DNA of 64,000 bases. Origin: Verrucomicrobiota bacterium (GTDB taxonomy: Bacteria > Verrucomicrobiota > Verrucomicrobiia > Limisphaerales > JADLHS01). Positions 1 through 64,000 of the stretch are shown here, one piece after another (within the stretch, counting starts at the first letter, position 1; each line of letters begins with the position of its first letter). A program made the translations under genes and the position numbers. The stretch spans positions 825 through 64,824 of the forward strand of contig JABFSR010000045.1 in NCBI GenBank assembly GCA_013140495.1, given 5' to 3'. Under the pieces are notes generated by a model. The model ran no database searches. It saw only the letters and a program-made list of their open reading frames with translations, and was not told where the DNA came from.

Positions 1-1017
1 GTTCTGGTAAGAGGCTTCAATGCGGTGCTCCCACTCCCGATCCCTACGATGTTCCCACCGTTGATGAGAATAGATCGGATCGTAGCCATGGTGGCCGGAT
101 TGAAACGAGAACGAGGCATAGAACCCACCCTGTATATAGCTCGTGGCGTAGTAATCCCCGAAGTAATAATGGGAGTAGCGGGGCCGCAAGAAGAGATGGT
201 CGCTGAACACGCTCAGATCAATCACGATCATGGGCGAGTAGAAGTAGCCGCGCGGTGAATAAACACCGGCTTCAAAATAAACCGGCGCAAAGAGAATACC
301 GCGCCGTTCAACCGGGTAATCCCAGAAGCCGCCCACGAAAATGTAGCCGCGCGGAGTCCAGACATAATGAGCCGGACACCAATCCCAATCTGCCCGGCCA
401 AGTGCCCAATAACCCGGACGCCACGCATAACGTCCTTGATACCAGATCCAGCAACCCGGCGACCAGCCGTAGTCTGCTGAAGGCGCGGCGATGTTCGGCC
501 CCACTTCCACCGTCGCTGGCGGCGGAGGCAGATAGGTCGTCTCACGCGCGGCGGCATCAGCCCAGTATCCCGAAGTCCACTGGTAGCCTTGCGCGGTTTT
601 TCCCCAATAGCCGGCAATCCATTCGCGGCCCGGGGGCAGAGCGCGCCAGGTTCCGCTAATCCAAAGGAAGTCGCTCCGTTCATCATCCCAACCCCAGTAG
701 CCGGGAATCCAGGAGACATTGTCTCCATCCGGTCGCTCCTCCGGTGGTAATTCTTCGATCACATCTGGCGGAGCTTTTGCCACCACGACACCCGGCCCGG
801 GATTGAAAGTAACAATTCCGGCAAAAGCCTCATGCACCGGTCCGCGGGTGAGCACTTCTACGCCCGGCGCGTCGCCATCGGGTGGTTGGGTCTGGCCGAT
901 GGCCATGTTCCAACTGATACCCATGACGACGACCAGCACTGCGACCACGCAACTTTTGGAAGCGTGGCGCGCGAGGATGGTCGCCTTTCGGTTTGGAAAA
1001 ATCCTGGAAGCTTTCAT
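1..1017 (-). CDS. secreted Trp/Tyr/Gly-rich repeat protein (YxWGxW-like repeats); C-terminus runs off the left edge
   Basis: Not in the ORF track because no stop lies in the window. Checked by hand: ATG at 1017-1015 and no stop codon in that minus frame down to base 1. N-terminus MKASRIFPNRKATILARHASKSCVVAVLVVVMGISW looks like a signal anchor. The body has repeated PGYWGW / GYWxxxxQGYQWxSGYW / RPGYWA / GGFWDYP units. Confidence 0.6.
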   Translation of the reverse strand, partial: MKASRIFPNRKATILARHASKSCVVAVLVVVMGISWNMAIGQTQPPDGDAPGVEVLTRGPVHEAFAGIVTFNPGPGVVVAKAPPDVIEELPPEERPDGDNVSWIPGYWGWDDERSDFLWISGTWRALPPGREWIAGYWGKTAQGYQWTSGYWADAAARETTYLPPPPATVEVGPNIAAPSADYGWSPGCWIWYQGRYAWRPGYWALGRADWDWCPAHYVWTPRGYIFVGGFWDYPVERRGILFAPVYFEAGVYSPRGYFYSPMIVIDLSVFSDHLFLRPRYSHYYFGDYYATSYIQGGFYASFSFQSGHHGYDPIYSHQRWEHRRDREWEHRIEASYQN

Positions 1018-1061
1018 AACGTGATGATTATTCTCGGAAACTTGGGAACGCTGAGGTTTTC

Positions 1062-1520
1062 TTATTCATGCTTGCGGTTTCCATGGCCGTTTCCATTGTC
1101 CTGGTTTTTCTTATCCTGCCCGTGGTTGGAATTCGCTCCCGGTGGTGACCAATATTTCGGGTACTGCCGGACAACCGACGCGTGATGAATTGACGGGGCA
1201 TCATGAAAATCGAGCCTTACCGACGGTGAGGCAAACAGCACCTCAACCGAGACGCGTGGCGGCGCCGGTCGCGATACCCATGAGCGCCCTTGCAGATAGA
1301 CGTATTGACGCCGGTTGCTGCTGTAATAGATCTGGTAACCGGGGTAATACACGTAGTCGTCCTGCAACACCACGACTCCGCTCTCGACGTAGTCCGGTGG
1401 AGGCGGAGCATAAGCTCTCACATGATGCGGCCTGTCCACGTAACCGACGCAGCCGGTCAATGCTCCCAGAAGCACCGCGCCCAGCACGAATCCAGTTTTT
1501 GAACCTGTTGTTTTCTTCAT
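1062..1520 (-). CDS. hypothetical lipoprotein
   Basis: MKKTTGSKTGFVLGAVLLGALTGC has a lipobox (LTGC). Tyr/Pro-rich body and Asn/Gly/His-rich tail. Confidence 0.5.
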   Translation of the reverse strand: MKKTTGSKTGFVLGAVLLGALTGCVGYVDRPHHVRAYAPPPPDYVESGVVVLQDDYVYYPGYQIYYSSNRRQYVYLQGRSWVSRPAPPRVSVEVLFASPSVRLDFHDAPSIHHASVVRQYPKYWSPPGANSNHGQDKKNQDNGNGHGNRKHE

Positions 1521-1538
1521 AATTTTTTACTTCCCTGC

Positions 1539-1985
1539 TTACGGTGCGATTTTTTCGCTCACCCACTGGCGTGCCTGGTTGAATCCATCCTTCGTCGCTT
1601 CGTAGCCTTTTTTGAAGCCGGTCTTGACGCTCTCCCACGTGGACTCCGTGGCGTTTTTGACGTCGTCAAGCTGCTTGTTCAACGTGGCCGTTTGTTCGCG
1701 CAACGCCTCGAGTTTGGGTCTGGCTTCGGCTTTGACCGCGTCGCTGGACTTTTCGATTTTGGCGCCGAGCTGGTCCAGGTCCTTGTTGATCTCGGCCAGT
1801 TGGACCTGCATTGCTTCGGTGAATTCGGTTTTTTGCGCGAAGGTGTAATCCTTCATGTTCTGCGCGGCGGCGGCGGTCTTTTCCTGGACCTTGTCGAGTT
1901 GTTGAGAGGTGGACGCCGGTTTATCGCAGCCAATCGCGAAAACGACGACGGAGAGGAAAGTGAAGATCAAAGTTTTATGTTTCAT
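1539..1985 (-). CDS. coiled-coil lipoprotein (apolipoprotein-like helical repeats)
   Basis: Internal ATG chosen: MKHKTLIFTFLSVVVFAIGC has a lipobox. The remainder is Ala/Lys/Glu/Gln-rich and helical. The conserved upstream box lies about 65 nt before this start. Confidence 0.6.
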   Translation of the reverse strand: MKHKTLIFTFLSVVVFAIGCDKPASTSQQLDKVQEKTAAAAQNMKDYTFAQKTEFTEAMQVQLAEINKDLDQLGAKIEKSSDAVKAEARPKLEALREQTATLNKQLDDVKNATESTWESVKTGFKKGYEATKDGFNQARQWVSEKIAP

Positions 1986-2051
1986 AATGGTTGTTTCCAG
2001 TTTGGTTCGTGTTATTGCAGGCGGCACACTAGATCATGGGCTGGCGTTGTT

Positions 2052-2070
2052 CCATGGGGTGTAACCCTAC
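2052..2070 (-). promoter_or_regulatory. conserved upstream box (TAGGGTwACACCCCAT family), site 1
   Basis: The minus strand reads GTAGGGTTACACCCCATGG, about 65 nt upstream of the lipoprotein start at 1985. It is the perfect inverted partner of site 2. Confidence 0.5.
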
Positions 2071-2109
2071 CGTGGTCCGAACCTCTCCCCGTTCCGCCGA
2101 AGATAGGAA

Positions 2110-2128
2110 GTAGGGTTACACCCCATGG
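2110..2128 (+). promoter_or_regulatory. conserved upstream box, site 2
   Basis: GTAGGGTTACACCCCATGG, 53 nt upstream of ATG 2182. Confidence 0.5.
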
Positions 2129-2181
2129 AGAAGCCCCAAAAAAAACGGTTACCTTTACTCCAGAAAGCGATTCAAACTGAA

Positions 2182-2340
2182 ATGAAAAAAATCCTGTTTT
2201 TGACCGGCGTTATCTCCCTGCTCACTACCACCGGGTGTCTTGTTGCGGAAAGCGGAAGGCACGGACACAGGAGACATGGAAGGGAATCGACAGTCATAGT
2301 CCCCGTCCCCGTGGTCGTTGTACCGGTTCGCGTTCACTAA
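2182..2340 (+). CDS. small lipoprotein, hypothetical
   Basis: MKKILFLTGVISLLTTTGC lipobox, His/Arg-rich middle, Val/Pro tail. Internal start of ORF 2125..2340. The upstream box lies about 53 nt before it. Confidence 0.4.
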   Translation: MKKILFLTGVISLLTTTGCLVAESGRHGHRRHGRESTVIVPVPVVVVPVRVH

Positions 2341-2808
2341 TGATGGTCCCGTTGGAAAAATCGAGGTTGAAGGATACGTGTGTTATGCTTCAACTCGCGC
2401 GTGACTTGAACGGATGCAATACTCCGTCACCAGATTCATGGCGCCGGGATAATGCTTCCTCACGTCGGAGGGGCGATGCCGGGTTCGCTGCGTTTAATCT
2501 CGGTGGCGGCTTCTTTATTGGTGCAGAAAGCGAAAAATTGCTGCGAATTGTAGAAAAACCTTCCTCAAAAACGGCATTACCCGCACGGGACAATGGGCGA
2601 CCGGATTACACCGTTGTGGTTTGCTGCTCGGGCACGGGCTAATTGGGGTCACGTCTCTCGAGGTCTAGCTCCAACGGATTTTCCAACGCGACTTTCAGCA
2701 ACCTGTCCGGTCATTGAATGGTTCCTGAACGTCCACCCTTGGAAATCGCTTCTGCTGTAAACAAAATCTTCACAATGAGGCAACGCTACGCGGAGTGCCG
2801 CAGCTTTC

Positions 2809-4362
2809 CTATGGGGTGGAACCCTGCTGCGGCGCAGGAATCCGCTCCACCAATGCTTCCGCCGGGTAGGTCCAGATTTCCGCAAGCGTGGGATGGTAGT
2901 GCGGCAGGGCCGAGAGTTCGTGGACTGTCATGCGCTTTGCCATCGCCGCGACGATTTCGTGGATCAACTCGCCGCCAACCGGCCCGATGCACGCGCCGCC
3001 CAGGATTTCACCCGACTGCGGATCGGCCAGGAGTTTCACGAAGCCATCCTTCGCTTCCATGATAAGCGATTTGCCGTGTTCATTGAACGGGTAGCTTGCA
3101 ACCAGATACGGAATGTCGCTGGTCTTCGCTTCCTTTTCGGTCAGGCCGACAAGCGCCACTTGCGGCTCGGTAAAAATCACCGACAGTAACAGCCGGCAAT
3201 CCATCCGTCGCAGAGTCTTCGGGTGCGCGATGTTGTGCGCTGCAATCTCGCCCTGCTGCACGGCGAGATGCACGATGTCGTGCGGCCCGGTGCAATCGCC
3301 AGCGGTGTAAATGTGCGGCGCGCTGGTTTGCATGAATTCATTCGCCGCAATGCGCCCGCGTTCGGTCGCAACACCCGCCTTGTCGAGGTCCAGCGATGCG
3401 GTGTCCGGCACGCGACCGAGGGCGAACAGGATTTCTTCAGCCGAGACGGACACGAGCTGACCGTGGTGCTCGAACAAAATGGTTTTGCGCTGACCGTCGC
3501 GCCGCGCGTCGGTCAGTTTTGTGTTCGTGAAAACTTCGATGCCGTCGCGACGGAAGACCTTCTCAATTTCCAGCGCGGCATCTGTGTCGAACTCGTGCAG
3601 GATGTGCCCGCTGCGCTGGATGAGGGTCACCTTGACGCCGAACCGCGCGAAGAACTGCGCCAGTTCCACCGCCACCGCGCCGCCGCCAAGGACGATCAGA
3701 GACTTGGGAAGTTCTGTGAGATTCAGGGCATCGTCGCTGGTGAGATAGCCAACTTCGCGAAGTTGGGGCAGGGGAGGCGGCGCGACGGTGGAGCCGGTGG
3801 TAATCACGAAATGCGCGGCGGTGAGCGGCCCGGCATTGCTCACGGCGACCGTGTGCGGATCGAGAAAGTTCGCGCGGGTGCGGATGAACTTGAATTTGCC
3901 GCCGGCCAGTTGTTCGCGGCGATAGTCCGCAAATTCCTGGATGAGCGCGTTCTTGCGCGCCATGACTTTCGCGAAGTCAAAACCCACGTTTTCCGCACGG
4001 ATACCCCAAGGCGCGGCATGACTGGTGAGGTGCAGGACTTCGGCGGCGTAGAGCAGCGCCTTCGTTGGCATGCAGCCGCGCAGGATGCAGAGCCCGCCCA
4101 CTTCGTTGCCGCCTTCGATCACGACCGTCCGCAAACCAGCGGCGGTCGCCGTCCGCGCTGCCGCGTAACCGGCGCTGCCGCCGCCGAGGATGGCGACATC
4201 GTAGTCGAACCGGTTGCGCGTTTCGTTCACGGTGGCAGAATGAGCGACCACTGTCAGACTGACAAGGATGGGGTTGCCCAAGGTTCGGAGGACAGATTCG
4301 CTGTTCACGCCCGGCTGAATAATGGGCGTGCCCGTTTGTGCCAACTGCTCGCAAGCGCCCAA
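2809..4362 (-). CDS. FAD-dependent pyridine nucleotide-disulfide oxidoreductase (dihydrolipoyl dehydrogenase / mercuric reductase-like family)
   Basis: DVAILGGGSAGYAAA dinucleotide fold, redox CxxxxC in GGLCILRGCMPTK, second Rossmann motif LIVLGGGAVAVELA, C-terminal dimerisation region with HYHPTLAE. No MerA-type C-terminal Cys pair. An in-frame GTG at 4230 would give a more typical 474 aa. Confidence 0.85.
   Translation of the reverse strand: MGACEQLAQTGTPIIQPGVNSESVLRTLGNPILVSLTVVAHSATVNETRNRFDYDVAILGGGSAGYAAARTATAAGLRTVVIEGGNEVGGLCILRGCMPTKALLYAAEVLHLTSHAAPWGIRAENVGFDFAKVMARKNALIQEFADYRREQLAGGKFKFIRTRANFLDPHTVAVSNAGPLTAAHFVITTGSTVAPPPLPQLREVGYLTSDDALNLTELPKSLIVLGGGAVAVELAQFFARFGVKVTLIQRSGHILHEFDTDAALEIEKVFRRDGIEVFTNTKLTDARRDGQRKTILFEHHGQLVSVSAEEILFALGRVPDTASLDLDKAGVATERGRIAANEFMQTSAPHIYTAGDCTGPHDIVHLAVQQGEIAAHNIAHPKTLRRMDCRLLLSVIFTEPQVALVGLTEKEAKTSDIPYLVASYPFNEHGKSLIMEAKDGFVKLLADPQSGEILGGACIGPVGGELIHEIVAAMAKRMTVHELSALPHYHPTLAEIWTYPAEALVERIPAPQQGSTP
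2811..2825 (-). promoter_or_regulatory. conserved box, site 3 (overlaps the last codons of the oxidoreductase)
   Basis: The minus strand reads AGGGTTCCACCCCAT(AG). It faces a ~470 bp stretch (2341-2808) with no convincing ORF. Confidence 0.3.
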
Positions 4363-4478
4363 CCTTGTTTATCCAGTTGAAAACGGCGACTCCAAACAAA
4401 GGTTCTTGCCGTCGGTCAAGTATCTGGTAACAGCTTCCCACGGGAGGCGCATGACGTCCCTGTTGCTGTTGATCCAAA

Positions 4479-4850
4479 ATGTTTGAACATCGAACCAAAC
4501 CACTGCTGCCCAGAAAGGTTTTCGCTCTGCGGGTGTTGCGCAGCCTGGCGCTCGCCCTTGGCATCATCGGGGTTTCGCTCGGGCTGGGAATTGTCGGCTA
4601 CCATTTTTGCGCGGGGCTTTCGTGGGTGGACGCCTTCCTGAATGCGGCGATGATCCTGACCGGAATGGGGCCGGTGAACGAACTCCACACGGTCGGCGCG
4701 AAATTGTTCGCCTCGTTCTATGCCTTGTTCAGCGGGGTGGTTTTCGTCACATCGGTCGCCGTGCTGCTGGCACCCGTGATTCATCGCTTCCTTCACAAGT
4801 TCCATTTTGAATCGGAAGGTTCGGATGACGACCGCAACAAGCGCCGGTGA
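4479..4850 (+). CDS. small two-TM pore-loop (K+-channel-like) membrane protein with non-canonical filter
   Basis: TM1 LALALGIIGVSLGLGIVGY, pore-helix-like WVDAFLNAAMILTGMGPV (TGMGP where K+ channels have TVGYG), TM2 LFASFYALFSGVVFVTSVAVLLAPVI. Confidence 0.5.
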   Translation: MFEHRTKPLLPRKVFALRVLRSLALALGIIGVSLGLGIVGYHFCAGLSWVDAFLNAAMILTGMGPVNELHTVGAKLFASFYALFSGVVFVTSVAVLLAPVIHRFLHKFHFESEGSDDDRNKRR

Positions 4851-4885
4851 GAAGCAGGAAGGAAATCGGATGACCCCTGTTTTCA

Positions 4886-4928
4886 CAGCCGACATGCGGA
4901 AACCGTCAGAGCCTCCTCATGTCGGCTG
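4886..4928. repeat. hairpin repeat of the ..GAGCCTCCTyAyGTCGGCTGCTA family
   Basis: CAGCCGACATG..(21 nt)..CATGTCGGCTG. The right arm reads tcagagcctcctcatgtcggctgctaa (SEPPHVGC*). It lies just after the stop of 4479..4850. Confidence 0.8.
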
Positions 4929-5211
4929 CTAATTTTCAATCAGGCTCCTGGCGGTGCGGCGGATTCCTCAATGGCAACAGGGTGTTCTAAAACACACAAT
5001 CCGCCACTTTCCGGCCTTGAAGGATTCCCTCGTCCTTGTCGGAACTAAAGTGGATGCCCGGTTAATTCCGGCTCTGGCCGTTCTTCGACGACTGACGCAG
5101 TGGCAATAATTTGAACAATGAAACAAACCAGTGACGCCGTGCCCATGGCGCGCGAACTGGAAACTGCGTCTCGACCCGTTGATTCAGTCTTGTCGGGAGA
5201 ACCCCTGCCTG

Positions 5212-5697
5212 CTACTGCGCCCGGGACAAATCCATCTCCGTCGCTGACACAGCCACCTTGGTTGTGGGCGGGACGTTTCCCGGATCGTGGACAATTCCAG
5301 ATGGGGACACGGCGGCCGGCTTGCCCAGCCGGGATTCCAGCAGGCTCACAACCAGCTGACGGCATTCCTCCCGTCGCTGATCCAACTTCGTGCGATAAGC
5401 CATCCGAAGGCCCGTAAAAACAACCAGGCAAATCATTGATACCACACCGAGCGAGGAAATGATCGTAACGATCAATTGCGATGTGCTCTGGCGAAAAGTC
5501 TCAACCAAGATCGCTGCATAGCCAGAACAGGCCAGCGTTGCTGCCAACAACAGGGCCATCAGCCATATCGCACGGCGCACACAGCGCTCGTCGCGTTGGA
5601 TCTGGGTGATCCTGTCCTCCAGCTCCCGACGCGCGGGGGTTTCGTCATAACGAATGCAATGCTGGAGGAATTCGGTTTCTCTTTGGTGTTCGGTCAT
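5212..5697 (-). CDS. hypothetical two-TM membrane protein
   Basis: Charged N-terminal region, then two hydrophobic spans (AIWLMALLLAATLACSGYAAILV, IVTIISSLGVVSMICLVVFTGL). No recognisable domain. Confidence 0.45.
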   Translation of the reverse strand: MTEHQRETEFLQHCIRYDETPARRELEDRITQIQRDERCVRRAIWLMALLLAATLACSGYAAILVETFRQSTSQLIVTIISSLGVVSMICLVVFTGLRMAYRTKLDQRREECRQLVVSLLESRLGKPAAVSPSGIVHDPGNVPPTTKVAVSATEMDLSRAQ

Positions 5698-6092
5698 GGC
5701 TGGGGCGGGTGCGAATCATCTGGCAGGTAGCTGCAGTCAGGAATTATTCCGAATGCCGGTTTGGCGCGCCGATTTTTCAACCCGATCTTTTCCATGGATT
5801 CAAACGCCGATGTGCGCGGTGTTGGCATTATCTGGCACAGGTTCCGAATCAGACCCGCGAGGAAGAAGTGGACACTGGCTGGGCGTTGGCACAAACAGGC
5901 GACGTGCAGCAGGGCGCGGCCCAACGGGGTTTTGGAAAAGCTGACGGGCTTCCTTGGGCGACGAAAATTGCGCTGGCTACCCATTCGGAGCCCCAGGGGA
6001 TTTACGGTTCTTATCATATGCGATTCTTTCGGGCGTTGCGTTCTTGGTTGAACCAAAGCGGAATGGTAAGCGCCGGTCCGGCGGCCGGCTAT

Positions 6093-6110
6093 AAGGTGTT
6101 CACCCCATAT
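6093..6110 (+). promoter_or_regulatory. conserved box, site 4, upstream of the Kai operon
   Basis: AAGGTGTTCACCCCATAT, about 100 nt upstream of ATG 6213. Confidence 0.4.
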
Positions 6111-6212
6111 ACAAGGGGAAACGATTGTTCGATGTTTGGGTTGGATGGGTGGCTCCCCCCCCGTCGCGAGACCAAGCAGACCGGAGAGCCCCGCCAATGC
6201 TGGCAGGACAAC

Positions 6213-6911
6213 ATGAAACAAAAATTGATCGGGTTGTCACAACGATATGTGACGGCCCTACGAAAACACCTGAAACAGGGGCCCCGCGCGAGCTTGCAGC
6301 CAGCAGTGCGAGTGGGACGCCGGGCGGTTGCCTTGGGGATGGAGACATTGGAGCTAGCCCGCATTCATGAGCGAGCAATCACCGCTTTGGAAATATCCAA
6401 CAGCAAAAATGGATTTATCAAACGAGCGGAGATTTTTTTTACCGAAGCCCTCACTCCGATTGTGGAGACGCACCGTGCCGCGCGGCAGAGCAAGATTCAT
6501 CTGCTCCGGCTGAACGAGACGCTCAACCTCCGCTCGGTGGAACTTGCCGCCACCAACCGCCAGTTGAAGTGTGGCATTGTCCGGCGCAAAACCGTCGAAG
6601 CCGCGCTCAAGAAAAGCGGCGTGCATTACACCAGACTGTTGAAGGATTCCCTGCAACTCCAGGAAGGTTTGCGGCAACTGACGCACCAGGTGCTGGTGGC
6701 GCAGGAGGATGAACGCAAGAAGATCAGCCATGAACTTCAGGATGGGATCGCTCAGACTTTGCTGGGCATCAACGTCCGGCTGCTCGCCTTGAAAAAGGAG
6801 GCGTGGCTCAACACCAAGGGTCTCAAGAATGAAATCGCCACCACACAGCGGCTGGTGGTAAAATCGGCCAGGTCCGTCCGGCGGGTTGCCCGCGAATTCG
6901 GCCACTCATGA
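6213..6911 (+). CDS. HisKA_3 (DHp)-only histidine-kinase paralogue lacking the ATPase domain; phospho-His position is Gln
   Basis: Internal ATG of ORF 5709..6911. Collinear with the N-terminal 230 aa of the next gene (MKQKLIGLSQRYVTALRKHLKQGPRASLQPA vs MKARFSRRYQAALLTYLKQGSEASLQPA). H-box is ISHELQDGIAQ versus ISRELHDVIAQ. Ends at VAREFGHS*, where the paralogue continues FARELRPAVLDD. ATGA stop/start overlap with the next gene. Confidence 0.6.
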   Translation: MKQKLIGLSQRYVTALRKHLKQGPRASLQPAVRVGRRAVALGMETLELARIHERAITALEISNSKNGFIKRAEIFFTEALTPIVETHRAARQSKIHLLRLNETLNLRSVELAATNRQLKCGIVRRKTVEAALKKSGVHYTRLLKDSLQLQEGLRQLTHQVLVAQEDERKKISHELQDGIAQTLLGINVRLLALKKEAWLNTKGLKNEIATTQRLVVKSARSVRRVAREFGHS

Positions 6912-8038
6912 AAGCCAGATTTTCCAGACGCTATCAGGCGGCGTTGCTGACCTATCTCAAACAAGGCTCGGAGGCGAGCCTGCAACCGGCGCACGGCATG
7001 GGCCAGCACGCGCTGACTGCCGGCCTGCAGACGCTGGACATCGCCAAGCTCCATGAGCGCATTCTAATCACCCAGGTGTTGCCCGGCCAACCGCCCGGCA
7101 AACGCGCCAGGCTCATCAGACACGCGGGGACCTTCTTCACCGAGGCAATCACCCCGATCGCGAAAATTCATCCTGGCGCGCGGGATGCCGCTGTTCACCT
7201 GAATAGAATCGTCGAGATGTTGAGCCAGCGCACCGTGGAGCTGGCCGCTTCGAACCTGGATTTGGAACAGGAGATCACCCAGCGCAAGGCGGTGGAAGCG
7301 GCGCTCAAGAAAAGTGAACACCATTACAGCCAGTTGCTCGCCCAGTCGGATCGGCTGCAGCAACAATTGCGGCAATTGTCCCGCCAGATTCTCTCGGCCC
7401 AGGAGGAGGAACGCCGGGAGATCAGTCGCGAACTGCATGACGTCATCGCCCAGACCCTGACGGGCATCAACGTCCGGCTGGCCGCCCTGAAGAAAGAAGC
7501 GGCAATCAATACCAAAAGCCTCGACCGCAACATCGCACGCACGCAACGGCTGGTGGAAAAATCTGTGGACATCGTGCATCAATTCGCCCGCGAATTGCGC
7601 CCGGCGGTGCTGGATGATCTCGGCCTGATTCCCGCGCTCCATTCGTTTGCGAAAATCTTTTCCAAGCGGACGCACATCCGCGTTCACTTGAAGGCCTATG
7701 CGGGCGTTGAACAATTGGACGGCAACAAACGCACGATCCTCTATCGCGTGGCGCAGGAAGCACTCACCAATGTGGCCCGTCACGCGCAAGCCAGCCGCGT
7801 GGAAGTGAGCATCCAGAAATTGTCGGGCTGCATCTGCATGAAAATAACCGACGACGGCAAATCCTTCAGCGTGGAACGTGTCTTGCACGCCAATCGTGGC
7901 AAACGCCTCGGACTACTTGGCATGAGAGAACGCCTGGAGATGGTCGGCGGTAAATTTGCCGTCGAATCCGCGCCGGGCAAAGGCACCACCATTGAAGCAC
8001 AGCTTCCACTGGGTAAAGCCGCGCGGGGGGATCGTTGA
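6908..8038 (+). CDS. sensor histidine kinase, HisKA_3 + HATPase_c (NarX/DegS-type), cytoplasmic
   Basis: H-box SRELHDVIAQTL, N-box AQEALTNVARHA, G1 ITDDGKSF, G2 APGKGTT. No TM segments. Confidence 0.85.
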   Translation: MKARFSRRYQAALLTYLKQGSEASLQPAHGMGQHALTAGLQTLDIAKLHERILITQVLPGQPPGKRARLIRHAGTFFTEAITPIAKIHPGARDAAVHLNRIVEMLSQRTVELAASNLDLEQEITQRKAVEAALKKSEHHYSQLLAQSDRLQQQLRQLSRQILSAQEEERREISRELHDVIAQTLTGINVRLAALKKEAAINTKSLDRNIARTQRLVEKSVDIVHQFARELRPAVLDDLGLIPALHSFAKIFSKRTHIRVHLKAYAGVEQLDGNKRTILYRVAQEALTNVARHAQASRVEVSIQKLSGCICMKITDDGKSFSVERVLHANRGKRLGLLGMRERLEMVGGKFAVESAPGKGTTIEAQLPLGKAARGDR

Positions 8039-8067
8039 TGGCGTCCGTTAACCAAATCTTGAATTTT

Positions 8068-8112
8068 ATGAATCGAATCACTGTTCTGCTGACAGAAGAC
8101 TATGAAAACTAA
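8068..8112 (+). pseudogene. 14-codon stub resembling the N-terminus of a LuxR-type response regulator; overlaps the kaiC start
   Basis: ATGAATCGAATCACTGTTCTGCTGACAGAAGACTATGAAAACTAA = [14 protein letters not shown]. Compare RR at 11873 (GTGAAACGAATCACTGTTTTATTGGCGGACGACCAT = MKRITVLLADDH). It sits 29 nt after the kinase stop, the position the intact regulator occupies after the other kinase. Confidence 0.35.
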
Positions 8113-9862
8113 ACGTCCCAAGCCCACCACTCCGGCCACTCGTTTGCCCAAGTGTCCCACCGGCATCCAGGGACTTGATGAAATCACCGGCGGCGGATTG
8201 CCACGCGGACGGCCCACGCTGGTGTGCGGCGGCGCAGGTTGCGGCAAGACGTTGTTGGCTGCGGAATTTCTCGTGCGCGGCACGGTGCAGTTCGGCGAGC
8301 CGGGCGTGTTCATGGCTTTCGAGGAGACGGAGAAGGAGCTGACGGCCAACGTCGCGTCGCTCGGCTTTGATCTGACGGGCTTGATCCGGCGCAAAAAAAT
8401 TGTAGTGGACTACGTCCACATCGAACGCAGCGAATTCCACGAGAGCGGCGAGTATGACTTGGAAGGCTTGTTCGTCCGGCTCGGTCACGCGATTGATTCC
8501 ATCGGCGCCAAACGCGTGGTGCTGGACACGCTGGAGGTGCTGTTCGCCAGCCTGCCCAACGAGGCCATTCTGCGCAGCGAATTGCGCAGGCTCTTCCGCT
8601 GGCTCAAGGAGAAAGGTGTCACCGCCGTCATCACCGCCGAGCGCGGGCGTGAATCACTCACGCGCCACGGGCTGGAGGAATACGTGTCCGACTGCGTCAT
8701 CCTGCTCGATCACCGAGTCAATGACCAGATTGCCACGCGGCATCTGCGCGTGGTGAAATATCGCGGTGCGCTGCACGGCACCAACGAATTTCCGTTTCTC
8801 ATCGGCGACGAAGGCATCAGCGTCCTGCCGATTACGTCGCTGTCACTGAACCATAAAATCTCGGGTGAGCGGATTGCCACCGGCATCCCCCGGCTCGACG
8901 CGATGCTGGGCGGAAAAGGTTTCTTCCGTGGCAGCAGCATTCTGCTCACGGGCACGCCCGGCACCGGCAAGACCATTGTCGCCGCCAACTTTGCCCAAGC
9001 TGCCGCCCGGCGCGGGGAACGCGTGCTCTTTTTCTCGTTTGAGGAATCACCCGACCAGATCATCCGCAACATGCACTCCATCGGGTTGCGGCTGGATCCT
9101 CTGGTCAAGCGCGATCTGCTGCGGTTTCATTCGGCGCGGCCCTCGCTTTACGGTCTGGAAATGCATCTGGCCACGATGTTCAAGGAGATCGCCACGTTTC
9201 AACCTCAAGTTGTCATCATCGACCCCATCACCAGCCTGATGGACTCCGGCACCGATTCCGAAAGCAAGGGGATGGTGACGCGGCTGATTGATTATCTGAA
9301 GGGCGGACAAGTCACTTCGCTCTTCACCAGTCTGACGCAAGGCGGCCACTCACTGCAACAAAGTGAAATGGCCATGTCCTCGCTCATGGACTCCTGGCTG
9401 TTGTTGCAAGACTTCGAAGGCAACGGCGAACGCAATCGCGTGTTCTACGTGCTCAAGGCGCGCGGCATGGCGCACTCGAACCAGATTCGCGAGTTCCTGA
9501 TTTCGGACCGGGGCATTGACATCGTGGATGCTTACATCGGGGCCAGCGGCGTATTGACCGGCTCCGCGCGGGCAGCGCAGGGTGCCCTCGAAAAAGCCGC
9601 CGTGCTGGCCAGCCAGCAGGAAGCCGCCCGACTCAAGCGCGAAGTGGAGCGCAAACGCGCGGCGATCGAACGGCAAATCAGCGGGCTGCGCTCCGACTAC
9701 GAAAGCGAATCCGCGGAACTGCGGCGCATTGCCGATCAGGTCGGCACCAGTACGCTCATGCTGACCACCGAACAGGCGGCCTCCGGCATCTTGCGCCAGG
9801 CGGATACGAAGGTGGCGGCCAACAGGCGGGTCAACCACAGAAATGGGAAGGCGAGCGTATGA
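8102..9862 (+). CDS. kaiC: circadian-clock-type ATPase KaiC with C-terminal coiled-coil-like extension
   Basis: Two RecA-like halves. Walker A GGAGCGKT (CI) and GTPGTGKT (CII); catalytic EE pairs in MAFEETEKE and FSFEESPDQ. KaiC-type block [40 protein letters not shown]. About 65 aa longer than the canonical ~519 aa; the tail is heptad-like ([38 protein letters not shown]). Confidence 0.9.
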
Positions 9863-10185
9863 AAACAAAAACGGTGAAACGCCGGGCCGCCGCCCCGCGC
9901 CAGCCCGCCAAGCGCTGGCAACTGCGCCTTTACGTGATGGATACGACGCCCAAATCGCAGACGGCGTTCGCGAACTTGAAAAAGTTTTGCGAAACCCACC
10001 TCAAAGGCCGCTATCGCATCACGGTGATTGATTTGATGAAGCAGCCCCACCTTGCCAAAGGCGATCAAATCCTGGCCATCCCCACGGTGGTGCGCAAACT
10101 GCCGAAGCCCGTGCGCAACATCATTGGCACCCTTTCCGATACCGAACATCTGCTTGTGGGCCTGGATCTGCGCGCGGCGGGTTAA
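9859..10185 (+). CDS. kaiB: KaiB (thioredoxin-like fold), copy 1
   Basis: Core [77 protein letters not shown] overlap with the kaiC stop. Basic ~20 aa N-terminal tail [19 protein letters not shown]. Confidence 0.9.
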
Positions 10186-10200
10186 CAGAGACGTACGCCC

Positions 10201-10554
10201 GTGAAAACAAATAAAATAAAACGCGCGATCAAGGCTGGCGCGAAGTCCCCGGCTACCCGGCGCAAGAGCAAATACGTCCTGCGACTGTTCGTGGCGGGGG
10301 CCACCGACCGATCGCGCCAAGCCGTCCTGCGCGTCCGGGAACTGTGCGCGGCGGAACTGAAAGACAACTGCAAGCTCGAGGTGATTGACATCTATCAGCA
10401 GCCCAAACTGGCGAGAGAGAACCAGATCGTCGCGACCCCGACGCTTATCGTGGAATTCCCACCGCCGGTGCGCCGGTTCATTGGCAACCTGGCGAACATC
10501 ACAGGCCTGTTCGTCGAGTTGGACTTGATCAAAAAAGGTAAAATCGCACTTTGA
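10201..10554 (+). CDS. kaiB: KaiB (thioredoxin-like fold), copy 2
   Basis: GTG start. Core LRLFVAGATDRSRQAVLRVRELCAAELKDNCKLEVIDIYQQPKLARENQIVATPTLIVEFPPPVRRFIGNLAN. Basic N-terminal tail MKTNKIKRAIKAGAKSPATRRKSK. Confidence 0.85.
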   Translation: MKTNKIKRAIKAGAKSPATRRKSKYVLRLFVAGATDRSRQAVLRVRELCAAELKDNCKLEVIDIYQQPKLARENQIVATPTLIVEFPPPVRRFIGNLANITGLFVELDLIKKGKIAL

Positions 10555-11864
10555 AAACTGCCCGCCACCAACGCGTGAAACAAACGCAGAAACGCTTAAA
10601 TACTGAAAAGTTGAAATTTCAGTCTGTCAGCGTTTCAACATTTCAGCGTTTGACTGCGCGCCTGGCTGTCGCCGAGGAAACGCTCCGCGCCATCCGCAAC
10701 GGCGAGGTGGATACGGTGATGGTCGCGGGCAAAGCAGGCTCGCAAGTGTTCACGCTGAACGGGGCCGAACACGCCTACCGCGTACTCATCGAATCCATGA
10801 ACGAAGGGGCGCTGACGCTGACGTGTGGCAAGCTGATTCTTTACGCCAACCAGTGCTTCGCGAGAATGGTCAAATGCCCGCTGGAGCAGGTGACGGGCAG
10901 CTCTTTTCGCCGATTTCTCTCCGCTGCGGACCGGGCGACGCTCCGACCGCTCATGAAATGGCCCGGCAAATTCGGCTCGAAAATCCAGGTGCTGCTCAAG
11001 GCCGGCGACGGTTCGCAAATGCCGGTGCAAATCTCCCTTCGCCCAACGGCAAAGAATGGTTTCAACAGCGCGACCATCGGCATGGTGGTGACGGACCTGA
11101 CGGAGGCCCGGCGGACCGAGGAACTGCTGCGGGCCTTGACGCACCGCGTGGTGCAGGCACAGGAAACCGAGCGCGGGCGCGTGGCCCTGGAATTGCACGA
11201 CACCATCACCCAGATGCTCTGCGCCGTCCTCGTTCGCAGCCAGACGCTGGCGGAAAAACTTTCGGCGCGCGACGGGTCGGCGAAGGGAGAGGCGATCAAA
11301 CTTCGCGATCTGCTCGGCCAGACGGCCGAAGAAGTGGAGCGCATCTCCCGTAATCTGCGGCCCAGCGTATTGGACCACCTGGGTCTGGTCGCCGTCCTGC
11401 GCGACACCAGCACGGAGTTCGCGGAGCGGACGGGCGTGTCCGTCAAGCTGGCCTGCGTGCTGTTGACCGCGCGGTTGCCCGCCGACATCGAGTTGACGCT
11501 CTACCGCATTCTCCAGGAAGCCTTGAAAAACGTGGAGAAGCACGCCCGCGCCCGCCACGTTACCGTGTGCCTGAGGAAGCAGGCTGCCTTCGTTCAGTTG
11601 GTGATCAATGACAACGGGATCGGCTTTGACCCGGATCATCACCCGGCCAGACGAAAAGGAAAGGGCGGGCTTGGTCTGCTCGGCATGCGCGAGCGGGCGA
11701 CTTATGTGGGCGGCGCCCTCAAGATCAAATCCGTTCGCCGCGCCGGCCTTCACCGGGCCGTAGCCACTGGCCGCGGGTTGGACGAGGGCTTCGGCCCGGC
11801 GAAAGCCGGCACGGAAATCGAGGTGCGCATTCCCCTGCCGCCAAGGATCACGGCGGCCAACTGA
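10551..11864 (+). CDS. PAS-domain sensor histidine kinase, HisKA_3 + HATPase_c
   Basis: PAS-like LRAIRNGEVDTVMVAGKAGSQVFTLNGAEHAYRVLIESMNEGALTL, H-box ALELHDTITQ, N-box LQEALKNVEKHA, G1 INDNGIGF. The G2 region is interrupted by a 20-aa insertion. TTG at 10551 overlaps the kaiB stop. An alternative in-frame TTG at 10650 lies just after a low-complexity hairpin. Confidence 0.85.
   Translation: MKTARHQRVKQTQKRLNTEKLKFQSVSVSTFQRLTARLAVAEETLRAIRNGEVDTVMVAGKAGSQVFTLNGAEHAYRVLIESMNEGALTLTCGKLILYANQCFARMVKCPLEQVTGSSFRRFLSAADRATLRPLMKWPGKFGSKIQVLLKAGDGSQMPVQISLRPTAKNGFNSATIGMVVTDLTEARRTEELLRALTHRVVQAQETERGRVALELHDTITQMLCAVLVRSQTLAEKLSARDGSAKGEAIKLRDLLGQTAEEVERISRNLRPSVLDHLGLVAVLRDTSTEFAERTGVSVKLACVLLTARLPADIELTLYRILQEALKNVEKHARARHVTVCLRKQAAFVQLVINDNGIGFDPDHHPARRKGKGGLGLLGMRERATYVGGALKIKSVRRAGLHRAVATGRGLDEGFGPAKAGTEIEVRIPLPPRITAAN
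10604..10648. repeat. short-period low-complexity hairpin element at the kaiB/kinase junction
   Basis: ctgaaaaGTTGAAAtttcagtctgtcagcgTTTCAACatttcagcg, built from the words CTGAAA/TTTCAG and GTTGAAA/TTTCAAC. Confidence 0.6.
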
Positions 11865-11872
11865 ACTGACTT

Positions 11873-12550
11873 GTGAAACGAATCACTGTTTTATTGGCGG
11901 ACGACCATGTGATGGTGCGCGAGGGAATCCGCAACCGGCTCGAACTCGAAGACGACCTCGAAGTGGTCGGCGAAGCCGGAGACGGTCGCAAGGCGGTCGC
12001 CCTGGTCAAAAAACTCCGGCCCGCCGTGGTGTTGATGGACATCGCGATGCCGCTGCTTAATGGTTTGGAGGCCACCCGGCAGATTCGCAAAGACTTTCCC
12101 GACACCAAGGTGCTCATTCTCTCCGCGCACAGTCATGCCGCTTTCGTCAAGCAAGTGACCGGGTTGGGAGCCGCGGGATTTTTGCTCAAGCAAACCTCCT
12201 CCGACGTTCTGGTCACGGCGATTCGCGAAGTCCAAAAAGGAAACACATTTTTCAGCCCGGCCATTGCCAGTCACCTCCACGGTCGCGATCCGAAGTCGCT
12301 GGATCGAGGGGCGCAGTTCAAGAAGAAAAGCAACCACCTGAGTTCGCGCGAGGTGGAGGTGCTCCAATTGATTGCCGAAGGCCAGCCCAACAAACAAGTC
12401 GCCGCCGAACTGGGCGTGAGCTTCAAAACCGTGGACAAACATCGGCAGCATCTCATGGGCAAGCTCAACATCCATGACATCGCCGGTCTCACCCGCTACG
12501 CCATCGCCGAGGGAATCATCAAGAGCAATGTCCTGGTGACCATCAGCTAG
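11873..12550 (+). CDS. NarL/LuxR-family response regulator (REC + GerE HTH)
   Basis: REC: ITVLLADDHVMVREG..VVLMDIAMPLLNG..LILSAH. HTH: LSSREVEVLQLIAEGQPNKQVAAELGVSFKTVDKHRQHLMGKLNIHD. Starts 8 nt after the kinase stop. Confidence 0.9.
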   Translation: MKRITVLLADDHVMVREGIRNRLELEDDLEVVGEAGDGRKAVALVKKLRPAVVLMDIAMPLLNGLEATRQIRKDFPDTKVLILSAHSHAAFVKQVTGLGAAGFLLKQTSSDVLVTAIREVQKGNTFFSPAIASHLHGRDPKSLDRGAQFKKKSNHLSSREVEVLQLIAEGQPNKQVAAELGVSFKTVDKHRQHLMGKLNIHDIAGLTRYAIAEGIIKSNVLVTIS

Positions 12551-12656
12551 CCCAACACCCGGTTTCGCGGTTTTCTCTCACGCCCGGCCTGGTCACGGCC
12601 AACCCATGCTTCACGGGCTTCGGGGGAAAACCTCCGCTCAGGGGGATATCCCCCAC

Positions 12657-12674
12657 GGTGAACCCCCAAATAGC
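12657..12674 (+). promoter_or_regulatory. degenerate copy of the conserved box, upstream of DUF3494 gene 1
   Basis: GGTGAACCCCCAAATAGC (compare GGTGAACACCCCATGGC at 17338). It starts two bases after the 14-bp palindrome GGGGGATATCCCCC (12641-12654). Confidence 0.3.
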
Positions 12675-12754
12675 TCCCGCGCGCATCCCGGTTTATTTTT
12701 GAGCCAGATGGTTGAACAAACAATCATCAAAAACGAAAAATAAGAAAGAAAACA

Positions 12755-13573
12755 ATGAACATCACTCAAGAACCAAAACATACCGTCAGCAAACTCACGA
12801 GACTGAACCGCGCAGCGTCAAAAAAATTAGTTCCTATAGGTGCAGTTCTGATGGCCGCGCTGCTTTACAGCGTTTCCCCGGCAGCAGCCGAAGGCAGTCA
12901 TCGAAGCAGTCAAGGAAAGGGACCGACGCCAGTCAATCTTCGATCGGCCGGCAGTTTCGTGATTCTATCAAAATCAGGAATCACCGACGTCTATGCATCA
13001 GCTATTGTTGGAAATGTTGGAACGAGTCCAATCACCGGTGCAGCTCTTCTCCTGGCGTGCGATGAAGTGGTTGGGACAATCTACGCAGTTGATGCTGCCG
13101 GTCCGGCCTGTAGCGTGGCAGCCGCCAGCTTGTTGACCACGGCAGTCGGCGACATGCAAACCGCATACGACGACGCTGCTGGACGAAAATTCCCCACTGC
13201 TACTGAACTGGGGGCCGGAAATATTGGCGGGAAGACCATCACTCCCGGCCTCTACAAATGGAGCAGTTCGGTTCTAATACCCAATCGGGTCACGCTCAAG
13301 GGCGGCCCAAATGATGTCTGGATCTTCCAGATCGCGGGGAATCTCACCGTGGGCAACGGTATCGCAGTGACGTTGAGCGGCGGCGCCCAGGCCAAGAACA
13401 TCTTCTGGCAGGTCGCCGGCCAAACGACCCTTGGAACGACGGCTAACTTCAAGGGAATTGTATTGTGTAAAACATTGATTGCGATGAACACCGGCGCAGT
13501 GATGAACGGCAGAGCGCTGGCACAGACCGCAGTTACGTTACAGAAGAATGCCGTAATACAGCCAGCTAACTAA
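12755..13573 (+). CDS. secreted DUF3494 / ice-binding-like family protein, copy 1
   Basis: Signal-like LVPIGAVLMAALLYSVSPAAA, then the family signature LRSAGSFVILSKSGITDV..IVGNVGTSPITGAAL, PGLYKWSSSV, VWIFQIAGNLTVG, GGAQAKNIFWQVAG, NGRALAQTAVTL. Confidence 0.75.
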   Translation: MNITQEPKHTVSKLTRLNRAASKKLVPIGAVLMAALLYSVSPAAAEGSHRSSQGKGPTPVNLRSAGSFVILSKSGITDVYASAIVGNVGTSPITGAALLLACDEVVGTIYAVDAAGPACSVAAASLLTTAVGDMQTAYDDAAGRKFPTATELGAGNIGGKTITPGLYKWSSSVLIPNRVTLKGGPNDVWIFQIAGNLTVGNGIAVTLSGGAQAKNIFWQVAGQTTLGTTANFKGIVLCKTLIAMNTGAVMNGRALAQTAVTLQKNAVIQPAN

Positions 13574-13621
13574 GTGGCGTGTTAGTAAACAAACAAACAT
13601 CAACAACTAGAAAGAAACATA

Positions 13622-14608
13622 ATGAAACACACACCTTTAACCGGGAACAAAACCTTAAACGTCCGGGGATTGATCCTTGGCCTTGCGGTCGCCGTGATCT
13701 TCCTGCGCCATGACGCGACGGCAGCGCAAGCCCCAGTAGCTCTTGGATCGGCCGATAGTTTCGTGATTCTCGCAAAATCCGGAATCTCAACTACTGGGAC
13801 CACCTCAATTGGTGGCGATATTGGAGTGAGTCCAATCGGCAGCACTGCCATCACTGGATTCGGGTTGATCATGGATCCATCGGGGCAATTTTCCTCATCA
13901 TCTCTGGTCATCGGAAAAATATATGCCGCCGACTATGCGGTTACCACGCCAGCGAAAATGACTGCGGCGGTAAGCGACATGGAAACCGCGTACACCGACG
14001 CTGCGGCGCGGACATTACCTGACGCCACCGAGCTTTACGCCGGAGATATTAGCGGTCAAACCTTTGGTCCGGGACTCTACAAGTGGAGTACTGGTCTTTT
14101 GATCAATGCCGATGTAACGCTCGCAGGCCCCGCAGATGCTGTCTGGATATTCCAGGTGGCCGGTAATCTTACGATGGGATCAGGGACGAAGGTTTTGCTA
14201 AGCGGTGGCGCGCAAGCCAAGAATATCTTCTGGCAAATTGCTGGTGGCGTTGGCGTCGAGATTGGAACCACGGCACACGTTGAGGGCGACATATTGGCCG
14301 CCAAAGCAATCCACCTGCGAACGGGCGCGTCACTGAACGGTAGAGCATTAGCACAGACTGCGGTTACATTGGACGCCAATACCATTACCATTCCCAACAC
14401 CGTAACTGGCTCCGTCATCCTGGAGTCAGCGGCAAAAGTCACCGGACAGTACACGGTAGCTGCGGGGCAGTCGGTTAATCTTGAGACCAGGACCATAACC
14501 GTTCCCACATCAGGGGACATGCAGTTCTATCGTCTCCGATCAGACACCGCACTCACCATCACGGGCATCAGCCTCTCCGGTGGCAACGTGGAAATAACCT
14601 ACAATTAG
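13622..14608 (+). CDS. secreted DUF3494 / ice-binding-like family protein, copy 2, with ~70 aa C-terminal module
   Basis: LGSADSFVILAKSGISTTGTTSIGGDIGVSPIGSTAITGF, PGLYKWSTGL, VWIFQVAGNLTMG, GGAQAKNIFWQIAG, NGRALAQTAVTL. Extra tail ..TITVPTSGDMQFYRLRSDTALTITGISLSGGNVEITYN. Confidence 0.75.
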   Translation: MKHTPLTGNKTLNVRGLILGLAVAVIFLRHDATAAQAPVALGSADSFVILAKSGISTTGTTSIGGDIGVSPIGSTAITGFGLIMDPSGQFSSSSLVIGKIYAADYAVTTPAKMTAAVSDMETAYTDAAARTLPDATELYAGDISGQTFGPGLYKWSTGLLINADVTLAGPADAVWIFQVAGNLTMGSGTKVLLSGGAQAKNIFWQIAGGVGVEIGTTAHVEGDILAAKAIHLRTGASLNGRALAQTAVTLDANTITIPNTVTGSVILESAAKVTGQYTVAAGQSVNLETRTITVPTSGDMQFYRLRSDTALTITGISLSGGNVEITYN

Positions 14609-14743
14609 GCAGTCCTGACAGCCTGATTCGAGTTCGTCTCACAATCTTGAAAATATCCTGCTCGAATGAGCGGATGGCGGGTCTTGGTGGAAAATCCGTG
14701 TGTCCAACCAAGGCCCGTCCAACTGTGAACCAAGGAGAATTCC

Positions 14744-14890
14744 ATGAATAGAACAAAGCTCTTGGGCGGCATAACGGTTCCGGTGTCAGGCAGCGTGCGG
14801 TTCTATCGTATTATCGTGGGCACAGCCTTCACCATTACGAGCATCACCATTTCCGGTGGCAACGTGGTAATCACCTGCTTTTATGATAAC
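14744..14890 (+). CDS. 48-aa ORF that is a free-standing copy of the C-terminal module of the preceding DUF3494 protein (possibly a gene remnant)
   Basis: Below the track cutoff. AAGGAGA sits 5 nt before the ATG. MNRTKLLGGITVPVSGSVRFYRIIVGTAFTITSITISGGNVVITCFYDNK aligns with RTITVPTSGDMQFYRLRSDTALTITGISLSGGNVEITYN. Confidence 0.3.
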
Positions 14891-15386
14891 AAATAAAATC
14901 TCGCAAGCGGGAGCGCCGGCCAGCACAGTCCGGCGATCCCAACCGAATCCACCCAAGCGGATTCTCGTGGTGGATGACGATCCGTCGCTCCGCCAGATTT
15001 ATACCGAAGTGTTGACTCATGCCGACTACGAGGTGGACACCGCCGAAGATGGAGCGGTCGCCTGGGACGCACTGCAGGTCAACGGCTATGATCTGCTGAT
15101 CACCGACAATAATATGCCGAAGGTGACCGGCGTTGATCTGCTCAAAAAGGTCCATGCCGCCCACATGACGCTGCCGGTCATCATGGCCACTGGCACCTAT
15201 CCCGCCGAGGAATTCAGCCGTTATTCATGGATCCAACCTGACGCCACGCTGCTCAAGCCCTATTCCATGGCGGAGTTTTTGGGAGCAGTGAAAGAAGTGT
15301 TGTGTGTGAACGACGATGTCAGCGCGGAGCTGACCCCGCCGCCAGTCTGGCAAATCCGACCGTCAGCAGCGTGCTTGCGGCTTTGA
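14883..15386 (+). CDS. single-domain (CheY-like) response regulator receiver
   Basis: RILVVDDDPSLRQIYTEVL..YDLLITDNNMPKVTGVDLLKKV..LPVIMATG..LLKPY. No output domain. Confidence 0.8.
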   Translation: MITNKISQAGAPASTVRRSQPNPPKRILVVDDDPSLRQIYTEVLTHADYEVDTAEDGAVAWDALQVNGYDLLITDNNMPKVTGVDLLKKVHAAHMTLPVIMATGTYPAEEFSRYSWIQPDATLLKPYSMAEFLGAVKEVLCVNDDVSAELTPPPVWQIRPSAACLRL

Positions 15387-15423
15387 AGATTTCATCCGAC
15401 CGGATCAAATCTACAAATCGTTG

Positions 15424-15444
15424 TTAGGGTTATACCCCATAGCG
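15424..15444 (+). promoter_or_regulatory. conserved box, site 6, upstream of the decayed kinase / second LuxR regulator
   Basis: TTAGGGTTATACCCCATAGCG. Confidence 0.45.
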
Positions 15445-15469
15445 CTCGCAAAATGGTCAGGGTAAGCTC

Positions 15470-15850
15470 GGGCGATAAAAAGTAATACATTGCTCATCAC
15501 GTTTCATTCCGCCGCCACTTTCGCTGCCGGCGGACAAGAAAATTCGTTACGCCAACCGGTGTTCCGCCCGCCAGGTCAAAGGCACGCTACCACCGGTGAA
15601 GGCAGTTCCTTTCGCCGCTTATGAAACGGGCCGACCCATCCGGCTTGGAAATCCAGGTGCAGTCCAATTCCGGCGGCGGTTCGCAAATGCCGGCGCAAAT
15701 CTCCCTTCGTTCACTGGCAAAGGATGATTGCCAACCATGTGGTTATCGGTACGGTGGTGACGGAGCTTACGGAGGCCCGGGCAACAAGGAACTGGCTGCG
15801 GGCCTTGAAGCACCGTGTGTGCTGGATGCCAAGCGAGAGTTATTGGCCTG
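15470..15850 (+). pseudogene. decayed PAS-histidine-kinase fragment (paralogue of 10551..11864) lacking the DHp and ATPase domains
   Basis: Nucleotide-level collinearity with 10770-11165, e.g. aaatccaggtgc..ggttcgcaaatgccgg.gcaaatctcccttcg..ggtggtgacgga.ct.acggaggcccgg..gaactg.tgcgggccttga.gcaccg.gtg. There is at least one frameshift (..IQVQSNSGGGSQMPAQISLRS.. then GTVVTELTEARATRNWLRALKHRV in another frame) and an internal ~35 nt deletion. It ends just before where the H-box should start. Confidence 0.6.
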
Positions 15851-15854
15851 ATTT

Positions 15855-16538
15855 ATGAAACCGAAACAAATTACGGTCCTGCTCGCGGAAGACCATACCA
15901 TCGTGCGCGAGGGGTTTCGCAAGATGCTCGAACTCGAAGACGACATTACAATCGTCGGCGAAGCGCAAGACGGCCGTCAGGCGGTTGCCCTGGTCAAAAA
16001 ACTTTGCCCCGCCGTGGTCTTGATGGACATCGCCATGCCCCTGCTCAACGGTTTGGAAGCCACGCGCCAGGTGCTCAAAGCCGTCCCCACCACCAAAATA
16101 ATCATCCTCTCGGCGCACAGCGATGACGCGTATGTCTCCAACGCGACCGAGTCCGGCGCGGTGGGCTTTCTGCTCAAACAAACCTCGGCCCACGACGTGT
16201 GCCGGGCCATCCGGGAAGTCCACCAGGGGAAAACTTTTTTTAGTCCTTCGATTTCCAAGCGTCAAGATCGGCTCCATCCGCAAGCGCCTGACCGCGTTGG
16301 AGCGCTCAAGAAGAAAGCCGCGCAATTGACTTCGCGCGAGATGGAAGTGCTCCAGCTCATCGCCGAAGGCAAGGCCAACAAGGAAACCGCGGTGGAACTC
16401 GGCATCGGCATGAAGACGGTCGAGAAGCATCGCGAGCATCTCATGGAGAAACTCGACATCCACGACACGGCCGGACTCACCCGTTACGCCATCAGTGCGG
16501 GCATCATCGAGAGCAGCGTGCAGTTGACGATTATCTAG
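15855..16538 (+). CDS. NarL/LuxR-family response regulator (REC + GerE HTH), paralogue of 11873..12550
   Basis: ITVLLAEDHTIVREG..VVLMDIAMPLLNG..IILSAH. HTH: LTSREMEVLQLIAEGKANKETAVELGIGMKTVEKHREHLMEKLDIHD. Confidence 0.9.
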   Translation: MKPKQITVLLAEDHTIVREGFRKMLELEDDITIVGEAQDGRQAVALVKKLCPAVVLMDIAMPLLNGLEATRQVLKAVPTTKIIILSAHSDDAYVSNATESGAVGFLLKQTSAHDVCRAIREVHQGKTFFSPSISKRQDRLHPQAPDRVGALKKKAAQLTSREMEVLQLIAEGKANKETAVELGIGMKTVEKHREHLMEKLDIHDTAGLTRYAISAGIIESSVQLTII

Positions 16539-16665
16539 GTGGGGTGAGGGAGGTCGTGCAAACTAATTTAATTTGTGTTTGCTATCGTCCTGCGCGGGAG
16601 GCTGGGCAAACAGTTGCATGGGGTCAATGCCGCGCCACCGCTCACGCTTTTGCATAAACAGATTT

Positions 16666-16685
16666 GGTAGGGTAACACCCCATAT
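16666..16685 (+). promoter_or_regulatory. conserved box, site 7
   Basis: GGTAGGGTAACACCCCATAT, ending 32 nt before ATG 16718. An extra inverted half-site ATGGGGT lies at 16618. Confidence 0.45.
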
Positions 16686-16717
16686 CGCTTGCAGGTTGCC
16701 TCTCCTAATATGAGTTC

Positions 16718-16906
16718 ATGAAAGCCAATCAAGCGAAGAAGGCATTGATGTTTCGTGTGTTCATCATGGCTTTGTTCGATGACCGGGGTAAACGATCCGC
16801 CGGAGGGCTTGTAATGCCCGCCGTCAACGCAACTCGCGTTAAGTTTCAAGGCACAACACTTCATTTTTCCTGGGCGGAGTCTCGATTGGAATCGCGCTTC
16901 CTATGA
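16718..16906 (+). CDS. hypothetical small protein (62 aa)
   Basis: ORF 35 nt downstream of the conserved box. ATGA overlap with the next ORF. No recognisable domain. Locally AT-richer DNA. Confidence 0.25.
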   Translation: MKANQAKKALMFRVFIMALFDDRGKRSAGGLVMPAVNATRVKFQGTTLHFSWAESRLESRFL

Positions 16907-17121
16907 ACGATCTTCTTGAAATTTGTTCCAACAGATCCGAAACGGTTGACCTTTGCAACGACGACTTCGCGGTCGTCCAGAAAGCAAACGGAAGTCCCGC
17001 GAACAAAAGTCGCTCCTGGACGCGCTGGTTGAAAGCGACCGTCCAGACCATTGATTCCCGACGTGATGAGCTTGAACGAACGCATTGGAAAAAGGTGTGG
17101 CGCTCGATGGTTGAGGAGTGA
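16903..17121 (+). CDS. hypothetical small protein (72 aa)
   Basis: Translationally coupled (ATGA) to the preceding ORF. Charged, helical-looking C-terminal half (DSRRDELERTHWKKVWRSMVEE). Confidence 0.25.
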   Translation: MNDLLEICSNRSETVDLCNDDFAVVQKANGSPANKSRSWTRWLKATVQTIDSRRDELERTHWKKVWRSMVEE

Positions 17122-17191
17122 ACCGGCCGCAACCGCAATCAGATGGCTTGGAAACTGGAAACAATGAACCCGACAACCAGGAATTGAACAA

Positions 17192-17302
17192 ATGATTCTC
17201 ACAAGCATGGTTTTCATCTGGCTCGGTTTGACACTGCTGTTTACGATCGCTCTGTGCTGGGCTGCTGGCGGCACGACGCCCAAGCCCGGGATCCCCGATT
17301 GA
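17192..17302 (+). CDS. possible 36-aa single-TM peptide
   Basis: Hand-translated: MILTSMVFIWLGLTLLFTIALCWAAGGTTPKPGIPD*. Below the track cutoff. No obvious SD. Confidence 0.15.
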   Translation: MILTSMVFIWLGLTLLFTIALCWAAGGTTPKPGIPD

Positions 17303-17333
17303 AACACCTGCTGGCCGCTTTGTTTCAACGCGT

Positions 17334-17351
17334 ATGGGGTGAACACCCCAT
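17334..17351 (+). promoter_or_regulatory. conserved box, site 8: perfect 8-2-8 palindrome upstream of the heptad-repeat LuxR gene
   Basis: ATGGGGTGaaCACCCCAT, 39 nt upstream of ATG 17390. Confidence 0.5.
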
Positions 17352-17389
17352 GGCGACCGCAGAGTAGTAGTGCCTATCTTTAGGCAGTT

Positions 17390-18019
17390 ATGCCTTCAAA
17401 GGACTCTTTCAAAACAGAACGCCAACCGTCACCAGTCGAAGATTCCAACCCAACGGTGACGGGTGATGGAGGTGAAAAGAGGAAGAATCAAGACCCGGTT
17501 GTGGTCGCCGCCAAGACGCGGGTGGAGCAGGCCGAAGCCCGAACCGAGCAGGCCGAGGCGCGCACCGAGCAAGCCAAGACGCGGGCCGAATCTGCCGAGA
17601 CGCGCACTGAGCAAGCCGAAGCCCGGACAGAACAGGCAAAGACCCGGACGGAACAGGCGGAAGTCAGAACGGAGCAAGCCGAAACCCGGACAGAACAGGC
17701 GGAGACGGCGTTGGAAAATGCGGTTCATCCGGAAGGCAACTTGCGGCGGGATGTTTCCGCGCGGCTCCACAAAGAGTTTCCCGTCGCGGGAATTGACGAC
17801 CATGCCTATCCGCTCGAACAGTTGACGAGCCGCCAGCGCGAAATTCTCCAACTCATCGCCGAAGGTCAGAACACCAAACAGATCGCGGACATCCTCAAAG
17901 TCAGTCCCAAGACCGTCGAGTATCATCGCATGAAGTTGATGGCCGGCCTGAACCTTCATGATATTCCCGGCTTGGTGCGCTATGCCATGCGTGTGGGTTT
18001 GATAGCGCCTGAATGCTGA
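17390..18019 (+). CDS. LuxR/GerE-HTH transcription regulator with N-terminal heptad-repeat (coiled-coil) region and no receiver domain
   Basis: C-terminal LTSRQREILQLIAEGQNTKQIADILKVSPKTVEYHRMKLMAGLNLHDIPGLVRYAMRVGLI. The N-terminal half has ten 7-aa units of type (E/K)(A/T)RTEQA. A perfect 8-2-8 palindrome lies 39 nt upstream. Confidence 0.75.
   Translation: MPSKDSFKTERQPSPVEDSNPTVTGDGGEKRKNQDPVVVAAKTRVEQAEARTEQAEARTEQAKTRAESAETRTEQAEARTEQAKTRTEQAEVRTEQAETRTEQAETALENAVHPEGNLRRDVSARLHKEFPVAGIDDHAYPLEQLTSRQREILQLIAEGQNTKQIADILKVSPKTVEYHRMKLMAGLNLHDIPGLVRYAMRVGLIAPEC
17513..17722 (+). repeat. 10 x 21-nt in-frame tandem repeat encoding KTRVEQA EARTEQA EARTEQA KTRAESA ETRTEQA EARTEQA KTRTEQA EVRTEQA ETRTEQA ETALENA
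   Basis: Read directly. Units differ mainly at synonymous or conservative positions (gcccgaacc / gcgcgcacc / acgcgcact / gcccggaca / acccggacg ...). Confidence 0.9.
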
Positions 18020-18055
18020 GGCGCGTTCTCACGCCGGAAAGTTTGGCTCCATCCA

Positions 18056-18379
18056 CTACCACAATTCATGGCCATGTTCTTTGAAGCGTCGTTGAATCCT
18101 GCTCCAGTCGCCGTTGAGCTGGATCGTTTGCTCAAGACTGCCACCCGTCTTGTCAGGATGCACGCAAACAATCTGCCTCCGGTAAAGCTGGCGTGCCTCT
18201 TCCAAAACCTGCAAATGATTGATTCGTCGCTCCCAAAACGATCCACACTGACGCTGTCCCCGGACGTAGAGCAACCGGTTTGGCACCCCCACCGTTTTCA
18301 AGAGCCCGACTATTTGCCTGGTATTCCCGGAACTCTTTGAGTTTCGGCATCTGCTGCGAACAAGAGGTGTTGAGTTCAT
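18056..18379 (-). CDS. possible small J-domain-like protein
   Basis: EEARQLYRRQIVCVHPDKTGGSLEQTIQLNGDWSRIQ resembles J-domain helix II, HPD loop and helix III (AYRKLA..HPDK.GGS.E.F..IN.AY..L). The N-terminal part is unconvincing and may be frameshifted relative to an upstream ORF beginning MEKYELNTSC. Confidence 0.3.
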   Translation of the reverse strand: MNSTPLVRSRCRNSKSSGNTRQIVGLLKTVGVPNRLLYVRGQRQCGSFWERRINHLQVLEEARQLYRRQIVCVHPDKTGGSLEQTIQLNGDWSRIQRRFKEHGHELW

Positions 18380-18671
18380 ATTTTTCCATGGTTGGGAAAT
18401 TCGATCCCGCTACACCAAGCCGCCCGCCGTAGCCGAAGCCCTGCGGTTCTGCGCCCCAGCTGATTGAGTCTCGCGTACGATACCGGAGAGATGCCATCTC
18501 CAATGGCCGGCCCGCATGGCCGCCACAAGGTGCAGACATGACCGTCCCCAACATCTTTGGCTGAGATAGCGCGTCATAGTTTTTCCTTTCGTTGCTTCCA
18601 GACCGGTGACTGAAGGAGCGATTTCGCCCCGGTTGCGGGCGACAAAAAGCTCCCTGCATCGAGTGACCCGT

Positions 18672-19277
18672 TCAGGGCATTTGTTGTGTGCGATAATACC
18701 GTTTCGCGAAACTCGGCGCGTTCGTATCAGTGAAGTCCGCTGAAGCACTCGCGCCCAGCGTAACAGTGCCAATGACAGTCCAACCGGTAAAAGTCTGTGT
18801 TGCCAGAATATCGTACGATTTACCGATCAACCCTTTTACAGTCAGAACGGCCTGCCTGTTGGCCATGACGCGAATCTGGAGCATGGGAAGCCCTGGCATA
18901 TAACTGATCTCATTCGATGGGGCACTCTCCAGTCCGCTCGCGGTATAACCAGTGATGGCAAAGAAATAAGTCACGCCGCTCTCCAGACCTGGAACAGTAT
19001 TGGTCGTTACGTTTCCCACTGTAACGCTGTTCGTATAGTTCCCGCTCGCAGCGCCATAATAGACGCGATAGCCGGTCACGCTGCTGTCGGAACTGCGATC
19101 CCAAGCCAGGGCCACGCTGTACGGACCGGGGAGTGTTACGCTGAGAGCCGGAACCGGGTTGTGGAGCAAGGCGAGTAACAGGATCCCTCCCAGAACTCTT
19201 GTGAGTCCCATGAATCCTGAAAACCATGTCAAAGCTCCGTTGGTACGAGCAACCGTTTGTTCAGAGATTTTTTGCAT
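18672..19277 (-). CDS. secreted fibronectin type III domain protein
   Basis: Signal anchor LTRVLGGILLLALLHNPVPALS. FN3: YSVALAWDRSSDSSVTGYRVYYGAASGNYTNSVTVGNVTTNTVPGLESGVTYFFAITGYTASGLESAPSNEISY. C-terminal beta-rich module ending ..RYYRTQQMP. Confidence 0.7.
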   Translation of the reverse strand: MQKISEQTVARTNGALTWFSGFMGLTRVLGGILLLALLHNPVPALSVTLPGPYSVALAWDRSSDSSVTGYRVYYGAASGNYTNSVTVGNVTTNTVPGLESGVTYFFAITGYTASGLESAPSNEISYMPGLPMLQIRVMANRQAVLTVKGLIGKSYDILATQTFTGWTVIGTVTLGASASADFTDTNAPSFAKRYYRTQQMP

Positions 19278-19521
19278 GAGTACCGTTACGTCTCACCGGG
19301 GATGAACGCGACTAGGCCGTTCCTTGCCACCGTTGGGAAATTCCTTGGTCTCAGTTCTGGGAAGCACGGCGGGCAACCTTCAGTCCCAACTCTTGATTTT
19401 CATCGCAAGCTCAATCACCCCATCCGGATCAAACCGTCGAGATTTACAAAGCAGATCACGAGTGAGACGAAGATTTTGATCAAGACCGAAACAAACCTGT
19501 CCGCGACTTCCAATCCCGCCT

Positions 19522-19542
19522 GGTAGGGTAACACCCCATAGC
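19522..19542 (+). promoter_or_regulatory. conserved box, site 9, upstream of the CBM48-elaB-yqjE-yqjK operon
   Basis: GGTAGGGTAACACCCCATAGC, about 90 nt upstream of ATG 19632. Confidence 0.45.
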
Positions 19543-19631
19543 ACCGGCGAGGTCTTCCGGTGCATTGTGGCGATGGGAAACGGAACGCGCTTCCAAAATC
19601 AAGAGGCCTCCATCCCGAAGAACTACCCACC

Positions 19632-20018
19632 ATGAAACACAACCATAACCATGACAATGCTCCGGGCGCTGCGCAGGAATTGATGCCGGTTCACTTTGAG
19701 TTTACTCATCTGACAGCCGCCGTCGTTTGCGTTGCGGGCACGTTCAACGACTGGCACCCCACCACTAAATCCATGCATCCAGCAGGGAGCGGTCATTGGA
19801 TGAAGGAAGCCTTCTTGCCACCCGGCAAATACGAATACTGTCTGGTGGTGGACGGCCAATGGATGCCCGATCCCCTCGCCCTGGAAACCGTGCCCAACCC
19901 ATTCGGCGGGAGAAACTCAATCTTGAATGTGGCTCGCTCCCCGGAAGCCGCCCATCGGGCGGATGCGCAAAATTTACCGTTGAAAAACACAAACAAAAAG
20001 ACAACTCGACAATTATGA
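19632..20018 (+). CDS. stand-alone CBM48 / AMPK-beta-like glycogen-binding (E-set) domain protein
   Basis: PVHFEFTHLTAAVVCVAGTFNDWHPTTKSMHPAGSGHWMKEAFLPPGKYEYCLVVDGQWMPDP. Internal ATG of ORF 19560..20018. Its stop overlaps the next start (ATGA). Confidence 0.75.
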   Translation: MKHNHNHDNAPGAAQELMPVHFEFTHLTAAVVCVAGTFNDWHPTTKSMHPAGSGHWMKEAFLPPGKYEYCLVVDGQWMPDPLALETVPNPFGGRNSILNVARSPEAAHRADAQNLPLKNTNKKTTRQL

Positions 20019-20320
20019 ACAAACAAACACAAGCAATCAGTAATGACGTAAGCCAGCTGGCCGAAGACGCGCGCGCCTTGCTCACCGCCACCGCCGATGT
20101 CGCCGGAGAAAAAGTCGGGGAGGCCCGCAAACGTCTTGCCGTCGCGCTGGAAAGCGGGAAGGAAATCTACAGTCGCGTTCGCGACAAGGCGGTCGAAGGC
20201 GCGAAGGTTGCTGACCAAACCGTCCGCGAGAATCCCTATCAAGCCATTGCCATCGGCGTCGGGGTTGGGGCGCTGATCGGCTATCTGGTCGGTCGCAGGT
20301 GTTCCCGCAACTGCGATTGA
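20015..20320 (+). CDS. ElaB/YqjD/DUF883 family membrane-anchored ribosome-associated protein
   Basis: MNKQTQAISNDVSQLAEDARALL..AGEKVGEARKRLAVALESGKE..VRENPYQAIAIGVGVGALIGYLVGRR (C-terminal TM anchor). Internal start of ORF 19796..20320. Confidence 0.8.
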   Translation: MNKQTQAISNDVSQLAEDARALLTATADVAGEKVGEARKRLAVALESGKEIYSRVRDKAVEGAKVADQTVRENPYQAIAIGVGVGALIGYLVGRRCSRNCD

Positions 20321-20327
20321 TTTCGTT

Positions 20328-20717
20328 ATGGAAGAATCCCCCGTCAGCTTCAAGCAACTGGCCGCAACCTCGAAACAGTTTGTGCGCCGGTTGTTGACCA
20401 TCGGTGAAAACCGGCTCGAATTGCTGACGGTGGAAGTGCAGGAGGAGCGTGAGCGCCTCCTGCACTCTATTCTGTTGGCGTTCGGCGTAGCGGCGTTCGG
20501 TCTGCTCGCTTGTATTTCGCTCACGGCAGCCATCGTGGTTTTGCTGTGGGCTTGGTCACCCGTGGCAGTCCTTCTGACACTGACCGCCCTTCACGGTGCC
20601 GCGGGGATTTGTCTTTACCGGCAACTCACCATCCGACTGCGTGACGCGCAGACGCTCGCCGCCACCCTCGATCAACTCCGAAAGGACCGCGCATGTTTGG
20701 AAAAAACCCTCGAATGA
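20328..20717 (+). CDS. YqjE-like (DUF1469, holin-X family) membrane protein
   Basis: LLTIGENRLELLTVEVQEERERLL followed by two TM spans. Same position as yqjE after yqjD in E. coli. Confidence 0.7.
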   Translation: MEESPVSFKQLAATSKQFVRRLLTIGENRLELLTVEVQEERERLLHSILLAFGVAAFGLLACISLTAAIVVLLWAWSPVAVLLTLTALHGAAGICLYRQLTIRLRDAQTLAATLDQLRKDRACLEKTLE

Positions 20718-21007
20718 ATCCGCTCGCATCGCGGAAACGTATTTTGATCGCGGAAAGCGAACTCAACCGTGCGCACCTGGTTCAAGACTGGCAGACGCTG
20801 GCGGACGAAGCTCACGCGCTGGCTGACGAGGTGCGAACCATTCGTTCCATGGCGTCCGCCGCTGCATCGTTGATGGCCGGGCTCGCCGCCCTGCGCCGCA
20901 AAAAATCTGTACCCGCTGAAAAACCCGCGTGGTGGCAAACCCTTTTGAAAGGCGGGCAAACGATCAGCTCGCTTTGGTCAGAATTCCGCCAGCGACCAAA
21001 ACAATAA
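20714..21007 (+). CDS. YqjK-like protein
   Basis: ATGA overlap with the preceding stop. RKRILIAESELNRAHLVQDWQTL.. then a hydrophobic segment. Matches the third position of the E. coli yqjD-yqjE-yqjK arrangement. Confidence 0.5.
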   Translation: MNPLASRKRILIAESELNRAHLVQDWQTLADEAHALADEVRTIRSMASAAASLMAGLAALRRKKSVPAEKPAWWQTLLKGGQTISSLWSEFRQRPKQ

Positions 21008-21044
21008 CTCCATCTTTGTTTTGAAAACAAAATCATGGTGACTC

Positions 21045-21944
21045 ATGAGTTGGAGTCCATTGAACATTACCGTCCGGGTCGGCTGCAACCTTGCCTATCA
21101 AACAACCGTGGCAACACCGGTGCTGTTCGTGCTCAAGCCACGGCTCGAAGGCAAGGTGCTCGTGATGCAGGAAAAGCTTTCGTTCGGCATCGGGCTGCCG
21201 TCGTATGAATTTCAGGACAGCCACGGCAACATCACGTATCGCTCGACCTTCATGCCGGGGCGGAATGAAATCCGACACGATGCGCTCGTCGCCGTTTCCT
21301 CGCTGCCGGACAGCCGGGAGATTTTTGGCAACATCATGCCCGTGGGCCAGCTCCCGCATGAGTTGTTGCGCTACACGTTGCCGAGCCGTTATTGCGATTC
21401 GGACAAGCTGATGAATTTCGCGTGGCAACAATTCGGCCAGATCACCCACGGTCTGCCGCGCGTGCAAGCCATCTGCGACTGGGTTCACAACAACATCGAA
21501 TACCGCTACATGTCCGGTCGCTCCGATCTATCCGCGTCCGAGGTCATTGCCCGCCGCTACGGTGTGTGTCGTGATTTTGCGCATGCGGCGATTGCGCTCT
21601 GCCGTGCCTTCAATCTACCTGCCCGCTACGTGACTGGTCACTTGCCGGACATCGGCTTTATTGATCCCGGCACACCGATGGATTTCCACGCTTACTGCGA
21701 AGTCTATCTGGGCAACGAATGGCTAACCTTCGATCCGCGCTTCAACGTGCCGCGCATCGGTCGCGTCAAAGTCGCCCACGGTGCAGACGCGGTGGACGGT
21801 GCCTTCGCCACGATTTATGGTGAGGCCAATCTTACGCACTTCGAAGTCTGGGCCTATCAGGTAAATCCCAGCCAAGTTTCCGTTGGCGATCCGATTGATT
21901 TGTCCAAGCGGCTTGATGGCAATCAAGAGGTGCGGCTCAGCTAG
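21045..21944 (+). CDS. transglutaminase-like cysteine protease family protein
   Basis: Core RYGVCRDFAHAAIALCRAFNLPARYVTGH..DFHAYCEVYLGNEWLTFDP (Cys-His-Asp). Confidence 0.85.
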   Translation: MSWSPLNITVRVGCNLAYQTTVATPVLFVLKPRLEGKVLVMQEKLSFGIGLPSYEFQDSHGNITYRSTFMPGRNEIRHDALVAVSSLPDSREIFGNIMPVGQLPHELLRYTLPSRYCDSDKLMNFAWQQFGQITHGLPRVQAICDWVHNNIEYRYMSGRSDLSASEVIARRYGVCRDFAHAAIALCRAFNLPARYVTGHLPDIGFIDPGTPMDFHAYCEVYLGNEWLTFDPRFNVPRIGRVKVAHGADAVDGAFATIYGEANLTHFEVWAYQVNPSQVSVGDPIDLSKRLDGNQEVRLS

Positions 21945-21953
21945 TGCCTTGAT

Positions 21954-23411
21954 TTACTCCATCGCGGCCAGCAGTTCATCCAGCGAAACGGTGGCAAAGC
22001 TCGTTGCAGAATCACTCATCGCGTAAGGGATGATGAGTTCGCGGCCTTGCAGCAAGGCGCCGCAGGTGTACACCACGTTCGGCACATAACCTTCGCGCTC
22101 GGCTTCGTTCGGGGCGAGCAACGGTTCAAGCAAACGACCGATGACGCGCGTGGGGTCGTTCAAGTCGAGCAGGAACGCGCCGAGACAATACTTCCGCATC
22201 GCACCCACGCCGTGGCTCAACACCAGCCAGCCCGCTTCAGTTTCAATCGGCGAACCGCAGTTGCCCAGCTTGATGAATTCCCACGGCTGCGTCGGCGAAA
22301 GCAAAACTTTCGGCGTCTGCCAGAAATGGATGTTGTCGGAAAACATCAGGAGAATGTTCTCGTCGTCCTGCCGTGAGAGCATGACGTATTGCCCGTTGAT
22401 TTTGCGCGGGAACAACGCCATGCCTTTGTTCTGCACGGCAGGGCCGTTGAGCGTGCTGAATTTGAAATGCACGAAATCCGGCGTCTCCAGCAATTGCGGC
22501 AATGTGATCTTGCCATCATACGCGGTGTAGGTCGCGTAGTAGGTGAAAGTGCCGTCGTCATTCTGGAAGCGGACGAAGCGCGCGTCTTCGATGCCATTGC
22601 TCTGGCTCGGCGCGGACGGAAACAGCACGCGCTGCGAGACGCGACTGTCCGGCGCGAAGTTCACTTCGTAGTTCGACTCCGCCAGCAACAGGATGCCCCG
22701 CGCCGCCCACGCTGCCGTGGCATCGGAAGTTTCCGTCAAACCGGACGCCGCCAGTACCGCGTGGAGATCTTTCAGCGTAAAATCGTCGTGCAACTGGGCC
22801 AGCACGCGTTTGCAGAAATCATTTTGCACCCCTGCCTCCTCCAGTTTGTGCGTGAACAACCCCTTGGCGTAGGCGGCATTGGGCACGCGCTCCGGCTCGG
22901 TCACAAACGGCACAGCGGGCGCGAGCGTGATGCGATGTTGCGTACTGACCTTGCCGGTGCGGAACGTGATGGAAGAAATGTGTCCCTCACCCGTGGCGCG
23001 CAGACTCATGATGAAGCGCAACACGCCCTTGGCCAAACCACTCTGATCGGGATGCGGCACAATGGACGGATTGAACAACGCCGCCGACTCCGGCGAATAC
23101 TCGTGCGTGAAGAAAGCGCCGATGAGCATCTGCCGCTCGGGCGACGGCGTCGCGTCGGGTTCGAGGTGGTGCTTCACCTGCGCGAAGCGTTTATGAAAAT
23201 AATCCTCCACCCGTTCATGCCGGTCGGAGAACTCGCCGATCACCTGACCTAACAACCTGGCGACTTCCTCCTCCGGCAAAGCCATGACCCGCGCGATGAT
23301 GCGCCGCGAGATGTCATCCGTGCTGGGCCGGAACGGCCTTAGCAGCACGCGTGAACGATCCGGGATCAATGTCGGCCCGATGCGTTTGGCGTGAAGGGCG
23401 GTGACTTTCAA
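21954..23411 (-). CDS. GH130-family glycoside phosphorylase/hydrolase-like protein with ~170 aa N-terminal extension
   Basis: GIEDARFVRF..YYATYTAYDG..GMALFPRKINGQYVMLSR..NCGSPIETEAGWLVLSHGVG..YCLGAFLLDLNDP..VPNVVYTCG. The track ATG (23657) would overlap the upstream kinase by 71 nt, so I chose the in-frame TTG at 23411. The start is uncertain. Confidence 0.8.
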   Translation of the reverse strand: MKVTALHAKRIGPTLIPDRSRVLLRPFRPSTDDISRRIIARVMALPEEEVARLLGQVIGEFSDRHERVEDYFHKRFAQVKHHLEPDATPSPERQMLIGAFFTHEYSPESAALFNPSIVPHPDQSGLAKGVLRFIMSLRATGEGHISSITFRTGKVSTQHRITLAPAVPFVTEPERVPNAAYAKGLFTHKLEEAGVQNDFCKRVLAQLHDDFTLKDLHAVLAASGLTETSDATAAWAARGILLLAESNYEVNFAPDSRVSQRVLFPSAPSQSNGIEDARFVRFQNDDGTFTYYATYTAYDGKITLPQLLETPDFVHFKFSTLNGPAVQNKGMALFPRKINGQYVMLSRQDDENILLMFSDNIHFWQTPKVLLSPTQPWEFIKLGNCGSPIETEAGWLVLSHGVGAMRKYCLGAFLLDLNDPTRVIGRLLEPLLAPNEAEREGYVPNVVYTCGALLQGRELIIPYAMSDSATSFATVSLDELLAAME

Positions 23412-23586
23412 AATAAATCGCGGCTGCGCGGCAAGGTGGTTGGAAAGGAGGAAGACTTGTTCATCGTCTCCAGTCTCGCCTGCAAGACTGGGAAAGCGAG
23501 CATTCTTCCCGCGAACATGATCGCCAGGAACAAGGCGGAGATTGAAGTTGTTGTGCGGCGGCCGAGGGGAAATCCACAGCGCGCCA

Positions 23587-24846
23587 TTATTTCGCGACAG
23601 GAACAGCCGGCAGATACACCGTGAACGTCGTGCCCTTTCCTTGCCGGGTTTCAACATGCAGCGCGCCGCCGCTCTCTTTCACGAGTCGCTGGACAATGTT
23701 AAGGCCGAGGCCTGTTCCCTGACGCGCATCCTTGGTGGTGAAGTAGGGCTGGAAAATCTTGGGCAACACCTCGGCGGGAATTCCCGGACCGTCGTCGCGC
23801 ACGCTGATCCGGACGAGCGGCGCTTCATTTTGAAAATTCTCCACGTTCAGCAGTCGTGAACCGGACGAATCCTTGAACTTCGTCAGATCGAGCGGTTCAT
23901 GCAGGCTTTCGCCTTCAATGTCCACGCGATGACTTTGCGGCGCGCACTGGAAAGCGTTCACCGTCAGGTTCAGCAACAACTGGATCACGTCGGTGCCGTT
24001 TACCTTTACGCCGATGTCCTGCGCGAGCGGCCTGTATTCAAATTCATTTTCCTGCAAGCTTGGATGCACACGGATCAAATGACCAAGGTCGGCAAGCAGT
24101 TGATTCACGCCCACCCTCGAGCCTTCGCCGGGTTGCCGGCGCAGGAAGCCCAGGTAACGGCGGGAAATCTCGATGCAATTGGTCACCTGCCGCGTCATGG
24201 TTCGCAGCTTGTCGTTCAGAAAAACAACCTCCTCACCTTCAAGCGTGGCACGATCATGGAGTCGCGCATTGAGAATCTGCAGGAAGCCGGAAATTACCGT
24301 GAGCGGGCCGTTGATGTCGTGAATGATGCTCGCATAAATATCACCCCGCGCCTGCGCCATCTTGCCGGCCACCTGCTGTTCCTGAAGCTCCTTCATCAAC
24401 TGTTCAAGCTTCTCAGTATTGTTATGAACTTCACTTTCCAACGTACGCCGTTGCATGGCGGCGGAGACGGCCGCGCGCAAAGTTGCCACGTCCCAGGGCT
24501 TGTTGATGTATTCGCTCGCCCGCAATCGCAGCGCCTGCCGGATGGTGTCCGTGGTCTCGAACGCGGTCATCATGATGACCTCGATGGTCGGGTCCACGAA
24601 CTTGATGCGTTCGAGCACCTCCACGCCGGACATGCCTGCCATGCGAATGTCCACCAACGCCACGTCCACCTTGTTATTCTTGGCAAGCTCGATGGCCGCC
24701 GCACCGTTGTCCGTGATCAGCAATTCAAAGTCATCCTTGAAAACCATCTTCAGCGAATCGCGCGGGCCGGGTTCGTCATCCACGACAAGCAGTGTGGCGC
24801 GTTGTCGTGTTGAAGCGGGCGGATTGTTGGAAGATTTTTGAGGCAT
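23587..24846 (-). CDS. hybrid receiver-histidine kinase (REC + HisKA + HATPase_c)
   Basis: REC TLLVVDDEPGPRDSL..VALVDIRMAGMSG..VIMMTA..INKP. H-box ASIIHDINGPLT. ISVRDDGPGIP, GTGLGLNIV, GKGTTFTVYLP. Internal ATG (MPQKSS..) chosen. Confidence 0.85.
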   Translation of the reverse strand: MPQKSSNNPPASTRQRATLLVVDDEPGPRDSLKMVFKDDFELLITDNGAAAIELAKNNKVDVALVDIRMAGMSGVEVLERIKFVDPTIEVIMMTAFETTDTIRQALRLRASEYINKPWDVATLRAAVSAAMQRRTLESEVHNNTEKLEQLMKELQEQQVAGKMAQARGDIYASIIHDINGPLTVISGFLQILNARLHDRATLEGEEVVFLNDKLRTMTRQVTNCIEISRRYLGFLRRQPGEGSRVGVNQLLADLGHLIRVHPSLQENEFEYRPLAQDIGVKVNGTDVIQLLLNLTVNAFQCAPQSHRVDIEGESLHEPLDLTKFKDSSGSRLLNVENFQNEAPLVRISVRDDGPGIPAEVLPKIFQPYFTTKDARQGTGLGLNIVQRLVKESGGALHVETRQGKGTTFTVYLPAVPVAK

Positions 24847-25098
24847 GGCTGCGACGCCGCATACTAACCAAACAATGAAATCGAACAAGCCCAAAGCCGG
24901 AGCGGCCCCGTTCCTGTTCCTTGTTCGCCCGACAAAGACCGTCAAGATTTGCCGCAACGGCAAAAATATCTTTTGAAATAATTTGAAATAAAGTTTGCAA
25001 GCGCACGCCGTTATCTCCTACAAACAAACGCAACCCGTTTGCGACGCCCAAAAGTTTCTCACATCGTAAACACAAAAATAGGATCGGGGGTGAGCAGC

Positions 25099-25140
25099 AT
25101 GGCAGCAAAAAAGAAAAAAGCAGCGAAGAAGAAGAAGTAG
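25099..25140 (+). other. 13-codon poly-lysine mini-ORF MAAKKKKAAKKKK*
   Basis: ATGGCAGCAAAAAAGAAAAAAGCAGCGAAGAAGAAGAAGTAG, preceded by GGGGGTGA 6 nt upstream. Lies about 85 nt before the exonuclease gene. Confidence 0.2.
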
Positions 25141-25224
25141 TACGGTTCCGACACCAGGATGGCAGAAACGGTCCTCACGAACGTCTTCCATCCTGGTTTT
25201 GTTTTGCACCAAATCAGCTCCATC

Positions 25225-25944
25225 ATGGCCCGACTTGTTTTTGATATTGAGACTTCCGCACAGCCGCTGGAAAACTTCGACGAGGTCCAGCAGGAGTACC
25301 TGCTCCGTGATGCGGAGAAGATTCCCGACGAAACCGCCCGCGCCGCCAGGCGCGAGGAAATCACCCGCATGTTCAGCCTCTGGCCCTTCACCGGCCAGGT
25401 GGTCTGCATTGCCATGCTGAACGTGGAATCCCTGCGCGGGCAGGTGCTTTTCGTTGCGGATGACTATGAGGATGACCCCTCGGAAGCCGGGCCGGTGGAG
25501 TTCGTTCCCTTTGCGGATGAGGTTGAACTGCTCACCGCATTCTGGGATGTGGCGAAGCATTACGACGAGATCGTGACGTTCAACGGTCGCGGCTTTGACG
25601 TGCCGTTTCTTTACCTGCGCTCCGCCGCGCTGAATGTGCCCATCAGCAGGAAGAACTGGCTCGGCTACCGCTTTGCCACCGAGCCGCACTGCGACCTTGC
25701 GGAGCAATTCACTTTTTACAACGTGAGCGGACGCGAAGGCGCGGCGCGGAAGTTCAATCTGGATTTTTACTGCAAGGCGTTCGGCATTGAATCACCCAAG
25801 GCTCATGGGGTGACCGGCATGGACGTGACGACGTTGATGGCGGCAGGAAAGTTCCGTGAGATCGCCGAATACTGTCTGCGCGACGTGCGCGCGACGGTTG
25901 AACTCTATCGCGTCTGGAAGGAACGGCTGGCGGGAATCAAGTGA
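25225..25944 (+). CDS. RNase H-fold 3'-5' exonuclease (PolB-exonuclease-like, DNA_pol_B_exo2 type)
   Basis: MARLVFDIETS.. (ExoI DxE), IVTFNGRGFDVPFLYLR (ExoII), YCLRDVRATVELY (ExoIII). Confidence 0.75.
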   Translation: MARLVFDIETSAQPLENFDEVQQEYLLRDAEKIPDETARAARREEITRMFSLWPFTGQVVCIAMLNVESLRGQVLFVADDYEDDPSEAGPVEFVPFADEVELLTAFWDVAKHYDEIVTFNGRGFDVPFLYLRSAALNVPISRKNWLGYRFATEPHCDLAEQFTFYNVSGREGAARKFNLDFYCKAFGIESPKAHGVTGMDVTTLMAAGKFREIAEYCLRDVRATVELYRVWKERLAGIK

Positions 25945-26615
25945 TGTCATCAGTCCAGAGTCCAAGGTCCAAAGTCCCAACGACGCTCGTTTGTTTTGCT
26001 CTATCCGACGAAGTACGAGCGTTCAGAGAACAGGTCGCGTCTCGCGAAGATGTTTCAATACTCATCACAGGTATAGGGAAAGGGAATTCCGGTCATTCAT
26101 TCAGGAAGGCTCTGGAGGCGTCGCTGCCGACCGCGGTTTTCACCTGTGGCTTTGCAGGAGGACTTAATCCGGCGCTGTCCATCGGCGACGTGGTGTTTGA
26201 AACGGACAACGAGGAGCTTCAAAAGCAACTCCTCGGCGCTGGCGCAAAGCCTGCCAGGTTCTTTTGTGCGACATTGATCGCAACCACGGTCGCCGAAAAA
26301 GAGGAACTGCGTCGCACCACCGGCGCAGATGCCGTGGAGATGGAGTCTGAAATCATTCACGAAATCTGTCGGGAGCGCGGGATTCCATGCGCCACGGTGC
26401 GGGTGATTTCTGATGCAGCTCACGAAAATCTGCCATTGAACTTCAACAAACTTTCCAAGTCCGACCAGAGCCTCAACTTCGGCAAGCTGGCGTGGGCCAT
26501 TGCAAAGTCGCCGGGAAAAATACCCGCACTGCTACGGCTTCAACGAAACACGAAATACGCGGCACAACAGCTCGCGTTGGTGTTGGGGAAAGTTATCGCG
26601 AAGATGCAGCAGTAG
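25941..26615 (+). CDS. PNP_UDP_1 family nucleoside phosphorylase/nucleosidase (HpnG-like)
   Basis: ILITGIGKGNS, FTCGFAGGLNP, GADAVEMESEIIHEICRERGIPCATVRVISDAAHE. The first ~13 codons lie in a short-period repeat. Confidence 0.7.
   Translation: MMSSVQSPRSKVPTTLVCFALSDEVRAFREQVASREDVSILITGIGKGNSGHSFRKALEASLPTAVFTCGFAGGLNPALSIGDVVFETDNEELQKQLLGAGAKPARFFCATLIATTVAEKEELRRTTGADAVEMESEIIHEICRERGIPCATVRVISDAAHENLPLNFNKLSKSDQSLNFGKLAWAIAKSPGKIPALLRLQRNTKYAAQQLALVLGKVIAKMQQ
25951..25980. repeat. 8-nt-period repeat (AGTCCnnn)x4 at a gene junction
   Basis: cagtccagagtccaaggtccaaagtcccaa. Encodes SVQSPRSKVPT at the 5' end of ORF 25941. Confidence 0.7.
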
Positions 26616-27039
26616 CGTCCGCAGGCGAGGAAGTCTTCGGCTTGGAGTGTTCCCCGTAACTGATCAACGCCGCCCCAAGAACAATCAGCGCTACCCCGCC
26701 CCAGCGCAGGCCATTGACCTGCTCATGCAAGAAGAACTTCGCCGCCAGCGTGGTCATCACAAAACTCAAGGCCGTGAGCGGCCAGACGAAACTCACGTCA
26801 TGTTTGCCCAGCAGGAATTGCAGCAGGATGAAGAAAATGGTTTCGAGCACGAGGCCGATGATGATGTCCCTGTTCGTGAACCATTCGCACACGAGTTTTA
26901 GCGCGTTTTTCCAGACCGGCATCGTCGCCTTGCGCTCGGTGTAGCGCGGACCGATCTGGTCTATGCCGCGTTTGAGAGTAATGACGCCCACGGCTTCAAA
27001 CGTGAAGGCGATGACGAGAATGATGAGCACTTTAATCAT
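26593..27039 (-). CDS. small EamA/ArnE-like (DMT superfamily) four-TM transporter
   Basis: Internal ATG (MIKVLIILVIAFTFEAVGVITLKRG..). Ends ..VNGLRWGGVALIVLGAALISYG. The start abuts the upstream ChbG stop (27041). Confidence 0.65.
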   Translation of the reverse strand: MIKVLIILVIAFTFEAVGVITLKRGIDQIGPRYTERKATMPVWKNALKLVCEWFTNRDIIIGLVLETIFFILLQFLLGKHDVSFVWPLTALSFVMTTLAAKFFLHEQVNGLRWGGVALIVLGAALISYGEHSKPKTSSPADATAASSR

Positions 27040-27040
27040 A

Positions 27041-27880
27041 TCAAAGGTCCTGGTAGCGGATGAGCTGGATGCCGAGTCGTTGGATCGTCTCGCGGATGCC
27101 CGGATCAACGAGCGCGTCGAACTCGTGCCTAAACTTGTCGAGCGAAGGATGTGAGTAAAGCTCCGAATCTCCCGGCAGCAGCACGGCCAGCAGCTTGCGA
27201 ACATAAGCCGCGTCAACACGGTCGTTTTGCAGAAGACCGAAGACACGCTGCGTGTGGCGGATTTGCTTTTGCTTTAGTTGCGATTGCGCCCGCCATCCCA
27301 GTACGAAATAAATTGCGGCGTGCGCGGCGCGATACAGCCTCCGCCCGCGCGCCAGCGGCACATCCATCCAGAACGGCTCGCGTGTGAGCCGCATGTGACG
27401 GATGCCGAACTGCTCCACAGCCTCCATCAGGATTTCAAACACGACGGGATGCAGGTGCACGTGAAGATGACCGTTCACATGATCGAGCGGCAGTCCGGTG
27501 GCTCGGAAACGGGCGAACTGTTCATGAATCTCCGCCCGCAATTGTTCACGCAGACTGCGCTTGAAAAAATAATTCACCCCGACGCTCACTGGATTGTTGC
27601 TGAACTCACTGCGCGCATTGACCAGACCGGGAATTTTTTCCGGCGACAGCGCCGAGCGACCACAGAGCAACACAAGGTGAAGACCTATGCCGAGTCGGGG
27701 GTTTTCCTTCGCGAGAGCGACGGCTTCCCCAGAATCCGGTTCGTTCACCATCAGGCTTGCAGTCGTGAGAATACCTTCGCGATGCGCACGAATGACCGCT
27801 TCATTGATGGAACGCGAGCGGCCGAAGTCATCGGCATTCACGATCAGGCGACGGTTTGGGGTCATGGCGGGAGAAGTCAC
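27041..27880 (-). CDS. ChbG/HpnK (YdjC) family carbohydrate deacetylase
   Basis: RLIVNADDFGRSRSINEAVIRAHREGILTTASLMVN..LGIGLHLVL..DHVNGHLHVHLHP. Confidence 0.85.
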   Translation of the reverse strand: MTSPAMTPNRRLIVNADDFGRSRSINEAVIRAHREGILTTASLMVNEPDSGEAVALAKENPRLGIGLHLVLLCGRSALSPEKIPGLVNARSEFSNNPVSVGVNYFFKRSLREQLRAEIHEQFARFRATGLPLDHVNGHLHVHLHPVVFEILMEAVEQFGIRHMRLTREPFWMDVPLARGRRLYRAAHAAIYFVLGWRAQSQLKQKQIRHTQRVFGLLQNDRVDAAYVRKLLAVLLPGDSELYSHPSLDKFRHEFDALVDPGIRETIQRLGIQLIRYQDL

Positions 27881-27883
27881 CGA

Positions 27884-28339
27884 CTATTGCTCGGATTCCG
27901 TGGTCACGGGCTGGCCGTTGTCGCCTTTGAGAGCGGACATGACAGCATGCCACGAAAGGATCGCGCATTTTACGCGAGCTGGATATTTATAGACGCCTGC
28001 GAAGACGGCGAGTTTGCCGACATCGCCGTTTACCTTGCCGTTAGTTATCATTTCTCGAACCTGATCGAACATCTTTTCGACGTCGGACTTTGTTTTTCCC
28101 TTGGCGAACTCCGTGAGCAACGACGCCGATGCTTTTGAGATGCAACAGCCCGACCCGACGAAGCTGATGTCCTTGATCAAGTCACCCTCGACTGCGATGA
28201 AAAGCTGGAGCTGATCGCCGCAAAGCGGGTTGTGTCCCTTGGCGGAGCAGGTGGCCTGTGGAAGCTCGTGAAAATTTCGTGGCTTCTTGCAATGGTCCAG
28301 AATCACCTGCTGATAGAGATCGTTAAGATCGTCGAACAT
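27884..28339 (-). CDS. sufU: SufU/IscU-type Fe-S cluster assembly scaffold
   Basis: LYQQVILDHCKKPRNFHEL, NPLCGDQLQL, GSGCCISKASASLLTE, PARVKCAILSWHAV. Confidence 0.85.
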   Translation of the reverse strand: MFDDLNDLYQQVILDHCKKPRNFHELPQATCSAKGHNPLCGDQLQLFIAVEGDLIKDISFVGSGCCISKASASLLTEFAKGKTKSDVEKMFDQVREMITNGKVNGDVGKLAVFAGVYKYPARVKCAILSWHAVMSALKGDNGQPVTTESEQ

Positions 28340-28434
28340 GACTCAAGCTTAGTTGAATCCCGATGATGCGTCACGCGGGAAGGTTATGGCGCTTCATCGT
28401 TGTGCAGTTGTATTTGAAGTGCACGGACTCTAGG

Positions 28435-29325
28435 ATGACGCGCATGAAAACTGCACGCGCTTTGGCGCTTTTGCTTGGTTCGTCCATCGTTATGCACGCA
28501 CAAACAAACATTTCATTTCCACTCTGGCCTGACGGCGCACCGGGCGCGCGGGGCTCGGAAGCGAAGGACATCCCGACGCTGACTGTTTTTCTCCCGCAAA
28601 AGGAAAAGGCGACCGGTGCGGCAATCGTCATTTGCCCCGGAGGCGGATACGGTGGCCTGGCTGATCACGAAGGCAGCTTCTATGCACGCTGGTTGAACGA
28701 GCAAGGAATTGCCGGGTTCGTTTTGAAATACAGGCTTGGCTCGCATGGATACCGCCACCCGGCGATGGTGCAGGACGTCTCCCGCGCCCTGCGCACCGTG
28801 CGCGCTCGCGCTGAGGAGTGGGGATTGGACACAAAGCGCGTCGGAGTCATGGGTTCTTCCGCAGGCGGTCATCTCGCTTCCACTGCCATTACGCATTTCG
28901 ACGCGGGCAAACCGGACGCGGCGGATGCCATTGAGCGCCAGAGTTCGCGACCTGATCTGGCGATTCTCTGTTATCCCGTCATCACGCTTTCGGACCCGTT
29001 TACCCACAAGGGATCGCGCGCCAATCTGCTTGGGACGAATCCGCCGCCGGAATTGATCGCGGAACTTTCCGCCGAACTTCAGGTCAACAAGGACACGCCG
29101 CCGTGTTTCATCTGGAGCACCGAGGAAGACAAGGCTGTCCCGGTTGAAAACAGCCTGCAACTCGCCGCTGCCTTGCGCAATGCTGGAGTGCGCTTTGATC
29201 TGCACATCTACGAACGCGGGCCGCACGGCATTGGACTTGGCAGCAAGGAATTTAACATGGAGAAATTTCATCCTTGGACGCGAGACTGCGCCTACTGGCT
29301 GAAGCTGCGGGGATTTGGAAAATAA
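28435..29325 (+). CDS. secreted alpha/beta hydrolase (esterase/lipase fold-3 type)
   Basis: Signal MTRMKTARALALLLGSSIVMHA. Oxyanion ICPGGGYGG, nucleophile elbow GSSAGGH, C-terminal ..HGIG. Confidence 0.8.
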   Translation: MTRMKTARALALLLGSSIVMHAQTNISFPLWPDGAPGARGSEAKDIPTLTVFLPQKEKATGAAIVICPGGGYGGLADHEGSFYARWLNEQGIAGFVLKYRLGSHGYRHPAMVQDVSRALRTVRARAEEWGLDTKRVGVMGSSAGGHLASTAITHFDAGKPDAADAIERQSSRPDLAILCYPVITLSDPFTHKGSRANLLGTNPPPELIAELSAELQVNKDTPPCFIWSTEEDKAVPVENSLQLAAALRNAGVRFDLHIYERGPHGIGLGSKEFNMEKFHPWTRDCAYWLKLRGFGK

Positions 29326-29337
29326 CCCGATTCCGAT

Positions 29338-30075
29338 ATGAAAACATTTCGGCGGCTGCTTTTGACAACGATCTTGTTTTTCTTTTGCGCTGATACTCTT
29401 CTTGCTTGCGAACCCATCTTGCCGCTTGCGCGAGCGTTTGGCGGCCCCGGTTACGTTGCCGGCTCCTTGGTCTGGCTGGGGATTGCCGTGCTGATCAAAG
29501 TTGTCGCTTTCATTTTTCTGGAGCGGAGTCTTTTATGGTATAGGGCCGCCATATTCATGGTACTCGGAAATGTGTTGAGCAGCATTATCGGCTTTTTCGT
29601 GGCCGCCAGCGCCGCAAACCCGCCAGTCCTGTTATTTTCTTTGCCACTGGTTTACGTGCTGTCCATTGTGCCCTCTCGACGTTTGGTCAAGTTCACTCAT
29701 TGGAAACTGCCTCCATCACAACTGGCCTTGGCCTGTCCAGCGGCCATCTTTGTCACATGGGTACTGTTTGGATTGGCTACTGGACAGCAAGACGCCGATC
29801 ATTTGGCCGCGTACTGGTTGCTTAAACTCACCTACGCAACCGTTGCTGTTTCTATCAGTATGTTGCTGACCTCGCTTTGGGAGGAATGGATTGTCGCTCT
29901 TCTAGCCCGTCGCACGCATGGAAACAGATCATTCATCACCACCGTTGGTCGTGCAAATTATGTGACGTTTTTTGTGATCTTCCTTGGTGCTGCCGTCAAA
30001 ACCCTTCCACAGCGATTTCATTCACATGGATTCCTTGTACGGCTCGACGAGTTGGTGAGATTTGTCGTCGGATAA
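29338..30075 (+). CDS. hypothetical polytopic membrane protein
   Basis: About six hydrophobic spans. No recognisable motif. Confidence 0.5.
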   Translation: MKTFRRLLLTTILFFFCADTLLACEPILPLARAFGGPGYVAGSLVWLGIAVLIKVVAFIFLERSLLWYRAAIFMVLGNVLSSIIGFFVAASAANPPVLLFSLPLVYVLSIVPSRRLVKFTHWKLPPSQLALACPAAIFVTWVLFGLATGQQDADHLAAYWLLKLTYATVAVSISMLLTSLWEEWIVALLARRTHGNRSFITTVGRANYVTFFVIFLGAAVKTLPQRFHSHGFLVRLDELVRFVVG

Positions 30076-30179
30076 TCATTAGGTCTGAAGTTTGCCGTTG
30101 AATTCCCCTCAGAATTTGTAATTGCCCGTTCCCGGGCTTTGCCCTACTTGTCAGTCGTGGTTTAGGAAAGAATTGAATT

Positions 30180-30788
30180 ATGACAACACCCATCTTCGCA
30201 CTTGTTGGACTGCTCGTGGTCCTTGGCATCGTCGTTTTGTTTGCGATGTTCGTCATCGGCAAATACAACGGCCTTGTCACGCTGCGCAACCGTTTCAAAA
30301 ACGCGTGGGCGCAGATTGACGTGCAACTCAAGCGCCGTTACGACCTGATCCCGAATCTCGTCGAGACCGCCAAGGGTTACCTCAAGCACGAGCGCGGCAC
30401 GCTTGAAGCCGTCATTGCCGCGCGCAACTCGGCGTCCAGCGCCAACAGCCGCGTCACAGCCAATCCCGGTGATGCCGAGGCAATGAAAGCTCTCGTGGCA
30501 GCGGAAGGCACGTTGAGCGGTTCGCTCGGCCGCATGTTCGCGCTTGCGGAAGCATATCCCGATCTCAAGGCAAACACCTCGATGAATCAACTCATGGAGG
30601 AACTCACCTCCACCGAGAACAAGGTTTCGTTCGCGCGCCAGTCCTACAACGACAGTGTGATGGCCTACAACACCGGGCGCGAAGTTTTCCCGACCAATAT
30701 CATCGCCGGCATGTTCAACTTTGCGCCCGCTGAATTGTTCGTGGTGGACAAAGCAGAGCAGCGTGAAGCGCCGAAGGTGCAGTTCTGA
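30180..30788 (+). CDS. lemA: LemA family protein
   Basis: N-terminal TM, then YNGLVTLRNRFKNAWAQIDVQLKRRYDLIPNLVETAKGYLKHERGTLEAV..AYPDLKAN. Confidence 0.9.
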   Translation: MTTPIFALVGLLVVLGIVVLFAMFVIGKYNGLVTLRNRFKNAWAQIDVQLKRRYDLIPNLVETAKGYLKHERGTLEAVIAARNSASSANSRVTANPGDAEAMKALVAAEGTLSGSLGRMFALAEAYPDLKANTSMNQLMEELTSTENKVSFARQSYNDSVMAYNTGREVFPTNIIAGMFNFAPAELFVVDKAEQREAPKVQF

Positions 30789-30794
30789 TTATTC

Positions 30795-30853
30795 GTAGCA
30801 GCCGGCGTAACAGTTCCGAGTTGAGGAATGAGCCTCCTTACGTCGGCTGCTAC
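30795..30853. repeat. hairpin repeat, same family as 4886..4928
   Basis: GTAGCAGCCGGCGTAA..(27 nt)..TTACGTCGGCTGCTAC (15/16 complementary). It shares gagcctcct.a.gtcggctgcta with the first copy. The loop contains acagttccgagtt, also found at 33201. Confidence 0.8.
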
Positions 30854-30861
30854 ATGAAACC

Positions 30862-32796
30862 ATGGATTTCTTCGAGCGACAGGACAAGGCCCGCAAGAAC
30901 ACGAGCGCACTCGTGTTCTACTTCGGCCTCGCGGTCGTTGCCATTGCCACCGTCGTTTATTTCGTCTGCCTTTTCTTTTTCAGCAGAATGTCCCACGGCG
31001 GTTCACTTTGGAATCCGGCCCTCTTCGGCTGGGCATTTGGCGGCACTTTGACCGTCATCACGTGCGGCAGTCTCATCAAGATGGCTGAGTTATCCAGTGG
31101 CGGCAGCGCTGTGGCTGAATCGCTTGGAGGACGACTCCTTCCGCCGAACACGATTGATCCGCACGAACGCAAGCTGCTGAACATTGTTGAGGAAATGGCC
31201 ATCGCCTCCGGCGTACCTGTGCCGCCGGTCTATGTGATGGACCATGAACAAGGCATCAACGCCTTTGCCGCTGGCCATACACCCAACGACGCCGTTGTGG
31301 GTGTCACGCGCGGCTGCATCACCACGCTCAACCGCGATGAACTCCAAGGCGTCATCGGTCACGAGTTCAGCCATATTCTCAACGGCGACATGCGTCTCAA
31401 TCTCCGCCTGATGGGATTCATTTTCGGCATCATGTGTCTCGCCATAGTCGGGCGCACGCTGCTCCGCGTTCGCGGCGGCAACAGCCGCGATCGCAATCCG
31501 CTTCCGTTGGTTGGTCTCGTTTTGTTGGTGCTCGGCTGGGTCGGGGTTTTCTTTGGCCATCTGATCCAGGCCGCTGTGAGCCGTCAGCGGGAATTTCTCG
31601 CCGATGCTTCCGCCGTTCAATTCACGCGCAATCCTGACGGTCTTGCCGGCGCACTGAAAAAAATCGCCGCCTGTGCCCAGGGTTCCGTGATCGAATCCCC
31701 GCAGGCCGAGGGAGCGAGCCACATGTTTTTTGAAAACGCCATGAGCAGTTCCATGTTCGGTGCGTTCGCCACGCACCCGCCCATCGAAGAACGCATCCGC
31801 GCGCTCGAACCAAACTGGGATGGAAAATTGCCGCGCGTTGAAGCAGTGACGGACACGGGCGAAGACGTCGTTGCGCAATTGCTCAATCGGCAACGCACGC
31901 CTGGTTCGCGAGTCCCAATTCCTGGAATGTCCGCCGCCGCCGGCCTCGCTGGATTTGCGCCGCAAACCACAGTTCGCATTCAATCCGTGCTGCCAAATCT
32001 CGGCAAGCCCACGCCTTTGCAATTGCGCTATGCCGAAGAGTTGCGGAATTCTTTTCCGGATTCCATCACGGACGCAGCGCACGATTCGCGCGGTGCAATG
32101 GCGTTGATCTACGCGTTGCTCCTCAGTCGCGACGACTCCAAACGCTCTGAGCAACTCAATGAACTTGCGCAGAAAATTCCGCAGACAGTCCACAATCAAC
32201 TCCTGACACTTGCGCCGGAAGTTGCAGCGACTGCCGAACGCACGCGGCTGCCACTCGTGAATCTAGCATTGCCTGCGCTACGCCAGCTCGGCTCGGGAGA
32301 GTTTCAGCACTTCAACAACACGCTCCGCTGGCTTATCGAGAGCGACGACCAGATTGATCTGTTTGAGTTCGTGCTTCAGAAAATCGTCCGCCGCCAGATC
32401 GGGCAGCAGATCAATCAAGGTCGGCCCGAGATGATTCAGTATTACACGCTCAAGCCGTTGCTGCCCGACTGCTGCGTGCTGCTTTCTGCGCTCGCCCAGA
32501 TCGGGAGCGCGGATGACGCGGAAGTCGCCAAAGCATTCCGTCAAGGCGCACCGCACCTGCGCACTGTGGATCAGGAACTGCGCCTGTTAAAGCGCGATGA
32601 ATGTGGTCTTGCGGAAATTGACAACGCGCTCAACCGCCTTGCCGGCGCAGTTCCGCAGATCAAAAAGAATCTTCTCGAAGCCGCAGTTCAAACCATCGGC
32701 GCGGATGGAGTAATCCAGGAGGGGGAGGCGGAGTTGCTTCGCGGTATAGCCGAAACACTGGATTGTCCGATGCCGCCATTCGTCACCAACGAATGA
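30862..32796 (+). CDS. M48 (HtpX-like) zinc metallopeptidase with C-terminal TerB-like domain
   Basis: HEFSHILNGD zinc motif between TM segments. REFLADASAVQFT. C-terminal ..GADGVIQEGEAELLRGIAETLDCP. The usual partner of LemA. Confidence 0.8.
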   Translation: MDFFERQDKARKNTSALVFYFGLAVVAIATVVYFVCLFFFSRMSHGGSLWNPALFGWAFGGTLTVITCGSLIKMAELSSGGSAVAESLGGRLLPPNTIDPHERKLLNIVEEMAIASGVPVPPVYVMDHEQGINAFAAGHTPNDAVVGVTRGCITTLNRDELQGVIGHEFSHILNGDMRLNLRLMGFIFGIMCLAIVGRTLLRVRGGNSRDRNPLPLVGLVLLVLGWVGVFFGHLIQAAVSRQREFLADASAVQFTRNPDGLAGALKKIAACAQGSVIESPQAEGASHMFFENAMSSSMFGAFATHPPIEERIRALEPNWDGKLPRVEAVTDTGEDVVAQLLNRQRTPGSRVPIPGMSAAAGLAGFAPQTTVRIQSVLPNLGKPTPLQLRYAEELRNSFPDSITDAAHDSRGAMALIYALLLSRDDSKRSEQLNELAQKIPQTVHNQLLTLAPEVAATAERTRLPLVNLALPALRQLGSGEFQHFNNTLRWLIESDDQIDLFEFVLQKIVRRQIGQQINQGRPEMIQYYTLKPLLPDCCVLLSALAQIGSADDAEVAKAFRQGAPHLRTVDQELRLLKRDECGLAEIDNALNRLAGAVPQIKKNLLEAAVQTIGADGVIQEGEAELLRGIAETLDCPMPPFVTNE

Positions 32797-32903
32797 AGAC
32801 CGTGGTTTAACGAACGGCGGTGGCTTTGCAGAAACTTGCGGATTCAGCCAGAATTGAATGGCTTTTGCAGTCAGAATTCGCTAGTTAAGCTGCGCCAACT
32901 CAA

Positions 32904-33200
32904 GTGATGAGCGCAAAGAAACTCCCCGACGGATCGTGGGTGAAAGAACTCACGGTCGTGAACAAGCTGGGCATCCACGCCCGGCCTGCGTCGTTGTTTG
33001 TGAAAACCGCCAGCCGCTTCACCTGCGAAATCCATGTCGAGAAGGACGGCGAAAAGGTGAACGGCAAAAGCATCATGGGCCTGATGATGCTTGCAGCAGG
33101 CCCCGGCAGCAAACTCACCATTCTCGCAAACGGCGCGGATGCACCGGCGGCAATTATCGAGATCGAGGCGCTGCTCAAGCGGAAGTTTGACGAGGATTGA
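32904..33200 (+). CDS. ptsH: phosphocarrier protein HPr
   Basis: GIHARPASLFV (His15 site), VNGKSIMGLMML (Ser46 site). Confidence 0.85.
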   Translation: MMSAKKLPDGSWVKELTVVNKLGIHARPASLFVKTASRFTCEIHVEKDGEKVNGKSIMGLMMLAAGPGSKLTILANGADAPAAIIEIEALLKRKFDED

Positions 33201-33276
33201 ACAGTTCCGAGTTTCGTCAAGTAAGCCGTGCGTTACCCAGTTTTGAACTTCAAACTTGGAACTTTGACCTCAACTC
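33201..33276. repeat. imperfect short-period hairpin between ptsH and gatC
   Basis: acAGTTCCgAGTTTcgtcaag..(loop)..gaacttcAAACTtGGAACTttgacctcaac. One arm mismatch is G-to-A, i.e. G:U-compatible in RNA. Confidence 0.65.
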
Positions 33277-33290
33277 CCTAATTTCCCTTC

Positions 33291-33578
33291 ATGGCAGCAG
33301 GTGATTTTAATGTGAAATACGTGGCGCACCTTGCGCGGCTGGCGCTCACCCCCGAGGAAGAAATCAAACTGGGCGCGCAACTCGGCAACATCATCGGCTT
33401 CGTTGAGCAGTTGAAATCGGTGGACGTTTCAAATGTCGAGCCCACCGCCCACGCCGTCCCGACAGTGAACGTCACCCGCGCCGACGAGATCCGCCCCTCG
33501 CTCCCACACGATGAGGCGATGCGCAACGCGCCCGCAAAATCTGGCGGACTGTTTGTCGTGCCCAAGATCGTTGAATAA
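33291..33578 (+). CDS. gatC: Asp/Glu-tRNA amidotransferase subunit C
   Basis: VKYVAHLARLALTPEEEIKLGAQLGNIIGFVEQLKSVDVSNVEPT. Confidence 0.9.
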   Translation: MAAGDFNVKYVAHLARLALTPEEEIKLGAQLGNIIGFVEQLKSVDVSNVEPTAHAVPTVNVTRADEIRPSLPHDEAMRNAPAKSGGLFVVPKIVE

Positions 33579-33675
33579 TTCACCCTCGATGCAAATGAAT
33601 TCAGCCAAAGACACAACGGCGAAAGACACCTTCTTTTCTTCAGGTTCTTTCGTTTCTGAGTCATTGCGTTAAAAA

Positions 33676-35139
33676 ATGCTCAACAGACTCACCATCTCCG
33701 AACTCTCGGCCCGTCTGATCAAGCGCGAAGTTTCCTCACGCGAGGTTACCCAAGCATGCCTCGACCAGATCGCCCGCGTGGACGGGCAGATTCACGCCTT
33801 CATCAGCCATGATGCCGCAGATGCGCTCGCTCAGGCGGATGTTGCAGACAAGGCAATTGCAGCGGGTGCGTCGTCCTCACAACAACCATTGCTTGGAATT
33901 CCAGTTGCCGTGAAAGACGTGCTCGCCGTGAAGAATCAGCCGCTCAACTGCGGCTCGAAAATTCTCGGCGATTTTGTTTCACCGTACGATGCCACAGTCA
34001 TCGAGAAGCTCAAGATAGCGGGCGCAATCGTTTTCGGGCGGCTCAACATGGATGAGTTTGCGATGGGCAGCTCCACGGAAAACTCGGCGTTCGGTGTTAC
34101 CCGCAATCCTTGGGACACGACGCGCATTCCCGGCGGTTCGTCCGGCGGTTCAGCGGCGGCGGTCGCGGCAGATGAAGCCATCGCTACGCTCGGCACGGAC
34201 ACCGGCGGTTCGATCCGCCAGCCGGCGGCCTTGTGCGGCTGCGTGGGTTTGAAGCCGACTTACGGACGGGTTTCGCGCTACGGCCTTGTGGCGTTTGCAT
34301 CGTCGCTCGATCAAATCGGACCGTTCACCAAAGACGTCCGCGATTGTGCCACGATGCTGAACGTCATCGGCGGTCACGACCGGCGCGATTCGACAAGCGT
34401 CGCGCACGCTGTGCCCGATTACACGAAGGCTCTCGACGGCAACATCAAGGGTCTGCGCCTCGGTTTGCCCAAGGAATACATGATCGGCGGGCTTGATCCC
34501 GAAGTGAAAGCCGCCGTGGACGCGGCGGTGAAGCAGTTGCAGTCGCTCGGTGCGAGTGTTGAAGAAATTTCCCTGCCGCACACGGAGTATGCCGCAGCCA
34601 CGTATTACATCATCGCTCCCGCCGAAGCGTCGGCGAACCTTGCCCGTTTCGACGGCATCCGTTACTGCGCACGCGTGAACGGCGCGGACCCCATCGAACT
34701 TTACAGCAAGACGCGAGGCGCGGGTTTCGGACCGGAAGTGAAGCGCCGCATCATCCTCGGCACCTACGTTCTCAGCAGCGGTTACTACGACGCGTATTAT
34801 CTCCGCGCGCAAAAAGTCCGAACGCTGATCCGTCAGGATTTTCTGAAAGCGTTTGAAAATGTGGATGCCATCATCACGCCCACAACACCCACTGCTGCGT
34901 TCAAGATCGGCGAGAAATCGGATGATCCGTTGCAGATGTATCTCTCGGATGTGTTCACGATCTCCTGCAACCTTGCGGGCATCTGTGGTGTGAGCATTCC
35001 ATGCGGCTTCACGAAATCTCCGAAGCTTCCCATCGGTCTGCAACTGCTTGGCAAGCCGTTTGGCGAGGAAACAATGTTGAAGATCGCCCACGCCTACGAA
35101 CAAAGCACCGTATGGCACCGGGAGAAACCTGCCTTGTGA
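33676..35139 (+). CDS. gatA: Asp/Glu-tRNA amidotransferase subunit A (amidase signature)
   Basis: [35 protein letters not shown]. Confidence 0.95.
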
Positions 35140-36479
35140 AACGCTTCACTGTCGCATCGGTTATCGCGGTTTTCTTCGCGGCCATTTTGTCCCTGTCCGC
35201 GAGTGTCATTGACATTGATCTCGCCCGGTTCACCACAGCCAAGCGTGAGCAGACGCGCGATCTCGCCAAAGATCTGACGAATCCAGTGCCTTCCTACGTG
35301 TGGAGTTTTTTCGACGCCGTGCAAGTGGACGATTGGGAAACGTCAACCAATCTGGCCGCCAGGATGCAGAAGGCGAGCGGGCGTTTTCCGGGCGCGGATG
35401 AAAACGAGATCCAGCCTGCATTGCGAACCGCAGTCTGGTCACCCATCACCGAAGTTGTCGGTGCACAGGAGCAGTTTCGCGAGTGGGACAACAAGTGGCT
35501 TCGCCGATTCGGGCGCGAGATCATAGACTCGATTCCACGTGGCAGCGTTTTCTTCGGCGGCACCGACCCGGGTCGGTTTGTGATTTCTGCATTAAGCGAA
35601 TCACATCGTGAGGGGAAACCGTTCTTCACCATCACACAAAACCAGCTCGCAGACGGGACATATCTCGCATACCTCCAGGCGATGTATGGCGCAAAGATTC
35701 AACTGCCCAGCGCGGAAGATTCTCAAAAGGTTTTTCAGGCATACGTCGCAGACGCGCAAGCGCGGATGAAGGCTGGCAAGCTGAAGCCTGGCGAGGATGT
35801 TCATGTAGTCGAGGGGCGTGTCCAGGTCAGCGGGCAGGTGGCTGTGATGGAGATCAATGCCATGCTTGTGAGAATCATTTTCGACAAGAACCCGGGCAAA
35901 CAGTTCTTCCTCGAAGAAAGTTTTCCGCTCGATTGGACGTATCCATACCTCGTTCCGCACGGGCTGGTTTTTGAGTTGAAAGCCACACCACAGCCGTCAT
36001 TGGCGGAAAAAGATGTCGCACAAGATCAGGTGTTCTGGAAAAAACTTGTCAGTGAAATTACCGGCGACTGGCTTGGAGAGAAAACGTCCGTCAAGGAAGT
36101 GTGTGAATTCACGGACAAGATATTCCTGAGAAAAAATCTTGATGGTTTCAAAGGCGACAAGGCCTTCGTGAAAAATGACGACGCGCAGAAATGTTTTTCC
36201 AAGCTCCGCAGCGCCATCGGGGGCGTTTATGTCTGGCGCTCTGATCGCGCGAAAGATGACGAGGAGCGAAACAGGATGCGTGCTGCCACCGATCTCGCGT
36301 TCCGGCAGGCGTTCGCGCTCTGTCCAACCTCGCCCGAAGCCGTGTTCCGGTACGTGAACTTTTTGACTCAGACCAAACGCATGGATGACGCCGTGTTGAT
36401 CGCACAAGCCAGCCTGCGTCTTGATTCTGAGAATCAACAACTCCGCGACCTCGTCCGCCAGTTACGCGAAAAGCAGTGA
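35136..36479 (+). CDS. hypothetical membrane-anchored protein with TPR-like C-terminus
   Basis: A GTG overlapping the gatA stop (GTGA) is chosen over the track ATG at 35001. N-terminal anchor [19 protein letters not shown]. No domain recognised. Confidence 0.55.
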
Positions 36480-36759
36480 GCCGTTTCCGATTGCAGTTTG
36501 CTGTCCTAGAAGGAAGCGACAGCGACAAGGTAGCGGATCGTTATCATGGAAGTGACTGGCTTCTAATGTTCGCAGTTTCCTGCTTTCTTACATTCCACGA
36601 CATCCGCTCTCAAGTAACTTAGGCAGCCAAAACTGCTATAATTGGAGCAACCGCCCACCGGTCATTACTTGCCTAGCCACGTTGTCTGAACGGGAAACTT
36701 TTGCCCAGGGGCATTTTTACCGCGCACGCTTTTGCCGGTGATTGGCTGGTTTTCCCTTC

Positions 36760-36775
36760 TGGCACCTCCGCTGCT
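36760..36775 (+). promoter_or_regulatory. sigma-54-type promoter (-24/-12) for the flagellar operon
   Basis: TGGCACctccgCTGCT versus consensus TGGCAC-N5-TTGCW, with correct GG/GC spacing. It ends 27 nt before the flgB ATG. Confidence 0.45.
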
Positions 36776-36802
36776 TGGCGAGTTCCGAAATTGTGTAGCT
36801 GT

Positions 36803-37186
36803 ATGATTGACGCGCTGTTCAGCCAGACAAATTACGTGGCAACGAAAAAGATGCTCGACGCCACGGTGCTCCGCCATGAGGCCATCTCGAGCAATATCGC
36901 AAACGTCGAAATGCCTGGATACAAGCGCATCGACGTCAATCCGAATTTCTCCACCGAACTCAGCCACGCCATGCAATCCCCGGACGGCGCGCAGATTCAA
37001 GGATTGCAACCAAGCCTCACGGTGGACAGCTCTGCCGTTGCCACCGGTCGGGACGGCAACACCGTGCAGATCGAAAAGGAAATGATCCAGCTCACCCAAA
37101 ACATGGTTGCACACTCGCTCGAAACCCAGCTCATCACCGGCCAGTTGCTGCGCTTGCGCCTGGCCATCACCGGGCGGCCATCATGA
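36803..37186 (+). CDS. flgB: flagellar basal-body rod protein FlgB
   Basis: Internal ATG. MIDALFSQTNYVATKKMLDATVLRHEAISSNIANVEMPGYKR. Confidence 0.9.
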   Translation: MIDALFSQTNYVATKKMLDATVLRHEAISSNIANVEMPGYKRIDVNPNFSTELSHAMQSPDGAQIQGLQPSLTVDSSAVATGRDGNTVQIEKEMIQLTQNMVAHSLETQLITGQLLRLRLAITGRPS

Positions 37187-37199
37187 TCCAACCTGACCT

Positions 37200-37622
37200 A
37201 TGATCAACATTCTCAGCGGCATCAACAGCACCTCCTCCGCACTCGACGCCGAGCGCATCCGCATGGATGTCATCACGCAAAACATCGCCAACTCCACGTT
37301 GACTCACGATGTGGACGGCAAGCCATATCAACGCCGTCAGGTTGTCTTCGAGCGAATGTTGAACCAGCAACTCGGTGCCGATACATCTGCTGGTGGCGTC
37401 CAGGTCGCACGCATCATCAAGGATCCGCGGCCACCGCAGATGATTTACGAACCCGACAATCCGGAGGCCGATGCCAGGGGCATGGTTGCAAAACCCAACG
37501 TAAACATTCACGAGGAAATGGCCGACTTGATCGCCGCATCACGCTCGTTCGAGGCCAACCTCGCCGTGGTCCGCAACGCCCGTACCATGGCGCTGCAAAC
37601 CCTTTCGATCGGTAAACGCTGA
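37200..37622 (+). CDS. flgC: flagellar basal-body rod protein FlgC
   Basis: SALDAERIRMDVITQNIANS.. and C-terminal MADLIAASRSFEANLAVVRNARTMALQTLSIGK. Confidence 0.9.
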   Translation: MINILSGINSTSSALDAERIRMDVITQNIANSTLTHDVDGKPYQRRQVVFERMLNQQLGADTSAGGVQVARIIKDPRPPQMIYEPDNPEADARGMVAKPNVNIHEEMADLIAASRSFEANLAVVRNARTMALQTLSIGKR

Positions 37623-37638
37623 TCCGCACACAACCTGA

Positions 37639-38010
37639 ATGAACCCGATCTCAGCACTGCGCCTGCCGGTGATGCCCGACGCCTTGCGCGGCATCTCGCC
37701 GGACCTCGCACGGCCCACGATCCCGGTTTACGAACTTGGAAAATCAGCGGTTGCTGCGGGCGTACAGCCCGGTGGAATGTCCCCGGTCGCGGCATCGTTT
37801 GAAAGCACGCTGGGAAACCTTGTGGCCGAAGTCAGTGGCAAACAAGCCGCCGCGACCAACGCTGCGGCTGGCGTGCTCGGCAACCAGGGGGTTCCGCTTC
37901 ATCAGGCGGTGCTGGCGGCGGAAGAAGCCAGCGTGTCGTTTCAACTGATGGTGGAAGTGCGCAACAAGCTTTTGGAATCGTATCAGGAATTGATGCGGAT
38001 GCAGGTCTGA
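37639..38010 (+). CDS. fliE: flagellar hook-basal body protein FliE
   Basis: C-terminal LHQAVLAAEEASVSFQLMVEVRNKLLESYQELMRMQV. Confidence 0.8.
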   Translation: MNPISALRLPVMPDALRGISPDLARPTIPVYELGKSAVAAGVQPGGMSPVAASFESTLGNLVAEVSGKQAAATNAAAGVLGNQGVPLHQAVLAAEEASVSFQLMVEVRNKLLESYQELMRMQV

Positions 38011-38035
38011 CAGGGAAGTCGTAAAGGGATAACGA

Positions 38036-39628
38036 ATGAACAATGGATTAACGCAAATCGGCAGCCAGCTAAACAACATCTGGAGACATCTCGGCGCAGC
38101 CCAGCGGCTGACGCTTGTTGTCACCGGTCTCGCCGTGCTGGTCGGCCTTGGCGCACTCGCGTTCTGGTCGGGCAGTCCCGACTACGCGCTGCTGTACGGC
38201 AAACTCGATGAAGCGGAAGCGTCGAAGGTTGTCGCCGCACTCGACGACGCCAAAGTGCCCTACAAGATCAACCGCAACGGCGGGGCCATCTCCGTACCTT
38301 CGGACAAGGTTCATCTCATGCGGATGCAACTTGCGGCCAAAGGCATTCCGCGCGGCGAAGGCGTGGGCTTCGAGATTTTTGACAAACCCAACTTCGGCAT
38401 CTCCGATTTCGTCCAACGCGCCAACTACCTCCGCGCTGTCCAGGGCGAACTGGCCCGCACCATCAGCCAGGTGGATTCCATCGAGACAGCCCGCGTGATG
38501 ATCGTCATGCCTGAAAACAGGCTGCTCGTTGACAACCAGAAGAAACCCACGGCATCCGTGTTCGTGCGTGTGCGCGGCAATTCCCAACTGACTCAGCAAA
38601 ACGTCAACGCCATCCGTTTCCTCGTTGCCAACTCGGTTGAAGGCCTCGCTGCCAACAACGTCAGCGTCATGGACAGTCAGGGCAGCGTCCTTTCCTCGAA
38701 TAATGAAAACGATTCCGTTGCCGGTCTTTCCAGCACTCAACTGACCGCACAGCGCGAACTTGAACAATATCTCTCGAAGAAGGCCGAGGACATCCTCAGC
38801 AAGGCGCTTGGTTCAGGTCAATCCATTGTGCGCGTGTCCGCTGAAATCAATTTCGACTCTCTGACGAGCGTCGAGGAAAAATACGACCCCGATGGACAAG
38901 TCATCCGCATTCAGACCATCAATGACGAGAAAACGGATTCCATCACATCCTCGCCCGGTGGCGCAGTTGGCATTTCCTCCAACTCCGCCGAAACCAACTC
39001 CGTCGCCACCGTTCCGGTCAACAACAACAAGATGGCCAAGAAAGTTACGAACAATCAGTACGAAATCAACAAGACCATCAGCAACATCATGCACACACCA
39101 GGCGGTTTGAAGCGTTTGTCCGCTGCCGTATCCATTGCGGCCAACACCACCGGCTCAGGCACGAATCGCGTGGTCACACCACGTTCGCCCGAAGAAATGC
39201 AAAAGATCCGCCGCATGGTCATGGGTGCGCTCGGCATTCATGAAGGCACCGATTCAGGGCGCTCAGACCAGCTCACTGTTGAGGAAATGCCGTTCAATGA
39301 TCAACCGGTCGTCGAAATCGCCCAGCAGATGGAGAAGCAGCAGAAACAACAGCTCTGGTGGGACATTGCGCGCAATGCCGTTTATCCCGTGATCGCCTGC
39401 ATCGCGCTTTTCATGTTTTGGCGCGCGTTCAAGAAAACTTCCATGGATCAGATTCCACTCGGCGTCCCCGTCGGTGAGTTCGCGGCCGGACGCAATGGCG
39501 GCAACGGTCACTCTGCTCCCGGCGATTCCGGCGCTGTTACTGTCGAAGTGTTGAACCGCCTCATCCGCGAGAACCCGCAAAACATGTCGCACGCCATCCG
39601 CTCATGGATGGCCGAGGACAGGAAATAA
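38036..39628 (+). CDS. fliF: flagellar MS-ring protein FliF
   Basis: YALLYGKLDEAEASKVVAALDDAKVPYKI, VHLMRMQLAAKGIPRG, NYLRAVQGELARTI. N- and C-terminal TM segments. Confidence 0.9.
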   Translation: MNNGLTQIGSQLNNIWRHLGAAQRLTLVVTGLAVLVGLGALAFWSGSPDYALLYGKLDEAEASKVVAALDDAKVPYKINRNGGAISVPSDKVHLMRMQLAAKGIPRGEGVGFEIFDKPNFGISDFVQRANYLRAVQGELARTISQVDSIETARVMIVMPENRLLVDNQKKPTASVFVRVRGNSQLTQQNVNAIRFLVANSVEGLAANNVSVMDSQGSVLSSNNENDSVAGLSSTQLTAQRELEQYLSKKAEDILSKALGSGQSIVRVSAEINFDSLTSVEEKYDPDGQVIRIQTINDEKTDSITSSPGGAVGISSNSAETNSVATVPVNNNKMAKKVTNNQYEINKTISNIMHTPGGLKRLSAAVSIAANTTGSGTNRVVTPRSPEEMQKIRRMVMGALGIHEGTDSGRSDQLTVEEMPFNDQPVVEIAQQMEKQQKQQLWWDIARNAVYPVIACIALFMFWRAFKKTSMDQIPLGVPVGEFAAGRNGGNGHSAPGDSGAVTVEVLNRLIRENPQNMSHAIRSWMAEDRK

Positions 39629-39634
39629 CCGCGC

Positions 39635-40684
39635 ATGAATCCGGGAGCAAACAACAATACGCCCGATCCAGCGTCGCTCACGCGGACCCAGAAGCTCGCC
39701 GTGCTCATGCTCGTGCTCGGGCCCGATTCCGCTTCCTCGATCATGAAGCAGTTCGACGAGAAGGAACTTCAGGCCGTGTCCGCCGAGATGGCGAAATTCG
39801 ACATCGTCAGTTACGAAATGCAGCGCGCGGTGCTCCATGATTTTGCGCAGGTCGCCGTCCACGCCAGCTCGTCTGTGACCGGTGGATCGCACGTGGTTCG
39901 GGCCACACTTGAAAAAGCCGTGGGTACGAACAAAGCCAGCGCGATTGTCTCCCGGTTTGGTGGCGACTCGGACACAGCGGACTTCATGGTTCCCATGATT
40001 GAATCCGATCCGCGCGAACTGCTCAACGTCCTCAAAACCGAGCAGCCCCAGACCATTGCCCTGATCGCGAGCCATCTCCCGCAAAGCCAGGCCAAGGCGT
40101 TGTTGAACGAATGTTCGTCGGAGCTTCGCGACAAGGTCATCGAACGTCTTGCATCGCTCTCGCCCACACCTATCGAGGTGATGGAGCAGATCGCGAGCAT
40201 CATCAATCGCAAGCTTGGATTCAAAGCCACGCGTGCCATCAGCACCACTGGCGGCATCAAGCCTGCCGCCGACCTGCTCAACAATCTCAACCGCGACGTC
40301 AGCAAGGCGGTGCTTGTCTCCATCGAGGAACGCAATCCCGAACTCGGAAAAGCCATCCGCCAGAAAATGTTCACCTTTGACGACATGGTCCTGCTCGACA
40401 ACGCCGGGTTGCAAAAAGTCATGCGCGAGGTGGACACGCGTGATCTCGCCCTCTCGCTCAAAAAAGCGAGCGAGCCCGTCAAGGCCGCCTTGTTCGGCGC
40501 CATCTCCAAGCGCGCCGCGGAAACCGTGAAGGAGGAAATCTCGTTCTTGAATGCGGTAAAACCAAAGGAGCTCGAAGCCGCACAGCAGCGCATCGTGGAC
40601 ATCGTCCGTCGCCTCGAAGGCGAAGGGGAAATCGAAATAAACCGTGGCGGTGAGGAGACGAAATCAAATGAAGTCATGGCATGA
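39635..40684 (+). CDS. fliG: flagellar motor switch protein FliG
   Basis: LTRTQKLAVLMLVLGPDSASSIMKQFDEKELQAVSAEM.., MFTFDDMVLLDNAGLQKVMREVD. Confidence 0.9.
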   Translation: MNPGANNNTPDPASLTRTQKLAVLMLVLGPDSASSIMKQFDEKELQAVSAEMAKFDIVSYEMQRAVLHDFAQVAVHASSSVTGGSHVVRATLEKAVGTNKASAIVSRFGGDSDTADFMVPMIESDPRELLNVLKTEQPQTIALIASHLPQSQAKALLNECSSELRDKVIERLASLSPTPIEVMEQIASIINRKLGFKATRAISTTGGIKPAADLLNNLNRDVSKAVLVSIEERNPELGKAIRQKMFTFDDMVLLDNAGLQKVMREVDTRDLALSLKKASEPVKAALFGAISKRAAETVKEEISFLNAVKPKELEAAQQRIVDIVRRLEGEGEIEINRGGEETKSNEVMA

Positions 40685-41264
40685 AACCATCCGGTTTGGC
40701 AGACCCGTGCTCGATGTGCGGGTCAGCACCGAACCTCACACGCTCGCGTTCGAGGATCGCATCAGCCAGCGCGAACAGGCTGCCTACGAACGTGGTCGCG
40801 CTGATGGCGAAAAGTCTTTAAGCGACCAGCTCCTTCGCCAACGTGGCGAATTGAGCGAGCTGCAAAACGGCATTTTGAATTCGCTCCGCGCCGCAGCGGG
40901 TCAGGTCACGCGCGAATGTGAAGGTGCCATGATCGCGCTTGCGCTTGAGATTGCAGGCAAGCTCGTCGCAGACATGCCCGTTTCCAGCGAAATGGTCGAG
41001 GCAGCCGTTCGCGAGGCTCTCGGCCAGGTCGAGCAAAAGAGCACACTCACCGTGCTGCTGAATCCAATGGACTACGAACTTCTTCAACGCGCCAACGCGC
41101 CCATTTTACTGGCGGACGTGGGCGGAGAGCGCCTGAAATTTCAGACCTCATCCAACGTTTCCCGCGGTGGCTGCTTGGTGCAGACCAACTTCGGCGTCGT
41201 GGACGCGCGTCGCGAAACCAAACTTGAAGCGTTGAAACAATCTCTCGAAATCTCATGCAGCTAA
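40668..41264 (+). CDS. fliH: flagellar assembly protein FliH
   Basis: Position between fliG and fliI. AYERGRADGEKSL.., C-terminal GGCLVQTNFGVVDARRETKLEAL. The start is ambiguous (40644 or 40668). Confidence 0.7.
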   Translation: MKSWHETIRFGRPVLDVRVSTEPHTLAFEDRISQREQAAYERGRADGEKSLSDQLLRQRGELSELQNGILNSLRAAAGQVTRECEGAMIALALEIAGKLVADMPVSSEMVEAAVREALGQVEQKSTLTVLLNPMDYELLQRANAPILLADVGGERLKFQTSSNVSRGGCLVQTNFGVVDARRETKLEALKQSLEISCS

Positions 41265-42715
41265 AGTCGCAAAACAGTCCGGAGTCCGAAGTCCGAAGTC
41301 CGAAGTCAGCCGGTACCGGACTCGGAACTGTGGACTCGGGACTATGGACTGCTGGCGTCCGTCCCGGTCATCGTCTGGCGCACGCCTTCCAGCGCGCACG
41401 GGAAACCCGCGTCCTCGAGAACCGCGGTCGCGTGGTGCAGATCATCGGACTCGTCATCGAATCCGAAGGCCCGCTCGCCGCGCTCGGCGAAGTCTGCCGG
41501 ATCGAATCCGCACGTCACGACGGCAGTACGCTCGCGGAGGTTGTGGGTTTCCGAAATCACCACGTCCTGCTGATGCCTCTCGGCGAAGTGCGCGGGATTC
41601 ATCCGGGGAGCGAAGTCATCGCGCTCGGCACGCCTTTGCAGGTGCAGGTTGGCGACGGCTTGATGGGACGGGTCATTGACAGTCTTGGTCGTCCGCTGGA
41701 CGGCCACGGTCCGCTTGCAGCCGAACGCCAGGTCAGTGCGAATTTTCTCCCGCCGCATCCGCTCAAACGCCAGCGCATCACCGAGGTGTTTCAAACCGGC
41801 GTGAAAGCCGTGGATACATTTACACCGTGCGGACGCGGCCAGCGCCTCGGCATCTTTGCAGGCAGCGGCGTCGGCAAATCCACATTGCTCGGAATGATTG
41901 CGAGCCGGGCTGAATCCGACGTGAACGTCATCGCGCTCATCGGCGAGCGCGGTCGCGAAGTCCGTGAGTTCCTTGAAAAGGACCTTGATGAAGCGGGCCG
42001 GAAAAAATCCGTTGTTGTTGTTGCCACCTCGAACGAGCCCGCACTGGCCCGCGTGAAGGGCGCTTTTGCAGCAATGGCCATTGCCGAACATTTCCGCGAC
42101 TCAGGCAGGAATGTTTTGCTGATGATGGATTCCGTGACGCGTTTCGCGATGGCGCAACGCGAGATCGGTCTGGCAGTGGGTGAACCTCCCGCGACGCGCG
42201 GTTACACGCCGTCGGTATTTTCGCTGCTGCCTCAACTGCTTGAACGCGCCGGCACGGGCGAAGTCGGTTCGATCACCGGCCTGTTCACCGTGCTCGTGGA
42301 GCAGGACGACATGAATGATCCCATCGCCGATGCGGTGCGTTCCATTCTGGACGGGCACATCGTGCTCACGCGGGAACTAGCGACGCAGAATCATTACCCG
42401 GCCATTGACGTGCTCGACAGTGTGAGCCGGCTATCGCGCGATTTATGCACACCCGAACAGTGCGATCTTGCCGGTCAGGCGCGTGAAGCGCTGTCGGTGT
42501 TCAGACGCAACCAGGACTTGATCAGCATCGGCGCGTATCCGGCTGGCAGCAACGCGGCAATTGACAACGCCATCCGTCTGAGTGATCCGCTGAAAAAGTT
42601 TTTGTGTCAGGGCATCCGCGAAGGATTTAGCCCGGTGGAAAGCTGGAGGCAACTCCAGCAAACCATGAGTCCGTCACCGCCCGTCACCCCGATGCGGTCT
42701 GCAACCCTCCGCTGA
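41255..42715 (+). CDS. fliI: flagellum-specific ATP synthase FliI
   Basis: Walker A GSGVGKSTLLGMI, Walker B VLLMMDSVTRFA. The first ~30 codons are encoded by a periodic hairpin repeat. An alternative in-frame GTG lies at 41330. Confidence 0.9.
   Translation: MQLKSQNSPESEVRSPKSAGTGLGTVDSGLWTAGVRPGHRLAHAFQRARETRVLENRGRVVQIIGLVIESEGPLAALGEVCRIESARHDGSTLAEVVGFRNHHVLLMPLGEVRGIHPGSEVIALGTPLQVQVGDGLMGRVIDSLGRPLDGHGPLAAERQVSANFLPPHPLKRQRITEVFQTGVKAVDTFTPCGRGQRLGIFAGSGVGKSTLLGMIASRAESDVNVIALIGERGREVREFLEKDLDEAGRKKSVVVVATSNEPALARVKGAFAAMAIAEHFRDSGRNVLLMMDSVTRFAMAQREIGLAVGEPPATRGYTPSVFSLLPQLLERAGTGEVGSITGLFTVLVEQDDMNDPIADAVRSILDGHIVLTRELATQNHYPAIDVLDSVSRLSRDLCTPEQCDLAGQAREALSVFRRNQDLISIGAYPAGSNAAIDNAIRLSDPLKKFLCQGIREGFSPVESWRQLQQTMSPSPPVTPMRSATLR
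41275..41351. repeat. long periodic hairpin (AGTCCGnn)n / (GGACTnnn)n inside the annotated 5' end of fliI
   Basis: cAGTCCggAGTCCgaAGTCCgaAGTCCgaAGTCagCCGGTACCGGACTcggaACTgtGGACTcgGGACTatGGACTg. 4-6 bp helices are separated by 2-nt internal loops every 8 nt around the central palindrome CCGGTACCGG. Confidence 0.85.
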
Positions 42716-42726
42716 CCTGAAACATT

Positions 42727-43200
42727 ATGAAAACATTCCGATTCTCACTTGAAGCCGTCGCCACCACGCGCAAACGTGCTGAAAATGTTGCGCTCGAAAA
42801 CTACGCGCAGGCGCTGTTGTTGCGCGCAGGTGCGTTGCGACAACTCGAAGCCGCCCAACACGAACTCGACAGCGTGTGGGGACGGGTCCGCGAGGAAATG
42901 GTGAAAGGTTGCACGGCGGCCAAGGCTGCGCAGTTACGGTTGCAGGCGCGATTGCTCGGGGAGGATCGTACTGCGAGAGAAGAAGCGCTCGCCCACGCAG
43001 AGCGAGGTGCGAACCAGGCATTGCAGCAGATGCTCACGGCGCGCAGACAGCGCGAGGCCGTGGACAAATTGCGTGGACGTCAGCGGTTGAGTTATGACCG
43101 GGACATTGCTCGTGATTCGCAAAAGTTTCTTGATGAACTGGCCACCCAGCGCGCCGTTTCCGCGTCCTCCTGGAGGGTCACAAACGATTCACTCGCATGA
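42727..43200 (+). CDS. fliJ: flagellar export chaperone FliJ-like coiled-coil protein
   Basis: Position after fliI. About 150 aa, helical and Arg/Ala/Glu/Gln-rich. MKTFRFSLEAVATTRKRAE. Confidence 0.6.
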   Translation: MKTFRFSLEAVATTRKRAENVALENYAQALLLRAGALRQLEAAQHELDSVWGRVREEMVKGCTAAKAAQLRLQARLLGEDRTAREEALAHAERGANQALQQMLTARRQREAVDKLRGRQRLSYDRDIARDSQKFLDELATQRAVSASSWRVTNDSLA

Positions 43201-43817
43201 AAATCCTGAAATCACCCCTGGTCGCTTCCATCCTTGGACTGGTTTTGTACATCGTCACCACCGCGATGGTCTGGAAACCCGCACCACGCCATGATACTTC
43301 CGAAGCTGGCGAAACCAACGCGGATATTGTCGCAAGAGCCAAGGGTGTCGTGCCTTCATGGGAATACCAAAACCCGGACGTGGACATGATGATCGAGGAG
43401 TTGAAGAAGGAAAAAGCGACGTTGGACAAGCGCGAGAAGGATTTGAACGCGCTCGCTGAACGTCTGCAGGCTGAACGCATGGAAATCAACGTCGTCACGC
43501 AATCTGTCTTCCAGATGCAGAAGGAATTTGATTCCACAGTAGCGCGCGTCACGGCGGAAGAAGCCGTCAACATCAAGAAACTCGCCAAGACCTACGCCGC
43601 GATGTCGCCTGAGGGCGCGGCGGTGATCATGAAGGAACTGGATGACAACACGCTTGTGAAAATTCTTGCGGTGCTCAAAGACTCCGAGTCCGCACCAATC
43701 ATCGAGCTTCTCGGCAAGCAGAGCGAAACTTTGGCAAAACGCATGGCTTTGATCACGGATCGTCTCCGCACGTATCTCTCCACGCCCAAGGAGACCAAGA
43801 AAGGTTCGACGCCATGA
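43197..43817 (+). CDS. MotE/FlbB/YlxF-like flagellar protein (MgtE-N-like domain)
   Basis: N-terminal TM, coiled coil, then YAAMSPEGAAVIMKELDDNTLVKILAVLKDSESAPIIELL. Same slot as ylxF in the Bacillus fla/che operon. Confidence 0.6.
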   Translation: MKILKSPLVASILGLVLYIVTTAMVWKPAPRHDTSEAGETNADIVARAKGVVPSWEYQNPDVDMMIEELKKEKATLDKREKDLNALAERLQAERMEINVVTQSVFQMQKEFDSTVARVTAEEAVNIKKLAKTYAAMSPEGAAVIMKELDDNTLVKILAVLKDSESAPIIELLGKQSETLAKRMALITDRLRTYLSTPKETKKGSTP

Positions 43818-45487
43818 ACTCTCCCATTGCACAAATCGGGAAATCCACGACTGCGGCGCTGCCGTTTGATGTCACCAACAGCAAGCCCGCAACGGGCGGC
43901 GGCAATTTCGGTGCTGAATTGGATCGCGCCACTTCATCGCGGTCACGCTTCGACCACAACACGGACAAGATTTTAGAGCGAAGGCCGTCGCAGCCTCGAT
44001 CTTCCAGGTTGGCCAGCATGAAACGTCAGACAAAAACCGACCTGACAAACAGAACCTCGAACTCGGTTATGCCGCAGGAAGCGAGGTCTGCCGCGTCGAA
44101 GGTGCGAGTTACCAACTCACCTGACACTTCGCACCCTGCTCCCCGCACCCCCGACGCGCAGCCCGCACGGGAACAGGAAGACGATTGTCTTGCTGGCGCT
44201 CTCGCTGTCGCAGCACCGGCAAAGCCAGTTGAGACAGTGACGGAAACAAGCGCGCCCGCGAACGGGGAAGAATTTGAAGGAGACAGGATTGTTTCTCCAG
44301 CAACAGGTGGTGGTGTGTCGGCTGATACCGAGGATGCGGCAGGCTTGAGTTTCACCGGCGGCGCGAATGCAGCGCTGACAAGCGAAGGCGAAACGCAAAC
44401 CGGCAAATCGTTGCCCGCCGGCTTTGAGTTTTTGCAAAAGCCAGAGGTCATGCCCGGATTGGCCGCCTCGTTGCCAGCGTCCGGCTTCGGCGCGCCAGAG
44501 CGCGCGGCGGCGGCCACCAAATTGATTTCAGTTCCAGACTCGCTGCAAAAACAGATTGAGCTTGTGACGAAGGATGAAGCCGCAATTGGCACAGGGTCCG
44601 GGCTTGATGCATCGCTGCCTCAAGTGGCTGCTGAAATTGGGTCCGCTGCGGATGAACTCTCATTGGAAGGCGAAGTCGCCGAACCAGGAGCCGCACCTGT
44701 AACGGATACGAATGTTTTGACGCAGGCTTCAGGTGACCAGCGACCCGCACGAGCCGTGCGCCGCGCCGACACTGCCGGAAATGAAAACGGTAGTGGCATA
44801 TCCGCTGCTAATTTAGCTGCAACGATGAAAAACGTGCCGAACAAGGATGAATTTGCCGGGTTGGGCAGGCAGGATTTGCCGGGTGAGAACTTTTCTGCCG
44901 GTCGTACAGTTTCCAACAACACCACCAAAACTCCGGTGGCGGAATCCTTGTTCACGATAGGAACCATGGCTACGGCAAAATCTCTTGATGGTCGCGGCGA
45001 GACAATCGCAGTGGATGACAGTACGAGATTCCAACCTGCGCGCATCGAACGCATAGGTGAAATTATTTCTCGTGAAGTGCGGATGTTCAAGCGCGCGGCA
45101 GACGACCAGGTGGACGTGGTTTTGACGCCGGACGCGAAGACGCAGATTTCATTGCGATTGCAATGGCGCGATGGCCAGGTGGAAGTGCAGGCGAAGTGCG
45201 AACTGGGTGACCACCGCGCGTTGAGCTTGCAGTGGGCGCAATTGCAGACATCGCTCGCGCAACAGGGCGTCAAGCTCGCGCCGCTGACCGAACGGACCAG
45301 CACCGGCTTCACGGAGTTTTTCTCACCATCAAGTTTTTCACATTCGCAAAACAGCGGCGGGCAGCGGCAGTCGCCGCCACAGCCGCCTGCGTCCGAATTG
45401 CCTTCCGCACCAATGGTGTCGGCAAGCCGTCGGGCCCTGACAACGAAAAAAGCGCCAACCAACGACCGTTTTGAAACCTGGGCTTAA
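43814..45487 (+). CDS. fliK: flagellar hook-length control protein FliK
   Basis: Long low-complexity Ala/Pro/Ser/Thr-rich N-terminal part. C-terminal Flg_hook-like DQVDVVLTPDAKTQISLRLQWRDGQVEVQAKCELGDHRALSLQWAQLQTSLAQQGVKL. Confidence 0.7.
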   Translation: MNSPIAQIGKSTTAALPFDVTNSKPATGGGNFGAELDRATSSRSRFDHNTDKILERRPSQPRSSRLASMKRQTKTDLTNRTSNSVMPQEARSAASKVRVTNSPDTSHPAPRTPDAQPAREQEDDCLAGALAVAAPAKPVETVTETSAPANGEEFEGDRIVSPATGGGVSADTEDAAGLSFTGGANAALTSEGETQTGKSLPAGFEFLQKPEVMPGLAASLPASGFGAPERAAAATKLISVPDSLQKQIELVTKDEAAIGTGSGLDASLPQVAAEIGSAADELSLEGEVAEPGAAPVTDTNVLTQASGDQRPARAVRRADTAGNENGSGISAANLAATMKNVPNKDEFAGLGRQDLPGENFSAGRTVSNNTTKTPVAESLFTIGTMATAKSLDGRGETIAVDDSTRFQPARIERIGEIISREVRMFKRAADDQVDVVLTPDAKTQISLRLQWRDGQVEVQAKCELGDHRALSLQWAQLQTSLAQQGVKLAPLTERTSTGFTEFFSPSSFSHSQNSGGQRQSPPQPPASELPSAPMVSASRRALTTKKAPTNDRFETWA

Positions 45488-45495
45488 GGAAAATT

Positions 45496-45954
45496 ATGCC
45501 ATCCGCAGCTTCAATTCTTGGGATCAGCACCACCAGCAACAACATGCCGGATGGTTCGGCGCGCTCGCCTGTGCAGGTGCTCGGACAGGATGATTTCTTA
45601 AAGTTGCTGGTAACACAGATGCAGCAGCAGGATCCGATGAACCCGCAGAAGGACACGGAGTTCATCGCGCAAATGGCCTCGTTCAGTGCGCTGGAACAGA
45701 GCAAAACAATGCAGCAGGACATGGCGCAGTTGCGCGCAGGATCACTGCTTGGAGATACGGTTACGGTCAAGGGCCTCAAGAATACAACGTTCACGGGCGT
45801 GGTGGAATCCGTGGAGTTTTCAAACGGCAAACCAAGTCTCATCATCGGGGGCGTTCCTTACGAAATGAGCGATGTGCTGACAGTCAAACCGACGGTCACC
45901 CAGCCTTTGCCAGCCATCGCTGCCAATCCGGCTTCATCCCAGACCACAAACTGA
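45496..45954 (+). CDS. flgD: flagellar hook capping/assembly protein FlgD
   Basis: LGQDDFLKLLVTQMQQQDPMNPQKDTEFIAQMASFSALEQ. Confidence 0.85.
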   Translation: MPSAASILGISTTSNNMPDGSARSPVQVLGQDDFLKLLVTQMQQQDPMNPQKDTEFIAQMASFSALEQSKTMQQDMAQLRAGSLLGDTVTVKGLKNTTFTGVVESVEFSNGKPSLIIGGVPYEMSDVLTVKPTVTQPLPAIAANPASSQTTN

Positions 45955-45970
45955 CGAAAGCGAGAGTCCT

Positions 45971-46207
45971 ATGAACGCATCAACCATGATGGTCGGTCAT
46001 GCAACACCAAGGCAGCTTGAGCCCAGCGACCTGGGTCTCCACATGGCTCAAGCCATGATCGGTCGCTCGGTCGAACTCAAGAGCGGGTCAAAGAGAATTA
46101 CGCACGGCATCGTGTCGGGCGTGTTGGAAGAGGCAGGGAAGCCGCGAATCGTCGTGGGCCGTCATACATACGACATGAGCCAGGTACTGGCCGTGACGCC
46201 CGCTTAA
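45971..46207 (+). CDS. small protein resembling the C-terminal (Tudor-like) part of FlgD
   Basis: IGRSVELKSGSKRITHGIVSGVLEEAGKPRIVVGRHTYDMSQVLAV parallels GDTVTVKGLKNTTFTGVVESVEFSNGKPSLIIGGVPYEMSDVLTV at the end of the preceding FlgD. Confidence 0.45.
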   Translation: MNASTMMVGHATPRQLEPSDLGLHMAQAMIGRSVELKSGSKRITHGIVSGVLEEAGKPRIVVGRHTYDMSQVLAVTPA

Positions 46208-46236
46208 TAAACAACAACAAAGAAAGCGAAACATCC

Positions 46237-47109
46237 ATGCTTCGAGCACTAAACTCAGGCGTCAGCGGCATTCAACAGTTTCAAAACCGCCTCGACGTCA
46301 TCGGTAACAACATTGCCAACTCAAACACCATCGCGTTCAAGGCCGCGCGCTCGGACTTTTCCGACGCGTTCAGCCAGACGTTGCAGGTTTCCAGCGCAGC
46401 GTCCAGCGGCGCCGGGCAGGCAGGCATGCAGGTCGGTTCCGGCGTCACCACCGCCGCGGTGAAAAACCTCTTCACGCAGGGCGCTCTCAACCGCACCGGC
46501 GTCGGCACCGACCTCGCCATTGACGGCGACGGTTTCTTCATGGTCCGTGATGCCAACAGTGGAGAAGAATACGCGACACGCGCAGGTGATTTCCGCCTGG
46601 ATTCAAACGGTTACCTCATCACAAACAAAGGTCTGCGCGTGCAAGGTTACAATGCGGCCAACATTTCAGCCGGTGCGGCGCGCGGCGATATTCAGATAAA
46701 TGACGATCTGGCCCCGGCCACCACCACTCCGGGTGCGGCCATGACAACCTTCAGCATCGGATCCAACGGAACCGTCAACATCCACATGTCCGACGGCTCG
46801 GAATATGTGACTGCGCAGATTCTGTTACAGAAATTCACCGACCCACAGGCCTTGCTCAAGGAAGGTGATAATCTTTGGTCCGGCATCGGTGCAGCTGGCC
46901 CGCTGGGCGGCAGCGGCGCCTCCACTGCTGAAGTGCCTGGAACAAACGGCCTCGGCAAGATTGATTCCAGCGCGCTGGAACTTTCCAACGTGGACCTTGC
47001 CAACGAATTCGCCAACCTCATCAGTACGCAGCGCGGATTCCAGGCGTGTGCCCGCATCATCACCACGTCCGACGAAGTGTTGCAGGAACTCGTCAATCTG
47101 AAACGTTAA
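46237..47109 (+). CDS. flgE: flagellar hook protein FlgE (short, Bacillus-type)
   Basis: MLRALNSGVSGIQQFQNRLDVIGNNIANSNTIAFKAAR.. and C-terminal LELSNVDLANEFANLISTQRGFQACARIITTSDEVLQELVNLKR. 290 aa. Confidence 0.8.
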   Translation: MLRALNSGVSGIQQFQNRLDVIGNNIANSNTIAFKAARSDFSDAFSQTLQVSSAASSGAGQAGMQVGSGVTTAAVKNLFTQGALNRTGVGTDLAIDGDGFFMVRDANSGEEYATRAGDFRLDSNGYLITNKGLRVQGYNAANISAGAARGDIQINDDLAPATTTPGAAMTTFSIGSNGTVNIHMSDGSEYVTAQILLQKFTDPQALLKEGDNLWSGIGAAGPLGGSGASTAEVPGTNGLGKIDSSALELSNVDLANEFANLISTQRGFQACARIITTSDEVLQELVNLKR

Positions 47110-47131
47110 CCCGTAATTCTCACGCACAATT

Positions 47132-47725
47132 ATGTCCGACAAGAATGCCGAAGCCCCAAAACCCGCGGAAGGCGCCGCTCCTCCGTCCGGCGGCATCAAG
47201 GCCATGTTGCCGCTCATACTCAACGTCGTCCTCATGCCGGTGATGGCTTACGTGATGACAGTCTTTGTGCTCCTGCCAAAGATCAATGGCAACGCCATTC
47301 ATGCCGAAGCGAAGTCCGAAGGCGGTGGTCACGGTGAAGCCACAGCCGCAGGTGAGCATGGTGAAAAACCCAAGGAAGGCCACGGCGAAAGCAGCAGCAA
47401 GGGTGGTCATGGCGGCAAGGAGAAAACCAGCGTTCCTCTCAGCACCAAGGTGCTCGTCAACGTCTCCGGCACCGCCGGCACACGCTACCTTCTCGTCAAC
47501 ATCACCCTCGTCGGCAAAAGCGCGACGTTGAAGGAGGAGGTTGAAAAAGCCGACGCACAATTGCGTGACGTTGCCTCGAGCGTGCTGGCAGTGAAAACGA
47601 TCGCGGACATTGACAAGCCCGGTGCGCGCAATCTTATCCGCACCGAACTCGTCTCAGCGTTCAATAGCGTGCTCGGCGACGGCATGGTAAAGGAAATCTA
47701 TTTCACCGAGTTCGCAATCCAGTAA
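47132..47725 (+). CDS. fliL: flagellar basal body-associated protein FliL
   Basis: N-terminal TM, then RYLLVNITLVG..LRDVASSVLAVKTIADI..ARNLIRTELVSAFNSVLG..VKEIYFTEFAIQ. Confidence 0.8.
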   Translation: MSDKNAEAPKPAEGAAPPSGGIKAMLPLILNVVLMPVMAYVMTVFVLLPKINGNAIHAEAKSEGGGHGEATAAGEHGEKPKEGHGESSSKGGHGGKEKTSVPLSTKVLVNVSGTAGTRYLLVNITLVGKSATLKEEVEKADAQLRDVASSVLAVKTIADIDKPGARNLIRTELVSAFNSVLGDGMVKEIYFTEFAIQ

Positions 47726-47732
47726 TAAAATG

Positions 47733-47807
47733 TCCCTCTCCCCCCTCCAACCCGCTCACCCTTATTGCCTCACAAGTGAGAGGGGTGGCTTGGAGGGGGG
47801 AGAGGGA
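47733..47807. repeat. hairpin repeat between fliL and fliM
   Basis: TCCCTCTCCCCCCTCCAA (47733-47750) is perfectly complementary to TTGGAGGGGGGAGAGGGA (47790-47807). An inner CCTCACaaGTGAGaGG hairpin is present. Confidence 0.9.
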
Positions 47808-47823
47808 GATACTCAACACCCAC

Positions 47824-48810
47824 ATGGAGACTGAGGGAAACAATCCGGTGCCGACCGAAGCCGCGACTACAGCGCCAGCCGAGGTGCCAGGTGATCTGAC
47901 ACCTGACACTCCGCACCTCGCACCGATCATCGAGCCTTACACCTTCCCTTCCCGTGAACTTCTCAACGGACCCGAACTGCGCAGGCTCACCGCCGACTAC
48001 AATGAAATCCTCTGTGTGCTTGCGCGGCGGTTTGCATCCTTGTTCCGGACGGAATTCGATCTTTCACTCGCCTCGTTCCAGACACCCACGTTCCGGCAGT
48101 TCGCCACGAGCTATCCGCAGACGACCCATTTCACGCTGTTCAAGATCGAACCGCTGCGCGGCATTGGTTTGATTGAGATCAATCCCGCCTTCGCACTCGC
48201 CCTCACCGAACGGCTCATGGGCGGACCCGGACAGTTGGATGCCTCCTCGCGCAATCTGACCGAGATTGAAATCGCTCTTTTCGACCAAGTGGTGCAGATG
48301 TTCACCCAGGGCTGGTGCGAACACTGGGCAGCTTACAAGCCCCTCAAGCCTGTGGTGATCGGTCACGAGAATGATTCGCGATATCTGCAGACATCGCCCT
48401 CCGATGCGCCTTTGTTTCTGGCCACGGTCAACGCGCATCTCGGCGATGTCTGCTCAAAAATTCAATTTGCTCTTCCATTCAGCTCGCTTGATCCGTTGCT
48501 CGAAAAAATCCGCGCCGAACTCGCTCCACCGGCGGACTCATTGCCGGGACCTGCTGCTGCGCCAGCCAAAGCCGCTGCGTGGAATCCGGCATATGACGAC
48601 GTGCGCATGGCCATTACCGCACAAATGCCCGGCCCGCAAATCACCGCGCGTGAATTGCCCAGGCTGAAAGTCGGCGACGTATTGGATTTGCCCGCTGAAT
48701 CGGCGAGCCAGGTGCAGTTGCGACTGGGTAATGCGACACGATTCACGGGCCGTCTCGGCAAGTGCGACGACAAATGGGCCGTGGAAGTAATCCAGGTTTT
48801 GAAAAGTTAA
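47824..48810 (+). CDS. fliM: flagellar motor switch protein FliM
   Basis: Internal ATG (METEGNN..) downstream of the hairpin repeat. LRRLTADYNEILCVLARRFASLFRTEFDLSLASFQTPTFRQF. C-terminal SpoA-like LKVGDVLDL. Confidence 0.85.
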   Translation: METEGNNPVPTEAATTAPAEVPGDLTPDTPHLAPIIEPYTFPSRELLNGPELRRLTADYNEILCVLARRFASLFRTEFDLSLASFQTPTFRQFATSYPQTTHFTLFKIEPLRGIGLIEINPAFALALTERLMGGPGQLDASSRNLTEIEIALFDQVVQMFTQGWCEHWAAYKPLKPVVIGHENDSRYLQTSPSDAPLFLATVNAHLGDVCSKIQFALPFSSLDPLLEKIRAELAPPADSLPGPAAAPAKAAAWNPAYDDVRMAITAQMPGPQITARELPRLKVGDVLDLPAESASQVQLRLGNATRFTGRLGKCDDKWAVEVIQVLKS

Positions 48811-48823
48811 GGGACAAGGGAAC

Positions 48824-49111
48824 ATGAACGCCTCAGAATATCCTCCAAACCTCGACATGGTGCTCGATGTGCCGGTGAATCTCACCGCCGAACTCGGCTC
48901 GTGTCATCTGCCGATGCGGGAAATCCTCCAGCTTGCGCCGGGCTCCGTGGTGCAGCTCGACAAGATTCCGGGCACACCGGTCGAACTCCGTGCCCACCAC
49001 AAGCTGGTGGCACGCGGCGAAGTCGTCGTCATCGAAAATCGTCTCGCCATCCGCATCACGGAGCTGGCGGTTTCATCAGCCGAATCCGGCGTCGCAAAAG
49101 CTTCCCAGTAG
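48824..49111 (+). CDS. fliN: flagellar motor switch protein FliN (SpoA domain)
   Basis: LDVPVNLTAELGSCHLPMREILQLAPGSVVQLDKIPGTPVELRAHHKLVARGEVVVIENRLAIRITEL. Confidence 0.9.
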   Translation: MNASEYPPNLDMVLDVPVNLTAELGSCHLPMREILQLAPGSVVQLDKIPGTPVELRAHHKLVARGEVVVIENRLAIRITELAVSSAESGVAKASQ

Positions 49112-49174
49112 TCGGTTCGTTTTCGTTTGGTTGATTGGCTTGTTGGACCGCTGTGGGTAAACTCCACGCCTGAT

Positions 49175-49336
49175 ATGTCACAAGCCACCCTGCCCGACGA
49201 GAATCTGACGTGCGATAAGTGCGGGCGTTTTGGCGCAATCGCTTTCGGTGAGCAGAAAATCTGTCCCGACTGCTACGAACACTGCGGCTCGTGTTGCCCG
49301 GAGCTTGGGAAGAAAGAAGCCGAACAGGGTTGTTAA
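49175..49336 (+). CDS. small Cys-rich (zinc-ribbon-like) protein
   Basis: MSQATLPDENLTCDKCGRFGAIAFGEQKICPDCYEHCGSCCPELGKKEAEQGC has CxxC..CxxC plus CxxCC. Internal ATG of ORF 49127..49336. Confidence 0.4.
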   Translation: MSQATLPDENLTCDKCGRFGAIAFGEQKICPDCYEHCGSCCPELGKKEAEQGC

Positions 49337-49372
49337 GATCGAAACACTCGCTGCCGCCAGCGCTCCATCAAT

Positions 49373-50335
49373 TCACTCCAACCCACTCGCCTTGCGTGCC
49401 CGTTTAAGCACATCGGTGGCTTTTGCCCGCGCTTTGGCCGCGCCATCAGCGAGAACCTTGTTCACATAATCCAGATTTGCCACCAGTTCGGCGCGCTTGG
49501 TTCGCGCGGCGGCGAAGTGTTCCCAATACACCTCAAATAGCTTCTTCTTCAGATCACCGTAACCCATGCCGCCGACGCGAAGCTTCTCCTCCCATTCCTT
49601 GCCAACGCTCACATCAATGACCTTGAGCAACTGGATGGCGAGGTTTTGGTCCGCATCCGGTTTAGGCTCGGCTGGAGTGCGGCTGTCCATCTTGAGGGCC
49701 ATGACTTTTTTGCGGAGCGCCTTTTCGTCGCCGAAAATCTCGATGGTGTTGCCGTAGCTCTTGCTCATCTTCTCGCCGTCAATGCCCGGCACTTTCGCGG
49801 TCTCGCCCTTGATCTGTGGCTCGGGAATTACAAATGTCTGGCCGTAGGTTTCGTTGAACTTGGTGGCGATGTCGCGCGTCATCTCGACGTGCTGCTTCTG
49901 GTCCTGTCCGACCGGCACAATGTTTGAGTCATAGATCAAAATATCCGCCGCCATCAGCACCGGATACGCGAACAGGCCGTGATTCGGGGAAATTCCCTTG
50001 GCCAGCTTGTCCTTGTAACTGGTGGCGCGCTCCAGCAAACCCATCGGCGTGAGCGTGGAAAGAATCCACGCAAGTTCGCAGACTTCCGGCACGTCAGATT
50101 GCTTGAAGAATACCGAGCGTTGCGGATCAAGCCCGCACGCCAGAAAATCCAACGCCACGTCCAGCGTGTTCTTGCGGCGCTCATCCGCATTGAACAGCGA
50201 CGTCATCGAGTGATAGTCGGCGATGAAATAAAACGCCTCGCCCTTTTCCTGCAGCTCGATGGACGGGCGCATCATCCCGAAGTAATTCCCGAGATGCAGC
50301 GCGCCGGATGGCTGGATGCCTGACAAAATTCGCAT
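49373..50335 (-). CDS. trpS: tryptophan--tRNA ligase
   Basis: MRILSGIQPSGALHLGNYFG (HIGH-type), KMSKS present. The internal ATG gives 321 aa. The 138-codon upstream extension in the track overlaps dprA and is rejected. Confidence 0.95.
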   Translation of the reverse strand: MRILSGIQPSGALHLGNYFGMMRPSIELQEKGEAFYFIADYHSMTSLFNADERRKNTLDVALDFLACGLDPQRSVFFKQSDVPEVCELAWILSTLTPMGLLERATSYKDKLAKGISPNHGLFAYPVLMAADILIYDSNIVPVGQDQKQHVEMTRDIATKFNETYGQTFVIPEPQIKGETAKVPGIDGEKMSKSYGNTIEIFGDEKALRKKVMALKMDSRTPAEPKPDADQNLAIQLLKVIDVSVGKEWEEKLRVGGMGYGDLKKKLFEVYWEHFAAARTKRAELVANLDYVNKVLADGAAKARAKATDVLKRARKASGLE

Positions 50336-50402
50336 TGGCAAAATATACCGGAGAAACGGCAACGCGGGAAAGCAGGAAACTTGTGACGATCCGGCATTTC
50401 CA

Positions 50403-51584
50403 ATGGAAACGCTAACCACGGACACGTCGCCTCCATGCTTGATTCCGATTTCAAAAGCCGCTATTCCCACAAGCATGGACTCCCGCGAAGCGCTCGTTGC
50501 GCTCAATCTCATCGAAGGCGTCGGGCCGGTTCGCGTGCGGCAACTGCTGGAGCACTTTGGCGAGCCGACGGCGATTCTCAAGGCTTCCAAAGCACAACTC
50601 CTCCAGGTGCGCGGCATCGGCGATGAAACTGCCACGGCTATTTCCGGTTGGGAAAAGAACATAGACCTCGAAGGCGAGATCAAACGCATCGCTGATTTTG
50701 GCTGTCGCATTGTAATCCAGCCGGATGAGGAATACCCGCCAATGCTCAAGGAGATTTATGATCCACCCTTCGTGCTTTACGTGAAAGGCTCGCTCACAGC
50801 GAAGGATAAAAGCGCCGTGGCCATGGTTGGCTCGCGCCAGACCACGCACTACGGAATCGAGGTCGCCCGCAAGCTCGCTTACCAACTGGCGTACGTTGGC
50901 GTCACCGTGGTGAGCGGCGGAGCGCGCGGCATTGACACAGCGGCGCATCAGGGTGCCATGAGCGCCAAAGGCCGCACAGTTTGCGTGCTCGGTACGGGCA
51001 TCAACATCGTCTTTCCGCCAGAAAACAAGGAGTTGTTTGATCGCATCGCCGAACACGGTGCCGTGGTGACGCAGTTTCCGTTCAATCGCAATGGCGACCG
51101 CCAATCGTTCGCCATTCGCAATCGGATCGTTGCTGGAATGACGCTCGGCACAATCGTTGTTGAGGCCAACCTCACCAGCGGCGCGCTGATCACTGCGAAT
51201 TTCGCGACCGAGTACGGGCGGCAGGTTTTTGCAGTCCCTGGTCGGATTGATTCCCCACGCAGCAAGGGTTGTCACGATCTCATCAAGAAGGGCGCGAAGT
51301 TGTGCGAAGACGCGGAGGATGTGTTGAGTGAGTTTGAATATCTGTTTCCGTCGAGCAACAAACCGCCGTCGCCCGGCGAAACAGGCGTGCTGCCCGCACT
51401 CGAACTTTCCGAGAACGAACAAAAGGTCTATGACGCGCTTCGGGCCGAGGACGAATCGAGCATTGATGAAGTGATCCGCCGCAGCGGACTGCCCGCCTCC
51501 GCCGCAAGCGTGACGTTGTTGAGCCTGGAGATGAAACGCGTCATCAAGCAACTGCCCGGAAAATTGTTCGTGAAGAACAGATAG
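50403..51584 (+). CDS. dprA: DNA-processing protein DprA
   Basis: LNLIEGVGPVRVRQLLEHFG, MVGSRQTTHYGIEVARKLAYQLAYVGVTVVSGGARGIDTAAHQGA, C-terminal winged-helix-like tail. The start is ambiguous (50403 or 50475). Confidence 0.85.
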   Translation: METLTTDTSPPCLIPISKAAIPTSMDSREALVALNLIEGVGPVRVRQLLEHFGEPTAILKASKAQLLQVRGIGDETATAISGWEKNIDLEGEIKRIADFGCRIVIQPDEEYPPMLKEIYDPPFVLYVKGSLTAKDKSAVAMVGSRQTTHYGIEVARKLAYQLAYVGVTVVSGGARGIDTAAHQGAMSAKGRTVCVLGTGINIVFPPENKELFDRIAEHGAVVTQFPFNRNGDRQSFAIRNRIVAGMTLGTIVVEANLTSGALITANFATEYGRQVFAVPGRIDSPRSKGCHDLIKKGAKLCEDAEDVLSEFEYLFPSSNKPPSPGETGVLPALELSENEQKVYDALRAEDESSIDEVIRRSGLPASAASVTLLSLEMKRVIKQLPGKLFVKNR

Positions 51585-51675
51585 GCTGGGGCGCGCACCG
51601 CCGAGTCCGCGAGTTTCGAGCCTTGCTTCGATGATCTGTCCATCAAGAACGAGAGCGAGGACGAGAAAAACAACA

Positions 51676-52746
51676 TCAACAACTCCCCGGCGTGACAAGA
51701 ATCTTCAAAGCATCCTCCGTCGGTCGTGCAGCGAGAGCCACGGCTGTTGAAGTTTGATCCAGAGCAAACCGGTGCGTAATGAGCGGACGCACATCCAACC
51801 GTCGTGAGAACACCAGCCGCGCCACCTCCTTTTGCAGAGTAAAGTCTGCCGAGTAACTGCCGAGGAAATCCTTCTCATCCACACATACCGATGCTGGATC
51901 CAGCTTGAAAACATCACCACGCTTGGTGTGGGCGAAGAGCATCAATTGCCCGCCTCCGCGCAGTAATGCCTGCGCTTCGAGTGCCACGGCGTCTGACGGC
52001 ACGGCGATGATTGCAGCGTCAAGTCCAAGCCCGCGTGAAGCTCGCGAGACAAGCTGTGACAGTCCATCGCCCGGCACGAGGTGCGTCCAGCGCGCTCCGA
52101 ATCGTCGCGCAAGTTTCAGCCTCGATGCCAGCAGGTCGGTGGCAATTACTCGCACGCCTTGGATTTGCAACAAGCGCGTGAACATCAGGCCGATTGGCCC
52201 CTGCCCGGCCACGAGCACGACATCACCCGGCAGAAGGTTCAAACGGCGCACGGCTTTGAGCACCGTGTTGACCGGTTCGAGCATTGCGCCCTCTTCGAAG
52301 GAATTCTTTGATGGAATTTTTACCACGCCCGGTAACACGAATGGCATTACGCGGACGTATTCTGAAAACCCGCCGCCGGACGGCTCGAAGCCGGCAGTGA
52401 TACCGGTGCGTTTGTAGGTCTCGCATTGAGCAAAGGCGCGGTGACGGCAGAAGTGGCAGTCCAAACACGGAATGTGATGATGCAACGCCACGCGATCTCC
52501 AACTGAGAAGCCACGCACGCGGGCGCCGACGCGAACGACTGTGCCCGACGTTTCGTGCCCGAACACCCGCGGCGGTGTCACTGTACCGTATTGAATTTTT
52601 TTGATGTCCGTGGGGCAAACGCCGCAGGTGGAAACCTTGACGAGCAGATCGCCCGCGCCGGTGCGGGGAACGGGCAGTGTTTCGGTGCGCAGATCATTCG
52701 GGCCGCGATACACCGAGGCCCGCATGGTTTTGGGAATATCGAACAC
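51676..52746 (-). CDS. zinc-dependent medium-chain alcohol/polyol dehydrogenase
   Basis: CGVCPTDIKK, FGHETSGTV, structural-zinc Cys cluster CLDCHFCRHRAFAQC, VLVAGQGPIGL. Confidence 0.85.
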   Translation of the reverse strand: MFDIPKTMRASVYRGPNDLRTETLPVPRTGAGDLLVKVSTCGVCPTDIKKIQYGTVTPPRVFGHETSGTVVRVGARVRGFSVGDRVALHHHIPCLDCHFCRHRAFAQCETYKRTGITAGFEPSGGGFSEYVRVMPFVLPGVVKIPSKNSFEEGAMLEPVNTVLKAVRRLNLLPGDVVLVAGQGPIGLMFTRLLQIQGVRVIATDLLASRLKLARRFGARWTHLVPGDGLSQLVSRASRGLGLDAAIIAVPSDAVALEAQALLRGGGQLMLFAHTKRGDVFKLDPASVCVDEKDFLGSYSADFTLQKEVARLVFSRRLDVRPLITHRFALDQTSTAVALAARPTEDALKILVTPGSC

Positions 52747-52880
52747 GCGGAATTCTTACCGGCACAGGAGTCAGATGAAAACAAAAACCTGGGTCATGCC
52801 GTTTAAGTCTCACGTCAATTGAACCTTTTGCCGTGCTACCTCACTTAATTGCTTGAAGCCACAGCGGGCTGCCGTGAACC

Positions 52881-53459
52881 ATGACCGCGAACGCCCCAGT
52901 GCAATCGCCCGAATCACACGACCCACCTGGTGATCAGCAGCTCATTGCCGCCATAAATAACAGCGACGTGGCGGCGTTCGACGTGTTGTACCATCGTCAT
53001 CGCGACTGGGTGGTGAATCTGGCGCATCGTTTCACTGGAGACGAAAATCTTGCGCTTGATGTCATGCAGGAAACTTTCCTCTACCTTTTGAGAAAATTTC
53101 CCGGCTTCAAGCTTACGGCCAATCTAAAAACGTTCCTTTATCCAGCCGTGAAGAATCTCTCCATTGCAGCACGGCAGAAGGCAGGCCGCGTCCAATCCAC
53201 CGAGGGCGAGCAACAATTGCTCGAACAATTGGCATCCACCGAAATTCCGCTCGCCTTTTCCTCGGACCTGTCAGCAGCGCTGGCCAATTTGTCTCTGGAG
53301 CACCGTGAGGTCATTCTTCTGCGGTTTGTGGACGATCTTACGATGGCCGAAATCGCAACGGCCACAAATGTTCCCACTGGCACGGTGAAATCCAGGTTGC
53401 ACAATGCGCTCGCCGCGCTCCGGCAGGACAAACGTGCCCGGGATTTTTTTGAAAGTTAG
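52881..53459 (+). CDS. ECF-type sigma-70 family RNA polymerase sigma factor
   Basis: Region 2 FDVLYHRHRDWVVNLAHRFTGDENLALDVMQETFLYL. Region 4 LEHREVILLRFVDDLTMAEIATATNVPTGTVKSRLHNA. No adjacent anti-sigma gene. Confidence 0.85.
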   Translation: MTANAPVQSPESHDPPGDQQLIAAINNSDVAAFDVLYHRHRDWVVNLAHRFTGDENLALDVMQETFLYLLRKFPGFKLTANLKTFLYPAVKNLSIAARQKAGRVQSTEGEQQLLEQLASTEIPLAFSSDLSAALANLSLEHREVILLRFVDDLTMAEIATATNVPTGTVKSRLHNALAALRQDKRARDFFES

Positions 53460-53581
53460 CTTGTTGTCTGCGTCCAAGAGCACCTGTTTCCGCCAAGAAT
53501 TTTTATTTCCTTCAATGCGCGCAATTCATACCCTGCGCGTTGGCTTGGGAAACCCGGCCCTTGAAACTGAAATAGAACATT

Positions 53582-54544
53582 ATGCCACTGACACACACCA
53601 AAGACCTTTTTGCCAAGGCGCTCAAAGGAAAATATGCGCTCGGCGCATTCAACGTCAACAACATGGAGCTTATCCAGGCCATCGTCGAAGCCTGCGAAGA
53701 GGAAAAAGCACCCTTGATGCTGCAAATCTCCAAGGGCGCGCGGCAGTACGCCAACCCGGTCTATCTCAAGAAGCTCATCGAGGCTGCTGTCAGCCTGAGC
53801 AACATTCCCATCGCCATTCACCTCGACCACGGCGACACATTCGAGCTGTGCAAGGAGTGCATTGATGAAGGTTTCACAAGCGTGATGATTGACGCGAGTC
53901 ATGAGCCCTTCGATAAAAATGTTGAGATCACCAAAAAGGTTGTCGAATACGCCCACAAATACAATTGTTCGGTGGAATCCGAACTCGGCCATCTGGTCGG
54001 CGCTCAATTCGACGAAGGTGAAGAAGGCGGTGCGCATTCAATGAGCGGCCACTACACCGTGCCGGAAGAAGCCGTGAAGTTCGTAAAGGAATCCGGCTGC
54101 GATTCACTCGCGGTTGCCATCGGCAACAGCCATGGTGCCTACAAATTCAAGGGCGAACAGCATCTCGATCTCGAACGCCTCAAGCTCATCAAGAAGGCCT
54201 TGATGGACGCAGGAATGGGCGATTACCCACTCGTGTTGCACGGAGCCTCAAGCGTTCCGAAATACCTCGTTGACGAGGTCAATAAATACGGCGGCAAGAT
54301 GCCTGATGCCCAAGGCGTGCCCGAATCCGACATCGAAGTCGCTCGCCGCACGGGTTGCACGAAGGTGAACATTGATACCGACCTGCGCATCGCCATGACC
54401 GCCGCCATCCGCAAGGTGTTCGCAGAAAAGCCGGGCGAATTCGATCCACGCAAGTATCTCGGGCCCGCCCGCACTGCTGTGAAGGACCTTGTGCGTCACA
54501 AGGTGAAGAATGTCCTGTGCAGCGCCGGTCACGCTTTTGACTGA
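53582..54544 (+). CDS. fba: class II fructose-bisphosphate aldolase
   Basis: YALGAFNVNNMELIQAIVEACEEEKAPLMLQIS, IAIHLDHG, LAVAIGNSHGAYK, LVLHGASSVP. Confidence 0.95.
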   Translation: MPLTHTKDLFAKALKGKYALGAFNVNNMELIQAIVEACEEEKAPLMLQISKGARQYANPVYLKKLIEAAVSLSNIPIAIHLDHGDTFELCKECIDEGFTSVMIDASHEPFDKNVEITKKVVEYAHKYNCSVESELGHLVGAQFDEGEEGGAHSMSGHYTVPEEAVKFVKESGCDSLAVAIGNSHGAYKFKGEQHLDLERLKLIKKALMDAGMGDYPLVLHGASSVPKYLVDEVNKYGGKMPDAQGVPESDIEVARRTGCTKVNIDTDLRIAMTAAIRKVFAEKPGEFDPRKYLGPARTAVKDLVRHKVKNVLCSAGHAFD

Positions 54545-54561
54545 GCTCCGGGTAACTCTCC

Positions 54562-54597
54562 AAAGCCCCGTGCGGACAGCGCGGGGCTTTTTGTTTT
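54562..54597 (+). terminator. Rho-independent terminator after fba
   Basis: aaaGCCCCGtGCggacaGCgCGGGGCtttttgtttt. Confidence 0.7.
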
Positions 54598-54686
54598 GAT
54601 TCATTCAGGACTACTCGGGTTTGCTGTCGGCAAAGCTCGCCACTTTACTCGACAGATCCAACGGATTCTGAATCATTACTTCCGCA

Positions 54687-55700
54687 ATGATCAAAGTCAT
54701 AAGAACCGATCGAGAACTCGAGTGCCCGCGCATGGATGCCGGACTTCGTGCCCGTGGATTAAACCTCGTGACCCTGCCTGATGGAATCGCCAAGGAAATA
54801 CTCGTCAGGGAGGCGGCGGACGCAGAGCTGATCCTGATGTGTTACACGCCGATTACGGCTCGAGTCATTGATTCCGCCCCGCGCCTCCGCGGCATCATAA
54901 AATACGGCGTGGGCATTGACGCGATTGACATTGAGGCGGCGAAGCGACGGAAGATTCCAGTCGTCAACGTGCCCGAATACGCGGAGGAAACCGTGGCGGA
55001 AGGCGCGTTTGCCTTGATGATTACGTTGGCCAGGAAACTGGGACCTTTGCAGCGCGCGATGAAATCCGAGGGTTGGGTTTGGCCGCAACCAGAGTGGCTG
55101 GGAAACGATCTCGCCGGCAAAACCCTCGGACTGGTGGGTGTGGGACGGATCGGACGCAGCCTGGCCCGAATGGCAGGTCATGGTTTCCGGATGCGCGTAC
55201 TGGGTTTTGATCCGCATGTGGACAGGGACACAATGCAGCGTGCAGGGGTGGAGAAGTGCGATTCTTTGTCAGAACTCCTGACTGCGGCAGATTTCGTCTC
55301 CTTGCACTCGGTTCTCAACGCGGAAACCTGGCATCTCATTGGCAAAGCAGAGCTGGCAAAAATGAAACCCTCAGCATCGCTCATCAACGTTTCTCGTGGT
55401 GCGCTTGTGGACGAAGCTGCGCTCGTGGAAGTTCTGGTGCATGGCCAAATTGCGGGTGCGGGTTTGGATGTGTACAGCCAGGAACCCCTGCTCCTCTCCG
55501 GTCACCCTATGAGTGCGCTGTTCACGATGCCCAACGTCGTGCTAACCCCTCATCTCACGTTTTACACGCATGAGGCGATGGAACGTCTGGAGGAAGAAAC
55601 TCTGGCCAGGTGCGATGAACTTCTCAGCGGCCGTCCGCTCATGGTGAAGTCGCATGACCCACGACTGAGAAGCCAGTCACACGGTGTGGTTTTCGGGTGA
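54687..55700 (+). CDS. D-isomer-specific 2-hydroxyacid dehydrogenase family protein
   Basis: GKTLGLVGVGRIGRSLARMA NAD fold, INVSRGALVDEAAL, LDVYSQEP, TPHL. Confidence 0.85.
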   Translation: MIKVIRTDRELECPRMDAGLRARGLNLVTLPDGIAKEILVREAADAELILMCYTPITARVIDSAPRLRGIIKYGVGIDAIDIEAAKRRKIPVVNVPEYAEETVAEGAFALMITLARKLGPLQRAMKSEGWVWPQPEWLGNDLAGKTLGLVGVGRIGRSLARMAGHGFRMRVLGFDPHVDRDTMQRAGVEKCDSLSELLTAADFVSLHSVLNAETWHLIGKAELAKMKPSASLINVSRGALVDEAALVEVLVHGQIAGAGLDVYSQEPLLLSGHPMSALFTMPNVVLTPHLTFYTHEAMERLEEETLARCDELLSGRPLMVKSHDPRLRSQSHGVVFG

Positions 55701-55950
55701 TAGAAGCTTTCCAGAACGCGAGAGATAATTTTCGCAACTCGACGCTGCACTTCAGCACGCGATGAGCGGTCCCGTCGGAGGGAGAACGGGCCTTGGCTAC
55801 TCTCCACCTCTGCTTCGGGCGCAATCCTGACTCATCTGTTTGTGCCACGGCACACTGTTCTGTGTCATCGCTGCGCGCCCCGCGAATGTCGGAAACCTCC
55901 AGACCAGCGAAATGGCCTGAAAACAACTGCTTTTTAGTATTCTACTCCTC

Positions 55951-55966
55951 TGGCATCCCGACAGCT
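55951..55966 (+). promoter_or_regulatory. weak sigma-54-like -24/-12 match upstream of hsp20
   Basis: TGGCATcccgaCAGCT: the GG and GC are at consensus spacing but the TT of the -12 element is missing. It ends 47 nt before the ATG. Confidence 0.2.
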
Positions 55967-56013
55967 AAAGCGAATGTGTCGAACAAAACAAAACCAAAGC
56001 GAAAGGAACAATT

Positions 56014-56481
56014 ATGAAATTGATCGCTACAAGACAACCCGCCCTGGCCGCGTGGCCGGGCTTTGGAAGAATCACCTCTCTTCAGGAGGAACTGGATCGT
56101 CTGTTTGCTTCGCCTCTGGCCGAGCTTACCGGTGTTTCCAATGCTTGTGACGGCTGGTGTCCTGCATTGGAAGTTCACGAGGACAAGGACAAGTTCGTCA
56201 TCAAGACGGACCTGCCCGGGGTGACGAAGGAAAACATCAACGTCTCATTGAATGATGGCGATCTCGTCATTTCCGGTGAACGCAAGAGTGAGGCGAAAAC
56301 CGAAGAAGGGAAGGTGCTTCGTTCGGAGCGCTATTACGGCAGCTTCCAACGAGTGCTTACGCTGCCTGCGGGCGTTGACGCCACCAAGGTGAAGGCAGAT
56401 TACAAGGACGGCGTGCTGACCATCACACTGCCCAAAGCCGAGGAAGCAAAGCCACGGCAGATCAATGTGTCGGTGAACTAA
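56014..56481 (+). CDS. Hsp20/alpha-crystallin family small heat-shock protein
   Basis: PALEVHEDKDKFVIKTDLPGVTKENINVSLNDGDLVISGERK..RSERYYGSFQRVLTLP..ADYKDGVLTITLPK. Confidence 0.9.
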   Translation: MKLIATRQPALAAWPGFGRITSLQEELDRLFASPLAELTGVSNACDGWCPALEVHEDKDKFVIKTDLPGVTKENINVSLNDGDLVISGERKSEAKTEEGKVLRSERYYGSFQRVLTLPAGVDATKVKADYKDGVLTITLPKAEEAKPRQINVSVN

Positions 56482-56506
56482 AAGGAGGTTGGGGGGCGAA
56501 GAGCCA

Positions 56507-56545
56507 CTCCGGCGGGCCAGTAACCCGCCGGAGATTTTTCTGTTT
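56507..56545 (+). terminator. Rho-independent terminator after hsp20 (between convergent genes)
   Basis: CTCCGGCGGGccagtaaCCCGCCGGAGatttttctgtttt. Confidence 0.8.
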
Positions 56546-57330
56546 TACCGATACGATTCCCACTCGGGCTCGTTTTCAAAAATCCAGCGATAGTATTCCT
56601 TTTCCTTCAGCTTTCGCGACGCATCTTCATCCACAATTACAGTGCAACGCGGATGGAGTTGCAGGGCGCTCGCAGTGACCATGCTTGTAATCGGTCCTTC
56701 GACAGCCTGCGCGATGATGTCGGCCTTTGCAGCGCCGGTGGCTAGAAGCAGACAACGGCGCGCTTCAAGAATTGTTCCCACACCCATGGTGATAGCCCGG
56801 CGTGGCATTTTGGCTGGATCGTCGAACAATGGCGCATTCTGTTTGATCGTTGTAGGCGCAAGCGCCTTGACGCGCGTTCGCGAACGTAATGCTGACAGGG
56901 GTTCGTTGAATCCGATGTGCCCGGCCTTTCCGATGCCGAGCAGTTGCAGATCAATGCCGCCAGCTTCAAGAATCATGCCCTCATAACGCTGACATTCACC
57001 TTCCAGATCCGGTGACAGGCCGCTCGGCAGGTGGGTGTTCCGTAAATCTATGTTCACATGGCTGAACAGGTGTTCATACATGAACTGGTGATAGGAATTC
57101 TTGTCCGACGCCGCTAGGCCCACGTACTCGTCCAGGTTGAACGTCTGGCATTGTGAAAAATCCAGTTTCGATTCACGGTGCTCTTTGACGAGAAGGGCGT
57201 AAACAGACTCCATTGTGCCGCCGGTCGCCAGACCAAGCACAAGCCGTGGGTTTATGCGTAATTCATTCGCTACAATCCGCGCCACCAACTGTGATGCTGA
57301 TTGCCGGTCCGGTCTGATGATCAATTCCAC
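56545..57330 (-). CDS. nagB: glucosamine-6-phosphate deaminase
   Basis: LGLATGGTMESVY, NLDEYVGL, LLGIGKAGHIGFNEP. GTG at 57330 (VELIIRPDR..) is preferred over the track ATG at 57423. The start is uncertain. Confidence 0.85.
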   Translation of the reverse strand: MELIIRPDRQSASQLVARIVANELRINPRLVLGLATGGTMESVYALLVKEHRESKLDFSQCQTFNLDEYVGLAASDKNSYHQFMYEHLFSHVNIDLRNTHLPSGLSPDLEGECQRYEGMILEAGGIDLQLLGIGKAGHIGFNEPLSALRSRTRVKALAPTTIKQNAPLFDDPAKMPRRAITMGVGTILEARRCLLLATGAAKADIIAQAVEGPITSMVTASALQLHPRCTVIVDEDASRKLKEKEYYRWIFENEPEWESYR

Positions 57331-57506
57331 GCCGAGCGTTGTATCCAACCAGCGGCCAAATGAAAACGAAAATGAATGATCTGGCGGGAAGCACATGATC
57401 TGTTCGTTGAACGTATCCAACACTTTTCATTCGCCCCGGGTAGGGTTCTTTGCTAATCTCACCGCAACCAAATGCCCGCTCCCGTGTTCACAAGTCTTGC
57501 AAGGAA

Positions 57507-58463
57507 ATGGAAATGACAACCGTATCCCGGACGAAAGCCCGCGAGGTTTTTCAAAACATCACCGCCAACATCGCCCGCGTCATGCAGGGCCAGAACGAAG
57601 CCACCCGCAAACTGCTCGCCGCTCTCGCCAGCGGCGGCCACGTTTTGCTCGAGGATTATCCCGGCACCGGCAAGACCACGCTGGCCAAGGTGCTGGCTCG
57701 TTCGATTGACGCCCGATTCAAGCGCGTACAGTTCACGCCCGACCTGCTTCCGTCGGATATTCTGGGTGTTGCCATCTTCAATCAGCGCGAACAGGAGTTC
57801 CAATTTCATGAAGGACCGGTGTTCACCAACATCCTGCTGGCCGACGAAATCAACCGCGCCTCGCCTCGCACCCAATCGGCGCTGCTTGAAGCCATGGGCG
57901 AAGGACAGGTGAGCGTGGACGGCGAGCGCCGCAATCTTGCCGACTTGTTTTTCGTCATTGCCACACAAAACCCCGTCGAGTTTCGGGGCACGTATCCGTT
58001 GCCGGAGGCGCAGATGGATCGGTTTGCGATGCAATTCACGCTTGGCTATGTACAACCTGCGGAAGAAGTCGCCATTCTCACTGCGCAGTCAAACAATCAT
58101 CCCCTTGATGAATTGAAACCCTGCGCCACGCTTGCCGACGTGCTCGAACTGAAGCATGCCGCCCAAAACATCCGGGTCAGCGATGAACTCAAGCGTTACA
58201 CCGTAGATCTCGTGGCGGCAACGCGCAAAGCCGCAGGCGTCCAACTCGGCGCCAGTCCGCGCGCTTCCATCGCGTTGATGAAGGCTGCGCAGGCCCTCGC
58301 GTTGTTCGACGGGCAGGAATTCGTTTCGCCGGAACAAATTCAGGAACTCGCCGTGTCCGTCATGGCCCATCGCATTGTTATGGAGCCGCAGGCGCGGTTC
58401 TCCGGCCAATCCGCGCGCGGTGTCGTGGAGGACGTATTGAAGAAAACCAAAGTGCCGGCGTGA
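57507..58463 (+). CDS. MoxR-family AAA+ ATPase
   Basis: GHVLLEDYPGTGKTTLAKVLA, ILLADEINRASPRTQSALLEAM, FFVIATQNP. Internal ATG chosen. Confidence 0.9.
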   Translation: MEMTTVSRTKAREVFQNITANIARVMQGQNEATRKLLAALASGGHVLLEDYPGTGKTTLAKVLARSIDARFKRVQFTPDLLPSDILGVAIFNQREQEFQFHEGPVFTNILLADEINRASPRTQSALLEAMGEGQVSVDGERRNLADLFFVIATQNPVEFRGTYPLPEAQMDRFAMQFTLGYVQPAEEVAILTAQSNNHPLDELKPCATLADVLELKHAAQNIRVSDELKRYTVDLVAATRKAAGVQLGASPRASIALMKAAQALALFDGQEFVSPEQIQELAVSVMAHRIVMEPQARFSGQSARGVVEDVLKKTKVPA

Positions 58464-58483
58464 CAATGGCGCAGCTTCTCACT

Positions 58484-58500
58484 CTTAAGATTAGGAAGGG
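58484..58500. repeat. copy of the TTAAGATTAGGAAG word (moxR/DUF58 junction)
   Basis: cttaagattaggaaggg. The same 14-mer occurs at 59967-59980. Confidence 0.6.
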
Positions 58501-58530
58501 AAGTGCGCCGTAGATCGTCGCCTTGAAATC

Positions 58531-59868
58531 GTGATGCTTCGCGTCATTTACCGTTTGTATCGGTGGTCATCCGGTTTGCGTTACTGGGCGGTGAGGCGCT
58601 TTACACCGGTTGGATTGGGGCTTCTGGTGGCAATCACGGTGACAATGCTGATGGGCTTCAACATCGAGGAATCAGTCTCCTACCAGGCGTTCATGCTGTT
58701 GCTTGGCTTGCTGGCTGTTGCCATCGCATTCAGTTGGTTCTTCCACATGCAATTCACGATTGAACGCTGTTTGCCGCGCTTCGGCACTGTCGGAGTCGCT
58801 CTGCGCTATTTTGTCGCCGTCCGGAATCTTGGCAAACAAACCCAGTCAGGTCTTGCACTGCTCGAAAACCTCGCCGACGCACGACCGTCATTCGCTGAAT
58901 GGAAAGACGTCCAGCTCGATGATCAAAAACACATCCGCCCGTTCAGTTTCGTGAAGCGGCGGGCAAATCCTTTCAAGCTCGCAATCACCAAAGCCGCCAC
59001 TGCACCGCCGCTGCCGTCGAAACAGGAGGTCACTGTCTCAGCCGAACTCACGCCGTTGCGCCGCGGTGTTTTGCGATTTGACGGCGTCACTCTGGCCCGA
59101 CCGGACCCATTGGGATTGTTTCGCTCATTCGTCAGAACGCCCGCACCGCAATCCGTGCTCATCCTTCCGAAGCGCTATTACCTGCCTCCCATCGCGATGC
59201 CCGGCTCGATGAAATATCAGCAAGGTGGCGTCGCGCTTGCCTCAAACATCGGCCAGAGCGACGAGTTTGTTTCGCTGCGTGAGTATCGGCGCGGTGATCC
59301 GATGCGACACATCCACTGGCGTAGTTGGGCCAAGACTGGAAAGCCAATCGTCAAGGAGTTCGAAGATGAGTTTTTTGTGAGGCATGCGCTCGTGCTCGAT
59401 ACGTTCACCGACAGGCCGCACACAGAGCAGTTTGAGGAAGCCGTGAGCGTGGCGTCGTCGTTCGCCTGTACAATACTTACGCAGGAATCATTGCTGGACC
59501 TGCTGTTCGTGGGCGCCCAGGCGTATTGTTTCACTGCGGGACGCGGTCTGGCACACGCGGATCAGATGCTCGAAATCCTCGCATCCGTCCGTCCGTCTTC
59601 CGACAAACCTTTCGCCTCTCTCGAAACGCTCGTTCTGAATCATTCCTCAACTGTGAACGGTGTGATCTGTGTGCTGCTTGCCTGGGATGAAGCCCGACAG
59701 CAGCTCGTGGCCAAACTCAAGTCGCTCGGCCTGCCGCTGCTCGTGTTCGTGATCCGCGACGCTGGCGAAAAAAATCCACTGGACCACGGCCCGATGCGGG
59801 ATGATCCGGAGCACTTGCACTCGCTCGAAATCGGGCGGATAGAAGAACAACTGGCGAGGCTGGTATGA
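58531..59868 (+). CDS. DUF58 domain protein (MoxR partner)
   Basis: Two N-terminal TM spans. DEFVSLREYRRGDPMRHIHWRSWAKTGKPIVKEFEDE. Confidence 0.8.
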   Translation: MMLRVIYRLYRWSSGLRYWAVRRFTPVGLGLLVAITVTMLMGFNIEESVSYQAFMLLLGLLAVAIAFSWFFHMQFTIERCLPRFGTVGVALRYFVAVRNLGKQTQSGLALLENLADARPSFAEWKDVQLDDQKHIRPFSFVKRRANPFKLAITKAATAPPLPSKQEVTVSAELTPLRRGVLRFDGVTLARPDPLGLFRSFVRTPAPQSVLILPKRYYLPPIAMPGSMKYQQGGVALASNIGQSDEFVSLREYRRGDPMRHIHWRSWAKTGKPIVKEFEDEFFVRHALVLDTFTDRPHTEQFEEAVSVASSFACTILTQESLLDLLFVGAQAYCFTAGRGLAHADQMLEILASVRPSSDKPFASLETLVLNHSSTVNGVICVLLAWDEARQQLVAKLKSLGLPLLVFVIRDAGEKNPLDHGPMRDDPEHLHSLEIGRIEEQLARLV

Positions 59869-59995
59869 GTTTCAAGTTCCAAGTTTCAAGTTCCAAGTTG
59901 GGCGGCGTGTTCAGATTCTTAATCTTACTCCTGATCTTAATCTCCCTTCGCCACAGTCGGAAGGGATTAAGATTAGGAAGAAGATTTAGATTAAG
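59868..59995. repeat. composite short-period repeat: tandem (AGTTTCA AGTTCCA)x2.3 followed by an imperfect ~35-bp-arm hairpin built from CTTAATCT-like words
   Basis: gagtttcaagttccaagtttcaagttccaagtt, then ttcttaatcttactcctgatcttaatctcccttc..gaagggattaagattaggaagaagatttagattaag. Confidence 0.8.
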
Positions 59996-60031
59996 GCCGA
60001 TTCCGCTCTTGGCTCTCAACCCGTTCCTTGG

Positions 60032-62137
60032 ATGAAACCGCCGCCATTCCTTCTCGCCGCCGCGCTGCTCTTCTGGGGCTGGCAATCGGGCTTGCTCATC
60101 GTGGGCGCGATCCTGGCGGTGGTGATCGAAAGCCCGCGCTTCGTCAGAGCACGTTGGGATTTCTCTGACGAAGACTTTGGGCGCATCTGGACGCTGTGTT
60201 CGTTGTTAACGCTGGGGGCAATTTTGTTCGCATTTGTGGACAATCAGGGGCCGGCGAATTTCGCAGGATTCTTTCAGGAGCCGAACATCCAGACGCAGCG
60301 CGGCGCTGGTTCGTCGAGCGCACGCACCGCCTTCGCCATGTTCCGTTGGCTGCCGATAATCTATTTCCCATTCATACTTGCGCAGTTTTTCAGCACGCGA
60401 GAGGCAGTTCCTTGGAAAACAATAAATTTCGTTCTAAGGCGCCGACTGCGAAAAGCAAAACTGGCTGGCAAACCACCGCCACCTGTCACAACGGTGAATC
60501 TCACATTGCCTTACTTTGCGCTGACGTTGCTGGGCGCGGCGGCGCATCCGCCGGAAGGCATTACATTTTTCTGGGGACTCAGCGTTTTGCTCGCCGGGGC
60601 GTTGTGGTCGCAGCGATCGGTGCGGTTCAAGCCTGCCGCGTGGGTGTTGGCGGTCATCGTGGGTGTTGCGCTTGGATTTCTCGGACAGACCGGTGTGCGT
60701 CAGGCCATGCGTCTGGCTGAATCCATGAACCTCTCCTGGCTGTCATTCCTTGTGCGCCGCCGTTTTGATGCCGAGCAAAGTCGCACCGCGCTTGGAAAGA
60801 TTGGCGACATCAAAACATCCGGCCAGATTGTCATCCGCCTCGAACCGCTGAACGGTAACGCACCGCCAACGTATCTCCGCGAGGCGAGCTATCGCACCTA
60901 CAAGGGGGTGACATGGCTTGCTGAAATCAATGAAGAAGGATTCGTCTCGGTCGGCGAACGTGGCGCGAATACTTTGATATGGCCTTTGCCGCCGCTGGAC
61001 CAGGAAACCAACACTCACTCCGCAAACATCGCGTGTTACCTCGACGGCGGTAAGGCGCTGCTCCCGCTGCCGACCGGTTCCGCGCGTCTTGAGAAGTTGA
61101 ACATCATCGAACTGAAGAAGAGTCCGCTCGGCGCTGTGCTCGCTCGCGGCCCCGGACTGGCCATCTTCGACGCTCATTTCACTGACGGCAAAACGATTGA
61201 TTCGCCACCCGAACCGGCGGACAGGACGAACATTCCACCGCGCGAAGTTGCCGGGCTTGATACCGCGCTTGCCGAATTACGACTCGAAGGCAACAGCGAT
61301 GACGAGAAGCTGCACAATGTGGCAGGATTCTTTTCGGACAAGTTCAGTTACAGCACGTGGCAGTCTCCGTCGAAATCGTCAGATACGAACGAAACCGCCC
61401 TCAGCCGCTTTCTCACCAAAACCCGAAAGGGTCACTGCGAATATTTTGCCACGGCCACTGTGTTGATGCTGCGCAGGCTGAACATTCCCGCGCGTTATGC
61501 GGTCGGGTTTTACGTGCATGAATCCAGCGGTGGCGGCTATGTGGTGCGCATGAGCGACGCGCACGCGTGGACATTGGTGTGGGATGAGCAAGCGCAGACA
61601 TGGCGTGACTTCGACACCACGCCTCCCTCGTGGATACAAATCGAGTCCAAGCCAACAATTCTGCGTTGGCTGAGCGATGTGAAATCGAGAGTCTTCTTCG
61701 AGATCCGGAAGTTAATAACCGGACAAACCAAGCTGCGCCAATACCTGCTCTGGGCCATTGTTCCGGGTCTTGCCATCCTGACCTACCAGATCGTCTTTCG
61801 GCGGCGAAAGAAACAACGGGGTGCAATTGCAGGCGGGTTGAATGAATTCACGGACTGGCCGGGGCTGGACTCGGAGTTTTATTTGCTGGAAAAACGACTC
61901 GCAGAGCGCGGTGTCCCACGCGAACCGGGTGAGCCGTTATCCGCATGGCTGGAACGCGTGGCATGTGATTCCACGTTGGAGGATGTACGCGAGCCTTTGG
62001 AGGTACTGCTGCAATTGCACTATCGGCATCGCTTCGATCCGCAAGGACTGGTTGCTGAGGAACGGGAAGCTCTCCGGCGCAATACGACGATGTGCCTGGA
62101 AAGAATTGGGCGGGTGGAAACTCAGGCGGCAAGGTGA
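60032..62137 (+). CDS. transglutaminase-domain membrane protein (DUF3488-TGase type)
   Basis: Multiple N-terminal TM spans. Core GHCEYFATATVLMLRRLNIPARYAVGFYV..DAHAWTLVWD..WRDFDTTP. Confidence 0.85.
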   Translation: MKPPPFLLAAALLFWGWQSGLLIVGAILAVVIESPRFVRARWDFSDEDFGRIWTLCSLLTLGAILFAFVDNQGPANFAGFFQEPNIQTQRGAGSSSARTAFAMFRWLPIIYFPFILAQFFSTREAVPWKTINFVLRRRLRKAKLAGKPPPPVTTVNLTLPYFALTLLGAAAHPPEGITFFWGLSVLLAGALWSQRSVRFKPAAWVLAVIVGVALGFLGQTGVRQAMRLAESMNLSWLSFLVRRRFDAEQSRTALGKIGDIKTSGQIVIRLEPLNGNAPPTYLREASYRTYKGVTWLAEINEEGFVSVGERGANTLIWPLPPLDQETNTHSANIACYLDGGKALLPLPTGSARLEKLNIIELKKSPLGAVLARGPGLAIFDAHFTDGKTIDSPPEPADRTNIPPREVAGLDTALAELRLEGNSDDEKLHNVAGFFSDKFSYSTWQSPSKSSDTNETALSRFLTKTRKGHCEYFATATVLMLRRLNIPARYAVGFYVHESSGGGYVVRMSDAHAWTLVWDEQAQTWRDFDTTPPSWIQIESKPTILRWLSDVKSRVFFEIRKLITGQTKLRQYLLWAIVPGLAILTYQIVFRRRKKQRGAIAGGLNEFTDWPGLDSEFYLLEKRLAERGVPREPGEPLSAWLERVACDSTLEDVREPLEVLLQLHYRHRFDPQGLVAEEREALRRNTTMCLERIGRVETQAAR

Positions 62138-62218
62138 ACAAGGCGGAGCGTGGACCGCCGAGTCCGCGATTGCCTCACCGCAGAAATGGTTCGCGGGGAC
62201 AAGGCTGTCCGCGCTCCA

Positions 62219-62256
62219 AAAAAAGGGCGCGGAGATTTTGCGCCCTCCGCGCCTGT
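62219..62256 (-). terminator. Rho-independent terminator after yceI
   Basis: Minus strand reads GGCGCGGAGggcgcaaaatCTCCGCGCCctttttttgg. Confidence 0.7.
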
Positions 62257-62273
62257 GAAATTCCGCCCTGGGA

Positions 62274-62888
62274 TTACTTCTGCGGCGATGCGCCGGCGAT
62301 GCTCAGGGTGAGTTCAATTTCATTGGAGACCTTTTCCGCCGGAGCACCTGGGTTGATGCCGTAGTCGGTGCGTTTGATGATGAAGGTGGCGCGAATGACA
62401 AGCAGATCACCTTCCATCTTCGGCACGCGCTGGCCAAGTTTGCCTTTCAAGTAGGTGAGAGTCACCGGTGCAGTCACTTCCTTTGTGACACCTTTGATGG
62501 TCAGTGTTCCGGTCACATTGGCGGAAGTTTTGTCACCGACGGTTTTTACGTCCTTAAGTTCCCTGGCTTCGAAAATGATTTCCTTGTTGTTCGCCACATC
62601 CAGCCACTGTCCGCCGTGCATGTGTTCCTTCATCATCGGATTGGGCACAGTCAACGACTCAGCTGCGACCACGATCTTGCCCTTGGTCGCGGCGGGATTG
62701 GCGGGATCGAATGCAACCGTGCCGCTGACGCCGTTGGCGCTGCCATTGATGGCTTCGAGCGGCGCATCGAGTTTGAACACGGCGTTATTTACACCCTTCG
62801 GGTCTTTGAAGTCGAAGGACTGCGGCGCGGCGGAAGCCACGCCCGCGAATGCGGTGAGCAAGAGTGAGGCTATGAGTTTGATTTTCAT
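62274..62888 (-). CDS. YceI family periplasmic polyisoprenoid-binding protein
   Basis: Signal MKIKLIASLLLTAFAGVASA. FKLDAPLEAINGSANGVSGTVAFDP, TLTIKGVTKEVTAPV. Confidence 0.9.
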   Translation of the reverse strand: MKIKLIASLLLTAFAGVASAAPQSFDFKDPKGVNNAVFKLDAPLEAINGSANGVSGTVAFDPANPAATKGKIVVAAESLTVPNPMMKEHMHGGQWLDVANNKEIIFEARELKDVKTVGDKTSANVTGTLTIKGVTKEVTAPVTLTYLKGKLGQRVPKMEGDLLVIRATFIIKRTDYGINPGAPAEKVSNEIELTLSIAGASPQK

Positions 62889-62889
62889 T

Positions 62890-63171
62890 TTACAGTTTAT
62901 TGGTTTGTTGTTGATGTTGTGGATTAGATTTTGACCGGAACAAAAACGAAACGCCAGCGAGGACTCCAGCGCCGATCAGTCCCGCGCCCAGAAAATCCAC
63001 GCCAGGCCAGAACCCCTTCTGGTAAGTGATGCCCTCGATGCCGGTCACTTCGTCGAGCGTCTTCACTTCGATCTGCGTCTTGGTCCAGCCGCGATGAGCG
63101 CCGGTGGTGAGCCAGGCGGCCAGCGCCACGACAACCACGGCACCGGCCAGTATTTGGATGCCACGTTTCAT
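62890..63171 (-). CDS. hypothetical two-TM membrane protein
   Basis: ILAGAVVVVALAAWLTTGA and FLGAGLIGAGVLAGVSFLF. The stop abuts the yceI start. Confidence 0.5.
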   Translation of the reverse strand: MKRGIQILAGAVVVVALAAWLTTGAHRGWTKTQIEVKTLDEVTGIEGITYQKGFWPGVDFLGAGLIGAGVLAGVSFLFRSKSNPQHQQQTNKL

Positions 63172-63200
63172 ATCAAGTTCGGTTTCAATGTTGTCGAACT

Positions 63201-63896
63201 TCAGTTCAAGTCAAACAACAGCACTTGAGATTTTCCGGTGGCCGTGAGCTGCAACTTCGCTTCCTCACTGACCGCCGCCGCGTCGCCCGCGTTCAATTTC
63301 TTGCCGTTCAAGGTCACTTCGCCTTCCGCGACATGCACCCACGCATGACGTTTGGGCTGGAGCGAATGTTCAACCGTATCGCCTGCATTCAACCGGGCGA
63401 GAAACAATTCCGCGTCCTGATTGATGGCGATCGACTCATCACGGCCGGACTTGCTCGCGACGAGATGCAACTGGCCCGCTGGTTTGTTGGCGAAATGTTT
63501 TTCACCATAGCCCGGCTTCACGCCGCCTTTGTCCGGCTTGATCCAGATTTGGAGCAAGTGCGTGCTGTCCTTCTCGGACGGATTGAATTCGCTATGCAAC
63601 ACGCCGGTGCCGGCGGCCATATATTGGAAATCGCCGGGCCGGATCACGCTGCCGTTGCCCATGGAATCCTTGTGCTCCAACGCGCCTTCCAGCACGTAGC
63701 TGATGATTTCCATGTCGCGATGCGGGTGCATGCCGAACCCGCCGCCGGGCGCGATGCGATCGTCATTGATGACGCGCAACGAACGGAAACCCATGTGCGC
63801 CGGGTCGTGATACTCGGCAAAGGAAAAGCTGAACCGGCTGTCGAGCCAGCCGTGGTTGGCATGGCCGCGTTCATCGGATTTTCGGATGGTCATCAT
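63201..63896 (-). CDS. pirin family protein
   Basis: GFGMHPHRDMEIISYVLEGALEHKDSMGN, LQIWI. Confidence 0.9.
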   Translation of the reverse strand: MMTIRKSDERGHANHGWLDSRFSFSFAEYHDPAHMGFRSLRVINDDRIAPGGGFGMHPHRDMEIISYVLEGALEHKDSMGNGSVIRPGDFQYMAAGTGVLHSEFNPSEKDSTHLLQIWIKPDKGGVKPGYGEKHFANKPAGQLHLVASKSGRDESIAINQDAELFLARLNAGDTVEHSLQPKRHAWVHVAEGEVTLNGKKLNAGDAAAVSEEAKLQLTATGKSQVLLFDLN

Positions 63897-64000
63897 ATCG
63901 TTTCTCTTTCTCTTTAATTTCGTTCTCTTCTTCTCGTCCGCGAAACCCTCTCGGTTTCACATGAACATGATTAACCCGGGCTGCGAAAGTCGCCCGATAC

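Follow-up and report, generated by a model that had tools for sequence, protein, structure and literature searches.

A repeated box of 18–21 bp is a real element of the 64-kb stretch of DNA analysed here (the window), and it is fixed just upstream of the −10 hexamer in promoters of stress-protection genes. Comparison with other genomes suggests that it is most likely bound by RR2, a two-component response regulator of very high conservation whose gene also lies in the window. We consider it reasonably probable that the box is the activator element, worked by an RR2 dimer, of sigma-70-type promoters in a general-stress regulon of the PVC phyla and some Acidobacteriota. No earlier description of the box was found in the literature.

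Box sites in the window

A weight matrix built from 145 independent box sites of other genomes and applied at a threshold of at least 8 bits found exactly eight sites in the 64 kb: 2052 (−), 2111, 2809 (−), 6093, 15425, 16668, 17336 and 19524. Every one of them is in the first 20 kb, which leaves the other 44 kb without a site, as the initial annotation had stated; shuffled sequence gave about 0.6 sites per window, and six of the eight scored 23–35 bits. Searching for the consensus 19-mer with up to three mismatches returned six matches against 0.01 expected, at 2051-2069 (−), 2111-2129 (+), 2808-2826 (−), 15425-15443, 16668-16686 and 19524-19542, while CACCCCAT occurs 10 times in the window against 1.5 expected. 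A degenerate ninth copy, formerly placed at 12657-12674, has a matrix score below zero. This segment retains only ATAGC and TATTTT at the correct distance.

The sites fall into two classes. Class A reads TAGGGT-WAC-ACCCCAT, class B is a perfect palindrome, ATGGGGTG-WW-CACCCCAT, and their half-site spacing differs by 1 bp; the conserved 21-bp element is GG-TAGGGTWACACCCCATRG-C in class A and ATGGGGTG-WW-CACCCCAT-RGC in class B. The copies at 6091-6108 and 17334-17351, once counted under a single consensus, are both palindromic class B boxes, with 2 and 0 mismatches. The description of the halves as inverted holds for class B, while the class A halves are not truly inverted. The sites and the genes that they would drive are as follows.

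2052..2069 (−): class A box TAGGGTTACACCCCATGG, 34.1 bits; −10 TAGTGT at 2031-2026; lipoprotein operon 1985-1539 (−) (helical, apolipoprotein-like) and 1520-1062 (−), with orthologs that are likewise preceded by boxes in other genomes
2111..2128 (+): class A box, back to back with the preceding one, 33.2 bits; −10 TACCTT at 2150-2155; gene for a 52-aa lipoprotein, 2182-2340, with box-driven orthologs in four other loci
2809..2826 (−): class A box with 3 mismatches, 23.6 bits; −10 TAGCGT at 2788-2783; decayed ohr/osmC-like gene with a GTG start at 2773 and in-frame stops
6091..6108 (+): class B box with two distal-half substitutions (ATAAGGTGTTCACCCCAT), 12.8 bits; −10 GATGTT at 6131-6136; promoter of the regulatory operon 6213-12550
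15425..15442 (+): class A box TAGGGTTATACCCCATAG, 32.7 bits; −10 TAAGCT at 15463-15468; PAS-kinase remnant 15542-15819 and RR2, 15855-16538
16668..16685 (+): class A box, 31.5 bits; −10 TAATAT at 16706-16711; ORF 16718-16906
17334..17351 (+): class B perfect palindrome ATGGGGTGAACACCCCAT; −10 TATCTT at 17375-17380; heptad-repeat and GerE-HTH gene 17390-18019, with a like arrangement in two other loci
19524..19541 (+): class A box with 0 mismatches, 34.6 bits; weak −10 CATTGT at 19563-19568; CBM48 (19632-20018), ElaB/DUF883 (20015-20320) and YqjE-like Phage_holin_3_6 (20328-20717), an arrangement found in seven other loci

The box at 2809 overlaps the stop codon of a pyridine-nucleotide-disulfide oxidoreductase gene, 2809-4362 (−), and a syntenic locus of another genome holds a perfect box followed by an intact 138-aa counterpart of the decayed gene. 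At the place of the 6091 box, orthologous operons have either CTATGGGGTGTTCACCCCATATACA...GATAGT or a class A box. The ORF at 16718 resembles the N-terminal extension of REC-only proteins, and its ATG lies 7 nt past the TAATAT hexamer, which indicates a leaderless mRNA; a box immediately 3' of the regulator gene recurs in eight other loci. Heptad-repeat regulators such as the one at 17390 form the largest group of class B targets.

At every site CACCCCAT is on the side of the downstream gene, the orientation that the initial annotation had noted. Its box-to-start distance of 35–105 nt stands, as 34–104 nt, at seven sites and fails at the eighth, where a kinase-gene remnant separates the 15425 box from the RR2 gene by 414 nt. 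As for the targets it named, both small lipoproteins are preceded by high-scoring boxes, whereas none of the scoring boxes in the window belongs to the DUF3494 genes. The site at 6093 does precede the Kai operon, but two histidine-kinase genes, not kaiC, come first in it.

Promoter anatomy

A −10 hexamer TAnnnT stands exactly 20 nt 3' of the box. Among 140 independent flanks, T39, A40 and T44 are conserved at 64, 76 and 80%, with a spacer that is little conserved, and the same geometry is seen in 145 sites gathered around regulator genes. Matches to all three hexamer positions at the correct distance occur in 60% of class A sites and in 48% of class B, where the background is 1.2%, and the box-to-hexamer spacing varies by no more than 1 bp. 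An ATG peaks at box positions 50–52, that is, 6–8 nt past the hexamer, in 39 of 139 flanks (28%), which indicates leaderless mRNAs. From the hexamer and these ATGs we infer a start point about 7 nt beyond the hexamer, which in many cases is the A of a leaderless ATG. Numbered from there, the box would extend from about −50 to −33, with its dyad centre near −43, and it stands in place of a recognisable −35 hexamer; indeed, none of the eight window sites has a two-hexamer sigma-70 promoter. Boxes are depleted from coding sequence: the median length of the longest ORF over a box is 124 aa, and that at random positions is 387 aa.

Phylogenetic reach and gene content

Exact scans with an 18-mer and a 21-mer each hit at least 120 genome stretches, where about 70 and about 2 were expected by chance, and almost all of the exact-match stretches listed are from PVC bacteria or Acidobacteriota. 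Letter-perfect boxes of both classes occur in Verrucomicrobiota, Lentisphaerae, Kiritimatiellae, Planctomycetota and some Acidobacteriota, in hundreds of genomes. We compared stretches of 8–20 kb, namely 120 box-selected stretches of 8 kb and 80 regulator loci. The genes preceded by boxes encode BON/OsmY, CsbD, YflT, Dps, DUF892, entericidin, Ohr, ElaB-YqjE and CBM48 proteins, as well as small lipoproteins, DUF3309/DUF5670 membrane peptides, ice-binding-like proteins and other regulators. Such a content points to a general-stress regulon, whose members would be induced by stress.

The candidate binder

The geometry of the box suits a dimeric LuxR/GerE-type HTH protein, as had been proposed, and among the GerE-HTH proteins once suggested as binders the response regulator RR2 is the best candidate. 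The relevant genes are these.

6213-6911 (+): RsbU_N and HisKA_3 domains only; no ATPase domain, H-box ELQD instead of ELHD
6908-8038 (+): complete RsbU_N-HisKA_3-HATPase_c kinase, paralog of 6213-6911
8102-9862 (+): KaiC
9859-10185 (+): KaiB
10201-10554 (+): second KaiB
10551-11864 (+): PAS-HisKA_3 kinase
11873-12550 (+): RR1, NarL-type response regulator (REC and GerE), helix KTVDKHR
15855-16538 (+): RR2, conserved NarL/FixJ-type response regulator (REC and GerE), candidate box-binding activator

Orthologs of RR2 that are 67–88% identical are found in Verrucomicrobiota, Kiritimatiellae, Lentisphaerales, Sedimentisphaerales, Kuenenia and Acidoferrum, a range equal to that of the box. Conservation is highest in the HTH domain, whose recognition helix, KTVEKHR, is nearly invariant; RR1 is a diverged paralog, 65–68% identical to the conserved orthologs. 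RR2 orthologs are encoded in 12 of the 120 box-selected stretches, and a total of 1.1 Mb of DNA around RR2 orthologs holds 112 boxes against about 0.1 expected. The conserved operon order is box, RsbU_N pseudo-kinase, RsbU_N kinase and regulator, with a class A box in some lineages and a class B box in others. The RsbU_N scores of the two window proteins are 26.3 and 31.7 bits (cut-off 25.5); their family is present in 16–39 of the 120 box-selected stretches and is the regulator's neighbour at most of the 80 regulator loci.

The binder might instead be the heptad-repeat GerE protein (17390-18019) or another transcription factor, the kinase-RR2 operon being a mere target, in which case autoregulation-like synteny would be expected as well. 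This protein has a similar recognition helix, KTVEYHR, a perfect palindrome precedes its own gene, and two site classes could mean two binders; one would not expect a single rigid dimer to accommodate equally well two half-site spacings that differ by 1 bp. However, orthologs of the heptad-repeat protein turned up at just 4 of the 120 box-selected loci and at about 5 of the 80 around regulators; all come from MAGs that are of the Verrucomicrobiae/Pedosphaera type or share its gene content, while the box reaches beyond them into Lentisphaerae, Kiritimatiellae and Planctomycetota. Moreover, no second DNA-binding family recurs near boxes in either set of stretches, and orthologous kinase-operon promoters are class A or class B depending on the genome, which favours one binder. 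We therefore regard a binder other than RR2 as unlikely.

Proposed activation by RR2

In the scheme we favour, the cytoplasmic RsbU_N-HisKA_3 kinase 6908-8038 would donate the phosphoryl group to RR2, and the phosphorylated dimer would occupy the box, as RR1 probably does too, and bring in RNA polymerase as a class II activator. The kinase would be modulated by its pseudo-kinase paralog 6213-6911 and, presumably, by a protein partner docked on the RsbU_N domains. Boxes before the kinase operon and before RR2 would provide positive autoregulation. It counts against this proposal that the RsbU_N domain implies an RsbT-like partner, since no rsbR, rsbS or rsbT gene lies within 10 kb of the 80 regulator loci.

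The same architecture could be read as a repressor operator, with RR2 or another protein covering the −35 region until stress releases it. The box does overlap the −35 position, its T16 and G18 could form a partial −35, and highly conserved palindromic operators in stress regulons, for example the CIRCE/HrcA and LexA boxes, typically bind repressors. Yet the eight window sites show no recognisable −35, so the promoters would be weak even if repressor-free; the strict spacing is like that of class II activators, whereas repressor operators are usually placed variably; and a box before the two-component operon suits positive feedback. Repression is, in our opinion, quite unlikely.

The Kai genes

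The KaiC-KaiB-KaiB-PAS kinase block is a lineage-specific insertion into the conserved operon, so that the regulon is neither local nor Kai-specific. The initial annotation had seen a local regulon, possibly the output of KaiBC, and one box-preceded operon does hold KaiC, two KaiB, the PAS kinase and a NarL-type regulator; in relatives, the regulator right after the Kai-linked kinase is of the RR2 type (81–88% identical). Against locality, the letter-perfect box heads stress genes in at least 120 stretches of PVC phyla and Acidobacteriota. Against an exclusive Kai output, no more than about 12 of the 80 regulator loci have the block inserted, and the gene content of all of these is verrucomicrobial. 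The same insertion lies between kinase and regulator in five loci, and partial or similar arrangements are seen in five others. About 68 of the 80 show no Kai genes, although some of these are on short contigs. In Kiritimatiellae, Lentisphaerae and Planctomycetota the box and regulator occur without Kai, in phyla with a kinase-kinase-regulator operon only, and the targets are general-stress genes across hundreds of genomes. Taken in its strict form, the Kai-output reading is thus very improbable. More likely, Kai is an added input rather than what defines the regulon, and the inserted proteins would probably bring a metabolic or time-keeping signal to the same regulator.

Other readings of the box

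General stress regulons elsewhere are controlled by sigma factors (sigma B, sigma S, EcfG), and GTWAC recalls ECF −35 motifs; nevertheless, we find it hardly credible that an alternative sigma factor, of the ECF or a stress type, uses the box as its −35 element. The −10 hexamer lies 22 nt from the end of the invariant ACCCCAT and 29 nt from the GTWAC end, too far for regions 4 and 2 of one sigma factor, and is of the housekeeping type, while a dyad-symmetric stretch of 16–18 conserved bp is longer than a −35 element and no sigma gene recurs near boxes in the box-selected stretches or the 80 regulator loci. Finally, a dispersed repeat, mobile-element end or transcribed RNA motif, which many partly palindromic copies might suggest, can practically be discarded, as gene-directed orientation, the fixed −10 distance, the leaderless ATG peak, depletion from coding sequence and retention upstream of unrelated stress genes across phyla mark a cis-regulatory element, as first claimed, and the box has no Rfam match and lies upstream of the inferred start point.

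Comparison with known systems

DevR is among the nearest solved structures to RR2. In the dormancy regulon of Mycobacterium tuberculosis, the NarL-family regulator DosR/DevR recognises a palindromic Dev box of about 20 bp. Shared features are a NarL-type regulator with cytoplasmic kinases as its input and positive autoregulation (both proposed here), a long dyad box close to or over −35, and a regulon of small stress and dormancy proteins. However, the taxa differ, TAGGGT-N3-ACCCCA is unrelated to GGGACT-N-AGTCCC, the kinases carry RsbU_N rather than GAF-haem domains, and the operon here includes a pseudo-kinase that is conserved, as well as KaiBC in some lineages.

Class II activation by LuxR/TraR uses the lux box, a 20-bp inverted repeat centred at −42.5. 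Common to both are a GerE/LuxR-type HTH (a candidate here), an inverted repeat near −43 replacing the −35, and a −10 hexamer at fixed distance. The trigger would be phosphorylation of a REC domain instead of an acyl-homoserine-lactone, and the box here is unrelated to the lux box in sequence and has two spacing variants.

The PhyR-NepR-EcfG system of Alphaproteobacteria, with EcfG as the sigma factor and PhyR as the anti-anti-sigma factor, likewise combines a phosphorylation-controlled master switch with a clade-wide stress regulon and a conserved promoter motif; here the response regulator itself is the proposed DNA binder. In cyanobacteria, KaiABC output passes through SasA-RpaA, and there too the genes for KaiC and KaiB go together with those for a histidine kinase and a large-regulon response regulator. 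Our operon differs in having no kaiA, a PAS-HisKA_3 kinase instead of one with a KaiB-like domain, and a NarL-type rather than an OmpR-type regulator, and most lineages have the regulon but no Kai.

In Bacillus, the sigma B general stress response runs via the stressosome, RsbT and RsbU (PMC12143880), and some stressosome-linked two-component modules of Proteobacteria have RsbU_N-histidine kinases next to rsbT (PMC9237108). Like sigma B, the system described here has CsbD, YflT, general stress protein 26, Dps and OsmC/Ohr among its kinds of target and an RsbU_N domain on the signalling enzyme through which the response would be turned on. Unlike these modules, it has no rsbRST nearby, its RsbU_N protein is duplicated with one copy catalytically dead, and its output would be a DNA-binding response regulator at sigma-70-type promoters instead of an alternative sigma factor.

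Boxes and genes in the window

In the window, the consensus TAGGGTWACACCCCATRGC of the box, a repeated promoter element of 18-21 bp, was matched six times with three or fewer mismatches (0.01 expected), and CACCCCAT occurred ten times against 1.5 expected. A weight matrix derived from 145 sites of other genomes was used to scan both strands of the 64 kb at a threshold of at least 8 bits. Exactly eight sites were returned, all below 20 kb and six of them scoring 23-35 bits; from 20 to 64 kb no site on either strand reached 8 bits, and shuffled sequences gave about 0.6 sites per window at the same threshold. All boxes face their downstream gene.

Boxes found by the matrix scan
2052-2069, minus strand, box
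2111-2128, plus strand, box
2809-2826, minus strand, box
6091-6108 (matrix frame 6093-6110), plus strand, class B box, palindromic form
15425-15442, plus strand, box
16668-16685, plus strand, box
17334-17351 (matrix frame 17336-17353), plus strand, class B box, palindromic form
19524-19541, plus strand, box

Genes of the window
1985-1539 and 1520-1062, minus strand, two lipoproteins
2182-2340, plus strand, 52-aa lipoprotein
2773 downwards (region 2400-2773), minus strand, decayed ohr/osmC gene
2809-4362, minus strand, pyridine-nucleotide-disulfide oxidoreductase
6213-6911, plus strand, RsbU_N and HisKA_3 protein without ATPase domain, H-box ELQD
6908-8038, complete RsbU_N-HisKA_3-HATPase kinase
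8102-9862, KaiC
9859-10185 and 10201-10554, two KaiB
10551-11864, PAS-HisKA_3 kinase
11873-12550, NarL-type regulator RR1
12755-13573 and 13622-14608, two ice-binding-like (DUF3494) genes
14883-15386, REC-only protein
15542-15819, PAS kinase remnant
15855-16538, NarL-type regulator RR2
16718-16906, plus strand, leaderless small ORF of 62 aa
17390-18019, heptad-repeat and GerE protein
19632-20018, 20015-20320 and 20328-20717, CBM48, ElaB/DUF883 and YqjE-like genes
38036-48810, flagellar cluster (FliF, FliG, FliI, rod/hook protein, FliM) within the box-free 44 kb

The clustering of boxes follows gene function, since the remaining part of the window is occupied by housekeeping and flagellar genes; other box-free genes include an amidase, a class I tRNA synthetase and a peptidase. 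Some targets named in the initial annotation had to be revised. Its degenerate copy at 12657-12674 scored below zero against the matrix and is no longer counted as a site, being at best a relic that retains ATAGC and TATTTT at the correct distance, and the DUF3494 genes, also listed there as targets, have no scoring box in the window. The Kai operon and the second LuxR regulator can be kept only with amendment: the site at 6093 precedes the kinase genes upstream of kaiC and not kaiC itself, and the box at 15425 lies 414 nt away from RR2. The matrix scan revealed no further weak boxes upstream of 5697 (minus strand), 14883, 13622, 19277 (minus strand) or 21045.

Several loci of the window deserve separate comment. 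Upstream of the two ice-binding-like genes and adjoining the relic-like ATAGC...TATTTT, there is a perfect 14-bp palindrome, GGGGGATATCCCCC (12641-12654), which occurs only once in the window; ice-binding-like genes elsewhere have a normal box (stretches L176, L192 and L193 of other genomes). Behind the 2809 box, the ohr/osmC-like gene has decayed to a pseudogene that reads VKILFTAEAISKGGRSGTIQ and then a stop, with more stops beyond, and its syntenic counterpart in stretch L004 is intact (138 aa); thus, the promoter has outlived its gene. The leaderless 62-aa ORF at 16718-16906 is similar to the N-terminal extension (MKxNxKKKALTFGxFI...) of box-driven REC-only proteins such as that at 3188-3884 of stretch L082, and the REC-only gene at 14883-15386 has neither this extension nor a box. 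Such an arrangement suggests that a rearrangement split a REC-only gene into these two parts.

Promoter anatomy

An exact search for TAGGGTWACACCCCATRG, with one genome per species, yielded at least 120 stretches against a chance expectation of about 70 over the whole collection, and those listed came nearly all from Verrucomicrobiota, Lentisphaerae, Kiritimatiellae, Planctomycetota or Acidobacteriota. Sequence flanking the matches is informative because it lay outside the selection. In 140 distinct flanks, extra conservation was confined to three features: GG directly upstream, C directly downstream and, at box positions 39-44, a TAnnnT hexamer (T 64%, A 76%, T 80%). The same pattern was seen in sites gathered independently around regulator genes. 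The hexamer is a -10 element lying 20 nt past the box. An ATG peak at positions 50-52, that is, 6-8 nt past the hexamer, was present in 39 of 139 flanks, so that about 28% of box promoters appear to yield leaderless mRNAs; the remaining ones have A-rich leaders downstream. The position of this peak places the predicted start point near box position 51, the box at about -50 to -33 and its dyad centre near -43.

A sigma-70 two-hexamer scan recognised no -35 hexamer at any box of the window. A site centred at about -41.5 to -43.5, together with a good -10 and a poor -35, is the layout of class II activator-type promoters. Boxes also avoid coding sequence, the median length of the longest covering ORF being 124 aa for boxes and 387 aa for random positions. 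The missing -35, the avoidance of coding sequence and an empty Rfam scan (window positions 1-22000, E<=1) all fit an activator-dependent promoter.

Other readings of the box were considered. GGGTWA might be taken for a sigma-B-type -10 element; such a reading was rejected, as it finds no conservation upstream at the -35 distance and leaves the strongly conserved downstream half and the TAnnnT hexamer without explanation. The promoter geometry, the avoidance of coding sequence and the lack of an Rfam match make three further candidates poor fits. A sigma-factor -35 element is contradicted by the invariant part of the box, which ends 22 nt before the -10. Copies of a dispersed repeat (REP or MITE) do not fit a box tied to gene orientation and promoter position, and an RNA motif finds no counterpart in Rfam.

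Two classes of box

Class A boxes have the form TAGGGT-WAC-ACCCCAT, an imperfect 6-3-6 dyad with five of six pairs. Class B boxes, represented in the window at 6091 and 17334, form a perfect 8-2-8 palindrome, ATGGGGTG-WW-CACCCCAT. Both consist of two half-sites in dyad symmetry, as is typical of NarL/FixJ-type operators. The known NarL 7-2-7 heptamer scheme shares a TACCC-like core with the half-sites, but its orientation and spacing do not match. The two classes agree in the promoter-proximal half and in its spacing from the -10, the distal half-site of class B being 1 bp farther away. The 1.1 Mb around regulator genes contained 95 sites of class A and 80 of class B, of which 60% and 48%, respectively, had the full TAnnnT at the correct distance, against 1.2% in the background. 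The exact class B 21-mer was found in at least 120 stretches, with about two expected, and among the matches listed most were from Verrucomicrobiota and some from Acidobacteriota. Promoters of orthologous kinase operons carry one class or the other depending on the genome, a comparison that counts positive cases only, as tblastn-based upstream regions of distant operons are often misplaced. The types of genes behind both classes are alike. Since the classes are swapped at orthologous promoters and precede the same gene types, we treat them as one system.

Gene content of the putative regulon

The first gene past each of 132 boxes was subjected to a Pfam scan.

Pfam families among the first genes past 132 boxes (number of targets)
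BON, 13
PRC barrel, 4
DUF5670, 4
CsbD, 3
YflT, 3
DUF3309, 3
entericidin, 3
ice-binding-like, 3
REC, 3
DUF892, 2
ferritin/Dps, 2
CBM48, 2
PAS/HisKA_3, 2

Reading of the sequences added Ohr/OsmC, Fe/Mn superoxide dismutase, phosphoketolase, DJ-1-type and general stress protein 26-like products, and Pfam assigned ElaB/DUF883 to the window gene. Class B sites also precede RRM RNA-binding proteins and heptad-repeat regulators, the latter being the largest class B target group (16 of 137). The heptad (A/K)xTRTEQAE found at the N-terminus of the GerE protein (17390-18019) also occurs at the N-termini of PAS histidine kinases (L287, L295 and others). Hallmark general-stress proteins are thus found among the targets, and the sigma B, sigma S and EcfG regulons have a comparable gene content. 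Judged by what they encode, the box targets are a predicted general stress regulon. No sigma gene that could serve as a dedicated alternative sigma factor recurred near boxes in the 8-20 kb stretches of other genomes, and one sigma factor could not account for the geometry of the promoter.

It is also important to comment on several MAGs labelled Bifidobacteriaceae, Solirubrobacteraceae and Klebsiella, which carry boxes together with verrucomicrobial-type stress genes (L011, L053, L072, L080, L091, L098, L109, L037, L056 and L233). Since the gene content of these loci is verrucomicrobial, the public records probably name the wrong taxon or contain misbinned sequence.

RR2 as the candidate binder of the box

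Among 120 box-selected 8-kb stretches, the commonest protein family was the RsbU_N/HisKA_3 kinase (16 by strict match to 6908-8038, 39 as a cluster), and 12 held an RR2 ortholog with 60-87% identity. RR2 relatives were confirmed in at least 576 stretches. The best 80 of them, 67-88% identical, come from Verrucomicrobiota, Kiritimatiellae, Lentisphaerales, Sedimentisphaerales, Kuenenia and Acidoferrum, which is the range of the box itself, and 112 class A boxes (two or fewer mismatches) surround them, with about 0.1 expected. Herein, a recurrent architecture runs from a box through an RsbU_N pseudo-kinase and an RsbU_N kinase to RR2, often followed by another box.

By sequence, RR2 is an ordinary NarL/FixJ-family regulator with VraR, NarL, DesR and DevR as the nearest solved structures. 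The HTH is the best-conserved part of 79 RR2 orthologs: columns at least 90% identical make up 67% of the HTH, 49% of the receiver domain and 3% of the linker. The recognition helix KTVEKHR is near-invariant in these orthologs (KTVDKHR in RR1), and this protein-side constancy matches the near-invariance of the DNA motif. Both RR1 and RR2 combine REC with a GerE HTH and are encoded near the sites, and orthologs adjoin boxes in other genomes. Around the boxes no further DNA-binding family is recurrent, and only a few related genomes have the heptad-repeat GerE protein. From comparative genomics, we infer that an RR2 dimer would bind the box and, once bound, would activate transcription in class II fashion, including its own in a positive autoregulatory loop. 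RR1 probably acts at the box likewise.

The pair of RR2 and its kinase remnant stems from a segmental duplication of a PAS-kinase/regulator pair (15542-16538 versus 10836-12550, 73-80% nucleotide identity), and the kinase core of the duplicate at 15542-16538 was deleted internally. RR2, having lost most of its kinase, is nearest to the orthologs; the Kai-linked RR1 has diverged.

Kinases and probable Kai input

RsbU_N (PF08673) scored above the Pfam cut-off in both 6213-6911 and 6908-8038, so this stressosome-type input domain sits on an output enzyme. In the Bacillus general stress response, RsbT turns on RsbU via RsbU_N. In some Proteobacteria, RsbU_N-kinases adjoin stressosome genes (PMC9237108). 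Neither the window genes scanned nor the gene families recurring within 10 kb of the 80 regulator loci included rsbR, rsbS or rsbT. The pseudo-kinase at 6213-6911 has the H-box ELQD versus ELHD in the full kinase, a change from H to Q also seen in L089. In different phyla, most regulator loci have a gene of this type ahead of the full kinase.

About 12 of the 80 loci, each of them verrucomicrobial in gene content, have a KaiC-KaiB-KaiB-PAS kinase block between the RsbU_N kinase and RR2; the other loci lack it. On this comparison of loci, the Kai genes are a secondary insertion, and because the insertion is confined to a minority of loci, Kai is best seen as an added input to a pre-existing stress switch. 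The initial annotation had proposed a Kai output regulon; what survives of this is Kai as an extra input, since the box and the regulator occur in many loci and phyla that have no kai in the operon, so that co-occurrence with kai genes is not the rule. The two tandem kaiB genes are retained as a pair in every locus with the Kai insertion, and the second copy in relatives is only about 36-43% identical to the first KaiB of the window. No kaiA was found in the operon.

Meaning and comparison with known systems

The general stress response is understood for only a few bacterial groups, namely Firmicutes (sigma B), Gammaproteobacteria (sigma S) and Alphaproteobacteria (PhyR-EcfG). Members of the PVC superphylum (Verrucomicrobiota, Lentisphaerae, Kiritimatiellae, Planctomycetota and kin) abound in soil, freshwater, peat and gut and are mostly uncultured, and we know of no stress master regulator or promoter motif for this superphylum. 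The full-text literature search returned no papers for 12-mers of the box and only unrelated ones for a 9-mer; in the literature covered, which is incomplete, searches on a general stress regulator of PVC or Verrucomicrobia, on Kai-LuxR links and on TSS studies gave nothing relevant beyond mentions of RsbU_N-kinases.

Tentatively, and with slightly more doubt than belief, we propose that the general stress response of PVC bacteria and of some Acidobacteriota is governed by a two-component system and not by an alternative sigma factor. The components would be a kinase with RsbU_N, a pseudo-kinase and a NarL-type regulator that acts at a near-invariant class II activator box. In one verrucomicrobial lineage (Limisphaerales in several records), the master operon would have acquired a KaiBC timer, through which a clock or an hourglass could gate stress protection; such a system would be undescribed in the searchable literature. 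If true, it would be the first defined general-stress switch for the PVC superphylum, with a concrete candidate pair of regulator and kinase. Near-invariance and fixed geometry of the box would make the stress regulon readable from any PVC genome or MAG, and the box is a candidate ready-made stress-inducible promoter part for genetic tools in PVC phyla. With KaiBC of a non-photosynthetic bacterium wired to a defined transcriptional output, the role of Kai outside cyanobacteria, a long-standing question, would become testable.

Of the known systems, the DosR/DevR dormancy regulon bears a likeness in its NarL-type regulator, long dyad box near -35, autoregulation and small stress proteins, and LuxR-type class II activation at the lux box is similar in mechanism. 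The sigma B, sigma S and EcfG responses are parallel in function, whereas the box system has no dedicated sigma factor. From all of these it differs in its own motif, its RsbU_N kinase with a conserved pseudo-kinase, its taxonomic range and the Kai insertion. Finally, Kai output through SasA-RpaA relies on a kinase with a KaiB-like N-terminal domain and an OmpR-type regulator, in contrast to the PAS-HisKA_3 kinase and REC-GerE regulator found here.

Follow-up and report, generated by a model that had tools for sequence, protein, structure and literature searches.

The question raised by this locus is how a KaiC-KaiB timer could be connected to gene control by the two-component genes that surround it. 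Within the window, the 64,000-nt stretch of DNA that was analysed, seven + strand genes are tightly packed between 6213 and 12550, with overlaps or gaps of no more than 63 nt. A preliminary description had reported seven open reading frames with these junctions, all of which were found in place, and HMM searches (Pfam and NCBIfam) confirmed its domain calls for each of the products. It had, however, begun ORF1 at 6093; the true start is the ATG at 6213, giving a product of 232 aa in agreement with homologue lengths. All protein activities in the locus were assigned by homology.

6213..6911, +: ORF1, pseudo-kinase of 232 aa, RsbU_N and HisKA_3 without HATPase_c (Pfam)
6908-6911, +: ATGA overlap of ORF1 and ORF2
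6908..8038, +: ORF2, soluble histidine kinase, RsbU_N-like, HisKA_3 and HATPase_c, His177 present
+ strand: 63-nt gap from ORF2 to KaiC
8102..9862, +: KaiC of the KaiC2 / R. sphaeroides type (Pfam, NCBIfam, alignment to 8DBA)
9859-9862, +: ATGA overlap of KaiC and KaiBa
9859..10185, +: KaiBa, paralogue nearest R. sphaeroides KaiB (8FWJ), PF07689
+ strand: 15-nt gap from KaiBa to KaiBb
10201..10554, +: KaiBb, divergent KaiB paralogue, PF07689
10551-10554, +: TTGA overlap of KaiBb and the PAS kinase
10551..11864, +: PAS-HisKA_3-HATPase_c kinase (Pfam)
+ strand: 8-nt gap from the PAS kinase to RR1
11873..12550, +: RR1, NarL/LuxR-type regulator with receiver (REC) and GerE domains (Pfam Response_reg and GerE)

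The 8102 product was matched twice by PF06745 and scored 719.7 bits against NF006799 (cutoff 408). Together with the match to 8DBA, this led us to reject a generic RecA/RadA ATPase, and the product is a true KaiC, as had been proposed. A KaiC1 identity was also rejected, since the score against TIGR02655 (338.7) fell below the cutoff of 546; the type is KaiC2. The protein carries two Walker A motifs (at 43 and 284) and FEE motifs at 73 and 313. Alignment places the phosphosite pair at Ser426-Ser427, and the Ser-Ser of its MSSLMD motif aligns with the two serines replaced by Glu in the S413E/S414E structure 8FWI. A C-terminal extension of ~90 aa corresponds to the coiled-coil tail of 8DBA (638 bits, the alignment continuing through the coiled coil). 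The locus is KaiA-less because such a tail substitutes for KaiA in the KaiC2 clade (PMC10076222). A Pfam scan of 37 ORFs of the window (those beyond 45 kb partly covered) revealed no KaiA, SasA-like or CikA-like protein and no OmpR-type regulator, as the preliminary description had held for kaiA, sasA, cikA and rpaA. The only output path encoded locally runs, as it had also proposed, from HisKA_3 kinases to a GerE-type regulator.

We then compared the neighbourhood with that of related loci. KaiC was 84–91% identical to its relatives (best 80 of 514 GTDB species genomes), and a KaiB and a PAS-HisKA_3 kinase followed KaiC in all 60 informative loci from Verrucomicrobiota genomes, indicating that the order is co-conserved. 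Both KaiB proteins, which matched PF07689 with 83.9 and 73.7 bits, were present in 46 of these 60 loci. They stood in the order a then b in 58/58 loci, and the 17 loci with a single KaiB all retained the b type only, the PAS kinase always being the neighbour of KaiBb. By gene order, KaiC, KaiBa, KaiBb and the PAS-HisKA_3 kinase can be recognised as a portable four-gene core cassette. ORF1 and ORF2 are absent from most Kai loci, where the cassette stands on its own, and a regulator adjoins it in about half (29/60). Five further species genomes and a metagenome contig have the exact seven-gene order; comparable tight junctions recurred in the orthologous clusters of other genomes, and the packing is therefore not due to chance.

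The N-terminal module of the PAS kinase (aa 32-190) is homologous to alphaproteobacterial kinases encoded 3' of kaiB. It shares 38% identity over 80 aa with the Cereibacter kinase (E 1e-12) and 31% with that of Pararhizobium in a 411-column alignment (E 1e-30). Cereibacter has an HWE_HK kinase in the position after kaiB, and Pararhizobium a HisKA-REC hybrid. Judged from these alignments, the sensor module is conserved across phyla and the transmitter has been swapped. The window's kinase has a lineage-specific 63-nt insertion (11742-11804), and the resulting 21 aa in the ATP-binding domain might impair it.

ORF1 consists of an RsbU_N-like N-domain, a coiled coil and a HisKA_3 DHp domain, and lacks the catalytic ATP-binding domain; its phospho-acceptor His is replaced by Gln (ELQD). 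Among its 120 best homologues, 81 are exactly 232 aa long, 117 share a common DHp end position and 116 have Gln in the His column. In 25 of 26 loci, a module of pseudo-kinase, kinase, NarL regulator and REC stands free of Kai genes, judged within the 4.5–10 kb of downstream sequence available, and ORF2 orthologues in Kai-free loci are 72–83% identical. From this distribution, ORF1-ORF2-RR2-REC (RR2 is described below) is a module independent of Kai. The earlier reading of two kinases and a decoy flanking the timer has to be amended, as the decoy and the first kinase are not specific to Kai and belong to this module. Non-phosphorylating kinase paralogues of the RetS-GacS type inhibit a true kinase through DHp heteromers. 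ORF1 could similarly silence or tune ORF2 by pairing of DHp domains or N-domains, although unlike that system it is a minimal soluble protein without an ATP-binding domain.

The N-domains of ORF1 and ORF2 might instead share the four-helix fold of KaiA and RsbU and dock on KaiC, tuning or reading its phosphorylation, in which case the cassette would not be functionally KaiA-less. All 17 N-domains examined match Pfam RsbU_N (best E 6.5e-8), and their profile retrieves the B. subtilis RsbU N-domain 1W53 (E 0.011), the only other known home of the KaiA C-domain fold, with equivalent partner-binding sites (PMC11372060). A Foldseek search with the ORF1 model placed KaiA C-domains at the top (1Q6A, prob 0.96, E 0.33; not significant). 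However, Foldseek returned no significant hit, the top 50 for the better ORF2 N-domain model (pTM 0.78) contained neither KaiA nor RsbU, and a sequence match to the KaiA family was absent. The Kai-free loci of ORF1 and ORF2 and the dispensability of KaiA in the KaiC2 clade also argue against such docking, which we consider very improbable.

The signalling genes continue past 12550, and the island runs to ~18 kb:

12755..13573, +: ice-binding-like protein 1, predicted to be secreted (PF11999; N-terminal signal-like segment)
13622..14608, +: ice-binding-like protein 2 (PF11999)
14883..15386, +: response regulator consisting of a REC domain only, with its acceptor Asp
15855..16538, +: RR2, NarL/LuxR-type response regulator (orthology to the relatives' regulator)
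17390..18019, +: GerE-HTH protein without a receiver (Pfam)

The domains of the regulator at 11873 were as first described. Its standing as the regulator of the operon needs qualifying, since RR1 is a paralogue (65% identical to RR2) and the orthologue of most relatives' regulator lies at 15855-16538; the unit therefore extends past 12550. RR2 orthologues, 70–89% identical in most cases, are encoded after the PAS kinase at the majority of Kai loci and after ORF2 at Kai-free ones. In most related loci REC-only genes come after the regulator, and homologues of ice-binding-like protein 1 lie downstream of it in ~8. In the GerE-only protein, tandem repeats of 7 aa (21 nt) build up the N-terminal half. 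Taken as a whole, the region is best explained as a composite signalling island in a soil or freshwater verrucomicrobium (subdivision 3 / Pedosphaera-like). The window represents a minority form in which, by comparison of loci, the Kai cassette lies embedded in a second two-component operon, between the ORF2 kinase and the module's regulator.

An 18-bp palindrome, ATGGGGTG-WW-CACCCCAT, precedes these operons, REC-only genes and, in other genomes, kaiC, with 207 sites against 1–3 per shuffle, in 115 of 165 loci. For ORF1, REC-only and KaiC genes the median distance upstream is 46–150 nt. It lies ahead of ORF1 orthologues at 74 sites (median 109 nt), REC-only genes at 30, ice-binding-like genes at 6 and homologues of the GerE-only gene at 5; of the 39 loci that begin with KaiC, only 16 have it. 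A PWM scan of the 64 kb gave two matches above the threshold of 12 bits, 6091..6108 among them. The sites in the window are:

6091..6108: ATAAGGTGTTCACCCCAT, two mismatches to ATGGGGTG-WW-CACCCCAT, 113 nt 5' of the ORF1 start
17334..17351: ATGGGGTGAACACCCCAT, a perfect palindrome, 47 nt 5' of the GerE-only gene

The palindrome is likely a regulator-binding site (for RR2, RR1 or the GerE-only protein), and 6091..6108 is a candidate operator of a GerE-type regulator. Its position upstream of the operon would thus place the timer in a transcriptional feedback loop. No palindrome was found in the window's ORF2-KaiC gap, and co-transcription of kaiC from the ORF1 promoter is therefore an assumption.

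A Kai cassette could also have landed by chance in an ORF1-ORF2-regulator operon, sharing at most a transcript, with the PAS kinase acting on RR1 and ORF2 on RR2. The Kai-free module, the many Kai loci without ORF1 and ORF2, the variable kinase slot upstream of KaiC (RsbU_N, PAS or REC sensors) and the two paralogous regulators in the window are consistent with this. It is nonetheless unlikely, as RR2-type orthologues follow either kinase, one palindrome is common to both kinds of operon, and six or more further genomes or contigs have retained the fused arrangement, with junctions of 0–73 nt.

We favour, with moderate confidence, a Kai timer that signals through the PAS kinase to a NarL-type regulator, nested in a two-component operon with feedback through the palindrome. 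The R. sphaeroides KaiBC system suggests by analogy that KaiC would autophosphorylate constitutively and that, at a low ATP:ADP ratio, KaiB would bind KaiC and lead to its dephosphorylation, resulting in an hourglass-like readout of energy or day-night state. The PAS kinase may read the KaiC/KaiB state via its conserved N-terminal PAS module and phosphorylate the adjoining RR1 and/or RR2. One regulator family would receive the output of two kinases, with REC-only proteins as phosphate sinks. Every step between the timer and gene control would then be encoded at a single locus.

Doubt attaches to a day-night role, since these bacteria are not known to be phototrophs; the hosts of related loci belong to heterotrophic Verrucomicrobiota of soil, peat, groundwater and lakes. 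With the same wiring, KaiBC could be a stress or energy-state sensor responding to the age of the culture, the ATP:ADP ratio or oxidative/osmotic stress, a role proposed for the Legionella and Pseudomonas KaiC homologues. Pseudomonas KaiC phosphorylation tracks culture age and not light cycles, and the ATP:ADP ratio itself drives R. sphaeroides KaiBC. In R. palustris, a Kai-dependent fitness or expression rhythm has been shown with 24-h cycles and not with 1-h cycles. Against a pure sensor role, KaiC is strongly conserved here, and its coiled-coil tail and both KaiB are kept as in the hourglass system, but such data do not separate the two roles. We hold the sensor role to be a real, if less than even, possibility.

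This wiring had been thought uncharacterised; its new features are the transmitter/regulator family and the embedding only, since the kaiC-kaiB-PAS/kinase operon is known in Rhodopseudomonas palustris and R. sphaeroides (PMC4794148). Cereibacter (Rhodobacter) sphaeroides has a KaiC of the same clade (54% identity, tblastn), Ser-Ser phosphosites, the same order of kaiC, kaiB and PAS kinase, and no kaiA. Its transmitter is HWE_HK and not HisKA_3 and its phylum differs, while the second, divergent KaiB, the NarL-type DNA-binding regulator in the operon and the nesting under a shared upstream palindrome are features of the present locus. Pseudomonas KaiC-kinase-regulator neighbourhoods have been described, and the P. 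putida KaiC binds its neighbouring kinase at the PAS domain (bioRxiv 10.1101/2022.01.26.477890). These operons also combine a KaiC homologue with a PAS kinase and receiver proteins, but lack KaiB, and their regulators have no DNA-binding domains, whereas GerE-HTH regulators stand beside REC-only proteins here. Cyanobacterial KaiABC shares the KaiC-KaiB core and possibly the convergence of two kinases on one transcription factor and kaiBC transcriptional feedback. It differs in its KaiA, its kinases with a KaiB-like domain (SasA) or a pseudo-receiver (CikA), its OmpR-type regulator and its KaiC1. Synechocystis KaiA3-KaiB3-KaiC3 similarly ties Kai to NarL-family signalling parts and the KaiA/RsbU helical fold; KaiA3, however, joins a NarL-type receiver to a KaiA-like domain, whereas the present protein is an RsbU_N-like HisKA_3 kinase whose contact with KaiC is putative.

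Seven open reading frames on the forward strand of the window (G+C content about 57%) lie between positions 6213 and 12550, and further genes of interest follow them:

6213-6911, + strand: ORF1, RsbU_N and HisKA_3 domains only, 232 aa
6908-8038, + strand: ORF2, kinase with RsbU_N, HisKA_3 and HATPase_c domains, acceptor motif ELHD
8102-9862, + strand: KaiC
9859-10185, + strand: KaiBa
10201-10554, + strand: KaiBb
10551-11864, + strand: PAS kinase with PAS, HisKA_3 and HATPase_c domains, acceptor motif ELHD
11873-12550, + strand: RR1, regulator with Response_reg (REC) and GerE domains
12755-14608: two tandem ice-binding-like genes (PF11999) directly after RR1, the first with a signal-like N-terminus
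14883-15386: REC-only gene
15855-16538: RR2, regulator with Response_reg (REC) and GerE domains
17390-18019: GerE-HTH protein without a receiver domain

The tight junctions reported in the preliminary description were exact (ATGA at 6908 and 9859, TTGA at 10551, and gaps of 63, 15 and 8 nt), and each of its domain calls agreed with Pfam and NCBIfam on all seven products. The start of ORF1, placed there near 6093, was revised. A start at 6093/6096 was dropped in favor of the ATG at 6213 on the basis of homologue length, as 81 of the 120 best homologues are exactly 232 aa long.

We then analyzed the product of the gene at 8102, for which a generic RecA/RadA ATPase had been the alternative. The protein is a genuine KaiC, scoring 719.7 bits against NF006799 (double-domain circadian clock ATPase; cutoff 408) and matching PF06745 twice (E 1.7e-110), with two RecA-like domains that carry Walker A motifs GGAGCGKT at 43 and GTPGTGKT at 284, and the catalytic Glu-Glu in FEE at 73 and 313. 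The closest solved structure is KaiC of R. sphaeroides (8DBA, 638 bits). The score against the KaiC1 equivalog TIGR02655, which represents the cyanobacterial KaiA-dependent type, was below the cutoff (338.7 vs 546.25 bits), and the phosphosite pair is Ser-Ser and not the Ser-Thr of KaiC1. This pair, Ser426-Ser427 within MSSLMD at 425-430, corresponds in the alignment to two serines of 8DBA that are replaced by Glu-Glu in 8FWI, the structure of the S413E/S414E mutant. Members of the KaiC2 / KaiC-RS clade are extended at the C-terminus by about 50 aa, which make up a coiled coil. The alignment with 8DBA spans residues 15-546 of the 586-aa KaiC (chain residue 535) and therefore covers this coiled-coil tail, and we assign the protein to the KaiC2 / KaiC-RS clade on its sequence. 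Owing to its tail, KaiC of this clade assembles into a dodecamer with an exposed A-loop and does not need KaiA, and the resulting hourglass is driven by KaiB and the ATP:ADP ratio (Pitsawong et al., PMC10076222).

Both KaiB proteins scored well above the PF07689 cutoff of 27 (83.9 and 73.7 bits), and their best PDB matches were KaiB chains. They fell below the cyanobacterial equivalogs NF006798 (91.2 and 75.5 bits vs 110) and TIGR02654 (88.3 and 71.5 vs 145.3). Where related loci encode two KaiB proteins, the order is always a then b (58/58), with 73% and 64% identity within the two classes and 37% between them. The KaiBa class groups with R. sphaeroides KaiB, while loci with a single KaiB carry the divergent b type, and KaiBb always adjoins the PAS kinase. 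KaiBa and KaiBb are old paralogues. Unlike the cyanobacterial KaiABC-SasA/CikA-RpaA system, and as initially described, no KaiA, SasA-, CikA- or RpaA-type part was present; searches for KaiA, a kinase with a KaiB-like domain, a pseudo-receiver kinase and an OmpR-type RpaA found none among the 37 window ORFs scanned (some ORFs beyond 45 kb were outside the scan).

An operon of kaiC, kaiB and a PAS/kinase gene has already been described in non-cyanobacteria (PMC4794148), and KaiC of P. putida binds the PAS domain of its neighboring kinase directly (bioRxiv 10.1101/2022.01.26.477890). The window shares the order, the single strand and the short gaps of this operon type.

Table. Kai operons and the transmitter family of their kinase.
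Cereibacter sphaeroides KD131: kaiC-kaiB-PAS kinase; HWE_HK
Pararhizobium: kaiC-kaiB-kaiB-PAS kinase; HisKA-HATPase-REC hybrid
Window: kaiC-kaiBa-kaiBb-PAS kinase; HisKA_3

In the PAS kinase of the window, the N-terminal module (aa 32-190) has the motif AEETLRAIRNGEVD ahead of PAS and shows homology to the kinases of both the Cereibacter and the Pararhizobium operons. Identity was 38% over 80 aa to the Cereibacter kinase (E 1e-12) and 31% to the Pararhizobium kinase in an alignment of 411 columns (E 1e-30). The three transmitters, however, belong to different families, that of the window being HisKA_3 and not the HWE/HisKA_2 type of R. sphaeroides. A homologous N-terminal module joined to three transmitter families fits a conserved Kai-coupling sensor with swapped output, and the data show the Kai cassette to be a portable module in which the sensor PAS domain is kept and the transmitter family exchanged. 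Within its ATP-binding domain, the PAS kinase also has 21 extra residues (AGLHRAVATGRGLDEGFGPAK), encoded by an in-frame insertion of 63 nt (11742-11804) that none of 14 aligned orthologues shares and that has a GCCGGC direct repeat on its flanks. The inserted DNA occurs once in the window, folds into a strong hairpin (-56.5 kcal/mol, z -4.9) and resembles a small palindromic insertion by which the reading frame was preserved.

Relatives of KaiC were sought in one genome per GTDB species and were found in 514 genomes, the best 80 of which encode proteins 84-91% identical to KaiC and are nearly all Verrucomicrobiota MAGs. KaiB and then a PAS-HisKA_3 kinase followed in all 60 loci with enough downstream DNA, with two KaiB in 46/60 and a REC-GerE regulator next in 29/60. 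A second HisKA_3 kinase was located directly upstream in 19 of the 61 loci with enough upstream DNA, and the truncated paralogue was present as well in 6/61. The exact seven-gene order, with equally tight junctions, recurred in five loci (L005, L020, L027, L057 and L078), and the order is thus co-conserved, a point that the preliminary description had raised for checking. Relatives share the HisKA_3 core of the kinase that directly precedes KaiC and combine it with a variable sensor that may be RsbU_N-like, one or several PAS domains, or REC; PAS or receiver sensors occur in L006, L008, L018, L019, L021, L024, L026, L030, L036, L056, L057, L060 and L068. Some MAGs (loci L019, L020, L022 and L043) are labelled Bifidobacteriaceae, Chitinophaga pinensis or Acidiferrales, and their KaiC is 86-88% identical to the verrucomicrobial protein; this most likely reflects mistaken binning or labelling and not transfer.

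The 120 best homologues of ORF1 are 77-86% identical to it. Gln replaces the acceptor His in 116/120, and the protein ends directly after the DHp domain, at the same residue, in 117/120. ORF1 is therefore a predicted pseudo-kinase and not a kinase. Conservation of the 232-aa form, the end point and the His-to-Gln change among these homologues rules out a recent pseudogene or a leftover of duplication.

We also surveyed the surroundings of ORF1 in three long contigs and a metagenome scan, which together gave 26 loci with enough downstream DNA. In 25 of these, ORF1 and ORF2 were followed by a regulator and one or more REC genes, and the available sequence downstream (4.5-10 kb) contained no Kai gene; L120 alone had the Kai cassette inserted in the module. 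This rules out ORF1 and ORF2 as Kai-specific components, and the two kinases and 'decoy' first taken as the timer's own flanks include a pair that is part of an independent module. In one Kai-free locus (L087, 9696-10824) the ORF2 orthologue was called as two genes, an RsbU_N part of 99 aa and then a kinase core of 272 aa, which may reflect a frameshift or an error in assembly.

The rarity of Kai genes near ORF1-ORF2 also speaks against a KaiA-like role for the N-terminal domains of these proteins. They matched the RsbU_N family in 17/17 cases (best E 6.5e-8, scores above the 25.5-bit cutoff) and structure 1W53 at E 0.011, and the N-domain of RsbU is the only other known example of the KaiA C-domain fold (PMC11372060). 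KaiA C-domains ranked top in a Foldseek search with the ORF1 model, but at a non-significant E of 0.33, and this ranking did not recur with the ORF2 N-domain, whose model was better: no KaiA C-domain was among its top 50. We retain a KaiA-like fold and role only as a low-probability rival.

Both ORF2 and the PAS kinase carry ELHD and HATPase_c, and both RR1 and RR2 carry Response_reg, with the acceptor Asp, and GerE, as in NarL-family two-component systems. The regulator of the Kai-free loci is an orthologue of RR2 (80-82% identity, vs 64-67% to RR1), and the regulator after the PAS kinase in most Kai loci is likewise the RR2 orthologue and not RR1, which rules out RR1 as the conserved cognate regulator. 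The occurrence of Kai-free ORF1 modules, together with the shared RR2 orthologue, therefore shows the window to be a fusion of two modules, in which a separate NarL-type system has the four-gene Kai cassette placed between its kinase and its regulator. The functional unit continues as far as about 18 kb and includes RR1, the two ice-binding-like genes, the REC-only gene, RR2 and the GerE-only gene. Thus, of the unusual KaiBC wiring first claimed, a genuine co-conserved cassette with HisKA_3 kinases and NarL-type regulators stands, while its layout is one version of an operon type already known and the unit extends beyond 6093-12550.

A comparison of the intergenic regions of the island revealed an 18-bp palindrome, ATGGGGTG-WW-CACCCCAT. 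One copy, with two mismatches, lies at 6091-6108, 113 nt before ORF1, and a perfect copy at 17334-17351, 47 nt before the GerE-only gene; no third copy was found elsewhere in the 64-kb window. Among 165 loci (1.71 Mb), 115 contained a total of 207 sites with up to 3 substitutions (170 with up to 2), compared with 1-3 sites in shuffled sequence.

Table. Genes downstream of palindrome sites, with median distance to the start where calculated.
ORF1 orthologues: 74 sites; 109 nt
REC-only genes: 30 sites; 46 nt
KaiC: 17 sites; 150 nt
Ice-binding-like genes: 6 sites
GerE-only genes: 5 sites

The palindrome was present in 16/39 loci in which KaiC is the first gene of the cluster and absent from the alphaproteobacterial Kai loci examined, and the genes downstream of 54 sites (up to 2 mismatches, no labelled gene nearby) included no large new family. 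Given its size and its position ahead of operons for GerE-HTH regulators, it is most simply a candidate operator of that regulator, which would imply autoregulation and place kaiC under the same control. In about 8 related loci the regulator is followed by ice-binding-like homologues, and such genes may be members of the regulon. The N-terminal half of the GerE-only protein is built from a 7-aa repeat (RTEQAEA-like; 21 nt in the DNA, 17525-17700) in about 8 copies, probably a coiled coil. A scan of the window for consensus promoters and terminators was uninformative (4 found vs 2.0 expected; 12 vs 11.7), and tRNA and Rfam scans gave no match.

The identity of the parts, their modular structure, an ORF1 that lacks both the His and the ATPase domain, the shared regulator orthologue and the shared palindrome are all shown by sequence and comparison. 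The most likely signaling route is as follows. KaiC would autophosphorylate without KaiA and be reset by KaiB, and probably by the ATP:ADP ratio. The PAS kinase would read the state of KaiC and set the phosphorylation of RR1 and/or RR2. ORF2, modulated by ORF1 through heterodimerisation, could provide a second input into the same regulator family, with REC-only proteins draining phosphate and the regulator binding the palindrome. The physiological signal of the Kai unit might be either time of day or energy/stress state.

A joint reading, which we consider rather improbable with all its parts taken together, is that the island, in a non-photosynthetic phylum, would by itself be an analogue of the entire output of the cyanobacterial clock. 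A post-translational KaiBC timer, independent of KaiA, would then govern two HisKA_3 kinases, of which one would be tuned by the His-less paralogue, and both would act antagonistically on one NarL-type regulator. This regulator would bind the palindrome and feed back on its own operon and on kaiC transcription, linking the timer to a transcription-translation loop; the REC-only sinks and secreted ice-binding-like proteins would be outputs.

Verrucomicrobiota are an abundant soil and freshwater phylum, in which the Kai cassette system is widespread. We know of no rhythm biology in this phylum and of no route by which non-cyanobacterial KaiBC timers pass their state to gene expression; nor, to our knowledge, does the partner kinase in the proteobacteria studied have a known regulator or DNA target. 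A literature search for Kai systems in Verrucomicrobia gave nothing relevant. New here are the family to which transmitter and regulator belong, the placement of the cassette inside a second two-component operon, the invariant pairing of two KaiB paralogues, the conserved pseudo-kinase and the candidate operator. Timer, kinases, DNA-binding regulators and candidate operator are encoded together and conserved across many genomes, and a few purified proteins and a single DNA site could therefore suffice to test the full path.

Elsewhere in the window, a receiver and HATPase_c hybrid kinase (23587-24963, - strand) shows weak similarity (32%) to ORFs that 5 related loci have within 8 kb of KaiC. 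A DUF883 protein and a small, holin-X-like membrane protein (19796-20717) have homologues at most 8 kb from KaiC in 2-3 related loci. A flagellar gene cluster (36701-45487, + strand), encoding FliF, FliG, FliH, a FliI-type ATPase and neighbors, is unrelated to the Kai genes.
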